A DNA stretch of 64,000 bases from Candidatus Latescibacterota bacterium (GTDB lineage Bacteria > Latescibacterota > UBA2968 > UBA8231): positions 3,584,001 through 3,648,000 of the forward strand of contig CBDFJF010000002.1 of assembly GCA_965248265.1 (NCBI GenBank), in the 5' to 3' direction. The notes below the pieces were generated by a model. It made no database searches. It was not told the origin of the DNA and saw only the letters and a program-made list of their open reading frames with translations. Below, piece by piece: positions 1-64,000 of this stretch (position 1 is the stretch's first letter; each line of letters starts with the position of its first letter). The position numbers and the translations under genes were made by a program.

Positions 1-256
1 GGTCCGGTTCGAGTTGAGAAAATTTCAGGAGTGTCTGCAGCAGACAAACAGGCCCCCGCTGAAAGATCCTTGTGTTGCACATCTTCGGACTGCGATCATA
101 TGTCTTTCCATTCAAAATCAAATACAGGACAAAAAGACGGCGACAACAGTGAAGTACGTTTTTGATAGATTGAACTCCCTGCTGAAGAGGACCGATCTGA
201 TATTCCAAAACACCACTGATATTCCGCCCATGCAGCACCCATCCGGAGGCCAATAA

Positions 257-2206
257 ATGTTCGAAAAGATCTACGTCCCTCTTGATAACTCTGACCACTC
301 GATGACGAGCGCTGAGCTGGCGATCGATCTGGCGAAGAGATTCGGCTCAGAGCTGGTGGGCTGCCATGCCTATGCTGCGAGGATGCACGACATCCGATTC
401 AGGCAAATGGAGTTTACGCTGCCTTCAGAATACCAGGTGGAAGAAGAGATGGAGAAGCAGCGAAACATCCACGACACGTTGATCACGATGGGATTAGAGC
501 TCATTTCGGATTCCTATTTGGAGGTCATGAAAAAGAGATGCGAGAGCGAGAAGCTTCCCTTCGAACAGAAGATGATGGACGGCAAAAACTTTAAGGTCCT
601 TGTCGATGACATCAACAACAGCGATTACGACCTGGTAATCCTGGGTGCGCTGGGGCTTGGCGCGGTGCGGGATAGTATGATCGGCAGCGTCTGTGAAAGG
701 GTGGTTAGAAGAACCAAGACCGATACACTCGTGATCAAGAACACTTCTCCCCTCGAAGATCAACTCAGTGCAAACGGCAATGGCGAGGTCAAGCATGAAC
801 TTGGCAATGGAGGCAAGATCGTTGTCTGCGTCGACGGCAGCCCTGAGTCCTTTGCCGGGCTTCGAACGGCCATCTCCCTCGGGAGGGCTGTAAACAAAGA
901 AGTGGAGGCCATCGCCGTTTACGATCCCTACCTGCACTATACCATGTTCAACAGCATCGTGAATGTCTTAACCGACAAGGCATCAAAAGTTTTCAAATTC
1001 AAAGAACAAGAACAGCTGCACGAAGATGTGATCGACACGGGCCTGGCACAGATATATCACTCCCACCTGGAGGTGGCGCGAAAGATCGCCAAGGAAGACG
1101 ACATCGACTTGAAGATAACTCTTCTCGATGGTAAGGCCTTTGAGAAGATTATCCAATATGTCAGACGAGAGAGACCATGGCTCCTGGTCATAGGACGGAT
1201 TGGTGTGCACAGCGATGAGGATATGGATGTTGGCAGCAATAGCGAAAATCTTCTTCGCTTGGCGCCCTGCAACGTTTTTCTCTCCAGCAAGAGATTTATC
1301 CCGGCCATCGATGTTCAGGCGGAAGAATCGATGACCTGGACCGAAACGGCTACCGCACTGTTGAATACCGCTCCGGAAGCGGTCAGGGGCATTGCCCGCA
1401 CGACCATACACAGGTGGGCCATGGAACGGGGGCATTCGGTCATAACGAGGAAAGTGATCGAGAAATCAATGGCTAGCATATTGCCGGAAAAAGCGATGAG
1501 GGCCATGGGGATCATCGCCGAGGAAGTCGCCATAGAAAAAGGAAATCTACTGGAGTCAGAGACCTATGTCTGTCGTGAGTGCGGCTATGCCGCCCGCGAC
1601 GTGGACCCGGTGGTCTGCCCGGTCTGCAATGGACCGGCAGAAGGATTCCAGAAGATCGACAAACAGGCAATTGAGAATCTGGCACCGCTGGAAGGAGACA
1701 TCGAAGAAGAAAAGACCTTCGACAACTTGAAATTGAAATGGACCAGCGAAGCAAAACAAGCTTTACACGGTGTGCCATCTGGCTACCAGAGAAGAAGGGC
1801 GAGAGCGCAAATCGAAAAGAGCGTCAGGGTGCGCAAGCTTCCGGCCATCACCAGGGAGCTGGTTTTTGAGGTTGCCGGGGACATTATCGAAGAGACCAAA
1901 AACCTGGAAGAGCGCGGCCGACTAAAGAAGGAGATGGTTTCCAGCACAGAAAGTGTTTTGGAGCAACACGCCATTCAGGATGGCAAATTTCGATGGAGCG
2001 CTTCCGCCGTGGCTAGGCTGAATCGCGTCCCTGAAGGATTCATGCGTGATCAGACAAAGGATCGAATCATAAATTGCGCCGAAAAGAAATCTGTGGACCT
2101 GGTAACCTTGGAAATCGCCGAGGAGGGGATTGCGGAAAGCCGGAACATCATGGCGGAGACGATAAAAAGGGACAGCAAAGATAAAGGTGAATCCCCCAAC
2201 AAATAA
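257..2206 (+). CDS. Multidomain universal stress protein: 2x USP, rubredoxin-like CxxC...CxxC, 3x PCP_red-like domains
   Basis: USP starts KIYVPLDNSDHS and KIVVCVDGSPES, each with G-x2-G-x9-GS. CRECGY...CPVCN. Three W(T/S)xxA..L..(A/V)P repeats. RBS GGAGG upstream. Confidence 0.85.
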   Translation: MFEKIYVPLDNSDHSMTSAELAIDLAKRFGSELVGCHAYAARMHDIRFRQMEFTLPSEYQVEEEMEKQRNIHDTLITMGLELISDSYLEVMKKRCESEKLPFEQKMMDGKNFKVLVDDINNSDYDLVILGALGLGAVRDSMIGSVCERVVRRTKTDTLVIKNTSPLEDQLSANGNGEVKHELGNGGKIVVCVDGSPESFAGLRTAISLGRAVNKEVEAIAVYDPYLHYTMFNSIVNVLTDKASKVFKFKEQEQLHEDVIDTGLAQIYHSHLEVARKIAKEDDIDLKITLLDGKAFEKIIQYVRRERPWLLVIGRIGVHSDEDMDVGSNSENLLRLAPCNVFLSSKRFIPAIDVQAEESMTWTETATALLNTAPEAVRGIARTTIHRWAMERGHSVITRKVIEKSMASILPEKAMRAMGIIAEEVAIEKGNLLESETYVCRECGYAARDVDPVVCPVCNGPAEGFQKIDKQAIENLAPLEGDIEEEKTFDNLKLKWTSEAKQALHGVPSGYQRRRARAQIEKSVRVRKLPAITRELVFEVAGDIIEETKNLEERGRLKKEMVSSTESVLEQHAIQDGKFRWSASAVARLNRVPEGFMRDQTKDRIINCAEKKSVDLVTLEIAEEGIAESRNIMAETIKRDSKDKGESPNK

Positions 2207-2240
2207 TGAAGGCTCCAATCCGCTCTCTCTGCGTTAGAAA

Positions 2241-3128
2241 ATGAAAACCTACAAAGACATAGCCGGCGATGGCGGATCGAATATTGTCGAGCAGGTCACC
2301 GCGCAGCAACACCGCGTGCAGTCGAGGATGGCCTCCGTGCGCCATATTGTTGCCGTTATGAGCGGCAAGGGCGGAGTCGGAAAGAGCTCAGTTGTCGTAA
2401 ATCTTGCCTCGGCCTTCGCGCTTGAGGATTACTCCGTGGGAATATTGGATGCCGATATCAACGGTTCCTCTATACCAAAGATGACCGGTGTTCGCGGACG
2501 GCCGCTGGAGACCGGTGAAACCGGAATAATGCCCATGGCGGCCGCTCGTAATCTCAAGGTCATGTCGATTGATCTGTTTTTGCCTGATGACAGCACCCCG
2601 GTTATTTGGGACGCTCCCACGCAGAAGGACGCTTACACCTGGCGCGGCATGATGGAGACGGCGGCAATCCGGGAATTCCTGTCCGACACGGAATGGGGCG
2701 AGTTGGATTTCTTATTCATTGACTTGCCGCCAGGAACAGACAAACTGCCAAATATGTTAGACCTGCTCCCGCAAATTTCGGGTACCATCATTGTGACGAT
2801 CCCATCAGAACTGTCCCAGTTCGTTGTCGGTAAGTCAATCACAATGGCGAAGGAATTGCTTCAGACACCGGTAATCGGCTTGGTCGAGAATATGTCGGCA
2901 CATATTTGCAGTCGATGTGGCCATGAGGAGGAATTGTTTCCGGGAAGAATCGTCGAGGGGCTGGCGGAACAACATGATGTGCCGTATCTGGGCAGGATTC
3001 CGTTCGACCCGAGAATGGCTGTTTGTGCTGATGAAGGTTTGCTCTATATGGAAGAGCACGGCGACTTACCGGCTACCAATGCGATAGGGCAAATTGCTCA
3101 AAGGGTAGGTGAGTTTTTGAAACAATAG
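2241..3128 (+). CDS. mrp: Mrp/NBP35 (ApbC-like) P-loop ATPase, Fe-S carrier family
   Basis: SGKGGVGKS, LDADINGSS, WRG, WGELDFLFIDLPPGT, GLVENMS..CSRC. Confidence 0.9.
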   Translation: MKTYKDIAGDGGSNIVEQVTAQQHRVQSRMASVRHIVAVMSGKGGVGKSSVVVNLASAFALEDYSVGILDADINGSSIPKMTGVRGRPLETGETGIMPMAAARNLKVMSIDLFLPDDSTPVIWDAPTQKDAYTWRGMMETAAIREFLSDTEWGELDFLFIDLPPGTDKLPNMLDLLPQISGTIIVTIPSELSQFVVGKSITMAKELLQTPVIGLVENMSAHICSRCGHEEELFPGRIVEGLAEQHDVPYLGRIPFDPRMAVCADEGLLYMEEHGDLPATNAIGQIAQRVGEFLKQ

Positions 3129-3223
3129 AACGCGGATGACACAGATTTACGCTGATTGTCGCGGATGAAATGCCAGACATCGAATCCGCGTAGATCCGTA
3201 TGACCTGTGTAATCCGTGCTATT
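3124..3223. repeat. REP-like imperfect inverted repeat (intergenic)
   Basis: aatagaacgcggatgacacagatttacgctgattgtcgcggat pairs imperfectly with atccgcgtagatccgtatgacctgtgtaatccgtgctatt. Internal ~9-nt periodicity. Confidence 0.6.
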
Positions 3224-3236
3224 ATGAACGGAGTAA

Positions 3237-3746
3237 ATGATGAAATTCTTATGCGTGGAATGTGACGAGCCCATGAAGCTGAAGGACACCAAAGGCCCCG
3301 ATAACGGCTCCATGACGGTTGTCTTCGCTTGCCCCAAATGCGAACGGCAAATCGCCATGCTGACCAACCAAATGGAAACGCAAATGGTTCGCTCGCTTGA
3401 TGTGAAGCTTGGTGGAGGCCCAACTCTGGCAGAGCCCATGGGGACCCTTAGGAGTTCTTTGGCCCAAAAAAGCGACGATGTAGTCACATCATCGATTCAT
3501 TCTCATCAGGAAACAGACCAAAAGGAGTCAGGTTCCAAATGTCCGTTTACCGGTGCTGTTGCCGATGCCTTCGAAACCTCTGGCGAAATCGTCTGGACCC
3601 AGGAGGCCGAGGAACGTCTTAGCAGAATCCCACCATTTGCCAGATCCATGGCCAAGCAGGGAATTGAACGGCACGCCCGCGAAAGGGGATATAAAAAAAT
3701 AAGTGATGCGGTGATGGAGGAAGTGAGGGATCAGTTCGCAATGTGA
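3237..3746 (+). CDS. Zn-ribbon + C-terminal PCP_red-like domain protein
   Basis: CVEC...CPKC, a CPF motif, and C-terminal WTQEAEERLSRIPPFARSMAKQGIERHARERG. Confidence 0.8.
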   Translation: MMKFLCVECDEPMKLKDTKGPDNGSMTVVFACPKCERQIAMLTNQMETQMVRSLDVKLGGGPTLAEPMGTLRSSLAQKSDDVVTSSIHSHQETDQKESGSKCPFTGAVADAFETSGEIVWTQEAEERLSRIPPFARSMAKQGIERHARERGYKKISDAVMEEVRDQFAM

Positions 3747-3821
3747 AGGTCAGTTGGCATTGCAGCAGTCGCCCGAGGAGCCTGAATCTGGAGCGGTCTA
3801 ATCAACTGAACTGTACGGCAG

Positions 3822-4382
3822 TTGCCGATGTCATCCTCTAGAACGATACATCTGACCCCGAAGCAGTTTGGCGCCACCAATGCCATCGTGACGCTCACTG
3901 CGATGAGCTTCCTCGTCTGGTTGATCTACTTCCACGAGGGGAATGACAGCGCTTCGCAGGGCGCCCAGCTACCCCTGATCAACGCGATCCTGAACGGCAC
4001 CAGCGCGGTGTTGATCTCGGTGGGGCTGTGGGCGATCAAGCAGCGTAAGCGCACACTGCACATGCAGCTGATGCTCGCTGCGTTCGCGTCGTCGGCGCTG
4101 TTTCTGGTGAACTACATCTACTACCATTTTTCTCACGGGGATACACACTTCGCGGGGCAGGGTATCATCCGGCCCATCTACTTCACGGTGCTCATCAGCC
4201 ACATTCTGCTATCTATGGTGACCTTCCCGATGATCTTGACGTCATTGTATCTGGGACTGAGCAATCGTCTGGTAACCCATCGCCGCCTATCCAAGTGGAC
4301 GTGGGTGGGGTGGATGTATGTCTCGGTCACGGGAATTGTGATCTATTTCATGCTCCACGTGATCGGCTGGGAGTTGAGCTGA
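3822..4382 (+). CDS. DUF420 family membrane protein (oxidase-associated)
   Basis: LPLINAILN, H..LM..AF..SALFLVNYIYYH, YFTVLISHILL, HRRLSKWT..WMYVSVTG. Confidence 0.85.
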   Translation: MPMSSSRTIHLTPKQFGATNAIVTLTAMSFLVWLIYFHEGNDSASQGAQLPLINAILNGTSAVLISVGLWAIKQRKRTLHMQLMLAAFASSALFLVNYIYYHFSHGDTHFAGQGIIRPIYFTVLISHILLSMVTFPMILTSLYLGLSNRLVTHRRLSKWTWVGWMYVSVTGIVIYFMLHVIGWELS

Positions 4383-4530
4383 AACGACTCCGCTACGGCG
4401 TTGTCCCAGTAGTCCCCCTTTCGCTCTTCACGAAGCCGCGCCGGGCAATCCAACGGGTAAAACGAGTGCAGGCGTAATGGACGCCACGATCGTAGTGGAT
4501 GATCAGGCCTCTCGGTAGGACGCCGATGGA
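4381..4530 (-). mobile_element. Degenerate IS3-family transposase (integrase core) fragment
   Basis: Minus strand reads GLIIHYDRGVHYACTRF, then after a frameshift RKGDYWDNAVAESF. These match the IS3 HSDRGxQY and GxxWDNAxxESF motifs. Confidence 0.75.
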
Positions 4531-4912
4531 GGAATACGCTCGGAGAAGGGCAGCCCAACAAACATCATGAAGTCCACCTTAACTTCGCTGCCCGGCTGTC
4601 CAAAGGATGGGGACCACCTCTGCCCAGGGTCCCAGATGGTATCCGGGGTGCATAGGGCGCCGATGGCCCGCCAGGAAGCACTTGACCCACCGCCAAAAAG
4701 AGGCTTTGTTTGTCCACAAGCATTCACCTCCCTGGTAGCCAGCGAAGGCCGCGGAATTTGGCTGAGTTGGTGGAGTACGCCTGGGCAGCCGTCAGGATTC
4801 GGGAGCACTGAAGGGACCACCTCGCTGCCGCGTCCAAGACGGATGGCGAAGACGGACGATTGAGCTACAGCTTGATAACCAATATCTTCGAAAGAAAAAA
4901 GGGAGCTTTTTT

Positions 4913-5566
4913 ATGCTAGATTGGTTACCAGAAAATATATCAACCTATGGAGCAGAGATCGACTCTCTTTTCTATCTGCTGTACTATATCACTTTAGCAA
5001 CCTTCATACTGGTGGCGGGAGCCATGGTCGTATTCATGATCAAGTACCGTCACCGCGAGGGACACCGGGCGAAATATATCCACGGGCACGCTGGTCTAGA
5101 GATTACATGGACTGTTCTTACTGCTGTGACCGTGATTGCATTTGCTTTGATTAGCGCGCCACTGTGGGCCAAGATAAAGCAAGATGTACCCTCTTATGAC
5201 ATTCAAATTCAGGTAACCGGCAAGCAGTTCAACTGGGATGTTCTCTATCCCGGCCCTGACGGAGAGTTTGGTACATCGGATGATCTCGAAATAGAAAACA
5301 TGGTCCACGTTCCGGTCAATAAGGTTGTGAAGGTTCTCCTTACATCGAAGGATGTTATTCACAGTTTCTTCGTGCCGGCCCTGCGCCTGAAGCAGGATAG
5401 CCTACCGGGCCGGAAGATCAATTCATGGTTCGAAGCGACCAAGACGGGAACATATGAGATACCCTGTGCCGAATTGTGTGGATTCGGACACTCCGGAATG
5501 CTCGGTTATCTAATCGTGCACACGGATGAAGATTATGCATCATGGGTGCAGGAGAATTGGCCGTAG
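4913..5566 (+). CDS. coxB: Cytochrome c oxidase subunit II (CuA, no fused cytochrome c)
   Basis: DVIHSFFVP and CAELCGFGHSGM CuA ligands; two TM helices; no CxxCH. Confidence 0.95.
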   Translation: MLDWLPENISTYGAEIDSLFYLLYYITLATFILVAGAMVVFMIKYRHREGHRAKYIHGHAGLEITWTVLTAVTVIAFALISAPLWAKIKQDVPSYDIQIQVTGKQFNWDVLYPGPDGEFGTSDDLEIENMVHVPVNKVVKVLLTSKDVIHSFFVPALRLKQDSLPGRKINSWFEATKTGTYEIPCAELCGFGHSGMLGYLIVHTDEDYASWVQENWP

Positions 5567-5694
5567 CCGCAGTCGAGGGACTCAGAGTAGACCACGGATC
5601 GGAATCCTGGACATCAACTAGCCGGATCGAACTCAGGTCAGCAAAAAACCAATTAATTACCGACAGAGTTCAACTTAACACAGAGGGATGCCCC

Positions 5695-7539
5695 ATGGAG
5701 GGATCTACCGCTACGAAAGAAACACATGAAGCACATGCCCACGAGGAACTTGGATTTGTGCGTACCTACATTTTCTCGACCGATCACAAGATGATAGGAA
5801 AGCAGTTTCTCTTCTTAGGTCTGTTCATGATGATTATTGGAGGCGGGCTGGCGCTAATGTTGCGCTGGCAACTGGGCTATCCCGAGGAACCGCTACCACT
5901 GGTAGGAGTGTCACAAGAGTTCCTGTCGACGGATGAACCTCAAACCGCGGCGGACAGAATGTGGCAGCAGTGGGACGAAGAAGGTACGGAGAATTGGATG
6001 GTTGAAACCATGCCTTACGGTGTCATGACCGCCGCGTTCTACAACATGGTCTTCACCATGCATGCCACTATAATGATCTTCTTTGTAATCATGCCGATAC
6101 TGGTGGGTTGTTTTGGCAACTTCCTCATCCCTCTCATGCTCGGCGCCCGTGATATGGCTTTCCCGAAGCTCAACATGGCTTCATTCTGGGTCGGTGCGGT
6201 ATCGGGAATTGTGATGCTGGCAGGATTCTTCGTCACCGGCGGACATGCATCCACCGGGTGGACCGCGTATGCGCCGCTGTCCTCTAACGCTACGTGGACC
6301 GGTGTGGATTGGGGACAAAATCTATGGTGTATCAGCATCATTATTCTCGCCATTTCATCCATGATGGGAGCGATAAACTACATCACTACGACCATCAACA
6401 TGCGTGCACCTGGGATGACTCTCATGCGCATGCCGCTCGTCATCTGGTCACTTTTCATCGTGGCTATTCTTCTCCTGTTAGCGCTACCAGTGTTGACCTC
6501 GGCCTTGGCGCTGCTCTTGTTCGACCGCATGGGTGGGACAAGCTTCTTCTCTCCGGCAGGCGGTGGTGAACCCCTCCTCTGGCAGCACCTCTTCTGGTTC
6601 TTCGGACATCCAGAGGTCTACGTTCTTATAGTTCCTGCGATGGGGATTACGTCAGATGTATTGTCCGTTTTTTCTCGCAAGCCAGTTTTCGGCTATCATG
6701 CCATGGTATACGCGATGGTTTCTCTCGCTTTACTCTCCTGGGTTGTCTGGGGTCACCATATGTTCATGAGTGGAATGAATCCCGCACTTGGCATGGCCTT
6801 CATGTTGTCTACTATGGTGATCGCGGTGCCGTCGGCGATCAAGACGTTCAACTGGCTTGGCACTATATGGGGTGGTTCAATCCAGTTCACAACGCCGATG
6901 CTGAACGCGCTGGCATTTGTGGCGATGTTTGTGATTGGAGGATTGAGTGGTATACACATGGCAATCACGCCGGTGGATATATTTATCCACGATACCTACT
7001 ACATCGTTGCACATATCCACTACGTCGTTTTTGGTGGAAGTGTCTTCGGTTTGTTCGCTGGTCTTTACTTCTGGTTCCCGAAGATGTTCGGTCGCCTGAT
7101 GAATGAGTCTCTTGGGAAGATTCACTTCTGGCTAACCTTCATCTTCTTCAACTGTACATTCATCCCGATGCACCTTATCGGAGTGGGTGGACATATGCGG
7201 CGAATCTACAATCCAATGCAGTATGAGTTCCTGCAGCCGATGCAACCAATGAACGAATTCATTACTGTGAGTGCATTCTGTCTTGGAGCAGCGCAACTCG
7301 TGTTAGTGTACAATTTCTGCTGGAGCCTGTATCGCGGGAAAAAAGCGGAGCACAATCCATGGCAGGCAAATACGCTCGAATGGGGAGCCCCATCGCCACC
7401 CCCGCATCTCAATTGGGGCGAAACGATTCCATCAGTCTATCGCGGTCCGTACGAATACAGTTCTCCGGAAGTCACCGAGGACTGGCTGCCACAGGACAAA
7501 CAGCTTCAGCAGGCGACAGCGGGTGGTGGCAGTGATTAG
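5695..7539 (+). CDS. coxA: Cytochrome c oxidase subunit I, A1 type (ATG at 5695 preferred over ORF start 5542)
   Basis: TDHKMIG, TMHATIMIF, WFFGHPEVY, WGHHMF, PSAIK, VAHIHYV; GAGGG RBS before 5695. Confidence 0.97.
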   Translation: MEGSTATKETHEAHAHEELGFVRTYIFSTDHKMIGKQFLFLGLFMMIIGGGLALMLRWQLGYPEEPLPLVGVSQEFLSTDEPQTAADRMWQQWDEEGTENWMVETMPYGVMTAAFYNMVFTMHATIMIFFVIMPILVGCFGNFLIPLMLGARDMAFPKLNMASFWVGAVSGIVMLAGFFVTGGHASTGWTAYAPLSSNATWTGVDWGQNLWCISIIILAISSMMGAINYITTTINMRAPGMTLMRMPLVIWSLFIVAILLLLALPVLTSALALLLFDRMGGTSFFSPAGGGEPLLWQHLFWFFGHPEVYVLIVPAMGITSDVLSVFSRKPVFGYHAMVYAMVSLALLSWVVWGHHMFMSGMNPALGMAFMLSTMVIAVPSAIKTFNWLGTIWGGSIQFTTPMLNALAFVAMFVIGGLSGIHMAITPVDIFIHDTYYIVAHIHYVVFGGSVFGLFAGLYFWFPKMFGRLMNESLGKIHFWLTFIFFNCTFIPMHLIGVGGHMRRIYNPMQYEFLQPMQPMNEFITVSAFCLGAAQLVLVYNFCWSLYRGKKAEHNPWQANTLEWGAPSPPPHLNWGETIPSVYRGPYEYSSPEVTEDWLPQDKQLQQATAGGGSD

Positions 7540-8398
7540 AAGTACGACGTCGGATTTCCTCGCGCTCACCAAGCCGCGACTAGTTCTGATGGTGTTGGTT
7601 ACCACGCTTGCCGGCTACTATCTTGGCTCCTTGGGAGAGTTTGATTGGATTCGTTTGCTTAACACGCTTGTCGGAACGGCGCTCGCAGCAGGTGGAACTA
7701 TTGCGTTGAACCAATACATCGAGCGCGATTTGGATGCAAAGATGAAGCGCACTAGACTTCGTCCCTTGCCTGACGGACGACTACGGCCCGACGGGGCTCT
7801 GGTATTTGGTATAGTGATTTCCGTCGGCGGAGCGCTGTATTTATTGTTTACGGTAAATGCACTTAGTAGCCTTTTAGCGGCCCTAACTGTGAGTAGCTAC
7901 ATCTTCCTCTACACACCCTTGAAGCGGAAGACCTCCTTCTGCACTGTCGCCGGAGCAGTTCCGGGCGCTCTACCGCCAGTGGGCGGCTGGGTCGCGGCAC
8001 AGGGCAGTTTGAGCCTTGAGGCGTGGGTGCTGTTTGCTATTATGTTTTTCTGGCAAGTACCTCATTCGTTAGCTATCGCCTGGTTGTACCGAACTGACTA
8101 CGAGCGGGCAGACTTGAAATTGCTTCCTGTTGTCCACCCTGACGGCAGGAGCACCGGGCACCAGGTTGTGTCTAACTCTTTGGCACTTCTGACTGTGGGA
8201 TTGATACCAACGCTCATGGGGCTTGCAGGCCCGATCTATTTCTTTGTCGCCTTAGTGCTGGGGATCGTGTTCCTGGGGTACGGGGTTAGTTTCGCACTTT
8301 TCCGTTCGACAGTAGCCGCGCGGCGCCTGCTGTTGGCTTCATACCTGTATATTCCACTACAGCTTGGAACGATGTCATTCGACAAAGTACTTTTTTAG
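7523..8398 (+). CDS. cyoE: Protoheme IX farnesyltransferase (heme O synthase)
   Basis: LTKPRL, NQYIERDLDAKMKRTRLRPLP, YTPLKRKT, GAVPGALPP..GW, WQVPH. Confidence 0.95.
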   Translation: MVAVIRSTTSDFLALTKPRLVLMVLVTTLAGYYLGSLGEFDWIRLLNTLVGTALAAGGTIALNQYIERDLDAKMKRTRLRPLPDGRLRPDGALVFGIVISVGGALYLLFTVNALSSLLAALTVSSYIFLYTPLKRKTSFCTVAGAVPGALPPVGGWVAAQGSLSLEAWVLFAIMFFWQVPHSLAIAWLYRTDYERADLKLLPVVHPDGRSTGHQVVSNSLALLTVGLIPTLMGLAGPIYFFVALVLGIVFLGYGVSFALFRSTVAARRLLLASYLYIPLQLGTMSFDKVLF

Positions 8399-8494
8399 TA
8401 GATAGCGCCGCACCCGTGTGCTTCGCTTCGGATTGAGGGGGAGAAACTACCTTGCATAGGTTGTTTCGGGGGAGGAGGTTCTCAGGAGAAGAAT

Positions 8495-8605
8495 GTGGGT
8501 AATCAGGACATACAACAGCAGAACCGACGTGTAAGATTGATCTTAATAGCAATAGTGATTTTGCTCGGTATGATCACGGTAGTCACTGTAATTGTCCGGA
8601 ATTAA
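8495..8605 (+). CDS. 36-aa single-TM small protein inside the cox operon (below the ORF-track cutoff)
   Basis: AGGAG RBS, GTG start, MGNQDIQQQNRRVRLILIAIVILLGMITVVTVIVRN*; ends 7 nt before the next ATG. Confidence 0.65.
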   Translation: MGNQDIQQQNRRVRLILIAIVILLGMITVVTVIVRN

Positions 8606-8612
8606 AGTGTCA

Positions 8613-9284
8613 ATGGGTACAGCCGTAGAAATCGGCCATACGATAGAGGAAGTTGCCGCGATAAGAGGTATTGGATCGCCTCCAATATCTCCTGAGGAAC
8701 CCGACGGTGACAATGGTAATAATGAAGATGAGCCGCTCGTAGGCAATCTGTACATTGGCATGCTGTTGTTCATCGCGGCAGAAGTGATGCTCTTTGCCGG
8801 GCTGATCGGTGCTTTTGTCATATTCCGTTTCGGAAGCTCGGTATGGCCTCCACCACTTCAGGTTCGTCTACCCGTTGAAGTGACCGCTGTCAACACGGGT
8901 ATCTTGCTTTTCAGTGCGTACACCATGTATCGAGCCTGGAGAGCGGCAAGAAGTGGAAATAGGAGTACGCTCTTACGAGGGTTGTGGAGTACAGCAATTC
9001 TTGGAGCAATCTTTCTTGCTGTCCAAGGATACGAGTGGATTCGGCTTCTGAGTTTTGGTCTCACCATGTCATCGAGCGTTTATGGAGCCACTTTTTATAC
9101 ATTGATTGGATGCCATGGTCTTCATGTGTTTGGCGCATTGTGCTGGTTGCTCGTGGTTCTAACGATGGCGAGAAAGAACAGGTTCTCGGCCAAGAAGCAT
9201 GTTGCTTTAGACCTGTGCGGAATGTACTGGAGCTTTGTTACAGTGCTCTGGCCTGTTCTTTATGGGCTTGTTTATCTGAATTGA
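8613..9284 (+). CDS. coxC: Cytochrome c oxidase subunit III family protein (first of two)
   Basis: GMLLFIAAEVMLFAGL, NTGILLFSAYT, QGYEW, FYTLIGCHGLHV, YWSFV. Confidence 0.88.
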   Translation: MGTAVEIGHTIEEVAAIRGIGSPPISPEEPDGDNGNNEDEPLVGNLYIGMLLFIAAEVMLFAGLIGAFVIFRFGSSVWPPPLQVRLPVEVTAVNTGILLFSAYTMYRAWRAARSGNRSTLLRGLWSTAILGAIFLAVQGYEWIRLLSFGLTMSSSVYGATFYTLIGCHGLHVFGALCWLLVVLTMARKNRFSAKKHVALDLCGMYWSFVTVLWPVLYGLVYLN

Positions 9285-9299
9285 GGGGTAAGAAGGCTA

Positions 9300-9581
9300 A
9301 TGCTGAATAGATATTTGCCGATCGCTCTGGGGATAACAATCATAGTGTTGCTCATCCCTATTGGTGTGCAGGCGTGTCCGCTATGTGTGGAAGCCGTTAA
9401 GGGCTCGGAGTTGGGTCGTGGTTTCAATTCGAGCATCCTGTTCCTTCTAGCGATGCCATTTGCCTTAGTTGGCTCGATCGGTGGCGGGTTATTTTTCTAT
9501 GTACGCCGGCATTCGCGTTCAAGTCAGAAACAACATACGTATGTAACAGCCAACTCCAATGTGATAGGAGAGCAAAATTGA
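9300..9581 (+). CDS. Small CxxC membrane protein in the oxidase operon
   Basis: Signal-like N-terminus, ACPLC, GFNSSILFLLAMPF TM segment; overlaps the next start. Confidence 0.7.
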   Translation: MLNRYLPIALGITIIVLLIPIGVQACPLCVEAVKGSELGRGFNSSILFLLAMPFALVGSIGGGLFFYVRRHSRSSQKQHTYVTANSNVIGEQN

Positions 9582-10195
9582 CTCACGCTACTGCTGTGGC
9601 AGCAACTGTCGAACCTGCGGAATCTCCTCTTACTCCTGAAAGCTGGGGCAAGCTTGGGATGTGGATTTTCCTCGCAGGAGATGCGATGTCGTTTGGAGCC
9701 CTGCTTGCTGGTTATGGTGCCATCCGAGCTGGGAGCACCGACTGGCCTATCCCGGCAGAGGTTCTTGGCATACCCCTAACAGCCTTTATGACCTTTCTGC
9801 TGATCTGCAGTAGTGTGACCATGGTCAAGGCCTTGTCAGCGATCAAGCATGGCAACTCAAAGGGAATGCGGAACTATTTGCTGTTGACCATTCTGGGTGG
9901 AGTGATATTCCTGGGCTGCCAGGCATACGAATGGACCCACCTGATCAATCAGGGTCTTGGGTTTAGTAGCAATCCCTTTGGGAGCTATCTTTTTGGCGCT
10001 ACTTTCTTTGCCATTACAGGTTTTCATGGTGCCCACGTTACTGGGGGCGTCATTTATCTTATATGCATAATGATACGGGGAACGCGTGGCAAATACTCGG
10101 CCGAGAATTACGACCACGTTGAGATCCTCGGGTTGTACTGGCATTTCGTAGACCTCGTATGGATCATGGTGTTTACCTTTGTCTACCTGCTATAG
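9578..10195 (+). CDS. coxC: Cytochrome c oxidase subunit III family protein (second)
   Basis: WGKLGMWIFLAGDAMSF, TFLLICSSVTMV, QAYEW, TGFHGAHV, GLYWHFVDLVW. Confidence 0.92.
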   Translation: MTHATAVAATVEPAESPLTPESWGKLGMWIFLAGDAMSFGALLAGYGAIRAGSTDWPIPAEVLGIPLTAFMTFLLICSSVTMVKALSAIKHGNSKGMRNYLLLTILGGVIFLGCQAYEWTHLINQGLGFSSNPFGSYLFGATFFAITGFHGAHVTGGVIYLICIMIRGTRGKYSAENYDHVEILGLYWHFVDLVWIMVFTFVYLL

Positions 10196-10279
10196 CGTGG
10201 AGCAGGGAAATAACGATGGAATGTAGCTATCAGAAGCTGAATTGCTGGAATCTAGTCATACTCTCAAGTGGGAAGAAAA

Positions 10280-10615
10280 ATGATGACGGATAATCACAAA
10301 GAACCGAACTACATGGGTGTGTTCTATTTGCTGGCAGTGCTCACGGCTATTGAAATCGGTGTGATATATTTACCGGTAGCCAAACTGGTCATAGCATTCA
10401 TGCTTGTCATCCTGGCTGTAGCTAAGGCTGCGCTTGTTGGATTGTATTTCATGCACCTGAAATTTGAGAAACGTACGCTGGGTTTGATTGCTATGACTCC
10501 GCTGGTGCTCTGTACGTTATTGATATTTTCGCTCATCCCAGATTTAACCGGAACTCCTCATCAAACATCATCGGCGCAGCCCACTGAGGGGGAATCTGTA
10601 TCCCTGTCTCAGTAG
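10280..10615 (+). CDS. Prokaryotic cytochrome c oxidase subunit IV family protein
   Basis: LAVLTAIE, KAALVGLYFMHLKFE. Confidence 0.85.
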   Translation: MMTDNHKEPNYMGVFYLLAVLTAIEIGVIYLPVAKLVIAFMLVILAVAKAALVGLYFMHLKFEKRTLGLIAMTPLVLCTLLIFSLIPDLTGTPHQTSSAQPTEGESVSLSQ

Positions 10616-10713
10616 TACGTACACCGGGACGGTGCCGGAGTCGCTCAGTCGTACCCGCGTGAAAAACTCCCGAGATCAACGCGCAACACTCACCGAGATG
10701 ACAAGGAACTGCG

Positions 10714-11445
10714 ATGAAACTGATCAGACACCCACTCACAGCTGTGGCGATGATGGCATTGGTCGTGGCCCTTTCCGGCATGGTCCGAGCGCAGGCGTCC
10801 AGCGCAGGAGGGTCAATTAGCGGCGCGGTCAAGTACGATGGCGAGGCGGCGGCGGCGAAAAAGCTGGCGGTTACTAAGGATGTGAAGGTTTGCGACGTGC
10901 ACGAGAAATTCTCTGAGGACCTAGTTGTCTCTAGCGCGGGTGGTATCCAAAATGTCTTCGTGCAGGTGCTCGGGGCGAAGGGTGAAGTCACAATTCCCAA
11001 GGAGCGACCCGCTCTCGTCCAAAAGGGATGTCAGTTCATTCCCCATGTGCAGGTCATCCCTGCCGGTTCGAGAGTGAACATCATGAATGATGATGGCATC
11101 GCCCACAATCTCCATACGCTCAGCGTGGAGAATCCGTCCTTCAATCGACTGCAACCCGGCATCAAGAAGAGGATGATTACCCGAAAAAACGATCTGCTAA
11201 TTCCGGAGATCATACCGATCAAGTGCGATCTTCACGGCTGGATGAAGGCGTGGATCATCGTCGCCGATCACCCCTATCACGCCATATCCGATCAGGAGGG
11301 TTCATTTCAGATTACCGGTATCCCGCCGGGGACGTACACGGTTCAGTTCTGGCACGAAACACTGGGGCAACTGTCGCGGGAAGTGACCGTGGAGACCGGG
11401 GCCGATACAAAGGTCGGTGATGTAGCGTTCAAGGCCGCAATGTAA
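10714..11445 (+). CDS. Secreted carboxypeptidase-regulatory-like / cupredoxin-like protein with putative type-1 Cu site
   Basis: Signal peptide; GSISGAVKY; QKGCQFIPHV; HNLH; CDLHGWM; G.F.ITGIPPGTYTV..WHE. Confidence 0.75.
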   Translation: MKLIRHPLTAVAMMALVVALSGMVRAQASSAGGSISGAVKYDGEAAAAKKLAVTKDVKVCDVHEKFSEDLVVSSAGGIQNVFVQVLGAKGEVTIPKERPALVQKGCQFIPHVQVIPAGSRVNIMNDDGIAHNLHTLSVENPSFNRLQPGIKKRMITRKNDLLIPEIIPIKCDLHGWMKAWIIVADHPYHAISDQEGSFQITGIPPGTYTVQFWHETLGQLSREVTVETGADTKVGDVAFKAAM

Positions 11446-11503
11446 GTCGAGACCAACGCGGTTGCGGATCCGTGCTCGTCGGATGTCCGTCAGTGCATCA
11501 CAC

Positions 11504-11911
11504 TCATGATTCGCTGTCCAAGCCGATGGCGCCAAGACCATCGAGCAGACCCGTCGAGCGCACGATGACGAGAATGGCCGAATGGGGCACTACGACGAAT
11601 CTCTCATTCTCGAACTTGATCTCCACCCCTTCTTTGCGGGCGAAAATGGCGTGGTCCCCTTTGTGGGCCTGCAGAGGGATGAATCGCATCTGCTCTCCGG
11701 AATTCTCATTCCAGGGCATCTCGTCGTCTTCTGACTTCGGCGGCAACGGAATTCCGGGGCCAACTTCCTCGACACGACCGCTCTGGACATTCTCCTTCTC
11801 CAGAGCTGTGGGCGGCAGGTACAAGCCGACTTCCGTGCGCTCTTCCAGCTCATCCAGTCGGATCAAAACCCTGTCGCCGACTACGATGAGCTCTTTGTCT
11901 CCTCGAATCAT
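11504..11911 (-). CDS. Stand-alone GroES-family co-chaperone
   Basis: VVGDRVLIR, RTEVGLYLP, SGRVEEVGPG, GD..IF; no groEL adjacent. Confidence 0.85.
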   Translation of the reverse strand: MIRGDKELIVVGDRVLIRLDELEERTEVGLYLPPTALEKENVQSGRVEEVGPGIPLPPKSEDDEMPWNENSGEQMRFIPLQAHKGDHAIFARKEGVEIKFENERFVVVPHSAILVIVRSTGLLDGLGAIGLDSES

Positions 11912-12039
11912 GAATCCATCAATTGGTTTAAGGGTTGATCTGCCCCGCTGTCCCACTCCAATCCCGGAAAAATATTAACAGAAACTCCCCGATGACTCAA
12001 TGACCGGTAAGATCGCGAGTGGCATGGAGGGAATCGCCC

Positions 12040-12789
12040 TCAATTGGCCGAGTGTAGATCAGAGGCCGTCAGGGCGGCACCGATGATACCCGCCAGGTTG
12101 CGAAGCTGAGCTGGAATCACCGGGCAGCCGACACTCAACAGTGGGATGAACTCCTTGTGATACTTGCTGACTCCACCACCCAATACGATCAAATCTGGCG
12201 AGAGATAGAAGTGGACCCGTTCGAGGTAATCGTCCAAGCGCCGCGCCCACTTTCTCCAGCTGAGGTTGTCCTTCACCCTGACAGCACTCGAAGTGTGCCG
12301 CTCCGCGGCCTGGCCGTTCAGTTCGAGATGACCGAGTTCGGTGTTCGGGACCAGTTTCCCATCGACGAAAAACGCCGAGCCGATACCCGTACCCAGGGTC
12401 AACAGCAAAACGGCGCCGGCAACGTTCCTGCCCGCGCCGAAACGCATTTCCGCAATGCCAGCTGCATCAGCGTCATTGGTAATCTCGAACGGTAAACCGG
12501 TCGCTGTCTCAAACTCGGTCCTGGCATCGTGGCCCACCCAATCGTCTGAAAGATTCGCGGTACTGAGGATGAGTCCCCCACCGCAAACTATACCAGGAAA
12601 ACCCACTCCGACCGGTCCTTGCCAGCTGAAATGACCGACCAGCTTGGCAACACTCTCGGTCAGTGCGTTCGGAGTCGATTTTTTTGGTGTCTTGAGCCGG
12701 TAACGGTCCGATGTTAGAGAACCAGTACCCAGGTCGACGATGGCCCCTTTGATGCCGCTTCCACCGATATCGATTCCGAGAGCCTTCAT
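12040..12789 (-). CDS. ppgK: Polyphosphate glucokinase (ROK family)
   Basis: LGIDIGGSGIKGA, NDADAAGIAEMRFGAG, TLGTGIGSA, VPNTELGH, GGGVSK. Confidence 0.9.
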   Translation of the reverse strand: MKALGIDIGGSGIKGAIVDLGTGSLTSDRYRLKTPKKSTPNALTESVAKLVGHFSWQGPVGVGFPGIVCGGGLILSTANLSDDWVGHDARTEFETATGLPFEITNDADAAGIAEMRFGAGRNVAGAVLLLTLGTGIGSAFFVDGKLVPNTELGHLELNGQAAERHTSSAVRVKDNLSWRKWARRLDDYLERVHFYLSPDLIVLGGGVSKYHKEFIPLLSVGCPVIPAQLRNLAGIIGAALTASDLHSAN

Positions 12790-12817
12790 AGACCGTCAAC
12801 CAACATGACTCCCGGTC

Positions 12818-13703
12818 TCACAAGGGCGTCGATGTTTTCTCGTCGGTGACGGCCTCATCGAGCTGGTCCTGGGTCAAGCCCTCGGCATCGAGAAGGTCGG
12901 CTCCCTTGAGATTCGTCCCCATCAACTCGGCGCCCTGGAGCTTAACGCCCTGCATGCGTGCACCCTCGAGGTTGGCGTCGGACAGATCCGCCCCTTTGAG
13001 GTCAGCGTTGTTCAAGCGTGCCCCCTGGAGTTGGGCTTCTTGCATCTCTGCCATGAACAAGTTCGCGCCTGCGAGGTTGGCGCGTTTGAGATTCGCCCGT
13101 TGCAGGTTCGCCTCACGCAGATCAGCCTCTCTCAGATCCGCCCCCTCCATCGCAGCTTCTTCGAAATCCGCCTGCTCTAGACTAGCACCGACAAGGCTGG
13201 CCCCGTCCATCTTGGAACGCTTGAGAATCGCTTTCTGTAGTGTTGCTTCCAGAAGGTCGATCCCCCGCAAGTCTGCCAGAAAGAAATCCACATTCTGCAA
13301 TTCGGCCTTTTGAAGATTCGCGTCCCTCAGGTCTGCGCCCCGCAAGAGCGCGCCCTGCAGGTATTTCTCACGCAGGTTGCACTTGCCCAGCTCTGCCCTC
13401 TTGCCTTCCTTCGACTTGCTGACGATCCATTCACGGTGATCTACCAGCGTCCTCTCTAACTCCTCGTCGGCGACCTCCCGGAGTGCCTTCTGCCCTGAAC
13501 TGGCCTGATGTTCGGGCGGGGCATCACCCTCCCTCCAGGCGGTAGCTGGTGCGGCAGCGGTCTTCCCTTCGTCAGCTGCTGATTTGGGAGCAACAGCCTT
13601 CTTCTTCGTTTTCTTCTTTTTCTTGCCGGGAGAGGATTCAGAATTCTTCACCGATGTCTTTTTGCCAAGAGCTTTTTTGATCTTGGATATCTTTTTTTTT
13701 GCA
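12818..13703 (-). CDS. Pentapeptide-repeat protein with Lys-rich N-terminus (start uncertain; ORF track gives 13651)
   Basis: A(D/N)Lxx repeats and GLTQDQLDEA..DEKT tail; frame stays open upstream as AKKKISKIKKALGKK. Confidence 0.85.
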
Positions 13704-13735
13704 AAACCGATCCTGCGAGAGATAGCGTGTTTGAG

Positions 13736-14098
13736 TTATTGCTTGTGTCTTTTGCTTTGTTCCAACAACGACCTGATGGAGCCTGCCACCTGTTCAGGCT
13801 CTTGTTGCACCTTGTCTTCTATTCGTGAACGCCCGGTATCCTCGCTCAGGGCAACGGCGTCGACGAAGTCGGCTTTGTCGAAAGCCTTCAGTTCACCCAG
13901 AAATCGAACATTGCGGCCAATCATCAATCGGCGCAACAAAGCGCGCGTTACGATGAGCAGTAAGGCCAGACTCACAAGACCAGCGCCATACGCCAGAACA
14001 GCCGATCCACTGAAAGCCCACACCTGGCTGCCAACCAGCGCGGCCACACCCACTAGCAATACCCCAATCATGAAAACAAGCCCAGCGGTAGGCTTCAT
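13736..14098 (-). CDS. Hypothetical 2-TM membrane protein with FliF-like C-terminal helix
   Basis: Two hydrophobic segments; C-terminal IEDKVQQEPEQVAGSIRSLL. Confidence 0.55.
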   Translation of the reverse strand: MKPTAGLVFMIGVLLVGVAALVGSQVWAFSGSAVLAYGAGLVSLALLLIVTRALLRRLMIGRNVRFLGELKAFDKADFVDAVALSEDTGRSRIEDKVQQEPEQVAGSIRSLLEQSKRHKQ

Positions 14099-14261
14099 CT
14101 ATGAACCGTGCTTCTCAAGCAACCGTTCCTCAAGGTCTCTCGATCCAAAGGTCCCGTTGACAGCGGCAAACCGTTGACTCGATACTAACCAATCATTACC
14201 TGTGTGGGTTCCTCCACCCTGCCACCATCCACTGCTTTCCCGGGAAGCGATCGTCTCCCCC

Positions 14262-14507
14262 ATGCTCGCTACAGTCATCGAAATGCTGGTTGGGATCGGA
14301 GGTACAGTCATCTACCTGTATTTCTGGAACCAGATCCTGGCAAAAAACAACACAACAGAGTTGGATCCAACCGATCCCACCTACCGTGCCAAAATGGGTC
14401 GACGCCGGGCTTGGCAAATCATCTTGTTCCTCGGGTTGACCCCTTACGTTCTGCTGCTGTTTGCCGCCATCGAGCGGATCAAAGCGACGCTCCTGGTACA
14501 GACCTGA
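14262..14507 (+). CDS. Small 2-TM hypothetical protein
   Basis: Two hydrophobic helices separated by a polar loop ending in RRRAW. Confidence 0.45.
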   Translation: MLATVIEMLVGIGGTVIYLYFWNQILAKNNTTELDPTDPTYRAKMGRRRAWQIILFLGLTPYVLLLFAAIERIKATLLVQT

Positions 14508-14711
14508 CCACCGACCAATAAACCGCTCTCCAACAAGAGGTTGGGGAACTCGTCACATATCATCGGCGGTATGGGCAGTAATATGCTACTTTTGCCCGAC
14601 CTTGGCCACCGAATCACCCACCGTGGCCGCGTTCACCGACATCCTGATTTCCCATCGACTGATTGCCCAATGATGCGCCTGCAGCGTGACTGATGGTTGA
14701 GCACGACAAGG

Positions 14712-14752
14712 AAAACGGTTGCGAGCAGGTAGATAACTGATCTCGCAACCGT
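14712..14752 (-). terminator. Probable intrinsic terminator after tRNA-Lys
   Basis: 11-bp stem acggttgcgag/ctcgcaaccgt followed by TTTT on the minus strand. Confidence 0.6.
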
Positions 14753-14761
14753 CTGTGAGTG

Positions 14762-14837
<76 letters not shown>

Positions 14838-14908
14838 TTTTCAGTTGTTCAGATAGGGGATCTACCGCCGATGGTGGCGCGAAAACATAATGGTGCGACC
14901 ATACATGG

Positions 14909-16030
14909 TCAATCGTGCTGAGTTGCGAACGGCAGCGGATGGAACGGGACATCGGCTGCGATTGCCACGCCGCGGTGAGTGACCATGCCGTGAATGACAT
15001 TCAGACCACGCGCCAACCCCTGGTCCTGCTGGCAGGCCGCTTCCCAACCCTCATTCGCCAGGGCGAAAATGTACGGGAAGGTGGCGTTGCTCAGTGCCAT
15101 GGTTGCTGTGCGTGGTACGGCACCGGGCAAGTTGGCGATACCGCAATGGACAACGTCATCGACGACGTAGGTCGGGGCGCTGTGGGTCGTCGCCTTCATG
15201 GTCTCGACGCAACCGCCCTGGTCCACGGCCGTGTCGACGATGACGGACCCACGCTTCATGTTGCTCACCATTGCACTACTGACCAGCGTCGGTGCTTTGG
15301 AGCCAGGGACCAGGACGGCTCCGACGAGCAAGTCGGCCGCCGGCACCAGTTTTTGGAGGTTATAGGGATTCGACATATGGGTGAACACGTTCGCCGGCAG
15401 CGTGCGCTCGGCAAGCCGTAACTGGTCGACTTCGATGTCGAGCAGATGAACGGAGGCGCCCATGCCGGCAGCGATCAGGGCGGCATTGTAGCCGACGACA
15501 CCGGCTCCGATGATGACGACATCGGCCGATGACACACCGGGGAGACCGCCCAGCAACACACCTCTGCCACCCTGTGGTGCCTCCAGATATTTCGCACCTT
15601 CCTGTATGCTCATGCGCCCGGCGATCTCACTCATCGGTGCGAGAATGGGCAAACGCCCGTCGCGCCCTTCGACGGTCTCGAAGGCGACACCGATGGCCCC
15701 GGTGTCAATGAACGAGCGGGTCAGCTTCTCATCAGCCGCAAAGTGGAAGAACGTGAACATGATCTGGTTCTCCTTGATCATGCTTAATTCATTCGGTTGG
15801 GGCTCCTTCACCTTGATGATCAAGTCACTGGCTTCGAATACCTCGGCCGCGGTGTCGACGACGAAGGCTCCGGCCTCCATGTAGTCTTCTACCGGTACCC
15901 CGGATCCATCGGTGGCTCCCTGTTCCACGTACACGGAGTGCCCTGCTTCGACCAGCATGTGCGCCCCTACGGGCAGCAGGCTTACTCGTTGCTCGTCAGC
16001 CTTCGTCTCTTTCGGAACACCTACAATCAT
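14909..16030 (-). CDS. ald: Alanine dehydrogenase
   Basis: MIVGVPKE, KVKEP, FTFFHFAA, PMSEIAGR, GAGVVG, DQGGC.ET..ATTH, NLPGAVP. Confidence 0.95.
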   Translation of the reverse strand: MIVGVPKETKADEQRVSLLPVGAHMLVEAGHSVYVEQGATDGSGVPVEDYMEAGAFVVDTAAEVFEASDLIIKVKEPQPNELSMIKENQIMFTFFHFAADEKLTRSFIDTGAIGVAFETVEGRDGRLPILAPMSEIAGRMSIQEGAKYLEAPQGGRGVLLGGLPGVSSADVVIIGAGVVGYNAALIAAGMGASVHLLDIEVDQLRLAERTLPANVFTHMSNPYNLQKLVPAADLLVGAVLVPGSKAPTLVSSAMVSNMKRGSVIVDTAVDQGGCVETMKATTHSAPTYVVDDVVHCGIANLPGAVPRTATMALSNATFPYIFALANEGWEAACQQDQGLARGLNVIHGMVTHRGVAIAADVPFHPLPFATQHD

Positions 16031-16097
16031 CGGTTGCCTACGCTCTCTTGAAATGGTCAGCTGATAGGGCTTACTCCACCCTCATCTCAACCTATGT

Positions 16098-17150
16098 TCA
16101 CTGCCGCGGAATGTCCACGCGTCTCCGTGTCTCACTGGCCTGGTAGGCCGCCTCGACGAACTGCATCGCTCGCAACGCATCGGTGCCGTCGGTGACGAAT
16201 GCCCCAGGCTTTGAAGCACTGGCTTCCAGAAAGTCAGCGATGAACTTGATACCGACTGCGCCTCCATATCCTCCCACTTCTGTGGGAGCGGTGATGTGGA
16301 CGGTCCTTGCGGCCACACCTTCCCAACCCGGTGCCTGGCTCTTCACTCTCAATTGCTGACCCTCGCCTTCCCCGAAGCCGTGTTGGACCCAAGTGGCCTC
16401 CCCGATCGTTCCCCTTAAAATGATACCGATATCGCCATAACGTTCCCGCAGCACGTACCCCGCGTGTACACTCCCCAGGGCGCCATTGTCCATGGCAAAG
16501 CTGAGCGCAGCCATGTCTTCAACATCGATGTCGGTGTCAGACAGCGTCGACACGTGACCGCTGACGCTGGCGTATTCCAGGCCCGTCAGGTAGCGAAACA
16601 TGTCGATCGTGTGAATGGCCAGCCAGTGAAGAATTCCTCCTCCTGCCTTGTCTTTGGAAAACAGCCAGCTGTCCGGATTGCGCTGTTGCACCGAACTGGT
16701 AACCATTCGTCCCTCTGCTGACACGATGCGCCCCAACACCCCAGCCTGAATCAGACCCTTCAACTCCAGAGCCAGCGGCAACATCCGGTTCAGGAAACCG
16801 GTGGCCCATATGGTGTTGGCGGCGGCGGCGATGTCGTTGAGAGTGGTAATTTCAGCAGCTGTTCGTGCCACCGGTTTCTCAATAATGGTAGGAATGCCAC
16901 GTTCCAGGATCTTCCGCCCCGCCTCGGGATATTGATCGTTACGCAACGACAGAATCGCCATGTCGATATCCGGAAGCTGCAGCAACTCGTCGAGGCTGCT
17001 CAGCTGAACATCAACATCGGTGACTGGATCGACGGCTGGATCTACATCACACACGATCAAGCGATCAACATCCGGGGATAGGCGCAAGGTTTCGAGCCAT
17101 CCGGAGCTGTGTGGCCCGACGGTACCGACGAGGGCGGCTGTGACTGGCAT
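16098..17150 (-). CDS. Gfo/Idh/MocA oxidoreductase
   Basis: IEKPVA, GGGILHWLAIHTID, DVEDMA. Confidence 0.88.
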   Translation of the reverse strand: MPVTAALVGTVGPHSSGWLETLRLSPDVDRLIVCDVDPAVDPVTDVDVQLSSLDELLQLPDIDMAILSLRNDQYPEAGRKILERGIPTIIEKPVARTAAEITTLNDIAAAANTIWATGFLNRMLPLALELKGLIQAGVLGRIVSAEGRMVTSSVQQRNPDSWLFSKDKAGGGILHWLAIHTIDMFRYLTGLEYASVSGHVSTLSDTDIDVEDMAALSFAMDNGALGSVHAGYVLRERYGDIGIILRGTIGEATWVQHGFGEGEGQQLRVKSQAPGWEGVAARTVHITAPTEVGGYGGAVGIKFIADFLEASASKPGAFVTDGTDALRAMQFVEAAYQASETRRRVDIPRQ

Positions 17151-17169
17151 GACTTCTCCTGTCTACCTT

Positions 17170-18159
17170 CTACACGTTGACGGGGTGGCCGTCGCGGGCA
17201 GAGGAGTAGATCGCTTCCAGCAACGCCACCGATCGACGGGCCTCCACCCCGTCAACGCGCAGCTGGGTGCCATTCTCCAGGTGGGAAACGGCGTCTTCGA
17301 TCACACTGTGAACCGACCCCCCCTCCGCCCCTTCACCCCTATTCATATGGTTCTCCAGGTCGGTACCACATACGCGATACTCGCCTTTCAGCATTTCATC
17401 GACGAGGAAACCGCCTTTGGTACCATGCACCTCGAAACTCCAGTACGCATTCTGTGGAAACGTAGTGGTGCCGACCAGGCCGCCCTTGGCGCCACTGGCG
17501 AAATTTAGGATGGCCATCCCGAGGTCTTCGGACTCAATATCGTGGTTCATCACCGCAGTCTCTGCGTAGACGCTGACGACATCTCCCATGTACCACAGCA
17601 GCATGTCCAGCAGATGCGCGCCCTGATTGGCCAGGGAGCCGCCACCGTCCAGCTGCCACGACCCGCGCCATCCGGTACCGCTCTCGAAGTACTCGGCGCC
17701 ACGGAAGAGTTTGAAACGGGCCTCCCCCAGTATCAGGTCGCCGAGCCAACCACGGCGGATGGCTTCCGCGATGCGGCAATTGCCATCGACATAACGACTC
17801 TGGTAATCGACCGCCAGCATGACGCTCGCATTGTGACATGCCTGTATCAATCGATTGCAGGCTGCGGTGCTGACGTCCATCGGCTTGGTGACGATGACAT
17901 GCTTGCCCGCGCCGGCTACCTGAACACCTATGTCAGCGTGAAGGCCACTCGGCGTCATGACCATGACGGCGTCGACGTCGGCGCGACCGAGCACCTCTTC
18001 GAGGTCGGTTGTCCAGCTGCAACCGAGTTCTTCGCCGACCGTTTTAGCCAGTTCTTCATCCAGATCGACGACGGCCGTCAGCTGGGCCCCCTCCGTCTCC
18101 GTGACCATCCGTGCCCGACTGCGGCCCATTCCCAGGCCTACCACGGCGAAACGAATCAT
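17170..18159 (-). CDS. Gfo/Idh/MocA oxidoreductase
   Basis: AVVGLGMG, TPSGLH, GKHVIVTKPM, WRGSWQLDGGGSLANQGAH. Confidence 0.9.
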   Translation of the reverse strand: MIRFAVVGLGMGRSRARMVTETEGAQLTAVVDLDEELAKTVGEELGCSWTTDLEEVLGRADVDAVMVMTPSGLHADIGVQVAGAGKHVIVTKPMDVSTAACNRLIQACHNASVMLAVDYQSRYVDGNCRIAEAIRRGWLGDLILGEARFKLFRGAEYFESGTGWRGSWQLDGGGSLANQGAHLLDMLLWYMGDVVSVYAETAVMNHDIESEDLGMAILNFASGAKGGLVGTTTFPQNAYWSFEVHGTKGGFLVDEMLKGEYRVCGTDLENHMNRGEGAEGGSVHSVIEDAVSHLENGTQLRVDGVEARRSVALLEAIYSSARDGHPVNV

Positions 18160-18166
18160 GTTGATT

Positions 18167-19036
18167 TCACCATTTGATGAATTGGCTGATGTAATCGCGT
18201 GACCTCACGAGTCCCTCCTTCTGCAGCTCGGGCGTTTCCGTGAAATGATGGTCCTCCAGTTCGACGCTGAGGACCCCTCCATAGCCCACCTCCTCGAGCC
18301 TTCGAAGGACGAGTTGCCAGTCGACGATGCCTTCCCCCGGAATGGTGTAGCGCCACCAGCCCTCACCGTGACGGTAGGTGCTTGCGTAACTCTCCCCCAG
18401 AATGCCGCTTTCGTAAAGGCCCTCCTGAAGAATCTCCGTGTCCTTGAGGTGCACGTGCTTGACGCGATCACCAAACTCGTGGAGGAGTCGCACGTGGTCG
18501 ATCTGCAATCTGGCGAAGTGAGAGGGATCGTAACAGATCCCCAGGTTGGGCGATGGCACGGCGGCGAAAATCCGCCGCAGACTCTCGGGAGAGCATCCAA
18601 GATTGGGGTAGTGTGGAGGCGGACCGGGCCATGGCTCTATGGCAACCTGGACTCCTACTTTCTCAGCGTGGGCTATGACTCGAGGATAGACTTTCTTGAA
18701 GACCTCGAAGGTCTCTCGCCGCGGGATGGTAGGGTCGTCTGGCTGCAGAACCGTGAACAGGGTGTGGCCACCGTGCCGGGCAATCGCACTCAGATCCTTC
18801 TTCAATGTCGCCAGCGCCACGCTCCGTTTTTTCGCATCGCGCGACAGCAACCCAGACGAATTACCATCGCAGGTTCCCAACGACAGACCCAGGCGTTTGC
18901 AGGTGTCGGCGATCGGTTTGGTCAGCACGGGCGTGTCGACCGCATCGAAATCGTTGTCGGCAAGCCACTCGGCAAAGGCATCAAAGCCAATCTTGCCCGC
19001 AAAACCGGGCATTCGGGTCGCGAGTTTGAAAACCAT
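18167..19036 (-). CDS. Sugar phosphate isomerase/epimerase (xylose-isomerase-like TIM barrel)
   Basis: AIEPWP, YDPSH, HVHLKD, PGEG.VDW, SVELED. Confidence 0.88.
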   Translation of the reverse strand: MVFKLATRMPGFAGKIGFDAFAEWLADNDFDAVDTPVLTKPIADTCKRLGLSLGTCDGNSSGLLSRDAKKRSVALATLKKDLSAIARHGGHTLFTVLQPDDPTIPRRETFEVFKKVYPRVIAHAEKVGVQVAIEPWPGPPPHYPNLGCSPESLRRIFAAVPSPNLGICYDPSHFARLQIDHVRLLHEFGDRVKHVHLKDTEILQEGLYESGILGESYASTYRHGEGWWRYTIPGEGIVDWQLVLRRLEEVGYGGVLSVELEDHHFTETPELQKEGLVRSRDYISQFIKW

Positions 19037-19067
19037 ACAAATATCCCCTATCAGCTGAGCGGACCAA

Positions 19068-20291
19068 TCAGTCCGCTACAATGGATAATGCCGGTTCCGG
19101 TCGAACCCATTGACAGACTACAAGAGAAACGAAAGCCAATGCCGCCCCCGCCAAGAAAATCACCTGGTAGCCGAAATAGTGCCATACCAGACCGCCGATC
19201 AGGGGTGCGAGCACAGCCGCGACGTGGTTCATCGTCACCCCCATCGACAAGGTGGGCTTCAACTCCTCTGAAGAAGTGATCTTGTGCGCGTAAGTCGTCA
19301 GCGCGATGCTGCCGAAGAAGATCAGGTTGTCGACGCAATAGAGAACGTATAACGTGCCAAGATCCTCAACCAGAGCGTATCCGAGAAACACGAAGATGAG
19401 GCCGAAATAGCTGAGGGTGAGCATGAGGCGTTCACCGAAACGATCGACCATGCGGCCCAACAGAGGCGCTGTCAGCGTCAACAGAATCTGGTTGATCAGC
19501 ACCAGGATCATCGTCGTCTCAACGGGCATCCCGTGCACCTTCACCAGCGCGAAAATGGCGAAGGTTATGAACATCTGCTTGCGGCAACCCTGCAGGAAGT
19601 TCAGCAGGTAGAAGACGCCGTAACGTCGCTTGAAAACAAGCCCCCGCTCCTCCGGTCCGGCGCTCTTGCGCGGAGCGAAGAGCAGGGCACCACCACCGAC
19701 AATCGTACACAAACCGGCCACCACGAAGAGCCCCTCGAAGCGTATGTGCGGGAGCAGGTACATGCAGGAGACGATGGTCAACAGCATGGCCAGGCTGTGC
19801 ACGCTCCGCAGCTGCCCCAACCATCGTCCCTTGTTGCCGTCCGGCGAATAGGTAAGAGCCATCGCCGATTCGAGTGGTAGCCAGCAATGGAAGCCAAGAC
19901 TCCAGACCACCGAATACAAGGCCAGGCTCTCCACCGAGTCGACGCCGGCGTAGGCGGCCAATCCGAGACCCATGACCCCAAGGGAAATGGCCGCGACCAG
20001 GGATGGCGCGGCCCGGACCATCAACGCGAGGAAGAAGACGTTGAGAAAGCCTGGTACTTCGCGTAACGCCTCGACGTACCCCAGGTGATGGGGTTCAATA
20101 CCCAGGCGGTCGACGATGAAGTTGTTGAAGAGGCTGAGCTGAACCCCGAAGAAGATGCCGACGGAAAACGTCGCTACCGCGAGGAGGGCAAAGCTCCTGT
20201 TCCACTGTGAAAACGGAGATAGTCTGTCAAACACGGGCTGGGAAGGTAGGTGCGCGGTTGAGCGGCGGCAACTGGCGAAATACTCATTCAC
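19068..20291 (-). CDS. MFS transporter (start may be 20234)
   Basis: About 12 TM helices; GRMVDRFGER motif A. Confidence 0.85.
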   Translation of the reverse strand: MNEYFASCRRSTAHLPSQPVFDRLSPFSQWNRSFALLAVATFSVGIFFGVQLSLFNNFIVDRLGIEPHHLGYVEALREVPGFLNVFFLALMVRAAPSLVAAISLGVMGLGLAAYAGVDSVESLALYSVVWSLGFHCWLPLESAMALTYSPDGNKGRWLGQLRSVHSLAMLLTIVSCMYLLPHIRFEGLFVVAGLCTIVGGGALLFAPRKSAGPEERGLVFKRRYGVFYLLNFLQGCRKQMFITFAIFALVKVHGMPVETTMILVLINQILLTLTAPLLGRMVDRFGERLMLTLSYFGLIFVFLGYALVEDLGTLYVLYCVDNLIFFGSIALTTYAHKITSSEELKPTLSMGVTMNHVAAVLAPLIGGLVWHYFGYQVIFLAGAALAFVSLVVCQWVRPEPALSIVAD

Positions 20292-20433
20292 ACCACCCCC
20301 TGCAACCTGCTGTGGGGACCTTGAACGGACGCTGTCGTTGGTATTATCTTTGTTGGCCTGGAGCCTACAGCGAGCCAACAGTGGTGCTGCGGCCCCTTCC
20401 CTTACCTCCAACACAATTGGCTAGCGCACTCTC

Positions 20434-21204
20434 GTGTACGTCATTATAGCGGCTCTCGTCGTCGGAGCCCTGTTGCTGTGGGGCGGCATCCTGGGTCTCC
20501 TCAGGATCGTAGACCTCTTTGAGACCAAGCATATTCTGGGTCTGGGTGCCTACACGACGCTCATTTCCGGCCTCGTGATGGGCCTCGTCTTGTTCACGGC
20601 GAACGAGCGCCAGAGGGAGCATCGTCTGGAGTTGCGCGCGCAGGTAGAAACGGTGACAACGAAACTGGGCGAACTCAGCGAGCGCCTGGTCGGGCAGCTG
20701 GAGGAAAAGGTCAATCTCACTGAATCCGAGTTCTCGATCCGCTCTCGCCTGCAGAACGAGCAGGCCGATCATTCCCGAACACAGGAGACCCTGGCCCTCA
20801 CCACAGCAGAGCACGAGCAGCTGCAGAGCAAGTACAAGAAGGAACGCGACCACCGATTGGCCTATCAACGGGAGCTGGATCGCAAATTGGAGCAGCGCTT
20901 CAAGAGCCAGGATGAGCGCTATCAGGATCTCTCCGATTTTCTACACATCCAGAGCCGAAACATCCAGGGCATGCAGAAGCAGCTGGCCAGCATGCAGGAT
21001 GACCTCAGCAACCTCAAAGCCGAAGCATCTGGCCTCGTGAGCCGGCAGAACAGCATGATGGGCAAGGTCAATGCAACCCGTGAAATCCAGGATCTGAACG
21101 CTCAGAGAATCGACGCCCTGTCGCGAAGTCAGGCGGCATTGTACGACGACCTGAGCAGAACCATGGCCAAAGTGGACAGTCTATACCGGTGGAAGAAGAA
21201 GTGA
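20434..21204 (+). CDS. 2-TM anchored coiled-coil protein
   Basis: Two N-terminal TMs, then a long heptad-rich E/Q/K/R region. Confidence 0.7.
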   Translation: MYVIIAALVVGALLLWGGILGLLRIVDLFETKHILGLGAYTTLISGLVMGLVLFTANERQREHRLELRAQVETVTTKLGELSERLVGQLEEKVNLTESEFSIRSRLQNEQADHSRTQETLALTTAEHEQLQSKYKKERDHRLAYQRELDRKLEQRFKSQDERYQDLSDFLHIQSRNIQGMQKQLASMQDDLSNLKAEASGLVSRQNSMMGKVNATREIQDLNAQRIDALSRSQAALYDDLSRTMAKVDSLYRWKKK

Positions 21205-21261
21205 ACGGCTGGTAGTATCCCGCCACCATCGCGGACCACCACCAGCACACAGGAGATCTCG

Positions 21262-22116
21262 ATGACATTCAGACGAATCAAATCAATACGCCCGAAATTG
21301 CTCCTTCTGACCCTGATGACGCTGAGCCTTTTGGTCACCATGTCCTGTGGCCCAAGCGAAGAAGAGATCATGCTGGCCGAGTTGCAGCTGGATTTGGGCA
21401 CGGCGACGACGACCATTGACTCGCTCAACTACACCGTCGAGTCCGCCAACATGCTCATCGACGAGATGCGCACCCGCGTCGACAGTCTCCAGCACGTCGA
21501 CAAGCTGCTGTTGGAGAACGTCCGAGCGCTCGGCAAAGAGGTCAAGCACTGGCAGAAGGTCGCCGCGGATCACAAACGCAAGAACGTCGAGTTGACTCGG
21601 GAAATCGAACGCATGAAGCGGGAAAAGCAGATCGATCAGCGCAGTATCGCCCGGATGCGTTCACAATCCGACAGCCTGAACACGGCTTTGCTCGACGCCC
21701 ACACCAGCATTCGCCGCCAGGAAGGTCACGTCACCCGCCTTAAAGATCAGCTGGTGGCAGTCGAATTGGATCGCGATCAATTGCGCCTGGCACAAACCTC
21801 GGTTCGGGTGTACGCCGCCACCGAGAGATTTCTCGACGACGGTGGCTACCTGCACTCAGGCCGCTCTCTCGGCCGCGCCTTTCGCAAATCATTCCGCCTG
21901 ACCAAGAAACTGGATCCGACAGATCCCGCGGTGCAGCTGGCGCCCATCGGCGACGCCGTGCTGTTGGACGGAGAGCTCAAAGCGCTCGTTGACCGCTATG
22001 GCAAGCTCAAGAAGGGCGATGCCTACGAAACCCGGAAAGTCGATGGCAAGACGGAGGTGACGTTCATCGATGGTATGCTGGGTGGCGTTGACGTGCTGGC
22101 CATCATGAAGGATTGA
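21262..22116 (+). CDS. Coiled-coil putative lipoprotein with globular C-terminal domain
   Basis: Basic N-terminus, hydrophobic core, TMS-C lipobox-like site, long coiled coil; AGGAG RBS. Confidence 0.72.
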   Translation: MTFRRIKSIRPKLLLLTLMTLSLLVTMSCGPSEEEIMLAELQLDLGTATTTIDSLNYTVESANMLIDEMRTRVDSLQHVDKLLLENVRALGKEVKHWQKVAADHKRKNVELTREIERMKREKQIDQRSIARMRSQSDSLNTALLDAHTSIRRQEGHVTRLKDQLVAVELDRDQLRLAQTSVRVYAATERFLDDGGYLHSGRSLGRAFRKSFRLTKKLDPTDPAVQLAPIGDAVLLDGELKALVDRYGKLKKGDAYETRKVDGKTEVTFIDGMLGGVDVLAIMKD

Positions 22117-22150
22117 AGCGGGGCGCCTGTTGGCGGGGTAAGTAAGTAGG

Positions 22151-22573
22151 TTACCAGCCGTGCACGAAGACGGCCGGTCGTACCTTGGCACCCTTTTGAT
22201 CGCTCGACAGCAGTGAGTCTGCGAAGGCCGCATGTCTGACGAGGTGTTCGCGACTCCCTCCCCGCAGGAAGAGGTGCAGGTCCGCCTCCGGATCGCTGAC
22301 CAGCGCTTTCACCGCGCGCCGAAAGTCCCATTCGCTCATCGGCTTGGCGACCGCGCGCGCATCCGCCGACAGGCCGAATCTGCGTTCTGCGTACACGACG
22401 ACGACGTCTCCAGCCTGAGGATCGTGCTGGTGCACCCTCCACACCGGCTTGGCCACATTCAGGATCATGATGCCGAGGGTCAGCATCAACATCATGATGC
22501 CGACGAACAACTCCTTGCTGACATCGTGCTCGGCATCGTCGTTTTCACCCAACTGACGCGCGTACCTGGACAC
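22151..22573 (-). CDS. Single-TM ExbD/TolR-like partner protein
   Basis: Directly after the MotA/ExbB-like gene; TM KELFVGIMMLMLTLGIMILNV; short alpha/beta domain with LHLFLRGG. Confidence 0.55.
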   Translation of the reverse strand: MSRYARQLGENDDAEHDVSKELFVGIMMLMLTLGIMILNVAKPVWRVHQHDPQAGDVVVVYAERRFGLSADARAVAKPMSEWDFRRAVKALVSDPEADLHLFLRGGSREHLVRHAAFADSLLSSDQKGAKVRPAVFVHGW

Positions 22574-22578
22574 TTGCT

Positions 22579-23346
22579 CTAGCCCTCGTCCAAGGCGCGA
22601 TTCCAAGCCTCTTCCAGCCTGCCGACTCGACGGATCAGATAGTCAGCGGCCTTGCGCAATGGCAGAAAGGCCAGCAGTGCGACCAGCGTGGTCTGAAAGG
22701 CGAGCACCAGACCGCGAGCCATCGAGCTGAGTACCTTGAAGGTCTCCGTGGCCTCATTGATGTGGCCGATTTCCTCGGCCATCAACAGAATTCCGCACAC
22801 GGTTCCCAGGTAGCCATAAAACGGGATCCTCGACAAATCATGGCGTGTGTTCATCAACGGTGTGCCGATGACGCCGACCAGTTCGTCGACAACCTGGTCA
22901 TCTCTCGTTTTCAGATCGATGTAATGCTTGTGCGAGCGTCGGAGAGATTGGAGTTGGCGCATCCTGCGGTGACTCAAGGTGCCCTGCCCCCGGTCTGTAC
23001 CCGCACTCCAGGCCTTCTCCTCGCGTATCAGGTGCAGACCGGTACGCAACAGGATCAACAGGTGGCCCCCGCTGGCGCCGGCAACGAGCAGATAAGAGCC
23101 GCGACCGATCCATTCAATCAGATTGAATCGATCTGAATCCTCGGCAAAATACAGAATGAGCACGCCGATGACGATTCCGGCCAACGCACCGATGGCGGTC
23201 GCGATCCGTGGCAAATGTGGCGTGCTGACGGAATATCCCCGCTCCCACGCACCCAGGCGACGTGCCCGAAACAACAGCAGGACGCTACCCGTGATGGCAC
23301 AAGCTGCCACCAATAGAATGCCGAGCAATACAGTAAGCCAGTACAC
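22579..23346 (-). CDS. MotA/TolQ/ExbB proton-channel family protein
   Basis: PFYGYLGTVCGI and GLVLAFQTTLVAL channel helices, plus extra N-terminal TMs. Confidence 0.75.
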   Translation of the reverse strand: MYWLTVLLGILLVAACAITGSVLLLFRARRLGAWERGYSVSTPHLPRIATAIGALAGIVIGVLILYFAEDSDRFNLIEWIGRGSYLLVAGASGGHLLILLRTGLHLIREEKAWSAGTDRGQGTLSHRRMRQLQSLRRSHKHYIDLKTRDDQVVDELVGVIGTPLMNTRHDLSRIPFYGYLGTVCGILLMAEEIGHINEATETFKVLSSMARGLVLAFQTTLVALLAFLPLRKAADYLIRRVGRLEEAWNRALDEG

Positions 23347-23384
23347 GAGTGTCCCGCCTCAGAAATAGGTTGACAAAATTTCGG

Positions 23385-23515
23385 CCGCCGAGGCGCCCTG
23401 CTCACAAGGCGCCTGAGCGAGTCGTATCAGTGGGATACGGCGAGCGAAGGTGCTCAGGGACGAGGCCGAACTCCAAGAGTTCGGTCCCACGCCGTGAGCA
23501 GGGATGGATCGGCGG
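23385..23515 (+). other. Highly structured intergenic element (candidate ncRNA or REP-derived palindrome)
   Basis: Nested stems ccgccga/tcggcgg, ccctgctcac/gtgagcaggg, cctgagc/gctcagg, gtcgtatc/gatacggc, ggccgaactc/gagttcggtc. Confidence 0.55.
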
Positions 23516-23547
23516 AAGAATGTCGACATATTTCTGCGATGGGATAC

Positions 23548-24759
23548 TTAGGTCCACTCCGCGGATGTAAACAGGCGCCACCACTGCCAGCTGGCGGAGG
23601 TGACGTAGGCAGCAAGAACCAGGGTGCTGATCCATACCCAGGCTGGGCTGACGGGCAGCGACAACCGAGTTGATGGATCGATCCCTTGCTGGACGTGGGC
23701 TGTATGGGTCCCCGTCATGATCTCCGGAGGCGGTTGATAGTCGGTTCGCCGATCCTCTCTGTGGACGCTCTCGGAAGATTGGTCCCCAAGGGGCACGGCA
23801 GGAGTGGCATCTTTCCACCCTTTTAGATGCCTCTGAGGTTGTAACACGAGTTCGCGCGCTGTTGTTGGCAATGATTTGGTCCACGCCTGCAAACGTTCGG
23901 AGGCTTGCGTACTCGTGCCCTCCTTCAATGGCGCCGCGCGCCCAAGGGTAAACGCCGCGATAGAGCCAACGGAACCTGAGCGGCTGTATCGCGGAAATGC
24001 GCTCCCCCGCCTCCAGCCAGCCATCTGACTTGCGATATGGTCACGCCGAGCCTCCAGGGAGACCAGTCGACTGACGACCTGATGAAATTCCATCGGACTG
24101 CGCTGTACTCCAGGCGGCATCGACTCCGGTTTGGAATCCGCCTTCATGACGGCCTCTCGCGAGAACTCTACCTGTAGCCACAGCTCTCCGAAAAGATGGT
24201 CACCCCAAATCACCTTGGCTCCTGGGATGTCGGGAACACTGTGGGTGTAGAATATCTCTTGAGCTCTTGCGCTGTCCGTTTGCCAGTTGAAACCATCGGT
24301 CGTGAGGATTGCCGGGCGCAAGACTCCTCCCGGCTCTTGCAGGTAGAGCCCGGCCATGAAGCCGCTCTCGACGCTATCGGTATCCCAACAGTGGACACGG
24401 AGTACATTGTGATCCTCAAGATAAAAGCGCGGGACATCGATCTGAATTGGAGTGAGTCGTGTGCGACCGACAGGATATCCGTTCAAGAAAACTTCCGCTT
24501 CGTCATCGGCCCAGAACAAGAACACAAGCGGGTCTTGCGAGCCCGGCTGTTGGGTCTGTGACGAACGCGTCAGGCGTTCGAGTGAGTCGCTGCCGTAGAG
24601 ACGCATCAGCGTGTCGATGGCAGCGGCAACTGAGTTGTACTCCTGCCGCCACTGCTCCTGGGATGGGCCAGCCGGATCGGGTGTTGTCTGCGCGGCCCCG
24701 GCAAAAACTGGCGCGATCGCGAGAACCAGATAGATGCAAGCTGGTTTGAGTCTCGTCAC
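23548..24759 (-). CDS. Exported protein with lectin/beta-sandwich-like domain and C-terminal TM anchor
   Basis: Signal peptide; WADDEAEVFLNG...NVLRVHCWD...GFMA; C-terminal hydrophobic helix. Confidence 0.65.
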   Translation of the reverse strand: MTRLKPACIYLVLAIAPVFAGAAQTTPDPAGPSQEQWRQEYNSVAAAIDTLMRLYGSDSLERLTRSSQTQQPGSQDPLVFLFWADDEAEVFLNGYPVGRTRLTPIQIDVPRFYLEDHNVLRVHCWDTDSVESGFMAGLYLQEPGGVLRPAILTTDGFNWQTDSARAQEIFYTHSVPDIPGAKVIWGDHLFGELWLQVEFSREAVMKADSKPESMPPGVQRSPMEFHQVVSRLVSLEARRDHIASQMAGWRRGSAFPRYSRSGSVGSIAAFTLGRAAPLKEGTSTQASERLQAWTKSLPTTARELVLQPQRHLKGWKDATPAVPLGDQSSESVHREDRRTDYQPPPEIMTGTHTAHVQQGIDPSTRLSLPVSPAWVWISTLVLAAYVTSASWQWWRLFTSAEWT

Positions 24760-25811
24760 TCGCCGTCCCCCAAACTCTGCTCGAGCATTCGCTTCAACAC
24801 CTTCAACTCGTCGACCTTCTGCTGGATCTCGACTTCGTCTTGAACAGTTGGGGCGACCGACGCTCGCACCTGTTCACGGCCGATTTCTCGCTGCAGCGTC
24901 GCCAACACACCGGAGGCACGTTCGTTCATGTTCTTCTGAACATACAGATTGAACAACTCCTCGAACTCTCCAGGTGTGGCACTGTAGAAATCGATCTTGA
25001 GTTGCAGGATTCGCTGCTTCTCGAAATCCTCATCATTCGCCGGAGTAGCCCCGTCCTGGGCGCTCATGGCGAGGAGGAGTGAATCCTGAGGTACCTCGAC
25101 CCCCAACCCGCTCAACTCAGCGCGTAATTGATCCGCCAGTGCCAGCCATTTCGTTGCCTCCTTGACGTATGACTTGCGACTGCTGCCAGAGACCGCCGTC
25201 GCCTGGCCACGCATCTTGAGCGACCGGCTCTCCGCCGAGCGGATGACGGCCGTGGCGCGATCATGATCCTGAAGGAACAGGTATAGCCGGAACAGGGAGA
25301 GGAACTCATCCTGGCTCGGTGAGTAGAAGTCGACCTGGACCTGTTGTTGATTCGCCCGCTGGCGGATCTCATCCAGCAGGCTGGCGATCAACGGTTGCCA
25401 CAGATTTTGTGCCAGGTCCGGCATCACCTCCTGTGCCATCTCGAGCGTCTGACGGGCCCTGTCAGGTGACTTCATATAGAAGTAGGAGCGTGCCAGGTAC
25501 ACCCAGATTTCACTCTTGTAGCGAAACCGCTGTATCGACTCTTCAAAACTGATCACTGCCTCTTCATAGGAGCCGGCGTAGTAGGTCAGGCGCTTTTCGA
25601 CGCCGAACGATAACCCGACTCCGGTCTCGATGTAGTCGCCTTCGTTGTAGCGCTCGGTTTCCGGCAGCGGCAATCGCTCGTTGAGGAAATCGATCCCCTC
25701 GACAAGCTTCGGAGCCTGTGCCATCCCCGCCGAGGCAGAAAGCAGGAGAACCGTCAAAATCACTACGACCGACACCATGCGAGAGGTAAATATCATTGGA
25801 ACGAGACCCAT
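24756..25811 (-). CDS. Exported TPR-containing protein
   Basis: Signal peptide; YYAGSYEEAVISFEESI and WVYLARSYFY..PDRARQTLE TPR pair. Confidence 0.7.
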   Translation of the reverse strand: MGLVPMIFTSRMVSVVVILTVLLLSASAGMAQAPKLVEGIDFLNERLPLPETERYNEGDYIETGVGLSFGVEKRLTYYAGSYEEAVISFEESIQRFRYKSEIWVYLARSYFYMKSPDRARQTLEMAQEVMPDLAQNLWQPLIASLLDEIRQRANQQQVQVDFYSPSQDEFLSLFRLYLFLQDHDRATAVIRSAESRSLKMRGQATAVSGSSRKSYVKEATKWLALADQLRAELSGLGVEVPQDSLLLAMSAQDGATPANDEDFEKQRILQLKIDFYSATPGEFEELFNLYVQKNMNERASGVLATLQREIGREQVRASVAPTVQDEVEIQQKVDELKVLKRMLEQSLGDGE

Positions 25812-25824
25812 CCGGATAGCGGAC

Positions 25825-26595
25825 TCAGATGTTGGATTTGGACTGTCCCCCGTCGACGTTGATGCAGGAGCCGGTTACCCAGCTTGCTTTTTCCGAAGCC
25901 AGAAAGGCCACGACCGAGGCAACCTCCTCTGGCTTGCCGAAGCGCCCGGCCGGAAGGTGATCTTCAATGAATTTGGCGATCCACTCCGGATCGGCCTTCT
26001 GCCGGCGCTCCCAACCACCACCCGGGAACAGAATGGAGCCCGGTGCCACCGAGTTCACGCGAATGCTCTTGGGCGCACCCTCGATGGCCAGATTCGCTGT
26101 CATACTGATCATGGCTGCCTTGGCGGCGTTGTAGGAGATCGGTCCACCCGTCTCGCGGCCGAAGATCGATGAGATGTTGACGACGCTGCCTCCACCACGC
26201 GCTTCAAAGATGGGAAATGCCGCCCGTGTGAGGCGAACGGCAGACAACAGATTGATATTCAGCGCATGGAGCCACTCCTCGTCGCTGATCTGTGCGAACG
26301 GGGTCCATGTGGCACCTCCGACATTGTTTATCAGAATGTCCAGACCCCCAAAACGTTCCTCGGTCACACCGACGAGACGCTCCGCATCCTCAGGCACCGT
26401 CATGTCGGCGATCACGGTCTCGACTTCGACTCCACGGCCCGCCAGCGCCTGCGATGTCTGCTCCAGGGTGTCCTGGTTGCGTCCGCAAATACACAGATTG
26501 GCTCCCTCGTCTGCCAGCGCCAGGGCGATTCGATTACCGATTCCACGGCTGCCACCTGACAGCAGGGCAACCTTACCTTGTAATCCCAAATCCAT
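25825..26595 (-). CDS. Short-chain dehydrogenase/reductase (SDR)
   Basis: GGSRGIG, NNVGG, NISS, YNAAK, VNSVAPG, VDGG. Confidence 0.93.
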   Translation of the reverse strand: MDLGLQGKVALLSGGSRGIGNRIALALADEGANLCICGRNQDTLEQTSQALAGRGVEVETVIADMTVPEDAERLVGVTEERFGGLDILINNVGGATWTPFAQISDEEWLHALNINLLSAVRLTRAAFPIFEARGGGSVVNISSIFGRETGGPISYNAAKAAMISMTANLAIEGAPKSIRVNSVAPGSILFPGGGWERRQKADPEWIAKFIEDHLPAGRFGKPEEVASVVAFLASEKASWVTGSCINVDGGQSKSNI

Positions 26596-26656
26596 CTGCT
26601 TTGAATCTCCTTGAGGTTGTTATTCCTGACGGCACTCCACGGCAACAGACCGTGGA

Positions 26657-27619
26657 CTATAGAGTAAGGATTAAAACATAGGTGGCGCACAGACACAGCA
26701 GCACTGCACCCTTCCATTTCTCGAAGCGATGATTCAAACGCAATAGAGCCAACATGGTCAGAACGATGATCAACATCGCCGGAAACATGAAATGGATCTC
26801 TTCCGTGGGAACTTCGAGATCATTGACGACGGACGACGCCCCGGCGATCCAACAGATATTGAGGATGTCCGCCCCGAGGATATTGCCGACGGCGAGGCTC
26901 CCGTGGCCTTTGCGGGCCGACACGATACAGGTCGCAATCTCAGGGACTGAAGTGCCCAGGGCCACCAGGAGGAGACCGACGATGACGTTGCTGACTTCCA
27001 ACTCTCGCGAGATGATGTTGGCAGTCTCGACAATCCACTCACTGCTCACCAGCACGCCGGCCAGCCCGACCGCGAACAGCACCGCGATACGGCTCCAGGA
27101 TCGAACCTCCTCCCCCTCATCCAGCACATCCGCCGCTCCACGATTGCGCTGTTGCCTGTACTGGTAGAGCAGGTACCCGCAAAAGCCCAGGACGAGAACG
27201 ATCCCTTCGGGCCGGTCCAGAGTTCCGTCGAAACACATGATGTAGGCAATCACATCGACAGCGACGAGAAATATGGCGGTCGAGCGCAGGACGGCCCGAT
27301 CGATCACCACTACGACGGGAGCGAGAAACGCCACAAGTGGCAATGCCAGCCCATCGTCGTAGATGACCGACCCCACCGCATTGGCCAGCGCAAGTTCCGC
27401 ATTGCCGTCAAGGGCTGCCTGCACTGACACAGCAAGCTCTGGAGCGGTAGTGCCAATGCTGACGATGACGATGCCGATCAGGATGGGAGGGACTTTCAGC
27501 TGGCGGGCGATGTCAATGGCACCATCGACCAGCCAGTCGGCGCATTTGGCCAGCACGGCGAAAGCCGCGGCCATCACCCCCACTGCCGGCCACAGAGTCA
27601 GAGATTCAAATGAAAGCAT
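26657..27619 (-). CDS. Calcium/sodium antiporter (YrbG/CaCA family)
   Basis: Alpha repeats GTTAPELAVS and GTSVPEIAT; GNILGADILN. Confidence 0.9.
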   Translation of the reverse strand: MLSFESLTLWPAVGVMAAAFAVLAKCADWLVDGAIDIARQLKVPPILIGIVIVSIGTTAPELAVSVQAALDGNAELALANAVGSVIYDDGLALPLVAFLAPVVVVIDRAVLRSTAIFLVAVDVIAYIMCFDGTLDRPEGIVLVLGFCGYLLYQYRQQRNRGAADVLDEGEEVRSWSRIAVLFAVGLAGVLVSSEWIVETANIISRELEVSNVIVGLLLVALGTSVPEIATCIVSARKGHGSLAVGNILGADILNICWIAGASSVVNDLEVPTEEIHFMFPAMLIIVLTMLALLRLNHRFEKWKGAVLLCLCATYVLILTL

Positions 27620-27855
27620 ATTCCTCCAACAAATAACCCATGATCAATCGATCAACCGGCCAGAGGCAGTCAGATTAGGTACGTGCCTGGCCTGAATGCC
27701 AGCCTGTTGAGGATCGTATGTAGGCTCGATTACAGGATGAATTACGGGGGCGGCGGAGGGGAATCCTGGCCCGCACACAAAGGCCCGAAATACAACGAGG
27801 AGAATGAGTTGGAGAATAGGTGTGGCGAACGCGTCTGTCAAGAAACAGAAGATCA

Positions 27856-27884
27856 TTGACATTATCGGTAGAATACTATATCAT
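27856..27884 (+). promoter_or_regulatory. Sigma-70-type promoter
   Basis: TTGACA-N17-TATCAT in an AT-rich intergenic region. Confidence 0.6.
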
Positions 27885-27925
27885 ATTATGTACTAGTAAG
27901 ATACATCTTTTGTTATAAAAACAGC

Positions 27926-27952
27926 TAAAGAAACCTCACGGATGGCCGATAA
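27926..27952 (+). promoter_or_regulatory. Sigma-28 (FliA/SigD) promoter
   Basis: Exact consensus TAAA-N15-GCCGATAA. Confidence 0.75.
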
Positions 27953-28077
27953 TGTAAAAGAAGGTGGAAGAGCTTGGATGATGGGCCCGCGGCGGGCGGC
28001 GCTACGATCCAAACCCTCTTCCTGGACATTCAGAGCTTCTTCAGGCGGAAATTCAGAGCGACTCGGAGCATAGAATC

Positions 28078-28455
28078 ATGGTTAATGACTTCCTTTCGGA
28101 TATCTTGAAGGTCGTAATCGTTCTCGACGTACTCGGCGTCATTGCGTATTTCCTACTCGGATTGAAAACCAAAGCGCAGCCGAGTCCTGCCAGGATGACG
28201 ACTGTGGAGACCAACCAGCCCGTTGGAGCTGAAAGGGGCTTGTTCGGACCTGGTTTCTTGAATCCGGCCGTCGCCGCTTCTGATTCCCCTGCCCAGGTGC
28301 ATGTAGCTACTCCTCCTGGCTTGTGGAGGCGTCTGAGGACCCGACTATCCCGGAGACGCCGCACTCTGCATCGTGCACCTGCTCAGAGCCTGGAGCTGGC
28401 CATGAGCAGGCTTCGCGGGGTCTTCAACAGTTATGAGCGAGGGCTCAGTATCTGA
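28078..28455 (+). CDS. Hypothetical protein with N-terminal TM
   Basis: GGAG RBS, one TM, low-complexity linker, basic amphipathic C-terminus; downstream of two promoters. Confidence 0.6.
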   Translation: MVNDFLSDILKVVIVLDVLGVIAYFLLGLKTKAQPSPARMTTVETNQPVGAERGLFGPGFLNPAVAASDSPAQVHVATPPGLWRRLRTRLSRRRRTLHRAPAQSLELAMSRLRGVFNSYERGLSI

Positions 28456-28644
28456 CTGCTGAACGGCCTGACTGGATTACGATCACCACACCCCACTCGA
28501 CGTCTGCGGGCGTCGGGCGACCTGCATGAGAGCCGACTCTGCCCCTGAGCTACACCCCCCTGGGTATTTTCTGCGCCTACGCTAACGGCAGTTCCAGATA
28601 CCCGTGACTTCCCAATGATAGCCAGGGGCTGAGTCACGCCTGCG

Positions 28645-28688
28645 AGAGAATAATTATTACTTGTCAAGAATAATTATCGATATATATT
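28645..28688 (+). promoter_or_regulatory. argG promoter overlapped by two ARG-box-like operators
   Basis: AGAATAATTAT at 28647 and 28667 (20-bp period) around TTGTCA (-35); TATATT (-10) at 28683. Confidence 0.65.
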
Positions 28689-28756
28689 TGGGACAGTGAT
28701 CCGAAGACTGATGATTTGAGACTGACAATAATTGAGACTACTGGGAAGAGGAGACC

Positions 28757-29995
28757 ATGGAACTCACTGATCTGCAGGGTCGGACTGTGATGCTGGCTGT
28801 CTCAGGTGGGCTGGACAGCTGCACCATCACGCATTGGCTGGCCCAGAATGGGATCGATGTGATCGCCTATACCGCCGACCTCGGACAACCTGACGAGGAG
28901 AATATCGAAGATGTGAGAGAGCGGATGCTCGCCTGCGGTGCCCGGGAGATGATCCTTGCGGATCTGAAGCCCGAGATTGCCGAAGCCGGCATCAAGCTAG
29001 TGCAGGCCATGGCCAGGTACGAGGGAGGATACTGGAATACGACCGCCATCGGCCGTCATGTCGTGGTTGAGGGGCTGGTCAGTGAGATGGACAAACGGCA
29101 AGTAGTCATCCTCGGCCACGGCGCGACGGGACGCGGCAATGATCAGGTTCGCTTTCAACTGGCGGCCCAGATGCTCAATCCGGAAGTAGAGGTTTATGCT
29201 CCCTGGAGAGACCAGACCTTCCTCGATTGCTTCGGCGGGCGCAAGGAGATGATCGACTATTGCAGCGAACATGCTCTCCCGGTAAAGGCCAGCCACCAGG
29301 CCCCCTATTCCACGGATGCCAATATCCTCGGCCTCACTCATGAGGCGGGAGAGCTGGAATCGCTGATGACGCCGGCCTCGAAGATTACGCCCGGAATGGG
29401 CGTGTGGCCGCAGGATGCCCCGGACGAGCCGGAAACGCTGGAGATCGTGTTTGTGGAAGGCAAACCCGTGTCCGTGGGTGGCGAGCAGGTCGACGCTCTT
29501 CAGGCACTGGAAATCTGCAACCGTATCGGCGGCCGGCACGGCATCGGCATCGGACTGCACGCAGTGGAGAATCGCTTCGTCGGTATCAAATCGAGGGGAG
29601 TGTACGAGGCTCCGGGTCTCGAACTGATCGGTATTGCCTACGAATTCCTGTTGCAGCTGGTGGCCGATCGCAGAGCACGCCGCCTGTACGAGCAGGTCTC
29701 ACGGTTCATCGCCGAGCAGATCTACCAGGGTTACTGGTTTGACACCGCAACACAGGCCAGCTGGCGCTTCGTCGAGCACCTCAACGAGTTGACCAGTGGC
29801 ACGGTGATCCTGTCCCTGTACAAAGGCACCGCCAGTTTCCATGGCGCGCGCGATGTGGCTCACTCCCTGTACAGCGAGGACACCTCCTCGATGGAAGATG
29901 TGGGCGAGTTCGATCACAAGGATTCTGAAGGGTTTCTGGCCGTGCTTGGGGTTGGAGCCCGGGCCCTCAAGCGCTCGGGACAAACTGGCCGCTAG
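28757..29995 (+). CDS. argG: Argininosuccinate synthase
   Basis: AVSGGLDS, HGATGRGNDQVRF, APWRD, YSTDAN..G..HE.G.LE, ENRFVGIKSRGVYEAPG. Confidence 0.97.
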   Translation: MELTDLQGRTVMLAVSGGLDSCTITHWLAQNGIDVIAYTADLGQPDEENIEDVRERMLACGAREMILADLKPEIAEAGIKLVQAMARYEGGYWNTTAIGRHVVVEGLVSEMDKRQVVILGHGATGRGNDQVRFQLAAQMLNPEVEVYAPWRDQTFLDCFGGRKEMIDYCSEHALPVKASHQAPYSTDANILGLTHEAGELESLMTPASKITPGMGVWPQDAPDEPETLEIVFVEGKPVSVGGEQVDALQALEICNRIGGRHGIGIGLHAVENRFVGIKSRGVYEAPGLELIGIAYEFLLQLVADRRARRLYEQVSRFIAEQIYQGYWFDTATQASWRFVEHLNELTSGTVILSLYKGTASFHGARDVAHSLYSEDTSSMEDVGEFDHKDSEGFLAVLGVGARALKRSGQTGR

Positions 29996-30021
29996 GCCGT
30001 TACCATTGGGGTTCGCCCGAT

Positions 30022-30813
30022 TCACGTTTTTCGCGCTATCCAGATCTGCTCACCTGAACCTTCGAAGGGATTGCCGTCGAAATCTCCGCACAACGCCTGA
30101 ATCTTGAATCCGGCAGATTCCAGCAGCTCTTCGGTCTCAAGCGGGTCCGCATAGCGCAAGATCAAGTGGCCGCGCTCCTCAGTCCCTGACGATCTGTAGA
30201 CGAACTCCTGTCGCAGACGGTGTGAATGAAGATCGTGGCTCCGGCGATACCAGACCTCTACTTCCTTTCCAGTCTCGGGATCCAGGAAGACCGCGTCGCG
30301 CTCCAACTCCGCAGAGGTCCCCTGCCTGTCGATATCCGACCCGGGGTCGAAAACATTGAAGGCCAGAACGCCCTCAGAACACAGATGGTCGTGAATACAG
30401 CGGAGAGCGGCAACTCGATCGTCGTCGGTGAGTAGGTGCTGAAATGTGCGGTAAGGGAGGATCGCGAGGCGAAACTGACAGTGCAACCGAAAACAGCGCA
30501 TGTCGGCACACACCAAGGCGACGTTACTGCCGAAGTCACGTCCCAACTGGGAACTCTCTCCCAGTGCCGTCAGCGTGGAATGGATCTTCCGTCTCGCCAA
30601 CCTCAGCATCTGGGCAGAGGAATCGAGGCCTACGATGCGCAGCCCGTTGGCGGCGATGGGCAGCATGGTGCGGGCAGTACCGCAACCCAATTCGAGGACT
30701 GGTGAGCCGACCTCCGTGCTCAGAGCGGTGTAGAACTCGGATTCACCTTCGAGGCCGGTGAAATACTCGTCGTAGTATCGTGCCTGGGCACCGCTATACG
30801 ACGCGTTCGCCAT
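30022..30813 (-). CDS. Class I SAM-dependent methyltransferase
   Basis: VLELGCGTAR, GLDSSAQML, ADMR.F. Confidence 0.88.
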   Translation of the reverse strand: MANASYSGAQARYYDEYFTGLEGESEFYTALSTEVGSPVLELGCGTARTMLPIAANGLRIVGLDSSAQMLRLARRKIHSTLTALGESSQLGRDFGSNVALVCADMRCFRLHCQFRLAILPYRTFQHLLTDDDRVAALRCIHDHLCSEGVLAFNVFDPGSDIDRQGTSAELERDAVFLDPETGKEVEVWYRRSHDLHSHRLRQEFVYRSSGTEERGHLILRYADPLETEELLESAGFKIQALCGDFDGNPFEGSGEQIWIARKT

Positions 30814-30832
30814 GCAACAATCAGAATAGATC

Positions 30833-31819
30833 TCAGAGCAGATCGCTGACCACTGACTTCTCTTCCGCGAGCTCTTTCTCCGTCAGTTCGATCTTGTCTT
30901 TCGCGAAATCACTCAACTCGATGTTTTCGACGATCGACCAATTCCCCTTGCCATCGCTTGTCACTGGAAAGGAGAAAATGAGTCCTTCCTGGATCCCGTA
31001 GCTACCATCTGAAACGACGCCGGCTGAAAACCAATCCCCTGCCGGGGTCGCAGCCTCGACACTCTTTACATGATCCAGGGCCGCGTTCGCTGCTGATGCC
31101 GCGGAGGATAGCCCGCGGGCAGCGATGACGGCGGCGCCCCTTTGCTGTACGACATCGATGAACTCACCCTGGAGCCACTCTGTATCATCGATGACGGAAG
31201 CACATGGCTTGCCCTCGATCCGGGCGTTTTCCGCATCCGGGTACTGCGTGGCGCTATGGTTTCCCCAAATCGTCATGTTCCTGACGTCCGTCACCTTCTT
31301 TCCCGCCTTTTGCGCCAGTTGCACCTGGGCCCGATTCTGATCCAATCGCGTCATCGCGTGAAAGCGGTCGCGAGGTACTCCGGCCTTGGCTGCATGACTC
31401 ATAGCAATCAAGCAGTTGGTGTTGGCCGGGTTACCGACGACGAGTGTTCTGACATCGTCCGCTGCGCGGGCCAGTCCCTCACCCTGACCAACAAAGATCG
31501 GACCATTCTCCTTGATCAAATCGCCGCGTTCCATGCCCTTACCCCTGGGTTTGGCACCTACAAGGATGGCCCAGTTGACGCTGTCGAAGGCAACGTCGGC
31601 CTTGTCGGTGACAACGACGTCATCGAGCAGAGGAAAAGCGCAGTCGTCCAATTCCATGACGACCCCTTCGACCGCCGGAAGAGCCGGGGTGATCTCGAGC
31701 AGATTCAGGCTCACTCTGGTATCGTGACCAAACACCTCGCCAGAGGCGAGGCGTGGCAGGAGGGCATAACCGATCTGTCCGGCTGCTCCGGTTACAGCGA
31801 CGCGCACTGTGCGTGCCAT
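30833..31819 (-). CDS. mdh: Malate dehydrogenase
   Basis: [59 protein letters not shown]. Confidence 0.97.
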
Positions 31820-31981
31820 ATAAAAGGACTCCTTGTGGGTAGTTGTATCGAACGCGAAACGGACGGGCGCACGACGGACGCGTAAACGGCGGACACGTCC
31901 GTTACACGCCGCCGAGAAATTAACAAGATCGATGACAAGGGCAAATGACAGACCGGAGCGGCCTGAGTACCGGGACGCTTC

Positions 31982-32009
31982 TTGACGAACCAGGGGGTAG
32001 ACGTATTTT
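31982..32009 (+). promoter_or_regulatory. Probable sigma-70 promoter of tRNA-Tyr
   Basis: TTGACG-N16-TATTTT, 24 nt upstream of the tRNA. Confidence 0.5.
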
Positions 32010-32033
32010 ATGCCGCTTCGTTGGCTCTATGAC

Positions 32034-32118
32034 GGGGGGATACCGAAGCGGTCAAACGGGGCAGACTGTAAATCTGCTGGCTCAGCCTTCGTAGGTTCGA
32101 ATCCTGCTCCCCCCACCA
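32034..32118 (+). tRNA. tRNA-Tyr (GUA)
   Basis: GGGGGGATACCGAAGCGGTCAAACGGGGCAGACT GTA AATCTGC, long variable arm, GTAGGTTCGAATCCTGCTCCCCCCACCA. Confidence 0.96.
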
Positions 32119-32151
32119 CTTTATTTACTTCTTACTACTCCCTACAAACTG

Positions 32152-32367
32152 CTATTCGAGACCGCGAGTACCGGTCTTGTCTCCCGCACGTCTCGCCTCG
32201 TTCGGTTCGATGAAGGCGTCAGCAACGGCTTTCATGATCTGAACGGAATCGTAGTACCCGTCCTCGACCTTGCGTTTTATCCAGAGCAACCGCTCCTCGC
32301 GGCTGCGCGGCAGGCCACGGTCGTTCTCCATGTGCTCTGGAAGAGTGTATTCGGCTTTGAAGTTCAT
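32152..32367 (-). CDS. Small FlgM-like (anti-sigma-28-like) protein
   Basis: REERLLWIKRKVEDGYY...KAVADAFI resembles the FlgM C-terminal R.(E/D)K/R...IK..I..G.Y....IA motif. Confidence 0.55.
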   Translation of the reverse strand: MNFKAEYTLPEHMENDRGLPRSREERLLWIKRKVEDGYYDSVQIMKAVADAFIEPNEARRAGDKTGTRGLE

Positions 32368-32558
32368 CAGAATAGCTACTGCCCGCCTTAGTCGACCAGC
32401 TCTGCTGTAAATGATACCCGCTCAATGATATCCGCCCAGGCGGCCCAGCTCGCTCTGAGGAGTTGGAGAACCCATCCGAGGCGTGCCCTCTACTGCTATT
32501 AGATGATATCGGCAGGTTGGAGCTACCGGCCAGTCCAAATTCGACATTGTAGCGCTCA

Positions 32559-33728
32559 TCACCTCAGCAGCTCTCGTATCGATTCGACTCGGGCCCGGTC
32601 CGTGCCCTCCAGCCGAGTCCAGGAGTCGAAAACGAAGGCGAGCACAGTGGTGATGATGAGGGTCACAGCGAAGGAGGCCACGACGATGAGTGTTCGCCTG
32701 GGGGCGCTGCGCAAGGTCGGGACGACCGCGTGGTCGAGAATCTGAATGGTGGGCGTATTGAGGGCTTCACGGTATTCGGCTTCCTCAAGTTTGGTGCCCA
32801 GGAAGCCCAGTATCTCCTCTCGGATTTTGACCTCCAGCGCCAATTCGGTGTAACGCTGCATTACGGTTGGCAATTCCCTCAGGGTCGGTCCAAGACTCTG
32901 GAATGAGGAGGCCTGTTCGATGTTTCCAAAAAGGCTTTCCAGCTGGTTTCGCAGCGCCACCACCTCCAGTTCCAGTAACTGCCGTTCCTCGTGGCTGGCG
33001 TTCAGCTGCCCCCTGGCGACGCCGAGCTTGACCTCCAACTCGGCCAGCTGCTGCACGATACTCTTCATCACCTCAACGGAGGCGATCGTCTGCGTCTCCG
33101 GGTCCACCAGTCCGTGCTGGTCCTGAAATCTCTGCAACGCCTGACCGGTTTCCCTCAACTCCCCTAACATCAGGCTCACCCTACCCTGGAGAAACTCCCT
33201 CATCGCAGCGGCGGCCTGTCGTTTGTAGCCGCGATTTACCGTATCCAACCGCGCCGCCAGGGAGTTGGCCAATTGAGCCGAAAAGTCCGGCGTCCCCGCC
33301 GTCGCAAATACGACCAGCGTTCCATCCCGCTCAACGTCAGTCTCGATGTGGTCGCTGAGCATGCTGATGGCTTCGGCCTTGTCACGAGCCTTGTAGGTAT
33401 CTACGAGGTTGAAGCGCTCGACGATCGGTCCCAGCACCTGCCGGCTCGCCAGCATCGTGACCAGTCTATCAGACGGTGTCGTGTTGCCGACGAGTCCCAT
33501 CAGACCCGATGGCACGTTGGCACCAGCCATTGCCGACAAACTGAGTGAGTCGAAGGTGTCCTCCTCAGGCGGCAACAGCTTTACATCTGCCGTCCAGGCC
33601 TTGGGCAATACCAGACTGATTGCGGCCGATGCGACACCAACGACGAGGGCGGAAACAAGGATCAGACGCCGCCACTTGATGACGACGTAGAGATAGTCAA
33701 AAAAACTGCGTTCGTATTCGGCGTTCAC
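32559..33728 (-). CDS. Wzz/Wzc-like polysaccharide co-polymerase (no kinase domain)
   Basis: N- and C-terminal TMs, coiled coil, QILDHAVVP..RSAPRR. Confidence 0.88.
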   Translation of the reverse strand: MNAEYERSFFDYLYVVIKWRRLILVSALVVGVASAAISLVLPKAWTADVKLLPPEEDTFDSLSLSAMAGANVPSGLMGLVGNTTPSDRLVTMLASRQVLGPIVERFNLVDTYKARDKAEAISMLSDHIETDVERDGTLVVFATAGTPDFSAQLANSLAARLDTVNRGYKRQAAAAMREFLQGRVSLMLGELRETGQALQRFQDQHGLVDPETQTIASVEVMKSIVQQLAELEVKLGVARGQLNASHEERQLLELEVVALRNQLESLFGNIEQASSFQSLGPTLRELPTVMQRYTELALEVKIREEILGFLGTKLEEAEYREALNTPTIQILDHAVVPTLRSAPRRTLIVVASFAVTLIITTVLAFVFDSWTRLEGTDRARVESIRELLR

Positions 33729-33738
33729 GGCCCCGCCC

Positions 33739-35397
33739 TCACTTGGTTATGGTCACATACAGCAGTACGACCGTTGTGACCTGACCGATCACAGCCATCG
33801 ATTGAGCGAAAACCGTCCAGTAATTCCTCTCGGGCTTTTCCTTTATCCAGATGCGGTCACCGGGATCGACGCGATCCACGTCCTCAGCACGTTTGATCTC
33901 CCCCGTGCTCGCCTTGATGACGCGGACTTCCTTCGTCGACCGCCAACCGAAACCACCCGCCTGCTCTATGTAGTCATACACGCCGAACTGCGGGTTGTAG
34001 ATGACGGCCCCAGGCGAGGCGGCCCGGCCACTGACCATGACCGTCTGCTGCTTTCGAGGGATGGTGATGAAGTCGCCGGGTAGAAGACGTACGTTCTGCG
34101 TTTCATCCCCATGCTTGAACAAGGCCTCGAAATCGACGACCAGTTGCCCCGGCTTTTCCCGTACCCTCATTTTGAAGTACTGATTGTCCTCCTCGGTGCG
34201 GTCACCGGCCGGCGTCGTCAGGATGCGCTCGAACTCCGGATCCTCAATCTGCTGTTTTTCCTTCTCGATGCTCAGCCGCGTAATCCGTGCTTGCTGCAAC
34301 GTCGCATACGTGGTAAATCCCCCCGCCCTATTGATCATCTCCTTGAGCGGCGTCCCCGACTTTTCAACAGCGTAGATCCCCGGGACCTTCACCTCGCCGG
34401 TAATTCCGATCGTTCGTGACTCGAGGTAATTCGGATCTCCCCGCAAGACCAGCTGGTCTCCGAGCCTTAGCGTCAGATCGGACGCCTCGTCACCGCGCTG
34501 CACACCCGCGAGATCTATCTGGACCTCGTACATCGTCGTGTTGTCGTCCTTGTAACGCAGTAGAAGAGTGTTTTCTGGGTCGTGCTTCGGGTGTGGCCCC
34601 AGAGCCATGGTCAGCAGGTCGCTGATGCGATCTCCTTCCACGAATTCGTAGAAATTCGCTCGATTCACGGCCTCGAATGCCCCTACATCTCCCAATTTTG
34701 GCGGGATGACGATGACGTCACCGTCCTCCAGGAAGGGGTTATATCTAGGGTCAGCCGTGGCCTCGAACAAGACCAGATCGATACGTTCTGACGGCAGATC
34801 CCGCAACACGGTCCAATCCCCCCTCCGCACTCTGGATTGCAAGGTCGTGAGATCCCTCCGATGCAACCGAGTGTTGAATACCCTGATGTTTCGCCTCGAT
34901 GCCTTATTCGACAACTCTTCGGCCACCGGGATCATCTGGCTCACCCTCTGTACTGCGCTACCCTGGCGGGTACGGGGGATTCGAATCATGCCGAGAACGG
35001 GGACGGGAAAAGCTCTGGGTTTGCTGAGCTCGATATCGATGCGTCCGACCTTGACGGTTTTGCTGAACTCCGCCCTAATCTTGTCGTGCGCTTCACTCAA
35101 GCGCAGGCCGCCGATCCTGACCATGCCAACCATCGGAATGAACAGACTTCCCTCGGCCAGTACCTGGTAGACGACGGGCTCCTCCATTCCCGGCACGTAA
35201 ATGAGGAATTCATCCTGCGGGCCGACGACGTACCTGCCGTTGGCAAGCACTTCCTCGTAGGCCGCCATACCGATCAACACTTCAGTAGCCTTCACCTCCT
35301 CCTTCTCGATCTCCTTCTCTTCATCCTCCTTGGCCACCGCGTCCACCACCGCAAGCATACAGAGGCCGACGACTAGCACTGTGCGAATCCTCATCAT
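33739..35397 (-). CDS. Polysaccharide export protein with SLBB repeats (Wza/KpsD-like)
   Basis: YVVGPQD, EGSLFIPMVG, GEVKVPGIY, AGGF repeats, L.PGD.I.IP. Confidence 0.88.
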   Translation of the reverse strand: MMRIRTVLVVGLCMLAVVDAVAKEDEEKEIEKEEVKATEVLIGMAAYEEVLANGRYVVGPQDEFLIYVPGMEEPVVYQVLAEGSLFIPMVGMVRIGGLRLSEAHDKIRAEFSKTVKVGRIDIELSKPRAFPVPVLGMIRIPRTRQGSAVQRVSQMIPVAEELSNKASRRNIRVFNTRLHRRDLTTLQSRVRRGDWTVLRDLPSERIDLVLFEATADPRYNPFLEDGDVIVIPPKLGDVGAFEAVNRANFYEFVEGDRISDLLTMALGPHPKHDPENTLLLRYKDDNTTMYEVQIDLAGVQRGDEASDLTLRLGDQLVLRGDPNYLESRTIGITGEVKVPGIYAVEKSGTPLKEMINRAGGFTTYATLQQARITRLSIEKEKQQIEDPEFERILTTPAGDRTEEDNQYFKMRVREKPGQLVVDFEALFKHGDETQNVRLLPGDFITIPRKQQTVMVSGRAASPGAVIYNPQFGVYDYIEQAGGFGWRSTKEVRVIKASTGEIKRAEDVDRVDPGDRIWIKEKPERNYWTVFAQSMAVIGQVTTVVLLYVTITK

Positions 35398-35438
35398 TTC
35401 CTATTCCTGTGACAGACACTCCGATTCAATTTTCGGTC

Positions 35439-36356
35439 CTATGACACATCTATTTGAAACTGCAGACCTGCACGATCGATCGGCAGGTCGAACACCCTCG
35501 CCGAAATTCCCTGGCGCGCCCATGCCGCCTGCATCGCAGCACCAGGGGCATGATCTCCCTGACGCACCAAGGCCATCACCGACGGCCCTGAACCGCTGAG
35601 CGCAGCGCCGTGGGCTCCAACGTCGACGGCTGCACGGCATACACCCTCCAATCCGGGCACGAGTCGAGCCCGGTGAGGTTGATGCAACCTGTCCTGCATC
35701 GCCGATTGTATCAACTCTGGACGGGCGTTGGCAAGCGCGGCAACGAGCAGAGCAACCCGAGACACGTTGTAGACGGCATCCGTGAATGGGACAACATTCG
35801 GAAGCGCGTCGCGACTCTCATCCGTGGACACGGTGAAATCCGGGTGTACGACCGTTGCTGCGAGAGACGCCGGAATCGGCAGGTCGATGTGCTCGATCGA
35901 CTCAGAGCCGGTTTGACAAACGACGGCGAAGCCACCGAAAAGCGCCGCGGCCACATTGTCAGGGTGCCCTTCAACGCCGACTGCCAGTCGCATCAACTGG
36001 TTCCGATCCAATTCCTGGTGCGAGAGCAGGAGAGCCGCAGCCATACCGGCGAGTACGGAAGCGGCGCTGCTGCCAAGGCCGGCTGACACAGGAATCTCGT
36101 TCATGGACTCGATGACGAGTCGGCCCGGAGAATAACCGACGCGACCGAACACCTCGGCCATCGCCCTGTAGGTTGCATTGGATTCGTCCACCGGAATGGA
36201 GCCTTCTCCTTCACCGGAGACTCGGATTTCGAAACCATTACCGCTCTGCTCCTCGACGGTCAGCGTGTGATAGAGGCCCAATGCCAGACCCAGACAGTCG
36301 AACCCCGAGCCTAGATTGGCTGACGATGCGGGTACCTTGACCCTGACGCGCGTCAC
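35439..36356 (-). CDS. thrB: Homoserine kinase
   Basis: VPASSANLGSGFD, GLGSSAA, EGHPDNVA, DRLHQP.R, LSGSGPS. Confidence 0.95.
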   Translation of the reverse strand: MTRVRVKVPASSANLGSGFDCLGLALGLYHTLTVEEQSGNGFEIRVSGEGEGSIPVDESNATYRAMAEVFGRVGYSPGRLVIESMNEIPVSAGLGSSAASVLAGMAAALLLSHQELDRNQLMRLAVGVEGHPDNVAAALFGGFAVVCQTGSESIEHIDLPIPASLAATVVHPDFTVSTDESRDALPNVVPFTDAVYNVSRVALLVAALANARPELIQSAMQDRLHQPHRARLVPGLEGVCRAAVDVGAHGAALSGSGPSVMALVRQGDHAPGAAMQAAWARQGISARVFDLPIDRAGLQFQIDVS

Positions 36357-36363
36357 TTCGCTC

Positions 36364-37500
36364 TCAAGCCCGCTCGAGAATCCGAGCGAGATCGACACTC
36401 ACTGCATCGGCTACTGAAAATCCGGCCGAGGTAAGACGCAGTTGGCTGTGCTCGAATTCCAAGTAGCCGGCCCCCAGCATGTCCTGAGTACGCGAATCCG
36501 AGGCGAGCGCGGTCAGTTCATGAGGTGACAACTCTACGCCCTCTGATGTTCGCAGCGACAACCATAAAGTCTCCTGCCTCGCCTCGGACTTCGTGATGTG
36601 TTCCTCGCCAGCTCGCGGCAGGCGCCCCGCTTCGACCGACTCCATGTAGGCGGTGAGGTCGCGTTCATTCCAGCTGCGGCATCCATTCCTGAAACTGTGG
36701 GCGGAAACACCTGCGCCAAGGTACTCGCCGCCACTCCAGCAGGCCCAGTTGTGGTGGCACCGATGACCTGGCAGACAGAAGTTCGAGACTTCGTAATGCT
36801 CGTAACCTGCGGCACTCAGCAACTGTATGGCCAGTTCGAACTCGTCAGCTGATTCGTCCTCCGGGCGCAGGCTTAATTGGCCCGCACTGACTCTGCTCGC
36901 GAAGGGGGTCTCCGGCTCGATTGTCAACGAATACGTCGATACGTGCTCCGGCCGCAGAGCGATGACGGCCTCGAGGCTACGACACCAGGAGTCGTCATCG
37001 ACGCCCGGGACGCTGAACATCAAATCGAGGTTGATGTTGTCGAAGCCAGCATCACGGGCACTGCCAAAGGCATGTCTCACATCGTCGGCCGTGTGGACTC
37101 GGCCCAATCGCTTGAGGCTGTCATCGACGAATGACTGCGCTCCGATGCTGATGCGGTTGAAACCAAGCGAGCAAAGTGCATCGTACGCGGCTGCGTCCGT
37201 GGAGCCCGGGTTAGCCTCCACCGTGATCTCGGCGTCGGGGGTGAAGCCGAAGATGCGGCGGGCAGTTGCTAAAACGGACCCCAGAAGAGCCGTCTGCACT
37301 CGACTCGGAGTCCCGCCGCCGAAGAAGACCGAGTCGAATGCAGTCAGTGACTCGCTGCTGCCGACCATTTCGAGTTCCGCGCACACAGCCTCGATGTAAC
37401 GCTCCTGAAGGTGGTCGCGCCCGGTAACGACGGCAAAGCCACAGTACGGGCATCGCTGCGGGCAAAACGGGCTATGAACGTAGAGGCCGAAGAATGCCAT
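36364..37500 (-). CDS. hemW: Radical SAM heme chaperone HemW
   Basis: LYVHSPFCPQRCPYC, FGGGTPS, EANPG, YEVSNF; follows lepA. Confidence 0.9.
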   Translation of the reverse strand: MAFFGLYVHSPFCPQRCPYCGFAVVTGRDHLQERYIEAVCAELEMVGSSESLTAFDSVFFGGGTPSRVQTALLGSVLATARRIFGFTPDAEITVEANPGSTDAAAYDALCSLGFNRISIGAQSFVDDSLKRLGRVHTADDVRHAFGSARDAGFDNINLDLMFSVPGVDDDSWCRSLEAVIALRPEHVSTYSLTIEPETPFASRVSAGQLSLRPEDESADEFELAIQLLSAAGYEHYEVSNFCLPGHRCHHNWACWSGGEYLGAGVSAHSFRNGCRSWNERDLTAYMESVEAGRLPRAGEEHITKSEARQETLWLSLRTSEGVELSPHELTALASDSRTQDMLGAGYLEFEHSQLRLTSAGFSVADAVSVDLARILERA

Positions 37501-37521
37501 CGAAATCTGGAGTCGTTCTCC

Positions 37522-39324
37522 CTACTCTTCAATCTTGAGTGCGGCCAGGAAGGCTTCTTGCGGAATCTCTACGTTGGCAAACTGTTTCATTCGCTTCTTG
37601 CCCTCTTTCTGGCGCTCGAGCAGCTTGCGTTTGCGTGTGACGTCGCCGCCGTAACACTTGGCAATAACGTTCTTTCGGAAGGGTCTGACCGTCTCGCGGG
37701 CGATGATCTTGCTGCCGATGGCGGCCTGGATGATGACCTCGAACATCTGCCGGGGGATGAGCTCCTTCAATTTCGAACACAAGCGCTTCCCCCACTCATA
37801 GGCTCGGTCACGGTGAATGATGGCGGCCAGTGCGTCGAGGCCCTCGCCGTTGATGAGAATGTCCAGACGTACCAGCGGGGCGGCCATCATGCCCTTATGA
37901 TCGTAATCGAACGAAGCGTAGCCACGTGAGACCGATTTCAGCTTGTCGTAGAAATCGATGACGACTTCGGCCAGTGGCAGTTCGTAATGCAGAATGGCGC
38001 GCGTACCCGGAGCCAGGTATTCGGTGTTGATGTAGGTCCCTCTGCGTTCGTTGCATACCTGCATGACGCTGCCGATGTACTCGCTCGGCACCAAAATCTG
38101 CGTATCCAGGATGGGTTCGCGAACCTCTTCAATCTCGACAACAGTCGGCAGGTGCGACGGGTTCTCAACTTCGATGATCTCGCCGCTTTTCTTGACCACT
38201 TCATATCGCACATTCGGTAACGTCGTGATGATGTCGACATGATGCTCGCGGTCGAGTCGCTCCTGGACGATCTCCATGTGCAGGAGTCCCAGGAAGCCGC
38301 ATCGAAAACCGAAGCCGAGAGCCGGTGAGCTTTCCGGCTCGTAGTTGAATGCCGCGTCGTTCAATCGCAGTCGATCGAGTGCCTCCCGCACCGAATCGTG
38401 TTCGTCGGCGATTACGGGGTATAGTCCACTGAACACCATCGGCTTGAGGGGCTGATAGCCGGGTAACGCCTCCACGGGGGCGTTGCCCGATTCCACCACG
38501 GTGTCGCCGACGCCGGCCTCGGAGAGATCCTTGATACCGGCAATCAGGTAGCCGACTTCGCCAGCGGTGAGCGATTCGCAGGGGACTCGCTCAAGGCGCA
38601 GAACGCCAATCTCCTCTACCTCGTACTCCAATCCAGTGGAGTGAAAGCGGATCTTCTGGCCCTTGGTGATACGGCCGTCGACGACGCGAATGAAGCAGAT
38701 AACACCACGGTACTGGTCGTACAGCGAGTCGAATATCAGTGCACGCAAGGGGCTTGCCGCGACTCCCCGGGGTGCCGGAATATGATCGACGATGGCTTCG
38801 AGCACTGCCTCGACGCCGATCCCGGTCTTGGCGCTGATGTCGAGGATTTGCTCATCCTCCTCCCCGACCAGATCGATAATCTGTTCGTGCACACCAGGCA
38901 CGTCGGCGCCGGGTACATCAATCTTGTTAACGCAGGAAATGATCGATAGATCGCCGTTGAGGGCGAGGAGGAGATTACTGACCGTCTGCGCTTCCACACC
39001 TTGTGTGGCATCAACCACGAGTACGGCCCCTTCGCACGCCGCCAGACTCCGAGAAACTTCGTAGGTGAAGTCGACGTGTCCGGGGGTGTCGATGAGGTTG
39101 AAGATGAACTCCGTTCCGTCTTCGGCCGTGTAGGCCATGCGCACGGCGTGCGCCTTGATGGTGATGCCGCGCTCACGTTCGAGATCCATGTTGTCGAGGA
39201 CCTGCTCCTGCATCTGCATGGCGCCAAGGGTACTCGTCGTTTCGAGCATGCGGTCGGCAAGAGTCGACTTACCATGATCGATGTGAGCGATAATGCAGAA
39301 GTTGCGTATCCGGCTCTGGTCCAT
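37522..39324 (-). CDS. lepA: Translation elongation factor 4
   Basis: RNFCIIAHIDHGKSTLADR, DTPGHVDF, GFRCGFLGLLH, KCYGGDVTRKRKLL. Confidence 0.98.
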   Translation of the reverse strand: MDQSRIRNFCIIAHIDHGKSTLADRMLETTSTLGAMQMQEQVLDNMDLERERGITIKAHAVRMAYTAEDGTEFIFNLIDTPGHVDFTYEVSRSLAACEGAVLVVDATQGVEAQTVSNLLLALNGDLSIISCVNKIDVPGADVPGVHEQIIDLVGEEDEQILDISAKTGIGVEAVLEAIVDHIPAPRGVAASPLRALIFDSLYDQYRGVICFIRVVDGRITKGQKIRFHSTGLEYEVEEIGVLRLERVPCESLTAGEVGYLIAGIKDLSEAGVGDTVVESGNAPVEALPGYQPLKPMVFSGLYPVIADEHDSVREALDRLRLNDAAFNYEPESSPALGFGFRCGFLGLLHMEIVQERLDREHHVDIITTLPNVRYEVVKKSGEIIEVENPSHLPTVVEIEEVREPILDTQILVPSEYIGSVMQVCNERRGTYINTEYLAPGTRAILHYELPLAEVVIDFYDKLKSVSRGYASFDYDHKGMMAAPLVRLDILINGEGLDALAAIIHRDRAYEWGKRLCSKLKELIPRQMFEVIIQAAIGSKIIARETVRPFRKNVIAKCYGGDVTRKRKLLERQKEGKKRMKQFANVEIPQEAFLAALKIEE

Positions 39325-39431
39325 TGAAGCTGGGTCTTTTCTGTTTTGTTGAATGGATCGGGCGTCAGGTGTGCCGTATGGCTGTGGCTGACGCAATGAG
39401 GAAGCTGGTTCTGTTCGGCGGGAATAGGAGA

Positions 39432-39460
39432 AAATTAAATGTGCTGCATGTTGTTGTCAA
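39432..39460 (-). promoter_or_regulatory. Sigma-70 promoter for lepA-hemW-thrB
   Basis: TTGACA-N17-TAATTT on the minus strand. Confidence 0.6.
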
Positions 39461-39469
39461 ACCGGGCAC

Positions 39470-41703
39470 TTAGGGCGATTCTCCAGGGCGCTCTGGAGGG
39501 TTGTCGGCCGATGGCGTTACACGCATCAACTTGGCCAGATTCGCTTGGGCCCTGTCGTCAGCGGGATCCAGCCGCAGAGCCTGCCGGGTCACGCGCAGAG
39601 CCGATTCGAAGTCTCCTTTGGCGGCGAAGGCCGACGCGAGATTGTTGTAAATCCGGATGCTTCCCGCTTCAAGCAAGAGGGCTTTTTCGTATGAAGTGAT
39701 TGCCTTCACGATGCGTCCGGCATTTCGGTATGCCGTTGCCAGGTTTTCATGCGCGTCCGCGTCGGTCGAATCACGCTGCACCACCTCCTCATATGCCACT
39801 GCAGCCTCGCTCCAGTTAAGAGACCTTAACTCACTCTCTGCCAATGCTTTCCATATAGTAACCTGCTGCGGAAAATCGCTCAAAACCCGGCGATAAGCAG
39901 CGGTTGTTCCCACACCTTCATCGACCAACTCGTGAAGTTTGAGATTGACCGCCGCTTCGGTGTAGGTTGGATCGATCTCGACGGCTCTCTGCAGAGCCAG
40001 GCGAGCTTCCTCTCGTCGACCGAGTTCGCCCAATAGCAGTCCCAGATTGTTGAATGACGGAGCGTAGCCGGAATCCAAGCTGGCGGCTAGCCGATAAGAC
40101 TTCTCGGCTGCCGACAGACGCTCCTGTTGTTGATAGGCCCTGCCAAGATTGACCCATGCCTCAAGGTTGTGGGAATCCAGTCGTACAGCGCTCTCCAATA
40201 GTGCTACCGCTTGACTATTGCGTCCCAGCCGTGAGTAGAGTCTTCCCAGGTTGTTGTAGCTGCCGGACAACCCCGGGCTCAACCGACGCGCCTGCTCAAA
40301 GGCCTGTTCCGCCCGCTGCAGCAGGCCAAGATCCTCGTAAACCAATCCCACATTGCTCCATGACTTGCCGTAGCGAGGATTGATCTCGATAGATCGCTCG
40401 AAGGCCTCACGCGCGGCGGTCGACTCACCGCGCTCATACAGAGCGAGGCCGAGATTGCTCTGTACACGGAACATCCCCGGGGCTTTGGTGACAGCATCCG
40501 TCCACAAGGCGTGCTCGTCTACCCAGACCGCATTCCGTGCATGGGTATGCGCTGCACAAGTCAACAGCAGCACCACAGCAAGCGCGGCCGAGACGGGACT
40601 CGGGATCCTTGCAGATGAGCGGACCGCTGTACTCCTCCTCTTCCCTATCACTGCGCCGACGAGGATGAGCACACCCACGAAAGGCAGGTACAAGCGGTGC
40701 TCGTTGACGAGCACATTCAAGGGGAAGATGAAGGTCAGCAGCAGGCCGGCGAAGAACCAGAGTGTACCTATGGTCACCCATGGCAACGAGCCCGAGGACC
40801 TGGGCAACGAACCCGAGGACCTGATCGTCAGACCAAGCACGGTCACCACCAGCAAGGCGCTGGCCAGCACGGTCCCATCGGTGAGACTGGTGGCCTCCGT
40901 GAAGGCATGCTCGACGCTGAGACCGACTGGAACGGCAATCAGCTTCAAGTAAAAGACGATCGCTTTTGTCTGAGTAAACAGCTGTACGTCGAGTGGACGT
41001 ACATCCTGTCCAAGAGATCGCGGCAGGAAACCGTCGATCGTGATGACGACCAAGTAGACTACCGTCATCACGGCATATGGCAACACCACAAGCATCACCC
41101 GTTTCAGGTCCCTACCCCGGACAAGCTCAATCACAAAAACCAGGGGCAGGAGAACGACGGCCGCTGATTTGCACAGCAGTGCGAGTGTGTACAGGATACA
41201 GGCGGTTCCCCGCGCGCTCTTGAATCGATGGAAGTAGAGGGCACCCAACACTCCCAGTACGTACAAGAGCTCCGAACGGCTGCTGATATAGTTGACCAGC
41301 TGGGAATTAATAGGGTGAAGGGCAAACGTGGCCCCGACAACCAAGGCTTGAAAGCTGGACAAACCCAGCTCCGGGCAAAGGCAAACACGATGACGGCACA
41401 CATCGCATGGACGAGCAGATTGACCAGACGATAGCCGATGACCTCGTAACCGCCCAGGGCATGATTGACCGCGTAGGTGGCTTGAAGCAGCGGACGGTAC
41501 ATGGCCATGGAGGCTTCGTTTGAAAAAGTGCTGGAATCGAGGAAGAACGAGGGAACTGTAGCCAGCTCTCGGATGTGGTGGTTATCGACGATGGAATGTG
41601 AATCGTCGTAGTGGAACGAATTGGAGAGAGAGCCAGCGTAGCAGATGAAGGTGACGACTACCAGAGCGGCTGCTCCCGTCCAGAACGAGTCGAATCTCCT
41701 CAT
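39470..41703 (-). CDS. TMTC-like GT-C glycosyltransferase + TPR, paralogue 1 (1-nt deletion near 41371)
   Basis: FHYDDSHSI, MYRPLL, then second frame HP...VNYISSRSE, PLNVLVNEHRLY, RNAVW, many TPRs; adding one G rejoins ..FARELGLSS.. Confidence 0.85.
40782..40823. repeat. 21-bp in-frame tandem duplication (RSSGSLP x2)
   Basis: ggcaacgagcccgaggacctg / ggcaacgaacccgaggacctg, one mismatch. Confidence 0.85.
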
Positions 41704-41716
41704 CGATCGGACCCTG

Positions 41717-43618
41717 TCATGGTGCATTCAACCGCTCGAGCTGTTCCTCGACCCGCGACAAGGCCGTACGCGCGGGTTGGTACCTCGGCGCTGACCGGAC
41801 GGCTCGCTGGAGATAGCTGTGTGCCTTCGTCAGATGCTGCCTGGCATCATCCTCGCCTTTCTCAGAAGCAGCCATCTGTGCATGCAGGACGGCCAGGTTC
41901 TTGAGAGTCTTGGCGTCGTCGCCCTTGAGAGCAACTGCCTGCTCGTAGGCTTGGCGTGCTCTCTCCATATCACCAAGGTCCTGAAAGGCGACGCCGAGAT
42001 TTCCGTACGCCTGATAGTGATAGGGCCTCAGTGATACTGCTCGTTCCAGAGAGCTGATACTACGGCGCAAGAGCAGCATCCGCTCTCCCCCTCTCCGAGC
42101 TCGGCTCTGCTCAAGATAGATGACACCCAAATTGACACGCGCGTCGACGTAGTCAGGATTGAGATCCGTGGCCTGGCGGAACATGGCCTCTGCATCCGCA
42201 AGTTTTCCGCGCGTCAACAGAATGCTGCCGAGGTTGTTGAGGGCTCTCAACGACAAAGCACGATCACTTTGAATCTCGATGACCCGCTCGTACGCCCCGG
42301 CAGCTTCACGCCAATGCTGCCTCGCGGTCAGCTCATCGGTTGCTTGCAGGGCGGCATCCTTATGCGCGTTACCCAGGTACAGGTGTCCGCGTGGCATCAA
42401 CGGCGCCTTGTCCACGACATCCCCCCACAGACTGAAATCATCTGCCCACGCACGATTGCGCTGGACGCAGATCGCTGACAGAAAGAGTATTCCTAGAATG
42501 GGAACCAGTCTCCGGTGCCGCATACAATACCTGGACAGTAAGGTCCCCAGTAGTAGACAGAACAGAGCCGTCGGCAGGTACAGCCGTCGCTCGTTCACCA
42601 AAACGTTCAGGGGCATCGCCATCACCGGCAGCATGATCAGAGCGGACCAACCGAGGCCCACCAGAGCGATCTTGAAGGTGCCCCGGTGGCGGATGAGCCA
42701 CAGCAACCACAAGCCACTCAGGATCAATACCAGGGATACTATGATGAGTGGACTCAGCTGCTTCTGAACGAAGAACTGGTGCTCGACATTGAGGCGAACG
42801 GGGAAGACCGTCAGGTAGAGGTAGTAGCCGATCGCCTTCGTCTGGGTCAGTAGCTGTGCTGAAAAGTCACGCACGGGTGCTCCCAGAGAACGGGTCAGAT
42901 AGTCGTTGTGGGTTACCACTGCGAAGTGAATGATCATCAGTATCCAGAAGGGCACCTGGCGTCGAAAGAGTTGCGAGGCGGCTCGAAGTCCATGCCCGGG
43001 GACACGCTGCGTTAAACAAATCCAATCGTGTAACAGCAAAACCAGCGGTGCGGTCACCAGCGTCATCTTGGTCAGCAGACCGAGCTCGAACGTGATCCAG
43101 GCACCGTAAGGATGCCGCTCGACGTCACGCCTGCTGGCACGGATGTACAGGGCGAGCGTCAACAAATAGAGCGCGGCTGCCAGACTCTCGCTCCGACTGC
43201 TTATGTAGTTTACCGGCTCGGTCGCCAGCGGGTGCGTGACGAAGAGCAGGCCAGCGATAAGAGCGGCGTCCCGACGCCGGGGGTACAGCAGCATCGTCAA
43301 CCAGGCCACAACGCAAGCATTCACGGCGTGGATGAGGATGTTGATCAGCCGATACCCCAGGACATCGTAATCCCCCAACGAATGATTCAGCGCATAGGAG
43401 ACCAGCAGCAGCGGCCGGAACATGCCTCTGTCGACGTCGGCTGAAAAGGTCCCGAGGTCGGTGAAGAACAAGGGCACATTTGCCAGGCTTCGAACGCTGG
43501 GGTTTTCCACGATGGAATGGATGTCGTCATAGTGAAATCCATTGCCGAGCGCATTCCAATAGATGGCCAGGCAGACCGTCACGACCGCGACATACAGGAG
43601 CAGATAGTCTCTCTTCAT
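41717..43618 (-). CDS. TMTC-like GT-C + TPR, paralogue 2
   Basis: FHYDDIHSI, MFRPLL, EPVNYISSRSE, PLNVLVNERRLY, RNRAW, TPRs; ATGA overlap. Confidence 0.88.
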   Translation of the reverse strand: MKRDYLLLYVAVVTVCLAIYWNALGNGFHYDDIHSIVENPSVRSLANVPLFFTDLGTFSADVDRGMFRPLLLVSYALNHSLGDYDVLGYRLINILIHAVNACVVAWLTMLLYPRRRDAALIAGLLFVTHPLATEPVNYISSRSESLAAALYLLTLALYIRASRRDVERHPYGAWITFELGLLTKMTLVTAPLVLLLHDWICLTQRVPGHGLRAASQLFRRQVPFWILMIIHFAVVTHNDYLTRSLGAPVRDFSAQLLTQTKAIGYYLYLTVFPVRLNVEHQFFVQKQLSPLIIVSLVLILSGLWLLWLIRHRGTFKIALVGLGWSALIMLPVMAMPLNVLVNERRLYLPTALFCLLLGTLLSRYCMRHRRLVPILGILFLSAICVQRNRAWADDFSLWGDVVDKAPLMPRGHLYLGNAHKDAALQATDELTARQHWREAAGAYERVIEIQSDRALSLRALNNLGSILLTRGKLADAEAMFRQATDLNPDYVDARVNLGVIYLEQSRARRGGERMLLLRRSISSLERAVSLRPYHYQAYGNLGVAFQDLGDMERARQAYEQAVALKGDDAKTLKNLAVLHAQMAASEKGEDDARQHLTKAHSYLQRAVRSAPRYQPARTALSRVEEQLERLNAP

Positions 43619-45665
43619 GAGCCTGATCTGGCCTGCAGCCGGCGGTAGCGGGAGATGGCGGCGGTACGGATATCCTCGTCGCTGCAATTGGTAATCAACC
43701 GCCGGTAAACCTGGGCAGCGGCCTCGAGATCCTTCGCCGTTTCCAACGCGTTGGCCAGTTGGAGGGCCCCGCTCCAATGGTTGGGATGGACTCGGACCAA
43801 TTCCTTGTTGACGGCCAAACTCTGCGCGTAGGCACCGGTCTCCCACAAGGTCGTGGTCAGACCCCAGAGAGCCTCAGGGCTGCGAGGGTCCACCATCAAT
43901 AACTGACGGCAAAGCTCGATGACCAACCCGTGCCGACCGTTTGCCTTCATCGAGCGGGTCATTGATGGCAGCTTGCCGTGGAGGCGAGTCAGATTGGCGC
44001 GTGCATCGGCGTTGGTGGGCTTTTGATCCAGGGCAGCCCGGTAGTAGAACGCAGCGCTGTCCGGCCTGCCGGATTCCTCGAATAAGGTCCCGAGGTTGTT
44101 GAGCGCCAGATCGAAATGTAGCTCGTCGAATCCACCAGTAGATAGTGGGTACGCGCTGAGTGCAGGTCACCGGCGTCCTGAAAGGTCCGCGCGGCATTGT
44201 AGCGCACGTCCGACCAGGCCGGGTTGGTCTCAAGCACATTCTGGTATATGGCCAGGGCCGTCTTCCACTGGCCCAGGTCACGGTGTGCACTCGCCAGGTT
44301 GTTGCTGGCTACGACATTGTCCGGATCCAATGCCAGCGCATCTTCGAAATGCACGATCGCCTGCCGGGGCCTGTCCTGTGCCCTGGCATAGTTCCCCAGG
44401 TAGACGTGAGGCTCTATCGCGGACGGGGATTGTCTCTTCGCGTTCGACCAGAGACTTCCCTCGTCGCTCCATACCGTGTTCTGCCGCACAACCAGCACCA
44501 TGAACAGCAGCCCGAGTACCGGTCCCGCCCAGAGTATCCCTCTGAGCGATTCAAACCGGCTCATTCCGAGTACCGCCAGCAACGCTCCAACCAGCGCGAG
44601 ATAGAGACGATGTTCGTTGACGAGCACGTTGAGCGGGACCACGAAGGTCGGCATCAGAACCACCCCGATCCAGGCCAGCCCGAAGCCGAGGAGCGCATGT
44701 TCGCTGCGGGTGTCGGCGCTGGTCCGCCTTCCTGCATACCACGCTATCACCACGAGCGTTCCGACACCGGCCAGAGCCAGCAGTACCGTTATATCCGCCA
44801 GGGATGACACGGTGAACGCGTGGTGAACGGACAGACGCGCCGGCATCACGACAAGCTTCAGATAGTACGGGAGGGCCTTGAGTTGGGTGCCGAGTTGTTC
44901 ACTCATCGAGCGCACCGGTTCCTCGACCAGGGCCGTGTTGACGAGTGACCGGATGTAGAGGAGGTAGGCGGTGGCCACGACGGCGTACGGCACGTACACC
45001 GACATTTGAGCGCGCAGCCGGCGACCGTCCAGGCGGTCAGTCAGCACGATCAGCAAAGGCAACACGATGCTGATTTCCTTTGAGCCCAGCGCCGCCGCGA
45101 AACAACCTACCGAGGCGATACGCGTCAGCAGCAGACGCCCGTCCGGTACCGATCTGTCCGGCTTTGAGCGCAGGTACAACCACAAGCTGACCATCATCAA
45201 GAAGCCAGCCATCAACTCGGAGCGGCTACTGATATAATTGACCGGCTCAGTGGCCAGTGGATGAACGGCGAACAGCATCCCTCCAAGCAGGGCCAGGCAA
45301 ACACTCACGCGCAGTTCGATGAACAGGAGCCAGACGGTAATACTCGCCAGTGCGTGCAGCAGAATGTTGATCAGATGATAGGACCAGGTCTCATACCCAC
45401 TCCAGGAGTGGTTCAGAGCGAAGGTGGCCAGTAGCAGAGGCCGGTACATCGCCTTCTCCTCATCCCTGGAGAAGTATTCGGGATGGGAGAAGAATTCGGG
45501 AATGCTCTCCAGGCTGCGAATGTGATCGTTCGTGACGATGGAGTGGCGATCGTCATACTGAAAGGCGTTGCCGATAGCGTTCGCATACATCACGGCGCAC
45601 ATCACCAACAAGAGCGCTATGGAAGCCAAGCGACTGCTGACGATGGTGGTGATCAGGGCTCTCAT
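43615..45665 (-). CDS. TMTC-like GT-C + TPR, paralogue 3 (1-nt deletion near 44118)
   Basis: FQYDDRHSI, MYRPLL, EPVNYISSRSE, PLNVLVNEHRLY; adding one C gives ..SYHFDLALNNLG.. and joins ORF 43615-43962. Confidence 0.85.
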
Positions 45666-47575
45666 CGCAATCGCCTCGAGAGAAATTGCAGACGCGCTGT
45701 CGCCTTCGCGTCATCCGGTGCGAGTCGGAGCGCGCGCTCGAAGGCGGCGCGTGCCTCCTGCCAGGCTTGAACACATCCGCTCGTATCTCCATTCGCCAGC
45801 CTGGCGCCGCCGACGGCGATCAGTACCTCCCCCAGGTTGCGTGGGTACAGGGCATCGTTCGGCGACAACTCGAGGGCGGCGCGATAGGATTCGGCGGCCT
45901 TCGAGAACTGCTTGGCGCCCGTATAGGCGTTGCCCAATTCGTTGAACACGTCATCCCCGGGTTGCAGCTCGGCCGCGCGTTCAAAGGCCTGCGCGGCGGC
46001 GGAGAAATCGGCTTTGTCGTACAGCAGCAAGCCCATATTGTAGTAGCCATCGGCGAAGTGCGGATGCAGGCGAAGCAATTGCTGGTAGGCTGTGATTGCC
46101 GATTCCCTGCGCCCGAGCTGTGAAAGCACCGTCGCCCTGCCGCTGAGTGCTTCCCTGTAGCTTGAATCAGAACCTAGGACGGTGTCGAACTCAACCATCG
46201 CCCTCTTCAGCACCGAGGAGTGAGTGGGGTCCTGCTGGTGTAAACTCAGGGCGTGCTCGAGGTACAGATTGGCCAGATTGGTGCGGGCAGCACGATGCGT
46301 CGACTCCAGCTTCAGCGCCCGATGAAAGGAGCGCTCGGCCCCGGCACGGTTTCCGGAAACCGCCTGGGCATTGCCCAGATGCACGTGGGGCCGCGCCATC
46401 AACGGGCTCTTGGCGACGGAGTCCTCCCACAGGGTCAATTCGCTTTCCCATACTGTATTGCGTGTTATGGTATGAGCCCCGAGGAGGACCACAAGGACGG
46501 GCCACAGGGCACTGTACCGCCCCTTGCCGATCCAGTGAGGCCACATCTTACCCACCAGCACTGCCAGTCCCGCAAGAGGCAGGTACAGCCGGTGCTCGTT
46601 TATTAGGACGTTCAGTGGCACAACCGTAGCCGGCAGCAATGCGATTAGCGCCCAGAAGAGCCAGAGGCGGGAATCCCCCTTCACGCGCAACCAGGCCAGC
46701 ACGACCACTGTACCTAACATCAGGGCACTGACGATGACGGTGCCGTCCAGTATGGACACCGACTCGGAAAACTGATGCTCAACATTGAGACCGACCGGCA
46801 CCAGCAACAGTTTGGTGTACAGGGTCAGCGCCTTGAGCTGAGTCCAACACTGCTCAGGCAACCCGCGTGGGGATTGGCTCACTGAAGTCGGCAGGAAACG
46901 GTTCCAGATCTGCAATGCAACGTACCCGGCTGACAGCAACCACAGCCAGATCGTGTTTGTCCTGCCTACGGGGTGCGGACCCTCGCGCCATACCCCCTGC
47001 ACCCATACCATGAATGGCAAGGTGATTACCATCTCTTTCGAAAGCAGTCCCAGTACGAAACAGATGGCAGCAGCGATCGAGGCCCGCGAACCGGCCGTGG
47101 CGAGCAAGCGGAAACTGGCCAGGTAGAAGCAGGCACCCAGCAACTCGGATCTGCTGCTGATATAGTTGACAGGCTCCGTCGCCACTGGATGCAGGGCGAA
47201 AAGGCAGGCCGCCCATTGCGCCCCCCTTGTAGTGCAACCGTTCTGGCGGGAGATACTCCACACCAGCAGTGAACACACAAAATGGATGATGGTATTGAGG
47301 ATGTGGTACCCGCTCACTCCATACTCGCCCAGGGCGTAGTTGACGGCGTAGCTCAACAACAGGACCGGTCGGTACATGGCCTTGTCGACGTCGCTGGAGA
47401 ACAGGGCCGGATCCGCGAAGAAGCTGGGAATGTTCGTCAGGCTGCGGATATGAGGGTTGGCGACGAGCGAATGAAAATCATCGTAATGGAAATTGCCGTT
47501 GAGGCTGTTCCCGTATGTGATCGCCACCACGACCCCGAGGAAGAGCGGGAAACGCCAACCGTGCAGCGCGCTCAC
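45662..47575 (-). CDS. TMTC-like GT-C + TPR, paralogue 4
   Basis: FHYDDFHSL, MYRPVL, EPVNYISSRSE, PLNVLINEHRLY, RNTVW, TPRs. Confidence 0.88.
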   Translation of the reverse strand: MSALHGWRFPLFLGVVVAITYGNSLNGNFHYDDFHSLVANPHIRSLTNIPSFFADPALFSSDVDKAMYRPVLLLSYAVNYALGEYGVSGYHILNTIIHFVCSLLVWSISRQNGCTTRGAQWAACLFALHPVATEPVNYISSRSELLGACFYLASFRLLATAGSRASIAAAICFVLGLLSKEMVITLPFMVWVQGVWREGPHPVGRTNTIWLWLLSAGYVALQIWNRFLPTSVSQSPRGLPEQCWTQLKALTLYTKLLLVPVGLNVEHQFSESVSILDGTVIVSALMLGTVVVLAWLRVKGDSRLWLFWALIALLPATVVPLNVLINEHRLYLPLAGLAVLVGKMWPHWIGKGRYSALWPVLVVLLGAHTITRNTVWESELTLWEDSVAKSPLMARPHVHLGNAQAVSGNRAGAERSFHRALKLESTHRAARTNLANLYLEHALSLHQQDPTHSSVLKRAMVEFDTVLGSDSSYREALSGRATVLSQLGRRESAITAYQQLLRLHPHFADGYYNMGLLLYDKADFSAAAQAFERAAELQPGDDVFNELGNAYTGAKQFSKAAESYRAALELSPNDALYPRNLGEVLIAVGGARLANGDTSGCVQAWQEARAAFERALRLAPDDAKATARLQFLSRRLR

Positions 47576-49760
47576 GGAGCCAACTCCCGCAGACGTGCAC
47601 GGGCATGATGATGATTGGCATCCCGACGCGGCCAGACTTCCAGAAAGTGGCGGTAAGCCATCGCGGCGGCCTGGCGTTGACCGACGGCATCCAGGCTCCT
47701 GGCAAGACCGGACAACGCACGGGCGTAGGTGGCATCGATGGCCAGTGCGCTTTTATAAGTGGAGATGGCTCTGCGGTGGCGACCGTTTGTTCGGAGCAGG
47801 TCAGCAAGCTCGGCGTAGTTCCTCTTCACTCCAGGTTCGAGTGCAATCGCGCGTTCGAATGACTCTTCCGCCGACGTTTCATCCCCCAACATCTTCCAAG
47901 CACGTCCAAGCGCCAGGTGAAACCGGCCGTTTTCCGGATCGTGCTCCAGAGCATGGTGCAGCGCTGTGCGAGCTTCAGCAGCACGTTCCAGATCCATGTA
48001 GGTGTCGGCCATGTTGGCGTAACATCGCCGACTCCGTTCTCCGGGCCGAGATCGATGGCCTTGCCATACATCTCCAGCGCAGCCTCATCATCCCCTCGAC
48101 TCGAATGGATGTTACCCAGGTTGTTGTAGGGTTCCGCCTGGCGCGGCAACAAGGCGATGGCTCTGCGAGCAGCCCTCTCTGCTCCATCCAGGTCTGCCAG
48201 CTGGAAAAGCAATTCTCCGTAATTTGCCCATATCGAGCCCCGTTGATCGTCGACCATCAAGGCCTTCTCATACCAGACTCTCGCCTGCGCCGGATCTCCC
48301 AGATCGCTGAACGCATCAGCCATGTTCTGGTAAATCTCCTCGTAGTCCGGGTAGCGTTCGAGGGCGCGGTGATACCAGTCGATGGCTTCCCGGGGCCTGC
48401 CTTGCCGATGGTGCAGGATGCCGATGTTGTTGTAGGCATCACCATGTCGCGGATCGATATCGATGGCGCGCTGGTAGGCGGCAAGGGCGTCCGATTCGCC
48501 GCCGCTCAGCTGTAGGGCCTTGCCGAGATTGGTCTGTACTCGGTACATGCGCGGCGCCTTCTGTGCCGCATCCCGCCACAAGGTCAACTCAGAAGCCCAC
48601 ACCTGATTGCGTTGCATGGAAGTGAGACACAACAGCGATAACCAGACGTACGAAAGCCGGCGCATCCTCCGACCCAGATAGAAGGCTGCAAACCAGGCGA
48701 ATGCGACCAGCGCCAGGTACAGACGACGCTCGTTCACGAGTACGTTCAGCGGCATCACCGAAACGGGTAGAATCACGACGGTAGTCCACACAGCCATAAA
48801 GGTCGCTGCGCGTCGCCGGCGTCCGATCCAGCAAACCAGACCGATGGACAGAATGAGCAGTCCTGCCATCCACACAGCGAAGGTAATCGACGTCGATTCC
48901 GCAAACTGATGCTCGACGTTCAGACCCACGGGCATGAACGCGAGCTTGAAGTAGTAGGCGGGAGCCTTGAGCTGCGTCAACAACTGGGTTCCCAATTCGC
49001 GGACGGGATTGGCGAGCGATCGCTCGAGAAACTCCGTGGACCGAAGCAGCATGAGGTAACCGCCCGCGACGAGCCAGTACCCAGCGTGATACCGGAACCA
49101 GGCGGAGCGCTGCTGCCGTTCTCCCTTAGCCGTCTTCATCAACCAGTCGGTAAGCAGTAGAACGGCAGGAAGCGTGACCACCGTCGATTTAGTCAACAGT
49201 CCCAATGCAAAGCAAACCAACGAGGCCAGTTCAAGTGCAGCCCGCAGCCGCGGATCTTCAGTCGCACCGCGCCGCCACAGCAGATGGAGGACCAGCGTTG
49301 CCAGGTAAAAGAACGTGGACATCAAATCCGAGCGGCCACTGATATAGTTTACCGGCTCGGCCGCCAACGGGTGCACGGCGAAGAGCAGGCCGGCGAATGT
49401 CGCCGCTCTCACCCGCTCCGGAACCTCAGTGAACAACAGGCCAAAAGCGACCCAGCACAGCAGCGCACAGCTGGCGTGCAAGAGGATGTTGAGGAGATGA
49501 TATCCGAACACCTGATACTCGCCCAGCGCGTAGTTGATGGCATAACTGACGAGCAAGAGCGGTCGGTACATGCTCTTGTCCGTATCACCGGAGAACATGG
49601 ATGGATCGATGAAGAAGGCCGGCAGGTTGGAAAGCGTCCGGACCGCGGGGTTGTCGACGATTGAATGATAGTCGTCGTAGTGGAAGCTACCCTGAAAAGC
49701 GTTGAAATAACACAGAATAACCACGACGAGAATGAGAAGCGGAATGGCGCGACTACTCAT
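47572..49760 (-). CDS. TMTC-like GT-C + TPR, paralogue 5 (1-nt deletion near 48021)
   Basis: FHYDDYHSI, MYRPLL, EPVNYISGRSD, PLNVLVNERRLY; adding one T gives ..DVYANMADTY.. and joins ORF 47572-48012. Confidence 0.85.
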
Positions 49761-51723
49761 CCTGCTCCCCTGCTTTGAGGGATCTCAGACGCTCGGCGGC
49801 GGCAGCGGCAAACTTTCGATCGAGTTGGGCAGCGAGCGTGTAGGCCTGGATGGCTCCCCGGTTATCGGCTGCCTCCTCTCGCGCCAGGGCCAGATAGAAC
49901 CAGGCAACGGCATAGTCGGGTGCTGCTTCCACGGCACGCGTGTAGGCAGATTTCGCGGCCACTGGATTGCGCAGATACCTGTAATCATTCCCGAGATTGA
50001 ACAGGGTCTCTGGGTCAAGCGGAGCAATCGACACGGCCCGCTTGCGGACGGCGAGGGCGTCATCATATCGCCCGACCACCTGGTACGTATTGCCGAGGTT
50101 GTTGAGCAGGGCTGAATCCTGCGGCTCCAGCATCACCGCACGTTCATAGGCCTTGAGACTGCGCTGCCACCAATTCGGACTGCCGGCGAGCGATGGTTGC
50201 TTTTCTGAGATGGCTCGCGCCCGATAGTTAGACCCCAGGTGGCCCCAGAGTTCGCCGCGATCCGGTTCCAGATCGCAGGCCTTCAAAAAGGCTTTCTCAG
50301 CCTGTTCAAGATCGATTCCCTCACCGTAGAGCTGACCCAGTCTGACGTACCCGGTCGTGAACGTCGAATCATTGGACAGCCCACTCCTGTAAGCCGCGAT
50401 CGCCAACTCCGGCTGTCCTGCCGCCGCGTAATCCTCTGCCAGGAAAAAGTGTGGACGTGCCATCAGCGGAGCGTTAGCAGCCGCATCCCTCCACAAGGTT
50501 CGAGCACTCCCCCAGACTTCATTTCGCGCTGTGGTCATGCAGCCGTAGCTGAGCAGCAGGCATGCGATCAGGGCAAACCCCGTCTTTCGACGGTTGCTGC
50601 CGTGGCCGCCCAGACCTTGACGCAATCTCTCCAGACCCCAACCCAGACCCACGGCAAAGGCGGCGAGGGGGATGTACAGGCGATGCTCGTTGACTATGAC
50701 GTGCAGGGGCACGAGCGAAGCGGGAGCCAGGGCGATAAGGAACCACAGCACCAGAAAAAAATGCACCCGTCCGCTGCCGCGTGCCCGCCAACCGAGAACC
50801 AGGGCTGACACCAGCAGCAGGGTTGAAACGGCGGCAAAGGGATCGATCAGTGAATCAGAAATCAGGAACTGGTGATCTACGCTGAGTCCAGTCGGAACCA
50901 GCAACAACTGCACATAGAGGATGACTGCTTTCACTTGACTCCACAGTTGCTCACCGTATCCCCGCACCGGTGCGCCAACGGTGGCTTTGTGAAATTGTCC
51001 GAGTATCACCCACAGATAAAACCCGCTCATCAGCGCCATGCCCCCGTACAACTTGAGATCTCGCCGGATCATGCGGTGGTGGTGGAGGCTGTCGTAGGCC
51101 AGCAACGTGGCTGGCAGAGCGACGGCCGTCGCCTTCGAGAGCAGGGCGGCGGCGTACGCACCCAGGATTAGGTAGAGTGTCCTGGTATTCGAGGCAGAAC
51201 TCCCCTGCAGCTCCTGACCCGACACAGACTGCCTTCTCTCTAGAAAAGCCCCAATGCCAGCCAGGAGGAAAAACGCGACCAGCAATTCGGAACGGCTGCT
51301 GATATAATTGACAGGCTCTGAGGCGATGGGATGCAGACCGAAGACGAGCGCCGCGAGCACGGCTGAACGATGAGAGCCAAGCAAGCGCAGTGCGATGCGG
51401 TGGACGAGCAGCACACAGCCGATATGCAGCAGTATGGCAACGACGTGATAGCCGACGACTTCGTACTCACCCAACGCGTGGTTGAGGGCAAACGTCGTCA
51501 GCAGCAAAGGCCGGTACATGGCGAACCTGGGCTCCGACGCAAACAACGTCGGATCGACGAAAAACCGCGGAAGATTGCTCAGGTCACGGATGTGCTCATT
51601 ATCGACGATGGAATGGGCGTCATCATAGTGGAATGGGTTGTGCAGGCTGTTCGCGTACACGAGTACTGGCGGAACAGCCAGCAGCAACCACAGACGCCAT
51701 CCAGAGAGCAACCTCGTGTTCAC
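49753..51723 (-). CDS. TMTC-like GT-C + TPR, paralogue 6
   Basis: FHYDDAHSI, MYRPLL, EPVNYISSRSE, PLHVIVNEHRLY, RNEVW, TPRs. Confidence 0.88.
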   Translation of the reverse strand: MNTRLLSGWRLWLLLAVPPVLVYANSLHNPFHYDDAHSIVDNEHIRDLSNLPRFFVDPTLFASEPRFAMYRPLLLTTFALNHALGEYEVVGYHVVAILLHIGCVLLVHRIALRLLGSHRSAVLAALVFGLHPIASEPVNYISSRSELLVAFFLLAGIGAFLERRQSVSGQELQGSSASNTRTLYLILGAYAAALLSKATAVALPATLLAYDSLHHHRMIRRDLKLYGGMALMSGFYLWVILGQFHKATVGAPVRGYGEQLWSQVKAVILYVQLLLVPTGLSVDHQFLISDSLIDPFAAVSTLLLVSALVLGWRARGSGRVHFFLVLWFLIALAPASLVPLHVIVNEHRLYIPLAAFAVGLGWGLERLRQGLGGHGSNRRKTGFALIACLLLSYGCMTTARNEVWGSARTLWRDAAANAPLMARPHFFLAEDYAAAGQPELAIAAYRSGLSNDSTFTTGYVRLGQLYGEGIDLEQAEKAFLKACDLEPDRGELWGHLGSNYRARAISEKQPSLAGSPNWWQRSLKAYERAVMLEPQDSALLNNLGNTYQVVGRYDDALAVRKRAVSIAPLDPETLFNLGNDYRYLRNPVAAKSAYTRAVEAAPDYAVAWFYLALAREEAADNRGAIQAYTLAAQLDRKFAAAAAERLRSLKAGEQDE

Positions 51724-53462
51724 GATACCTCCAACACGGTTATCCTCTTGGGATTGGCCTCCGTCCCCCCCACAAATTCAGCCACGATCCGATAGCGCTC
51801 ATCCTGCCCGAGAAACTGCTGGATATAGAGCTTGCTGCGTTCGTGGTAATAATAGGCAGCGGTGCCGGGCGGAGGTGACTGACCGCTGAAAAACCGTGCG
51901 TACCCGGCGCTGGGCAGAATCACGTGCGAGACCTTCCATTCCCTCAACTCCTCGTAATCCATCCAGCGGCGGCGGAAGGTCTCCAGCGTCTTGGGGTCCC
52001 CGAGGTCGACGCCTCGATACGCGGGCGGAACCTGAGCCTGCTCACTGAAGTACTCCAGTGTTAGCTGGGTGTAGATGGGAAGCCGGCGACGGAGTGACTT
52101 GAGCTGCGCGAGGACATCCGGATGGGAGCGATTGGCCTCGATCTGTTGGCTCAGAAAGTTGCGGTGAATGTCCCCCTTCAGCGGTGGTGTATAGTCGATG
52201 CGGTAAACGCCGATGACGGAGCCGTCAGGAATGTTGGCCTCGATCCACTGACGGGCTTGCGAACGGACATCGGAATCTCCCAATCGTGTTCCTTCACCGG
52301 CTCCGGTCCACAATTGAGGTATGGAAATGCAGAGGAACAGGCCGACCCGGACTCGATTCGAGGTGGATGCCGTGATCTCGATCAGCATGCGCACGGCCAG
52401 GACGGCCGCCAGGGGAAACAGGAAGATCGCGTAGTGGATGCTTCCTTTGGGCAGCGAGCCTATGTACATGAAGGCGGGAATGACGACGGCCAGCAACAAC
52501 AGGTCGAGATCGCTCCTGCGATACATGGCAAACAGCACGCCAGCTACCAGCAGCACCCCCCAGATCATCTCGCGCTGTACAAGACCCCACAACGCTACCA
52601 GACGTGGCCACTCAATCGCGTGCATGCTGAACTGAAGATTGGACGTAACATTGAGGACCGCTTGCGAGTACTCGGTGAAGGACATCACCCAGTACGGCGA
52701 TCCGAGTAAGAATCCGGTTAATCCAGCCAGACCGAACACAGCAACGGAGCGCAGGCAGAAGGCGACGGCATCCGCCTCCTCCCGGCGGCGAGCGCGTAGG
52801 ATTGCGGCGGCCAGCATCCCAAACAGGACAAAGCCGGCGTTGTATTTCGTCGACACCGCCAAGCCGAGCAAGAGCCCTGCCAGCACACAGATCGAGCCTC
52901 TTCCCGACCTGAAAAAGACGATCACTGTTGCACAAGATGCCGTAGCCAGCAGTGCCATGGTCATGTCGGGAAGAGCGAAGCGCGAGTGGTTGGCAAGCGT
53001 CAACGACACGGCGGCAAACAGTGCTGCTCCAAGCCCAACTGGGCGTCCATAGGCATGATTGCCGAGAGCGTAGGTCACTGCGATCAATCCCGTGCCGGCA
53101 AGCACATTGACGATGCGCCCGACGAGGGCGAGCTGCGTCGGGACGAACAAATGGGTAAATGTTACCGAAGCGGCCAGGCTACCCACGTCTGGCATCAACT
53201 CAATGAGGTACGCGACGACCAGGGCGGCGCTGTACAGGTAGCTGTACAGCGCAGGGTAGTTGAAATGCTGCGGCTGCAGTGTCACCATATGGATGAACCT
53301 GACAGCATCCCTGGTGACGACACGCTCGTCCCCGGTCACAAAATCCGGGAATCCGTGAGACACCCCAAGGAGCCTGAGCACGAGGCCTGCCGTCAGGACG
53401 AGGCCGATCGCGACCGTAGGATCAATGGTAAATCTGGTGGGTTGTATTTCGCTCGTGCTCAC
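51720..53462 (-). CDS. ArnT/PMT-like (GT39/GT83-type) GT-C glycosyltransferase, no TPR
   Basis: First-loop GDE, HFNYPALY, GRIVN, GLAVSTKYN; multi-TM core plus a soluble C-terminal domain. Confidence 0.82.
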   Translation of the reverse strand: MSTSEIQPTRFTIDPTVAIGLVLTAGLVLRLLGVSHGFPDFVTGDERVVTRDAVRFIHMVTLQPQHFNYPALYSYLYSAALVVAYLIELMPDVGSLAASVTFTHLFVPTQLALVGRIVNVLAGTGLIAVTYALGNHAYGRPVGLGAALFAAVSLTLANHSRFALPDMTMALLATASCATVIVFFRSGRGSICVLAGLLLGLAVSTKYNAGFVLFGMLAAAILRARRREEADAVAFCLRSVAVFGLAGLTGFLLGSPYWVMSFTEYSQAVLNVTSNLQFSMHAIEWPRLVALWGLVQREMIWGVLLVAGVLFAMYRRSDLDLLLLAVVIPAFMYIGSLPKGSIHYAIFLFPLAAVLAVRMLIEITASTSNRVRVGLFLCISIPQLWTGAGEGTRLGDSDVRSQARQWIEANIPDGSVIGVYRIDYTPPLKGDIHRNFLSQQIEANRSHPDVLAQLKSLRRRLPIYTQLTLEYFSEQAQVPPAYRGVDLGDPKTLETFRRRWMDYEELREWKVSHVILPSAGYARFFSGQSPPPGTAAYYYHERSKLYIQQFLGQDERYRIVAEFVGGTEANPKRITVLEVS

Positions 53463-55375
53463 TGCGCCCCCGTCTCCAGAATTGCCAGCCGACGACGCGC
53501 ACTGGCAGCAGACGCCTCATCACCCTGCCACAGGGCTAGGAAACGACGATACGAAGAAGCCGCGGTCTGCTTGCGGCCAAGGCGCTCGTGCAGGAGACCG
53601 AGATTGTAATACGGCTTGGGATAGGTGGCCTCGTGCTTGATGGCATTTTCGTACGCGGCAATCGCTCGCTGCCACTCGCCCTGGCCCTCCAGAGCGCCAC
53701 CCAGATTGAAATGGATCCTTGCGGCTCGCGGTTTCATCACCAGCGCTCTTTCGAAAGAGGCCTCGGCCTGTTCATAGTCACCCAAAGCCAGGTAGGTTGT
53801 TCCAAGGTTGTTCAACAACTCGGCTCGGGAGCCGGCCAGAGTCAGCGCATTACGAAGAAGATCCAGTGCCTCGACATGCTTGCCGGAGCCGTTATACAGA
53901 GTCGCGAGATTGATCATCGCCTCCGGATAGGACGGCAGAATCGCCAGCGCCTGGGTGTACGCCGCCTCGGCACCTGGGGCGTCGCCGAGAAGCTTGCGGA
54001 CGTTGCCAAGATTGTTGAGTGCCGGCGCATTTGCGGGCTTAAGCTCGAGGGCTATCTCGAATTCAGAGCGGGCGGCATCTAGCCGACCCAGCTTGCGGTA
54101 GGCCACACCCAATCGCACGTGGGCCCGATCGGAAGCCGGTGCTTTAACAACCGCATCCTCCCAGAGGGTGAGCTCGGAAGCCCAAACGGTATTGCGCTGG
54201 ACGGTCAAGGTGACGAAGACACACAACGTCAGCGCGACCAGTGACCGAGATCTCCTGACCAGAGGTTTCTGGACCTGCCAGACCACGAAACCCATCAACA
54301 CGGCCACTGCCAGGTAGAGGCGTCTCTCCGTCACCAGAACGTTCAACGGTACGATAACCGTCGGCATCAGCGCCGCGCCGATCCAGGCGAGAAAAAGCAC
54401 CGAACGGTCACGGCGCCGAATCCCGCACCAGACGAGGTAGCCGATGGAAACGATGCAGAGGGCACTGAGCCAGACAACGAGCATTGCTCCGGTACTGGTG
54501 GCACTGAAGGCATGGTCGACCGTCGACGGATGCGGCAGCAGCAGCAGCTTGGCGTAGTAGACGAGGCCCTTACACTGCGTCATCAATTGTGTGCTCAGTG
54601 AGCGCACAGGAAAATCCAGCAAAGCCTCACTGATAAGCCCTCTGACTCCCCAGAGGTAGGCCAAACCGATTGACCAGTATGGCCATTGATTTCTCCAGAT
54701 TTGCGACCACAATGCCATTGAGTGTCGAGCCTGCGGGCTCCCATGGCGTGCTGCTTCGACCAGTGGCAGCATCAGGAGCATGGCTATTGCCGAAGATTTC
54801 GACATCAATGCGCCAACGAAAAAGACCACTGACAACCAGAGATTGCCCCGATGTGAGCTTGGCTTGATCCCGCCGTACAGGATCGCGCTTGCCAGAACGA
54901 AGACGGTAGCCAAAGACTCTGAACGACTGCTGATATAGTTCACGGGCTCGCTCGCCAGCGGGTGGACCCCGAAAAGGCAGCCGACAACAGCGGCGGCGGT
55001 CAGCCCCCATCCCCAGCCAACCAGCAGCCTCATCAGCAAACCAACACAACACAGGTGAATGGCGAGATTGACCAGGTGATAGCCCCGGGGGTTCAGCTCC
55101 CCCAAACTGAAATTGAACGCATAGCTGAGCACGACGAACGGGCGGTACATCTCGCTGCCGGGATTACGCGAAAAGGTCTGCGGATCGGTGAAGAAATTGA
55201 CAACATTGTCGAGTGAGCGAATGTGTGGATTCTCGGTCAGCGAGTGCTCGTCATCGAAGTGGAATGCGTTGTCGAGGGAATTCCAATACGTCAGGGTTAC
55301 TACAGCAAACACGATGGCAAACACGGCAGCCGCGAGACCGAGGGAGCCGATGCCGTTGACGCGTTTCACCCTCAA
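53459..55375 (-). CDS. TMTC-like GT-C + TPR, paralogue 7
   Basis: FHFDDEHSL, MYRPFV, EPVNYISSRSE, PLNVLVTERRLY, RNTVW, TPRs. Confidence 0.88.
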   Translation of the reverse strand: MRVKRVNGIGSLGLAAAVFAIVFAVVTLTYWNSLDNAFHFDDEHSLTENPHIRSLDNVVNFFTDPQTFSRNPGSEMYRPFVVLSYAFNFSLGELNPRGYHLVNLAIHLCCVGLLMRLLVGWGWGLTAAAVVGCLFGVHPLASEPVNYISSRSESLATVFVLASAILYGGIKPSSHRGNLWLSVVFFVGALMSKSSAIAMLLMLPLVEAARHGSPQARHSMALWSQIWRNQWPYWSIGLAYLWGVRGLISEALLDFPVRSLSTQLMTQCKGLVYYAKLLLLPHPSTVDHAFSATSTGAMLVVWLSALCIVSIGYLVWCGIRRRDRSVLFLAWIGAALMPTVIVPLNVLVTERRLYLAVAVLMGFVVWQVQKPLVRRSRSLVALTLCVFVTLTVQRNTVWASELTLWEDAVVKAPASDRAHVRLGVAYRKLGRLDAARSEFEIALELKPANAPALNNLGNVRKLLGDAPGAEAAYTQALAILPSYPEAMINLATLYNGSGKHVEALDLLRNALTLAGSRAELLNNLGTTYLALGDYEQAEASFERALVMKPRAARIHFNLGGALEGQGEWQRAIAAYENAIKHEATYPKPYYNLGLLHERLGRKQTAASSYRRFLALWQGDEASAASARRRLAILETGAQ

Positions 55376-56559
55376 AGCGCCTGTATGCGGCGTGCGAGGG
55401 AAAGAAACTGCGGAGCCGCGGCGTAGTGATCCCTGCGTTCGATTATCCGGTTGTGAAAGGCCTTCCTCCGGTCCCGGTCCACCATCAGAACCATTTTTTC
55501 GAGCAGATCCTCCACGGAAGCGGACTTCGCCACCACCCCGAACTCCTCACGCTCTATCAACCTGCTGGCGGCCCCATCCGGCAGGGCAGCGACGACGGGT
55601 CGTGCATGGGCTATGTACTCGTAGAGCTTGCCTGGTACGGCGTAAGAGAACCTGGAGGAGGCCAGTGAAAGAAAGCCGACATCGGCCTGCTGCAGGGCAG
55701 CGGAAACCTGTCCAGAGCTGAGCAAGCCGCCGTATTCAACACCTCCCCGCTGTAGGTGTTGGCCCAGCGTCTGTTTCAAATAGAAGTTTTCTGGACCAAA
55801 CACGGTAACGCGAACCCTGTTTCGCAACTCGGGATGTCGTTTGCGCAGCTCCCCCGTCGCCGCGCATAACAGTTCCAACCCCTGAGCCGGCGAGATGGCC
55901 CCCGCGTAGACGAAGTGCGTGTCCTCGTGATCGCGAAAGGACAGTGCCTTCGCATCAACCTCATCCCAGTAGCCGTTGGCGGTGACCTGCAGCTTCTCTG
56001 CCGGTAACCCGTAGGTCGCTGACAACGATTGGCCGATCTCCTCGGTGGCCACGGAAACCAGGGCGGCACGGTCGAGGGCTCGCCTTTCCCAGAAGGCTGC
56101 GAGTGGTTTCTGCAACGTGGATTTGAGCCCGAGGTGATCATCGCGGTAATCGAGGACCAGGCGCGCGCCCGTCCGCCGGGAGGCCATGTACCCGGCGATG
56201 TGATCGGTCAAGGGTGGGTACACACTGACGATGGTGTCTTCGCTTGCTGCCGCCACCTTCCCCACACGAGCGGCCGCAGACGACACCCAGTTTACATGCG
56301 GGCAAGGCACCACGCCCGCGCGGTGCAGGAGCTCTCCTCCCAAATGCCAGGGGAAAGCACGTACCCTGTGCACGGGCAAATCCGCATCGTCTCCCAGCAG
56401 GTCCGTATCATCGACGAACGCCCCAAGAGCTCGTGACACGTTACCATGGGTTACAACCTCAACATCCAGACCTCCATCAGCCAACAACCGGGCAAACTTG
56501 TAGCGCCGGTAGGTCCGCGCCAGTGGCGGATAATGACAGGTAATGAAGCACGTCTTCAT
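55372..56559 (-). CDS. GT4-family glycosyltransferase
   Basis: ITCHYPP, VLDYRD, FVYAG, VPGKLYEY.A..RPV. Confidence 0.85.
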   Translation of the reverse strand: MKTCFITCHYPPLARTYRRYKFARLLADGGLDVEVVTHGNVSRALGAFVDDTDLLGDDADLPVHRVRAFPWHLGGELLHRAGVVPCPHVNWVSSAAARVGKVAAASEDTIVSVYPPLTDHIAGYMASRRTGARLVLDYRDDHLGLKSTLQKPLAAFWERRALDRAALVSVATEEIGQSLSATYGLPAEKLQVTANGYWDEVDAKALSFRDHEDTHFVYAGAISPAQGLELLCAATGELRKRHPELRNRVRVTVFGPENFYLKQTLGQHLQRGGVEYGGLLSSGQVSAALQQADVGFLSLASSRFSYAVPGKLYEYIAHARPVVAALPDGAASRLIEREEFGVVAKSASVEDLLEKMVLMVDRDRRKAFHNRIIERRDHYAAAPQFLSLARRIQAL

Positions 56560-58394
56560 GGTACCTTCACGCCTGATCGTGACAAGCGCTCAATAGCCTT
56601 TGCAGCCCGGTCGCCGAATCCGGCGTACTCCTCGTGGCCCTGCAGCAAGTCACGGGCCCGAGCAAATCCGTGCACGGCTCCATCGGTGTCACCGAGGCGC
56701 TCTCTGATACTCGCCAGGTTGAACCACGCCCCACCTAACTCCGGATCGCGTTCGTCCTTCCAGTACAGAGAATCACGGACAGCTTGTTCGTACTGCTTCG
56801 CCGCCTCGTCGTATCGCTGGGACGCTTCAAACGCCTGGCCGAGATTGTTGCGCGCCAGGACGAAATGAGGGTCGAGTTCGAGAGCGCGTTCGAAGAAGCT
56901 TACCGCCTCGGTGAGGTCACCGGAGCGCTGTCTGAGATTACCCAGATTGTAATAGACTCCTGGGAAGCTCGAACTGTGCTTGAGCGCTTTGCGGTAGGCA
57001 TCCTCGGCTCCCGTCATGTCACCTTGGCTCTTGTAAAGGTTGCCGACGGCATTCCAGGCCTCGGCATTGTCAGGTTTCAAGCGCAACCCCTGGTTGAGCT
57101 CTCGCAGAGCCTCCTCCATCCTTCCAGCACGATCGTAGGCCAAGCCAAGATTCATTCGCGCCCGATGCATTGCCGGAGCCTTCGCCACCGCGTCCTCCCA
57201 CAGGCTCACGTCATCCGCCCACACCTGGTTGCGTTGAAGATTCAGCAGGCAAAACACGGCAACGACGGCAATGCCCATGGCGTGTACTCGCCTGCTCGCA
57301 GGCGCAATCCGTGTGGCCCATCGCTGCCACAACCAGCATGCGCCCAACAGCAAGCCTGCACTCGCCAGGTACATGCGACGTTCACTGACCAGAATGTTGA
57401 GCGGCATGACGGACGCCGGTGCCAGGGTGGCGATGAACCAAGCCCAACAGAAAAACAGCACCCTGCGGCAAGCAAGGACAGTGACGATGGAGATGGAAAC
57501 AAGGAAAGCAAACGCCAGCAGCACTTCCGGCGAGAATGGGCTCTTCGCCACCGAAAACTGGTGCTCGATGCTGCCGTCCACGGGAACCATCGTCAGCTTG
57601 AGGTAGTAGACGAAGCCTTTGAGCTGAGTCCAGGCTTGTGTCACGAACGAGCGTGGCCGGCCCTCGAGTGAACTACCCAAAAAGCGGTTGGCCGAAATCA
57701 GTGCGAGATAGAGGCCGGCTGCCAACCACAGGTACCAGTACCGCCACATCCCGGAGGCAGCCTGCCGCACACCATACCTGCAAAAGTCAAGCAAGGCAAC
57801 GACGAACGGCAGGGTTATGGCGATCGACTTGGCCAATAGGCCCAGCACGTAGGCCGTGGTTGTGATTGCGGCATGAGGACGTGACCTGGCGTTCCCGATG
57901 AGCGTGGCGAATCCAACCAGAAAACAGGTGGCGGCCAACAATCCCGACCGGCTACTGATATAATGAATGAGCTCCGAGTGCATGGGATGGCACAGGAACA
58001 CGAAGCCAGCACCGACCGCGATGGTAAGAGAGGCGAAGAGGCGGCGGGCAATCAGACACACCGCAAAACTGGCGATTACGTGCAGGAAGAGGTTGATGAT
58101 CCGAAATCCCAATACTTGCTGCCCTGAAACAGAGTAGTTGAGGGCATACGTGGTCAGCAGGACAGGTCTGTACATAAAACCGGAAGGATGGGACGAGAAC
58201 GTGCCCGGATCGACGAAGAAGCTGGGGACGTTGGCCAGCGACCGAATGTGAGGGTTGTACTGGACAGAATGGTGATCGTCATAGTGAAATGGATCATTGA
58301 GCGCCTGGAAGTATAGCACGGCGGCGAGCGCGCTGAGTGCAATGAATACGAGGATCGGACGGTCGACTTCCCCATTGCGCGTGCGGTCAGTCAT
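56556..58394 (-). CDS. TMTC-like GT-C + TPR, paralogue 8
   Basis: FHYDDHHSV, MYRPVL, ELIHYISSRSG, PLNILVSERRMY, RNQVW, TPRs. Confidence 0.88.
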   Translation of the reverse strand: MTDRTRNGEVDRPILVFIALSALAAVLYFQALNDPFHYDDHHSVQYNPHIRSLANVPSFFVDPGTFSSHPSGFMYRPVLLTTYALNYSVSGQQVLGFRIINLFLHVIASFAVCLIARRLFASLTIAVGAGFVFLCHPMHSELIHYISSRSGLLAATCFLVGFATLIGNARSRPHAAITTTAYVLGLLAKSIAITLPFVVALLDFCRYGVRQAASGMWRYWYLWLAAGLYLALISANRFLGSSLEGRPRSFVTQAWTQLKGFVYYLKLTMVPVDGSIEHQFSVAKSPFSPEVLLAFAFLVSISIVTVLACRRVLFFCWAWFIATLAPASVMPLNILVSERRMYLASAGLLLGACWLWQRWATRIAPASRRVHAMGIAVVAVFCLLNLQRNQVWADDVSLWEDAVAKAPAMHRARMNLGLAYDRAGRMEEALRELNQGLRLKPDNAEAWNAVGNLYKSQGDMTGAEDAYRKALKHSSSFPGVYYNLGNLRQRSGDLTEAVSFFERALELDPHFVLARNNLGQAFEASQRYDEAAKQYEQAVRDSLYWKDERDPELGGAWFNLASIRERLGDTDGAVHGFARARDLLQGHEEYAGFGDRAAKAIERLSRSGVKVP

Positions 58395-60201
58395 TGCTGT
58401 TCCCCAATGCATTCAGGGAATCAGCCTTGCGCGCCGCTGTGCCGGCGTATATTGCGCCGCTAAAGCCTGTCGCTATTTCGCGATAGGCATCCACCGCCCC
58501 GCTGACGTTGCCTTCACGCTCATACGCGATCCCCAGGGCCATCAGAGTCTCAGCAGTGCGTTCAACCTCAAGCGCACCTTGTAGACAGGTGATAGCGAAA
58601 TCGACCTGGCCATTCAATAACGCCAACAGCCCCTGATTGTGCAGGGACTTCGCATCCTCCCCTAACTTCGGCTGGAAGGCAAGGAGACCCTCCAAAGCCT
58701 CCCGCGCCTTGACGTACGTCGAGTCAAACCGAAGGGCGGTCTGATAGGCCTGGATGGCCTCTTGCGACCGTCCCATCGTCAACAGGGTGGAACCGATGTT
58801 GTTGTAAGTGACGACCCGGTCGAGACCGCTGATTAGGGAGGGATTCACCTGCAGGGCGGTGTAATAGGATTGCAGAGCCTCTGCGTACTTACCGCTCTTC
58901 TTCAGACCATCACCCAGATAGATGTGAGGCCGCGGCATGCCCGATCCCTTCTTGACCGCGTCCGCCCAGAGGGTCTGGCTGCTCTGCCAGATGCTTACCC
59001 GCACCCTGTCGTGCAGGGTGAACGAGACGGCCAACAGGATGACGATCGACCCAACCAGAAGAGTGTGCTCCCGGCTGTGCCGTGCGACCAAGAGAGCCGC
59101 GACCATCGCCAGCGCGATCGAGGGCAGGTACAGTCTGTGCTCGTTGACGAGCACGTTCAGCGGTATGATCAGCGTCGGCAGCAGAGTCACGAATGGCCAC
59201 AATATCCAGAACACACCGGAGGAATCCCCGGTCCTAACCACACCTATCCAGAGCAGAGTGCCGATCGATAGCAGCAGCAAGACTCCCCCTATCACCGCAT
59301 TCTCCGTGAAGGCGTGGCTGAGATCGAACTGATGCTCCACGGAAAGCGGGTACGGTATCATCAGCAGTTTCAGGTAGTATGTCAGAGCCTTGATCTGAGT
59401 CCACAGCTGTGTCCCCATTCCACGCACCGGTGCGTCGACGACAGCCTGATGCAGCATCTGGCGCACTAGCAAAAGATACACCAGTGAGACAACCCAGTAG
59501 GGCCACTGAACACGCCACAGGTGGCTGATCCGTGTGCGGAGATCCGCCACCGAGCGCATCAGCTCGTACAGGAAAAGGGCCGCAGGCAAGGTGATGCCGA
59601 CAGCCTTGGACAGCAGCGCCGCTGCGTAGGCGGCGACGGAGATCATCATCCACAAACTCCGAGGCGAATTCGCCACGCTCGTGCGCAGATACGCGTGGAA
59701 CGCGATCAAAAAAAAGACCGCGCACATCGACTCCGAGCGGCTGCTGACATAGGCGACTGCTTCGGCGTTGACAGGATGCAGACCGAAGACGATTCCGGCC
59801 GCCACTGCGCCCCAATTACTATGCGTAACGAACAGCGCCAGTAGCGCAACCAGACAGGTGGCCGCCGCGTGCAAGACGAGATTGGTCCAATGAAACCCGC
59901 CGCCATCCTGTCCATGAAGCTGGTAGTCGACGGCATGAGAGAGCAACACCAAAGGCCGGTACATGGCACTGCGTGGATCTTCGCTGAACATCTCGGGGTG
60001 CGAGAAATAAGCGGGCACATTGCTCAAAGAGCGGATATGGGGGTTCTCAACGATTGAGTGGAAATCATCGTATTGAAACGGGACATCTGAGACGCCAGAG
60101 TACACAAGAAGAACCACCGCGGTGAGAGACAAACAAACGAGAAACCGCCCGCCGTGGGAGTCTAGCACCAGCCCTGATCCGTAGCTCTTGAATGACTGCA
60201 T
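58387..60201 (-). CDS. TMTC-like GT-C + TPR, paralogue 9
   Basis: FQYDDFHSI, MYRPLV, EAVAYVSSRSE, PLNVLVNEHRLY, TPRs. Confidence 0.88.
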   Translation of the reverse strand: MQSFKSYGSGLVLDSHGGRFLVCLSLTAVVLLVYSGVSDVPFQYDDFHSIVENPHIRSLSNVPAYFSHPEMFSEDPRSAMYRPLVLLSHAVDYQLHGQDGGGFHWTNLVLHAAATCLVALLALFVTHSNWGAVAAGIVFGLHPVNAEAVAYVSSRSESMCAVFFLIAFHAYLRTSVANSPRSLWMMISVAAYAAALLSKAVGITLPAALFLYELMRSVADLRTRISHLWRVQWPYWVVSLVYLLLVRQMLHQAVVDAPVRGMGTQLWTQIKALTYYLKLLMIPYPLSVEHQFDLSHAFTENAVIGGVLLLLSIGTLLWIGVVRTGDSSGVFWILWPFVTLLPTLIIPLNVLVNEHRLYLPSIALAMVAALLVARHSREHTLLVGSIVILLAVSFTLHDRVRVSIWQSSQTLWADAVKKGSGMPRPHIYLGDGLKKSGKYAEALQSYYTALQVNPSLISGLDRVVTYNNIGSTLLTMGRSQEAIQAYQTALRFDSTYVKAREALEGLLAFQPKLGEDAKSLHNQGLLALLNGQVDFAITCLQGALEVERTAETLMALGIAYEREGNVSGAVDAYREIATGFSGAIYAGTAARKADSLNALGNSND

Positions 60202-60211
60202 GGCGAGGGCA

Positions 60212-61188
60212 TCAAGTCCTGCTCGAGTGCATCAGTTCGAGTATCAGGTCTCGCTCTCTCTCCTCCATCTTTTCTCCGCTGAATTCTTCGATGCGCAATC
60301 TGCAACGCGCTCCGAGTTGCTCGACGAGAGATGGCTCCCCGATAAGCTTCTGGAAAGCGACTCGGTAGCTGTCAGATGATCCGTCCACGACCCATGCGCA
60401 TCCACCACTTCGGGTTCGGCATCCCATCTCGGTCGGTTAATCACGACTGGAAGCCCCAAAGCCATCGCTTCCATCACGGGCATACACACTCCGGGTTGCG
60501 ATATATTGATGGCGAAGACATGGTGGCCGACGAATACACCCGGTAGTTCGTGGTTGGGTACGGAATCGATGAAGGTCACTCGGCCAGCGACTCCAAAGCG
60601 GGCGGCCACACGCTCTAGCTGATCTCGCATGGGACCGGTACCCACCAGAGTCAACTCGGCGTCAATTTCTGCGAGCGCCTCTATCAGAGGACGCTGGTCC
60701 TTACCCGCAAACTGCCTGCCGACATTGATAATCTTCAATCGCTCTCCGGTCGCCATACGCGGCTTCAGATCGACGAACTTCTCCAGGAAAATCTGATTGT
60801 AGATGACTCGCACCTTGCAGCCGTATCCTGATTTTCTAACCAGTCGAGCGGCTGCTTCGTACTTCGGCACAATTCGATCGGCGTTGCGGTACGTGTACTT
60901 CTCCCAACCCAGCAACTTGAGTGCGATTTGATAAACAGTGATCTTGGCATAGCCCTTGCCATAGGGCATGACTGACCCCACCGGATGAATACATAGTTCA
61001 GCTCTACCGGCCACTCGCTGGACCTTCTTGGGCTCGGTGTCATCATCGGCAAGAACGAGGACATGAACGCGTTTGAACATCCCGCAAGGGTTCCAGTAGC
61101 GATCCTTGATCTCGCCTTTTTCGTAGGCCGTCCGCAGGTTGCCATCTGCCACGACGCCGTAGATGGCCACTACTGACCTCTCATTCAT
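60212..61188 (-). CDS. GT4-family glycosyltransferase (1-nt deletion near 60402)
   Basis: INVGRQ..GK, LVGTGP, PVMEAMALGLPVV; the C-terminus continues in ORF 60212-60427. Confidence 0.8.
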
Positions 61189-61197
61189 CGAGCCCTC

Positions 61198-62171
61198 TCA
61201 ATCAACCTGTCTCTCGTTCATGGCGAGCATCCGAAAGGCGCTGCCATAGTCATGCAGACTCATCGTCAGCATCAACGTCTGCATACAGAAGCGCCGCGGC
61301 CATGTCCACCGGCGCGACAGATTTTCATCAGGGGTCAGCGCATGGAGAAAGCGAGCCAGTCGGCCCTTTCCAGTATTCGGCCACTCGCCGTCGGGCAGTC
61401 GCGACCGGTAGGAATCCAGCATGTCGCGGAGGTACATCGGGAAGGAATTCACGGGGACCAGGCCTCCTCTTTGTGCCACGTCAATAGTCTCGACAGCGTG
61501 AATGAATCTCTGTAAAGGACCCCGTACATGTCGTACAACTTGGCCTCGAACGAAATCGCCACTCCCTCTCGAGTGGAGGGTAACTCTGATCCTCGCGCGA
61601 ACAACCGTCGAGCCCAGGCGATGCGCCTCTCGACATCATCTCCGGCCAGACGGTCGAGCAGATCGCACTGCAGGTTGTAGACGAAATGACCGTAGGAGTT
61701 GTAGATGAACGTGCACAGGTAACCGCCCGGTTTCAGGGCTCGCGACAGATTGCGAAAGGCGTGACGGGTGTCGGGCGTATGGTGAATACAACCCAGGCTT
61801 GACACGTAGTCGAACTCCCGATCCGGCATGGCATCGTCATCCAACACCGACTCAACTCGGAATTCGACATTGTCGATTCCGGCATCCATGGCAGCCTGGC
61901 GTGCGTACTCGATCGAACCTTCGCTGGAGTCCACTCCGACGACTCTTTCCGCACCGAGTTGCGCCAGGAACAGCGTCTCTTCCCCTGTCCCACAACCGAC
62001 ATCCAACACCGATTTGCCTCGAAAGAACTCATCTACATCGAGTCCCAGGCGGCCGTAAACGTAGCGGCGATGGCGCACGTACGTGGCCATGTCGTCCGGA
62101 TCCAGGCGAGGATAGCGCAAACGCGTGTACATCTGCCGCGTACGATCCTCGCGGATATTCCGCTCGCTCAT
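61198..62171 (-). CDS. Class I SAM-dependent methyltransferase (1-nt deletion near 61463)
   Basis: VLDVGCGTGE, FDYVSSLGCIHHTPD, LKPGG; adding one G gives ..KEEGLVPVNSFP.. and joins ORF 61198-61479. Confidence 0.82.
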
Positions 62172-62172
62172 T

Positions 62173-63312
62173 TTAATCCTCCCCACGACCGGCCACAATT
62201 TCCTTCAGACTCCGGCGTATCGAATTCATGTTCTTCGCACCCAGCGAAGACAGTCGTGCCAGACCACCCCACCAACCAGCGTCGAACACTTCCGTCCGCA
62301 GCACTCTGCGCAACCGGCGAATCTCATGCGCACGCACCTGGGCAGCCCAAAAGCGGTCATAGCGATCGGCATGCAGTTGGCGGGAATACTCATCAAGGCG
62401 ATCCAGTACGTTCTGCTTCGACGTCCCACGCACCTCCTGCACGATACAATCATCCGCCATCGTCACTGGAATGACGTGCTCGATGCGTGCCTTGCCAGAA
62501 CTCACTTCAAAGGTAAGCAACAACGATTCACGAGATTCCTCGTCGAATGCCAGTTGCTGGTCCTCGTAATCGGGAAACAGAAAGTTGCCCAGACTGTAGC
62601 AGATCACACCGTCATTCCACTCCTCGATGCCCTGAATGGCATGGGGATGATGACCGATAATGATCCGCGCCCCCCAGTCCACGATATCGTGGGCAAGATC
62701 GAGGTGCGAGGGTGGCGGAAAGTGGATGTACTCTTTTCCCCAATGCAGGGATACGATGATACAATCCACTCGCTCGGCCAGCTCCTTCACATCCTGTTCA
62801 ATCATCACGCTCTCCAGCGGAGCCACGCCGGCATTCGTCGCCGATGCCGGTAAGGCCCCGACCCACGGATGAGTGGAGGCGTAGGACAGAAACCCGAGAT
62901 CGAGTCCGTTTCGCTGGATCACGACCGCCTCGCGGGCGCTGTTGATATCTTCGCCGGCTCCGACTGCTGCTATCTCCAGGCGGCTGAGCTCTGATTGTGC
63001 CAGTGCGAGCCCCTCGGCTCCAAAGTCGAGACTGTGGTTGTTGGCCTGAGATACGATCTGGATGCCCATCTGCTCCAGCAACTTCAACTGGCCGGCAGAG
63101 GCGCTGACCAGATACTCAGCAGGATTTGGCGGTACGCCATCCGTGCCGGAGCAAGTGCAATCCAGGTTGGCAATCGCGAGATCGCTCTGGCGCAGATGTT
63201 CGAGAACTTCTCTCGAACCGGACACGAAGCCATCGCCATGGCTCTCGAGACTCCCACCCAGGGCCAGGTCGCCGACGGCGCACAAACGAACCGATGTTGT
63301 GGTTTCGTCCAT
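62173..63312 (-). CDS. CapA/PgsA-family metallophosphatase-fold protein
   Basis: AVGD, ANLD, ANNHSLDFG, SLHWGKEY, IIGHHPH, YSLGNF. Confidence 0.9.
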   Translation of the reverse strand: MDETTTSVRLCAVGDLALGGSLESHGDGFVSGSREVLEHLRQSDLAIANLDCTCSGTDGVPPNPAEYLVSASAGQLKLLEQMGIQIVSQANNHSLDFGAEGLALAQSELSRLEIAAVGAGEDINSAREAVVIQRNGLDLGFLSYASTHPWVGALPASATNAGVAPLESVMIEQDVKELAERVDCIIVSLHWGKEYIHFPPPSHLDLAHDIVDWGARIIIGHHPHAIQGIEEWNDGVICYSLGNFLFPDYEDQQLAFDEESRESLLLTFEVSSGKARIEHVIPVTMADDCIVQEVRGTSKQNVLDRLDEYSRQLHADRYDRFWAAQVRAHEIRRLRRVLRTEVFDAGWWGGLARLSSLGAKNMNSIRRSLKEIVAGRGED

Positions 63313-64000
63313 TAGTCCATGAAGCGCCTGAACCACAACTCGGTGGTCACCAGTGACTGAATAACGGTGAATAGCGGAGCACCTCGATCGACAAAGCCGA
63401 TCAGGCGATCGACGCCTTTGCGGTCGATCAAACCGCGACTCGAAGTGCGTGGATCTCGCAACACGCCTTCATAGACGGCTCGGTACTGTGCATCCTTTCT
63501 GAAACGCCGGTTGAGGTCACCGTGATGCCCGCGGTCAAGCCGCCCACCGCTGATCTTGAACAGGGAGTACTGTCCCAGGGTCCGCAGAGCCAGTTTCTCT
63601 GAGAGCTGGTCCCTCAAGCGCTTTCCCTTTCGAAGAGGGCGGTCGGTCTTCGCCCAAGGAACCGATGCCGCCTCGGGGTAGCGCTGCTCGATCAGGGCAC
63701 GCAGAAAAGCGGCCTCTCCCTTGTACCGTGGAGGCAGGCGCAGGCAGAAGTCGACGAGGTCGTAGTCGAGCCCCGGATAGGCGTACTCGACGAACTGACG
63801 CTGCACGTTCGGCAGAGCGGCCGAGTATCGGTTGCTGCGGTTCTTCAATGAGAAGCGGTAGATGAAGCTGCTGATGTCGTCGTCAGGGGCCAGGTGCTGC
63901 ATTCCGGCCTCAATGCTGGCGAGATTGGCCTCTTCGTACTCTTGATAGAACTCCGGCAGAAACGCCGACTTGATGAAGAACGGTCGGGCCCGGCGCCAAA
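63312..64000 (-). CDS. Asparagine-synthase-like amidotransferase, C-terminal part (runs off the window)
   Basis: YPGLDYDLVDFCLRLP..YK, VPWAKT, TTELWFRRF. Confidence 0.7.
   Translation of the reverse strand, partial: WRRARPFFIKSAFLPEFYQEYEEANLASIEAGMQHLAPDDDISSFIYRFSLKNRSNRYSAALPNVQRQFVEYAYPGLDYDLVDFCLRLPPRYKGEAAFLRALIEQRYPEAASVPWAKTDRPLRKGKRLRDQLSEKLALRTLGQYSLFKISGGRLDRGHHGDLNRRFRKDAQYRAVYEGVLRDPRTSSRGLIDRKGVDRLIGFVDRGAPLFTVIQSLVTTELWFRRFMD

Follow-up and report, generated by a model that had tools for sequence, protein, structure and literature searches.

Gene content and junctions of the locus

The window, that is, the whole stretch of 64,000 nucleotides analysed here, carries on its minus strand an array of nine paralogous genes (positions 39470 to 60201), each encoding an 11-helix membrane core followed by a TPR tail. 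Every gene from 35.4 kb to 64 kb lies on this strand. TPR repeats (Pfam) and a membrane core were found in all nine proteins. Four motifs, the FHYDD-type motif F(H/Q)(Y/F)DDxHS, M(Y/F)RP, Y(I/V)S(S/G)RS and PL(N/H)(V/I)..E(H/R)R.Y, were each kept in nine of nine, as had been reported from a first inspection of the DNA alone (the 'sequence-only reading'). Core identity between paralogues is 36 to 46% over about 370 residues (mean 40%), and the tails, whose size ranges from 192 to about 340 aa, are 26 to 41% identical (mean 32%). The description of nine diverged paralogues with tails that vary in length and sequence was therefore confirmed. Coordinates are given in Table 1.

Table 1. Genes of the locus, in window positions
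Feature	Positions	Strand	Remarks
T1: GT-C-like core and longest TPR tail	39470-41703	-	Frameshift ~41375; N-terminal piece has FHYDDSHS and MYRP; orthologue P0256 (727 aa) aligns in two frames
T2: GT-C-like core and TPR tail	41717-43618	-	Orthologue P0124, 79%; ATG at 43618 overlaps the read-through stop of T3
T3: GT-C-like core and TPR tail	43615-45665	-	Frameshift ~44118; orthologue P0129
T4: GT-C-like core and TPR tail	45662-47575	-	Orthologue P0123, 71%
T5: GT-C-like core and TPR tail	47572-49760	-	Frameshift ~48022; orthologue P0122
T6: GT-C-like core and TPR tail	49753-51723	-	Orthologue P0128, 62%; sole core with a Pfam PMT match, sub-threshold (E 0.0017)
Tenth GT-C: PMT_2/GT39-like, without TPR, C-terminal soluble domain ~200 aa	51720-53462	-	Pfam PMT_2 39.5 bits (cut-off 26.1), PMT 31.1 bits (cut-off 22.7); GDE after TM1
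T7: GT-C-like core (1-397) and periplasmic TPR (398-638), predicted	53459-55375	-	Modelled paralogue; orthologues at 91, 79 and 70%
GT4 glycosyltransferase, cytoplasmic, both Rossmann domains	55372-56559	-	Glyco_trans_4_4 E 1.5e-14, Glycos_transf_1 E 2.9e-10; ATGA overlap with T8
T8: GT-C-like core and TPR tail	56556-58394	-	Orthologue P0126, 68%, start matching 58394
T9: GT-C-like core and TPR tail (192 aa)	58387-60201	-	Orthologue P0125, 65%
GT4-type glycosyltransferase	60212-61188	-	Frameshift ~60395; Glycos_transf_1 and Glyco_trans_1_4 E 4e-14, match ends at profile position 123/172
84-aa ORF, unannotated	61198-61452	-	Fills the gap between the methyltransferase and GT4-type genes; GTG overlaps methyltransferase stop as GTGA; end 9 nt before next ATG
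SAM-dependent methyltransferase	61449-62171	-	Methyltransf_31/25/11, E 1e-22 to 1e-24; ATG at 62171 after a GGGGAGG site, 1 nt past the CapA stop
PGA_cap (CapA-like) protein	62173-63312	-	Pfam PGA_cap E 2.1e-59; weak NCBIfam MslH epimerase match, 71 bits (cut-off 700)
Asn-synthase-like gene, C-terminal part	63312-64000	-	5' end past the window; Pfam Asn_synthase E 1.1e-4, 22.4 bits (cut-off 21); stop overlaps next ATG as TAATG

Four of these genes are interrupted in this assembly, which the sequence-only reading had missed: a single frameshift splits each of T1, T3 and T5, and in the GT4-type gene next to T9 the remaining C-terminus lies in another frame, with its stop 10 nt before the ATG of T9. 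The alignment of each of the intact orthologues of T1, T3 and T5 (P0256, P0129 and P0122) to the window runs through two consecutive frames. For P0129 (686 aa), residues 1-519 match T3 in frame -3 and residues 520-682 in frame -2; for P0122 (729 aa), residues 1-580 match T5 in frame -3 and residues 580-728 in frame -2. For each of the other six orthologues tested, a single frame suffices. Should the frameshifts be real, some members of the bank would not be expressed intact in this genome.

The tight junctions claimed for the locus exist for the most part as plain ORFs, with overlaps of 1 to 8 nt or gaps of at most 13 nt. At four junctions plain ORFs leave larger gaps: 250 nt for T5-T4, 142 to 370 nt for T3-T2, 42 nt between the GT4-type gene and T9, and 260 nt between the methyltransferase and the GT4-type gene. 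The first three become tight (GTGA, ATGA and 10 nt, respectively) if one reads through the frameshifts, and the last becomes GTGA plus 9 nt once the 84-aa ORF, for which no Pfam family was found, is counted. Judged from these junctions and the shared strand, the genes of the array are read in one direction and coupled in translation, in agreement with the co-expression that had been proposed for it.

The other members of the locus had also been named correctly, since Pfam recognised a tenth GT-C, two GT4-type genes, a methyltransferase, a CapA-like protein and, weakly (E ~1e-4), an Asn-synthase-like gene, which gave no NCBIfam match. Relatives of the tenth GT-C carry the names 'glycosyltransferase family 39 protein' and 'phospholipid carrier-dependent glycosyltransferase'. 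For the GT4-type gene next to T9, Pfam recognises the C-terminal GT1 domain only.

Predicted fold, topology and family of the cores

An AF2 model of full-length T7 (pLDDT 92.5, pTM 0.90) consists of 11 helices followed by TPR from residue 398; the model of the core alone reached a pLDDT of 89.4 and a pTM of 0.91. When this core was compared with the PDB using Foldseek, GT-C enzymes or GT-C-like proteins made up 46 of the 47 matches listed, at a probability of ~1.0. The best match was ArnT (5f15, E 6.8e-4); ArnT 5ezm and PMT (9i5k and 6p25) were also found, as were STT3, PglB, AglB, Pmt4, AftB, DPY19, Emb, ALG3 and PimE (TM 0.36 to 0.56). The E-values are modest, with one match at or below 1e-3 among the matches listed, and the rmsd is 9 to 15 Å. 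The full-length model also matched the TPR of OGT. These models support a GT-C fold for the nine cores, as the sequence-only reading had supposed.

Scoring over 60 family members gave 23 invariant residues. The predicted periplasmic loops contain seventeen of them, the DD included, and the cytoplasmic loops none; five of the rest lie at most 5 residues from the periplasmic ends of TM4 or TM10, and one lies in the middle of TM2. D41 and D42, invariant in 60 of 60 members, stand 12 residues past TM1 in predicted periplasmic loop 1, in keeping with the active-site loop to which the DD had been assigned. The other invariant positions include M76-Y-R78-P79, K193 and E350/R352. Lys and Arg are concentrated at the N-terminus and in the cytoplasmic loops, which by the positive-inside criterion predicts a cytoplasmic N-terminus and a periplasmic TPR.

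Assignment to a named family was less successful. The array had been labelled TMTC-like; all human TMTCs match DUF1736, which covers the TM7-TM8 loop, at E < 1e-30, and an HMM search of eight of the cores gave no DUF1736 match in any of them at E up to 10, a setting at which HMMER filters drop most matches above ~0.1. TMTC membership in the strict sense is therefore not supported. Among the same eight cores, the one Pfam match was that of T6 to PMT (18.4 bits, cut-off 22.7), whereas the tenth GT-C passes the PMT_2 and PMT thresholds. NCBIfam recognises TPR only in the nine paralogues and not their cores, a profile search of PDB sequences returned no match at E up to 10, and hhalign against the neighbouring PMT_2 family gave probabilities of 0.2% (A2) and 3% (A4), which are not significant. 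PMT_2 clusters do occur among the Atlas neighbours. Among the 120 T7 homologues listed, four carry a precomputed PMT_2 assignment and five the JGI name 'protein O-mannosyl-transferase'. The nine cores most likely belong to a single bacterial family that is very large and uncharacterised.

Age of the duplications and probable occurrence in relatives

In a tree of 63 rows, no copy from the window is sister to another; each groups with its own orthologue (SH-aLRT 100), which is 62 to 91% identical to it. Between orthologues, the cores are 65 to 82% and the tails 55 to 88% identical, so that both are conserved to a similar degree. By this comparison the duplications are ancient and the paralogues have been maintained, because each copy pairs with its own orthologue and the tails are kept between orthologues and not between paralogues. 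The phylogenetic check suggested in the sequence-only reading was thus decided in favour of ancient rather than recent duplication.

Two indirect observations suggest that the array occurs in relatives too. The first is a fused ORF, P0121, which runs from a T4-like C-terminal part into a T3-like N-terminal one, as these genes are ordered in the window. The second is a coincidence of contig sizes: orthologues of T7 and of the tenth GT-C (PMT2) sit on contigs of identical size (8718 and 10621 bp), and a size of 7694 bp is common to T7-like, T5-like and PMT2-like proteins. A literature search found no characterised equivalent locus.

Proposed function and alternative explanations

The TMTC1-4 proteins (CAZy GT105), which are metazoan cadherin O-mannosyltransferases, share with the array 11 TM helices, a cytoplasmic N-terminus and a non-cytoplasmic C-terminal TPR. 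Both are sets of paralogues, and both have ArnT as their top structural template. On cadherin domains, the roles of the individual TMTC paralogues are site-specific. The motifs described for the human proteins are a DD and an xYRP in EL1, a Lys after TM5 and an E-R before TM10, with ArnT as the best template (PMC7801869). Their places agree with those in the array when motifs and positions, rather than aligned sequences, are compared: the DD is just past TM1 and the Lys just past TM5, SHKSYRP in the TMTCs corresponds to AMYRP in the array, LF.VHP occurs at TM3 in both, and the E-R at the start of TM10 reads AERV in the TMTCs and NE(H/R)RLY in the array. In the TM7-TM8 loop, in contrast, the array has PVR..QL.TQ.KA..YY and S/VEHQF in place of the DW motif of the TMTCs, and it lacks DUF1736. 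The copies also differ in layout, with nine linked in one operon against four dispersed TMTC genes. Nine old copies in a row, each with its own conserved tail, suggest that the work is divided among them, as it is among the animal TMTCs.

A bacterial counterpart is TfpW of Pseudomonas aeruginosa, a pilin O-D-arabinofuranosyl transferase of 646 aa with a cytoplasmic N-terminus, 11 predicted TM helices, a large periplasmic TPR and an essential DDX in periplasmic loop 1, for which ArnT was the best template of the core and OGT that of the TPR (10.1101/2020.04.19.049825). By this described architecture TfpW shares the plan of the array. It is, however, a single gene; the gene of its acceptor, pilA, is described as adjacent, and those for donor synthesis as clustered close by. 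The array has neither kind of neighbour, and pilin families are absent from its ORFs and from the rest of the window. ArnT (GT83) and PMT (GT39), the best structural matches of the cores, have no TPR tails, and PMT is described with a MIR domain where the array has TPR. Gtr-type and GT136 three-component systems, as presented in PMC11127046, resemble the model proposed here in combining a periplasmic GT-C that uses a lipid-phosphate sugar with an extra periplasmic domain that aids the acceptor. This domain is a CBM instead of a TPR, and these systems encode the lipid-sugar synthase and flippase beside the GT-C, whereas no flippase or polyprenyl-phosphate sugar synthase was found in the 64 kb of the window.

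According to the same source, GT-C enzymes of this type usually have polyprenyl-phosphate sugars as donors, which a GT2 synthase makes (PMC11127046). No GT2, GtrA or MATE gene was found among the ORFs scanned in the window, and the locus runs on past base 64000. The idea that the GT4, methyl and amido genes make the donor is therefore not supported for lack of a GT2 or GtrA in the window. The upstream cytoplasmic genes (two GT4-type, methyltransferase, CapA-like and AsnB-like) are most likely co-transcribed partners. No candidate for an acceptor protein stands out in the window.

We consider it fairly probable that the locus is a coupled array of ten GT-C membrane glycosyltransferases in which a paralogue-specific TPR picks the acceptor; catalysis, donor and acceptor are what we infer. 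Each enzyme would take a polyprenyl-phosphate-linked sugar at the periplasmic face, the carrier being presumably undecaprenyl rather than dolichyl, given the bacterial periplasmic setting. The periplasmic loops (DD, MYRP, HP..E, the Lys after TM5 and the E-R-x-Y before TM10) would bind the donor phosphate and the acceptor. The tail would then choose the acceptor, which may be a protein, either secreted or in the envelope, or else a surface-glycan step. The idea of a different acceptor for each TPR gains support because the tails are 55 to 88% identical between orthologues and on average 32% identical between paralogues.

A possible but rather unlikely alternative is that the ten enzymes work in the periplasm on an exopolysaccharide, capsule or LPS that has already been polymerised and attach side-chain sugars to it, much as in Gtr-type and GT136 systems, with the TPRs binding the polymer or docking on the exporter. 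TPR domains have such roles in polysaccharide secretion systems. A Wza-like exporter (33739-35397) and a Wzz/GNVR protein (32559-33728) are encoded on the same strand 4 to 7 kb downstream of the array, but both proteins score under curated cut-offs, and lepA, hemW and thrB stand between them and the array. In NCBIfam the GT4-type genes weakly match exopolysaccharide and PEP-CTERM-system glycosyltransferases, yet Wzx, Wzy and an initiating transferase, like GT2, were not found in the window. The surroundings of 16 distant single-copy homologues point both ways: two adjoin carbamoyltransferases and two a polysaccharide deacetylase with GT2, whereas three adjoin collagen-repeat proteins, which would be protein acceptors. 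A small GT2 gene lies within 4.5 kb of six of the 16. There is good documentation of periplasmic GT-Cs that alter finished glycans, and loci that combine several GT-Cs are on record (PMC11127046). However, both characterised enzymes of this exact architecture, the TMTCs and TfpW, are described as acting on proteins, which argues against this alternative.

It is improbable that the array is decaying, with relics of which some are already pseudogenes, or with cores that have lost catalysis and serve as membrane-anchored TPR scaffolds. Four frameshifts in 24.5 kb would suit decay, none being seen among the full-length domain matches or the 18 leftover ORFs in the other 39 kb. Nevertheless, no invariant residue has been lost from any of the nine copies, the DD included; every copy has a 62 to 91% identical orthologue that is intact and whose tail is conserved; and the frames resume cleanly past each shift with no more stops. 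This clean resumption fits very recent lesions or consensus errors in the 4.14-Mb, apparently metagenome-derived contig better than long decay.

Finally, a tandem array created by mis-joining of similar genes is highly improbable: nothing seen here speaks for it, the paralogues, at 36 to 46% protein identity, differ far too much for an assembler to confuse them, G+C varies little along the locus (0.56 to 0.61), and the mis-assembly check raised in the sequence-only reading came out in favour of a genuine array, because every paralogue has its own distinct orthologue and the adjacency recurs elsewhere.

Organisation of the array

Every long ORF between 35.4 kb and the end of the window lies on the minus strand, and G+C content is even over this stretch (0.56 to 0.61). 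Nine of the encoded proteins, designated T9 (upstream) to T1 (downstream), carry TPR repeats in Pfam searches and measure 558 to 709 aa as plain ORFs. Alignment bore out the sequence-only reading of nine copies with four shared motifs and interleaved genes: each copy has all four motifs, the first two of T1 being found on a separate upstream ORF. The locus extends past the window edge at base 64000. Rfam and tRNA scans returned nothing within the array. Two tRNAs are the only RNA families detected in the window.

Features of the window and of the loci of distant homologues (L-numbers)
Feature	Position	Strand	Match or remark
649-aa protein, P-loop protein, second PCP_red protein	257-3746	+	two Usp and three PCP_red; NUBPL/ParA-type; PCP_red
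Cytochrome c oxidase cluster	4913-10615	+	COX2, COX1, UbiA-type haem O synthase, two COX3-like, COX4_pro
Pentapeptide-repeat protein	12818-13651	-	E 3e-45
tRNA-Lys(ttt)	14762-14837	-	
tRNA-Tyr(gta)	32034-32118	+	
Wzz/GNVR chain-length protein and Wza-like exporter with SLBB	32559-35397	-	neither reaches the cut-offs curated for PEP-CTERM/XrtA variants
lepA	37522-39396	-	directly follows the array
T1, two pieces	41131-41727 and 39470-41401	-	
T1 frame change	near 41375	-	intact orthologue P0256 (727 aa)
T3 frame change	near 44118	-	intact orthologue P0129 (686 aa)
T5 frame change	near 48022	-	intact orthologue P0122 (729 aa)
PMT2 (PMT_2/PMT protein, 580 aa, without TPR)	51720-53462	-	Pfam, 39.5 and 31.1 bits, both above cut-offs
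GT4, complete	55372-56559	-	Pfam
Second GT4-type gene, as plain ORF	60244-61188	-	Pfam, only C-terminal domain recognised
Second GT4-type gene, frame change	near 60395	-	
84-aa ORF	61198-61452	-	no family match
SAM methyltransferase, interleaved in the locus		-	Pfam
PGA_cap protein		-	Pfam, E 2e-59
Asn_synthase, at window edge		-	Pfam, weak match
Small GT2	L001:774-1517		
Small GT2	L005:3222-3944		
Small GT2	L010:11860-12708		
Small GT2	L003:14132-15007		
Small GT2	L027:13582-14460		
Small GT2	L015:15821-16537		
Collagen-repeat protein	L005:1913-3247		
Collagen-repeat protein	L018:10771-12204		
Collagen-repeat protein	L021:6501-8339		

Fifteen junctions separate the Asn-synthase-like gene from T1, counted with frameshifts read through and the 84-aa ORF included. 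In order of transcription they are TAATG (Asn-synthase-like/PGA_cap), a 1-nt gap (PGA_cap/methyltransferase), GTGA (methyltransferase/84-aa ORF), gaps of 9 nt (84-aa ORF/GT4-type gene) and 10 nt (GT4-type gene/T9), an 8-nt overlap (T9/T8), ATGA (T8/GT4), TTGA (GT4/T7), GTGA (T7/PMT2 and PMT2/T6), an 8-nt overlap (T6/T5), GTGA (T5/T4), ATGA (T4/T3 and T3/T2), and a 13-nt gap (T2/T1). This series is a translational-coupling pattern. The 84-aa ORF, whose GTGA overlaps the methyltransferase stop, occupies the only large gap of the locus. A gap of 73 to 145 nt separates T1 from lepA, which is followed by hemW, thrB, and then the Wza-like and Wzz-like genes. Scans with promoter and terminator consensus sequences gave fewer sites than in shuffled sequence and zero at gene junctions, such consensus being uninformative for this organism.

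The gene count and motifs of the sequence-only reading stood, but four frameshifts had been overlooked, which were detected by tblastn and by frame reading. T1 is in two pieces, and in both T3 and T5 the TPR tail runs on in another frame as far as the following gene's start codon. The intact orthologues of these three each aligned in two successive segments, with a change of frame between them, while the six other orthologues tested aligned in a single frame; the fourth frame change is in the second GT4-type gene. None of the four sites is at a long homopolymer. Phase variation was rejected, as the sites are outside long homopolymers and repeats. In a non-exhaustive check of the other 39 kb, no comparable break was found among full-length domain matches or 18 leftover ORFs, two of which had matches, Cpn10 and COX4_pro, that are separate genes. 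The four frameshifts are either consensus errors or recent real lesions.

Fold of the membrane cores and comparison with known enzymes

The membrane cores are unrecognised by curated sequence libraries. Eight isolated cores were compared with Pfam at E up to 10, and none matched DUF1736, the domain through which kinship with TMTCs was to be checked; the single sub-threshold match was T6 to PMT (18.4 bits against 22.7). NCBIfam matches were to TPR models only, all below cut-offs, and searching all PDB sequences with a profile gave 0 matches.

The paralogue T7 was modelled with AlphaFold2 (44 and 60 aligned relatives), giving a pLDDT of 92.5 for the whole protein and 89.4 for residues 1-410. Because Foldseek paired the whole model with nothing but TPR proteins of the PDB (designed CTPRs, the OGT TPR and SPINDLY), a second, core-only model was built. 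Of the 47 matches listed for the core, 46 were GT-C enzymes or GT-C-like proteins. ArnT (5f15, E 6.8e-4), STT3, ArnT apo, PglB, AglB and Pmt4 were the first listed, and AftB, DPY19, EmbB, ALG3 and PimE came later; GPI transamidase subunit U (four rows) and WaaL (one row) we take to be GT-C-like. The remaining row was an amino-acid transporter (probability 0.12), and no TMTC entry was among the PDB matches listed. E-values and TM-scores (0.36 to 0.56) were modest, which is the norm in comparisons across GT-C families. With ArnT first, the core-only model argues for the GT-C fold that had been proposed from sequence.

Helices were counted on the AlphaFold2 model, Kyte-Doolittle profiles being too threshold-dependent (5 to 10 segments per paralogue). 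T7 is predicted to have 11 membrane helices, with TPR from residue 398, and Lys and Arg concentrated at the N-terminus and in short cytoplasmic loops. Among 60 family members, 23 residues are invariant, 17 of them in predicted periplasmic loops; five others fall at the periplasmic ends of TM4 and TM10, within the first five residues, one is mid-TM2, and none faces the cytoplasm. D41 and D42 lie 12 residues past TM1.

According to Eisenhaber et al. (2021, PMC7801869), human TMTCs have 11 TM helices and luminal TPR, ArnT being the best template. The authors also describe a strictly conserved DD and SHKSYRP in EL1, LLFAVHP at TM3, an Asp/Lys pair at EL2/EL3, and the AERV Arg where TM10 begins. 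At matching places the window family carries DD, AMYRP, LF..HP, K193 and NE(H/R)RLY. All human TMTCs are described there as matching DUF1736, in the TM7-TM8 loop, with E < 1e-30, whereas the window proteins have no match and other residues are conserved in this loop. The window proteins are therefore TMTC-like in plan but not established members of the TMTC family. Among characterised bacterial enzymes the nearest analogue is TfpW, a protein of 646 aa that, according to a preprint (10.1101/2020.04.19.049825), has 11 TM helices, periplasmic TPR and an essential DDX, and O-glycosylates pilin with D-arabinofuranose. The TfpW gene adjoins its acceptor gene, whereas the window array does not adjoin one. 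On bacteria, Eisenhaber et al. (PMC7801869) say no more than that homologues of TMTCs are present 'even among prokaryotes'. Full-text literature searches turned up no bacterial array of TMTC-like enzymes, and no characterised family member other than TfpW.

The family is large: the core profile retrieved 115,986 cluster representatives at E <= 1e-3, and 34,797 at <= 1e-30, among 1.84 billion proteins. Among 120 T7 homologues listed, those with names were mostly called 'tetratricopeptide repeat protein', five 'protein O-mannosyl-transferase' (JGI) and one 'TadD'; a precomputed PMT_2 domain was present on four. PMT_2-bearing clusters also occurred among ESM Atlas neighbours, and an hhalign comparison of the core family with the adjacent PMT_2 family did not reach significance (probability 0.2% and 3%). 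For protein and glycan acceptors alike, the label 'TPR protein' is uninformative for the core family and could be improved.

Age of the paralogues and the array in relatives

Among the proteins fetched, an orthologue of its own was found for every paralogue: T7 (91, 79 and 70% identity), T5 (82%), T2 (79%), T4 (71%), T8 (68%), T3, T1 and T9 (65% each), and T6 (62%). A maximum likelihood tree of 63 cores (quick search, LG+G4) had four distant homologues, taken from genome loci, as its root. It contained no sister pairs among window copies, each of which joined its own orthologue with SH-aLRT 100. This answers the question of ancient versus recent duplication in favour of ancient events. Most window copies fell in clades, starred on the tree, that had more members, and some of these members came from MAGs carrying the name Latescibacterota or Handelsmanbacteria. 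Support was poor for the deeper branches that connect the nine subfamilies.

Between paralogues, the six with intact tails averaged 40% identity in cores and 32% in tails. Between orthologues, identity was 65 to 82% in cores and 55 to 88% in tails; the tails are thus something other than drifting linkers. Each tail is held constant in its own line, as paralogue-specific recognition would predict. Nine natural variants with conserved, line-specific tails form a ready-made comparative system for what the TPR reads.

The genome-contig scan reached only distant relatives (29 loci, at most 34% identity) and yielded no close synteny. Within the flanks examined, none of the 28 distant loci with a core match had a second copy, against nine in the window; arrays are therefore not a general feature of the core family. 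For close relatives the evidence was indirect. One protein, P0121 (923 aa), joins the C-terminal 490 residues of a T4-like protein to the first 340 of a T3-like protein, in window order, and P0191 (646 aa) has a similar structure. From their sequences, both are read as read-through fusions of one paralogue's tail with the next one's core. Tight or broken junctions in arrays of this kind are therefore met by gene callers elsewhere too.

Contig sizes pointed in the same direction, equal size being no proof of co-location. The longest contig is 8718 bp for both P0001 (T7 orthologue) and P0381 (PMT2 orthologue), and 10621 bp for both P0006 and P0384; a size of 7694 bp is common to P0047 (T7-like), P0085 (T5-like) and P0388 (PMT2-like). 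Thirteen LepA matches are on contigs of the same size as T7-like matches, down to 10003 and 12961 bp, co-location being again unproven; these sizes suggest that linkage to lepA is conserved across the lineage. The window's own LepA is carried by a 4,141,828-bp contig. Its closest named relatives are from MAGs labelled Gemmatimonadota (78%) and Latescibacterota (77%), other relatives reaching 93%. We conclude that the array is real, ancient, apparently conserved, and built of GT-C/TPR enzymes.

Donor and acceptor leads

Transfer would take place in the periplasm from a lipid-linked sugar, with the TPR directing acceptor choice; this mechanism is well motivated, and we infer it in its entirety. 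To our knowledge, animal TMTCs and Pseudomonas TfpW are the only GT-C enzymes with TPR tails that have been studied, and we know of neither that substrate choice by TPR is established. Co-transcription is the one argument we found for assigning donor synthesis to the GT4, methyl and amido enzymes, as had been proposed. The 64-kb window gave no match for GT2, GtrA, MATE, Wzx, Wzy or pilin, and no secreted protein in it stood out as rich in repeats.

Neighbours of distant single-copy homologues were then scanned (109 ORFs, 16 loci). A small GT2 (238 to 292 aa) was present within 4.5 kb of the GT-C/TPR gene at six of the 16 loci. These genes are candidate polyprenyl-phosphate sugar synthases, with no direct bearing on the window, and their position agrees with PMC11127046, where a GT-C enzyme is usually paired with a lipid-sugar synthase. 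A collagen triple-helix repeat protein lies beside the homologue at three of the 16 loci (one with a BclA C-terminal domain, one with CBM96), a possible lead for protein acceptors of the GT-C/TPR family, again with no direct bearing on the window; two of the 16 have carbamoyltransferase neighbours.

A broader reading, which we consider speculative and on balance unlikely, is that the array is a larger-scale bacterial counterpart of the TMTCs. It would comprise nine protein O-glycosyltransferases, each TPR recognising its own folded domain or site on envelope proteins, kept as orthologous lines across related uncultured lineages near Gemmatimonadota and Latescibacterota; the more than 100,000 'TPR protein' clusters would be a major, so far unrecognised class of protein glycosyltransferases in bacteria, and collagen-like proteins would be one class of acceptors for single-copy members. 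If this were true, domain-specific protein O-glycosylation with paralogue division of labour would have arisen in bacteria. Protein acceptors would imply a large unannotated bacterial protein-glycosylation capacity, and glycan acceptors an unusually rich tailoring locus.

Elsewhere in the window, the cytochrome c oxidase cluster is set in a stretch with a G+C content of 0.50 to 0.53, below that of the rest (0.56 to 0.61). The 649-aa Usp/PCP_red protein and the two genes that follow it form an unusual combination of domains. The pentapeptide-repeat protein gene adjoins a short ROK-family gene, whose match takes in no more than the first 161 positions of a 294-position profile.
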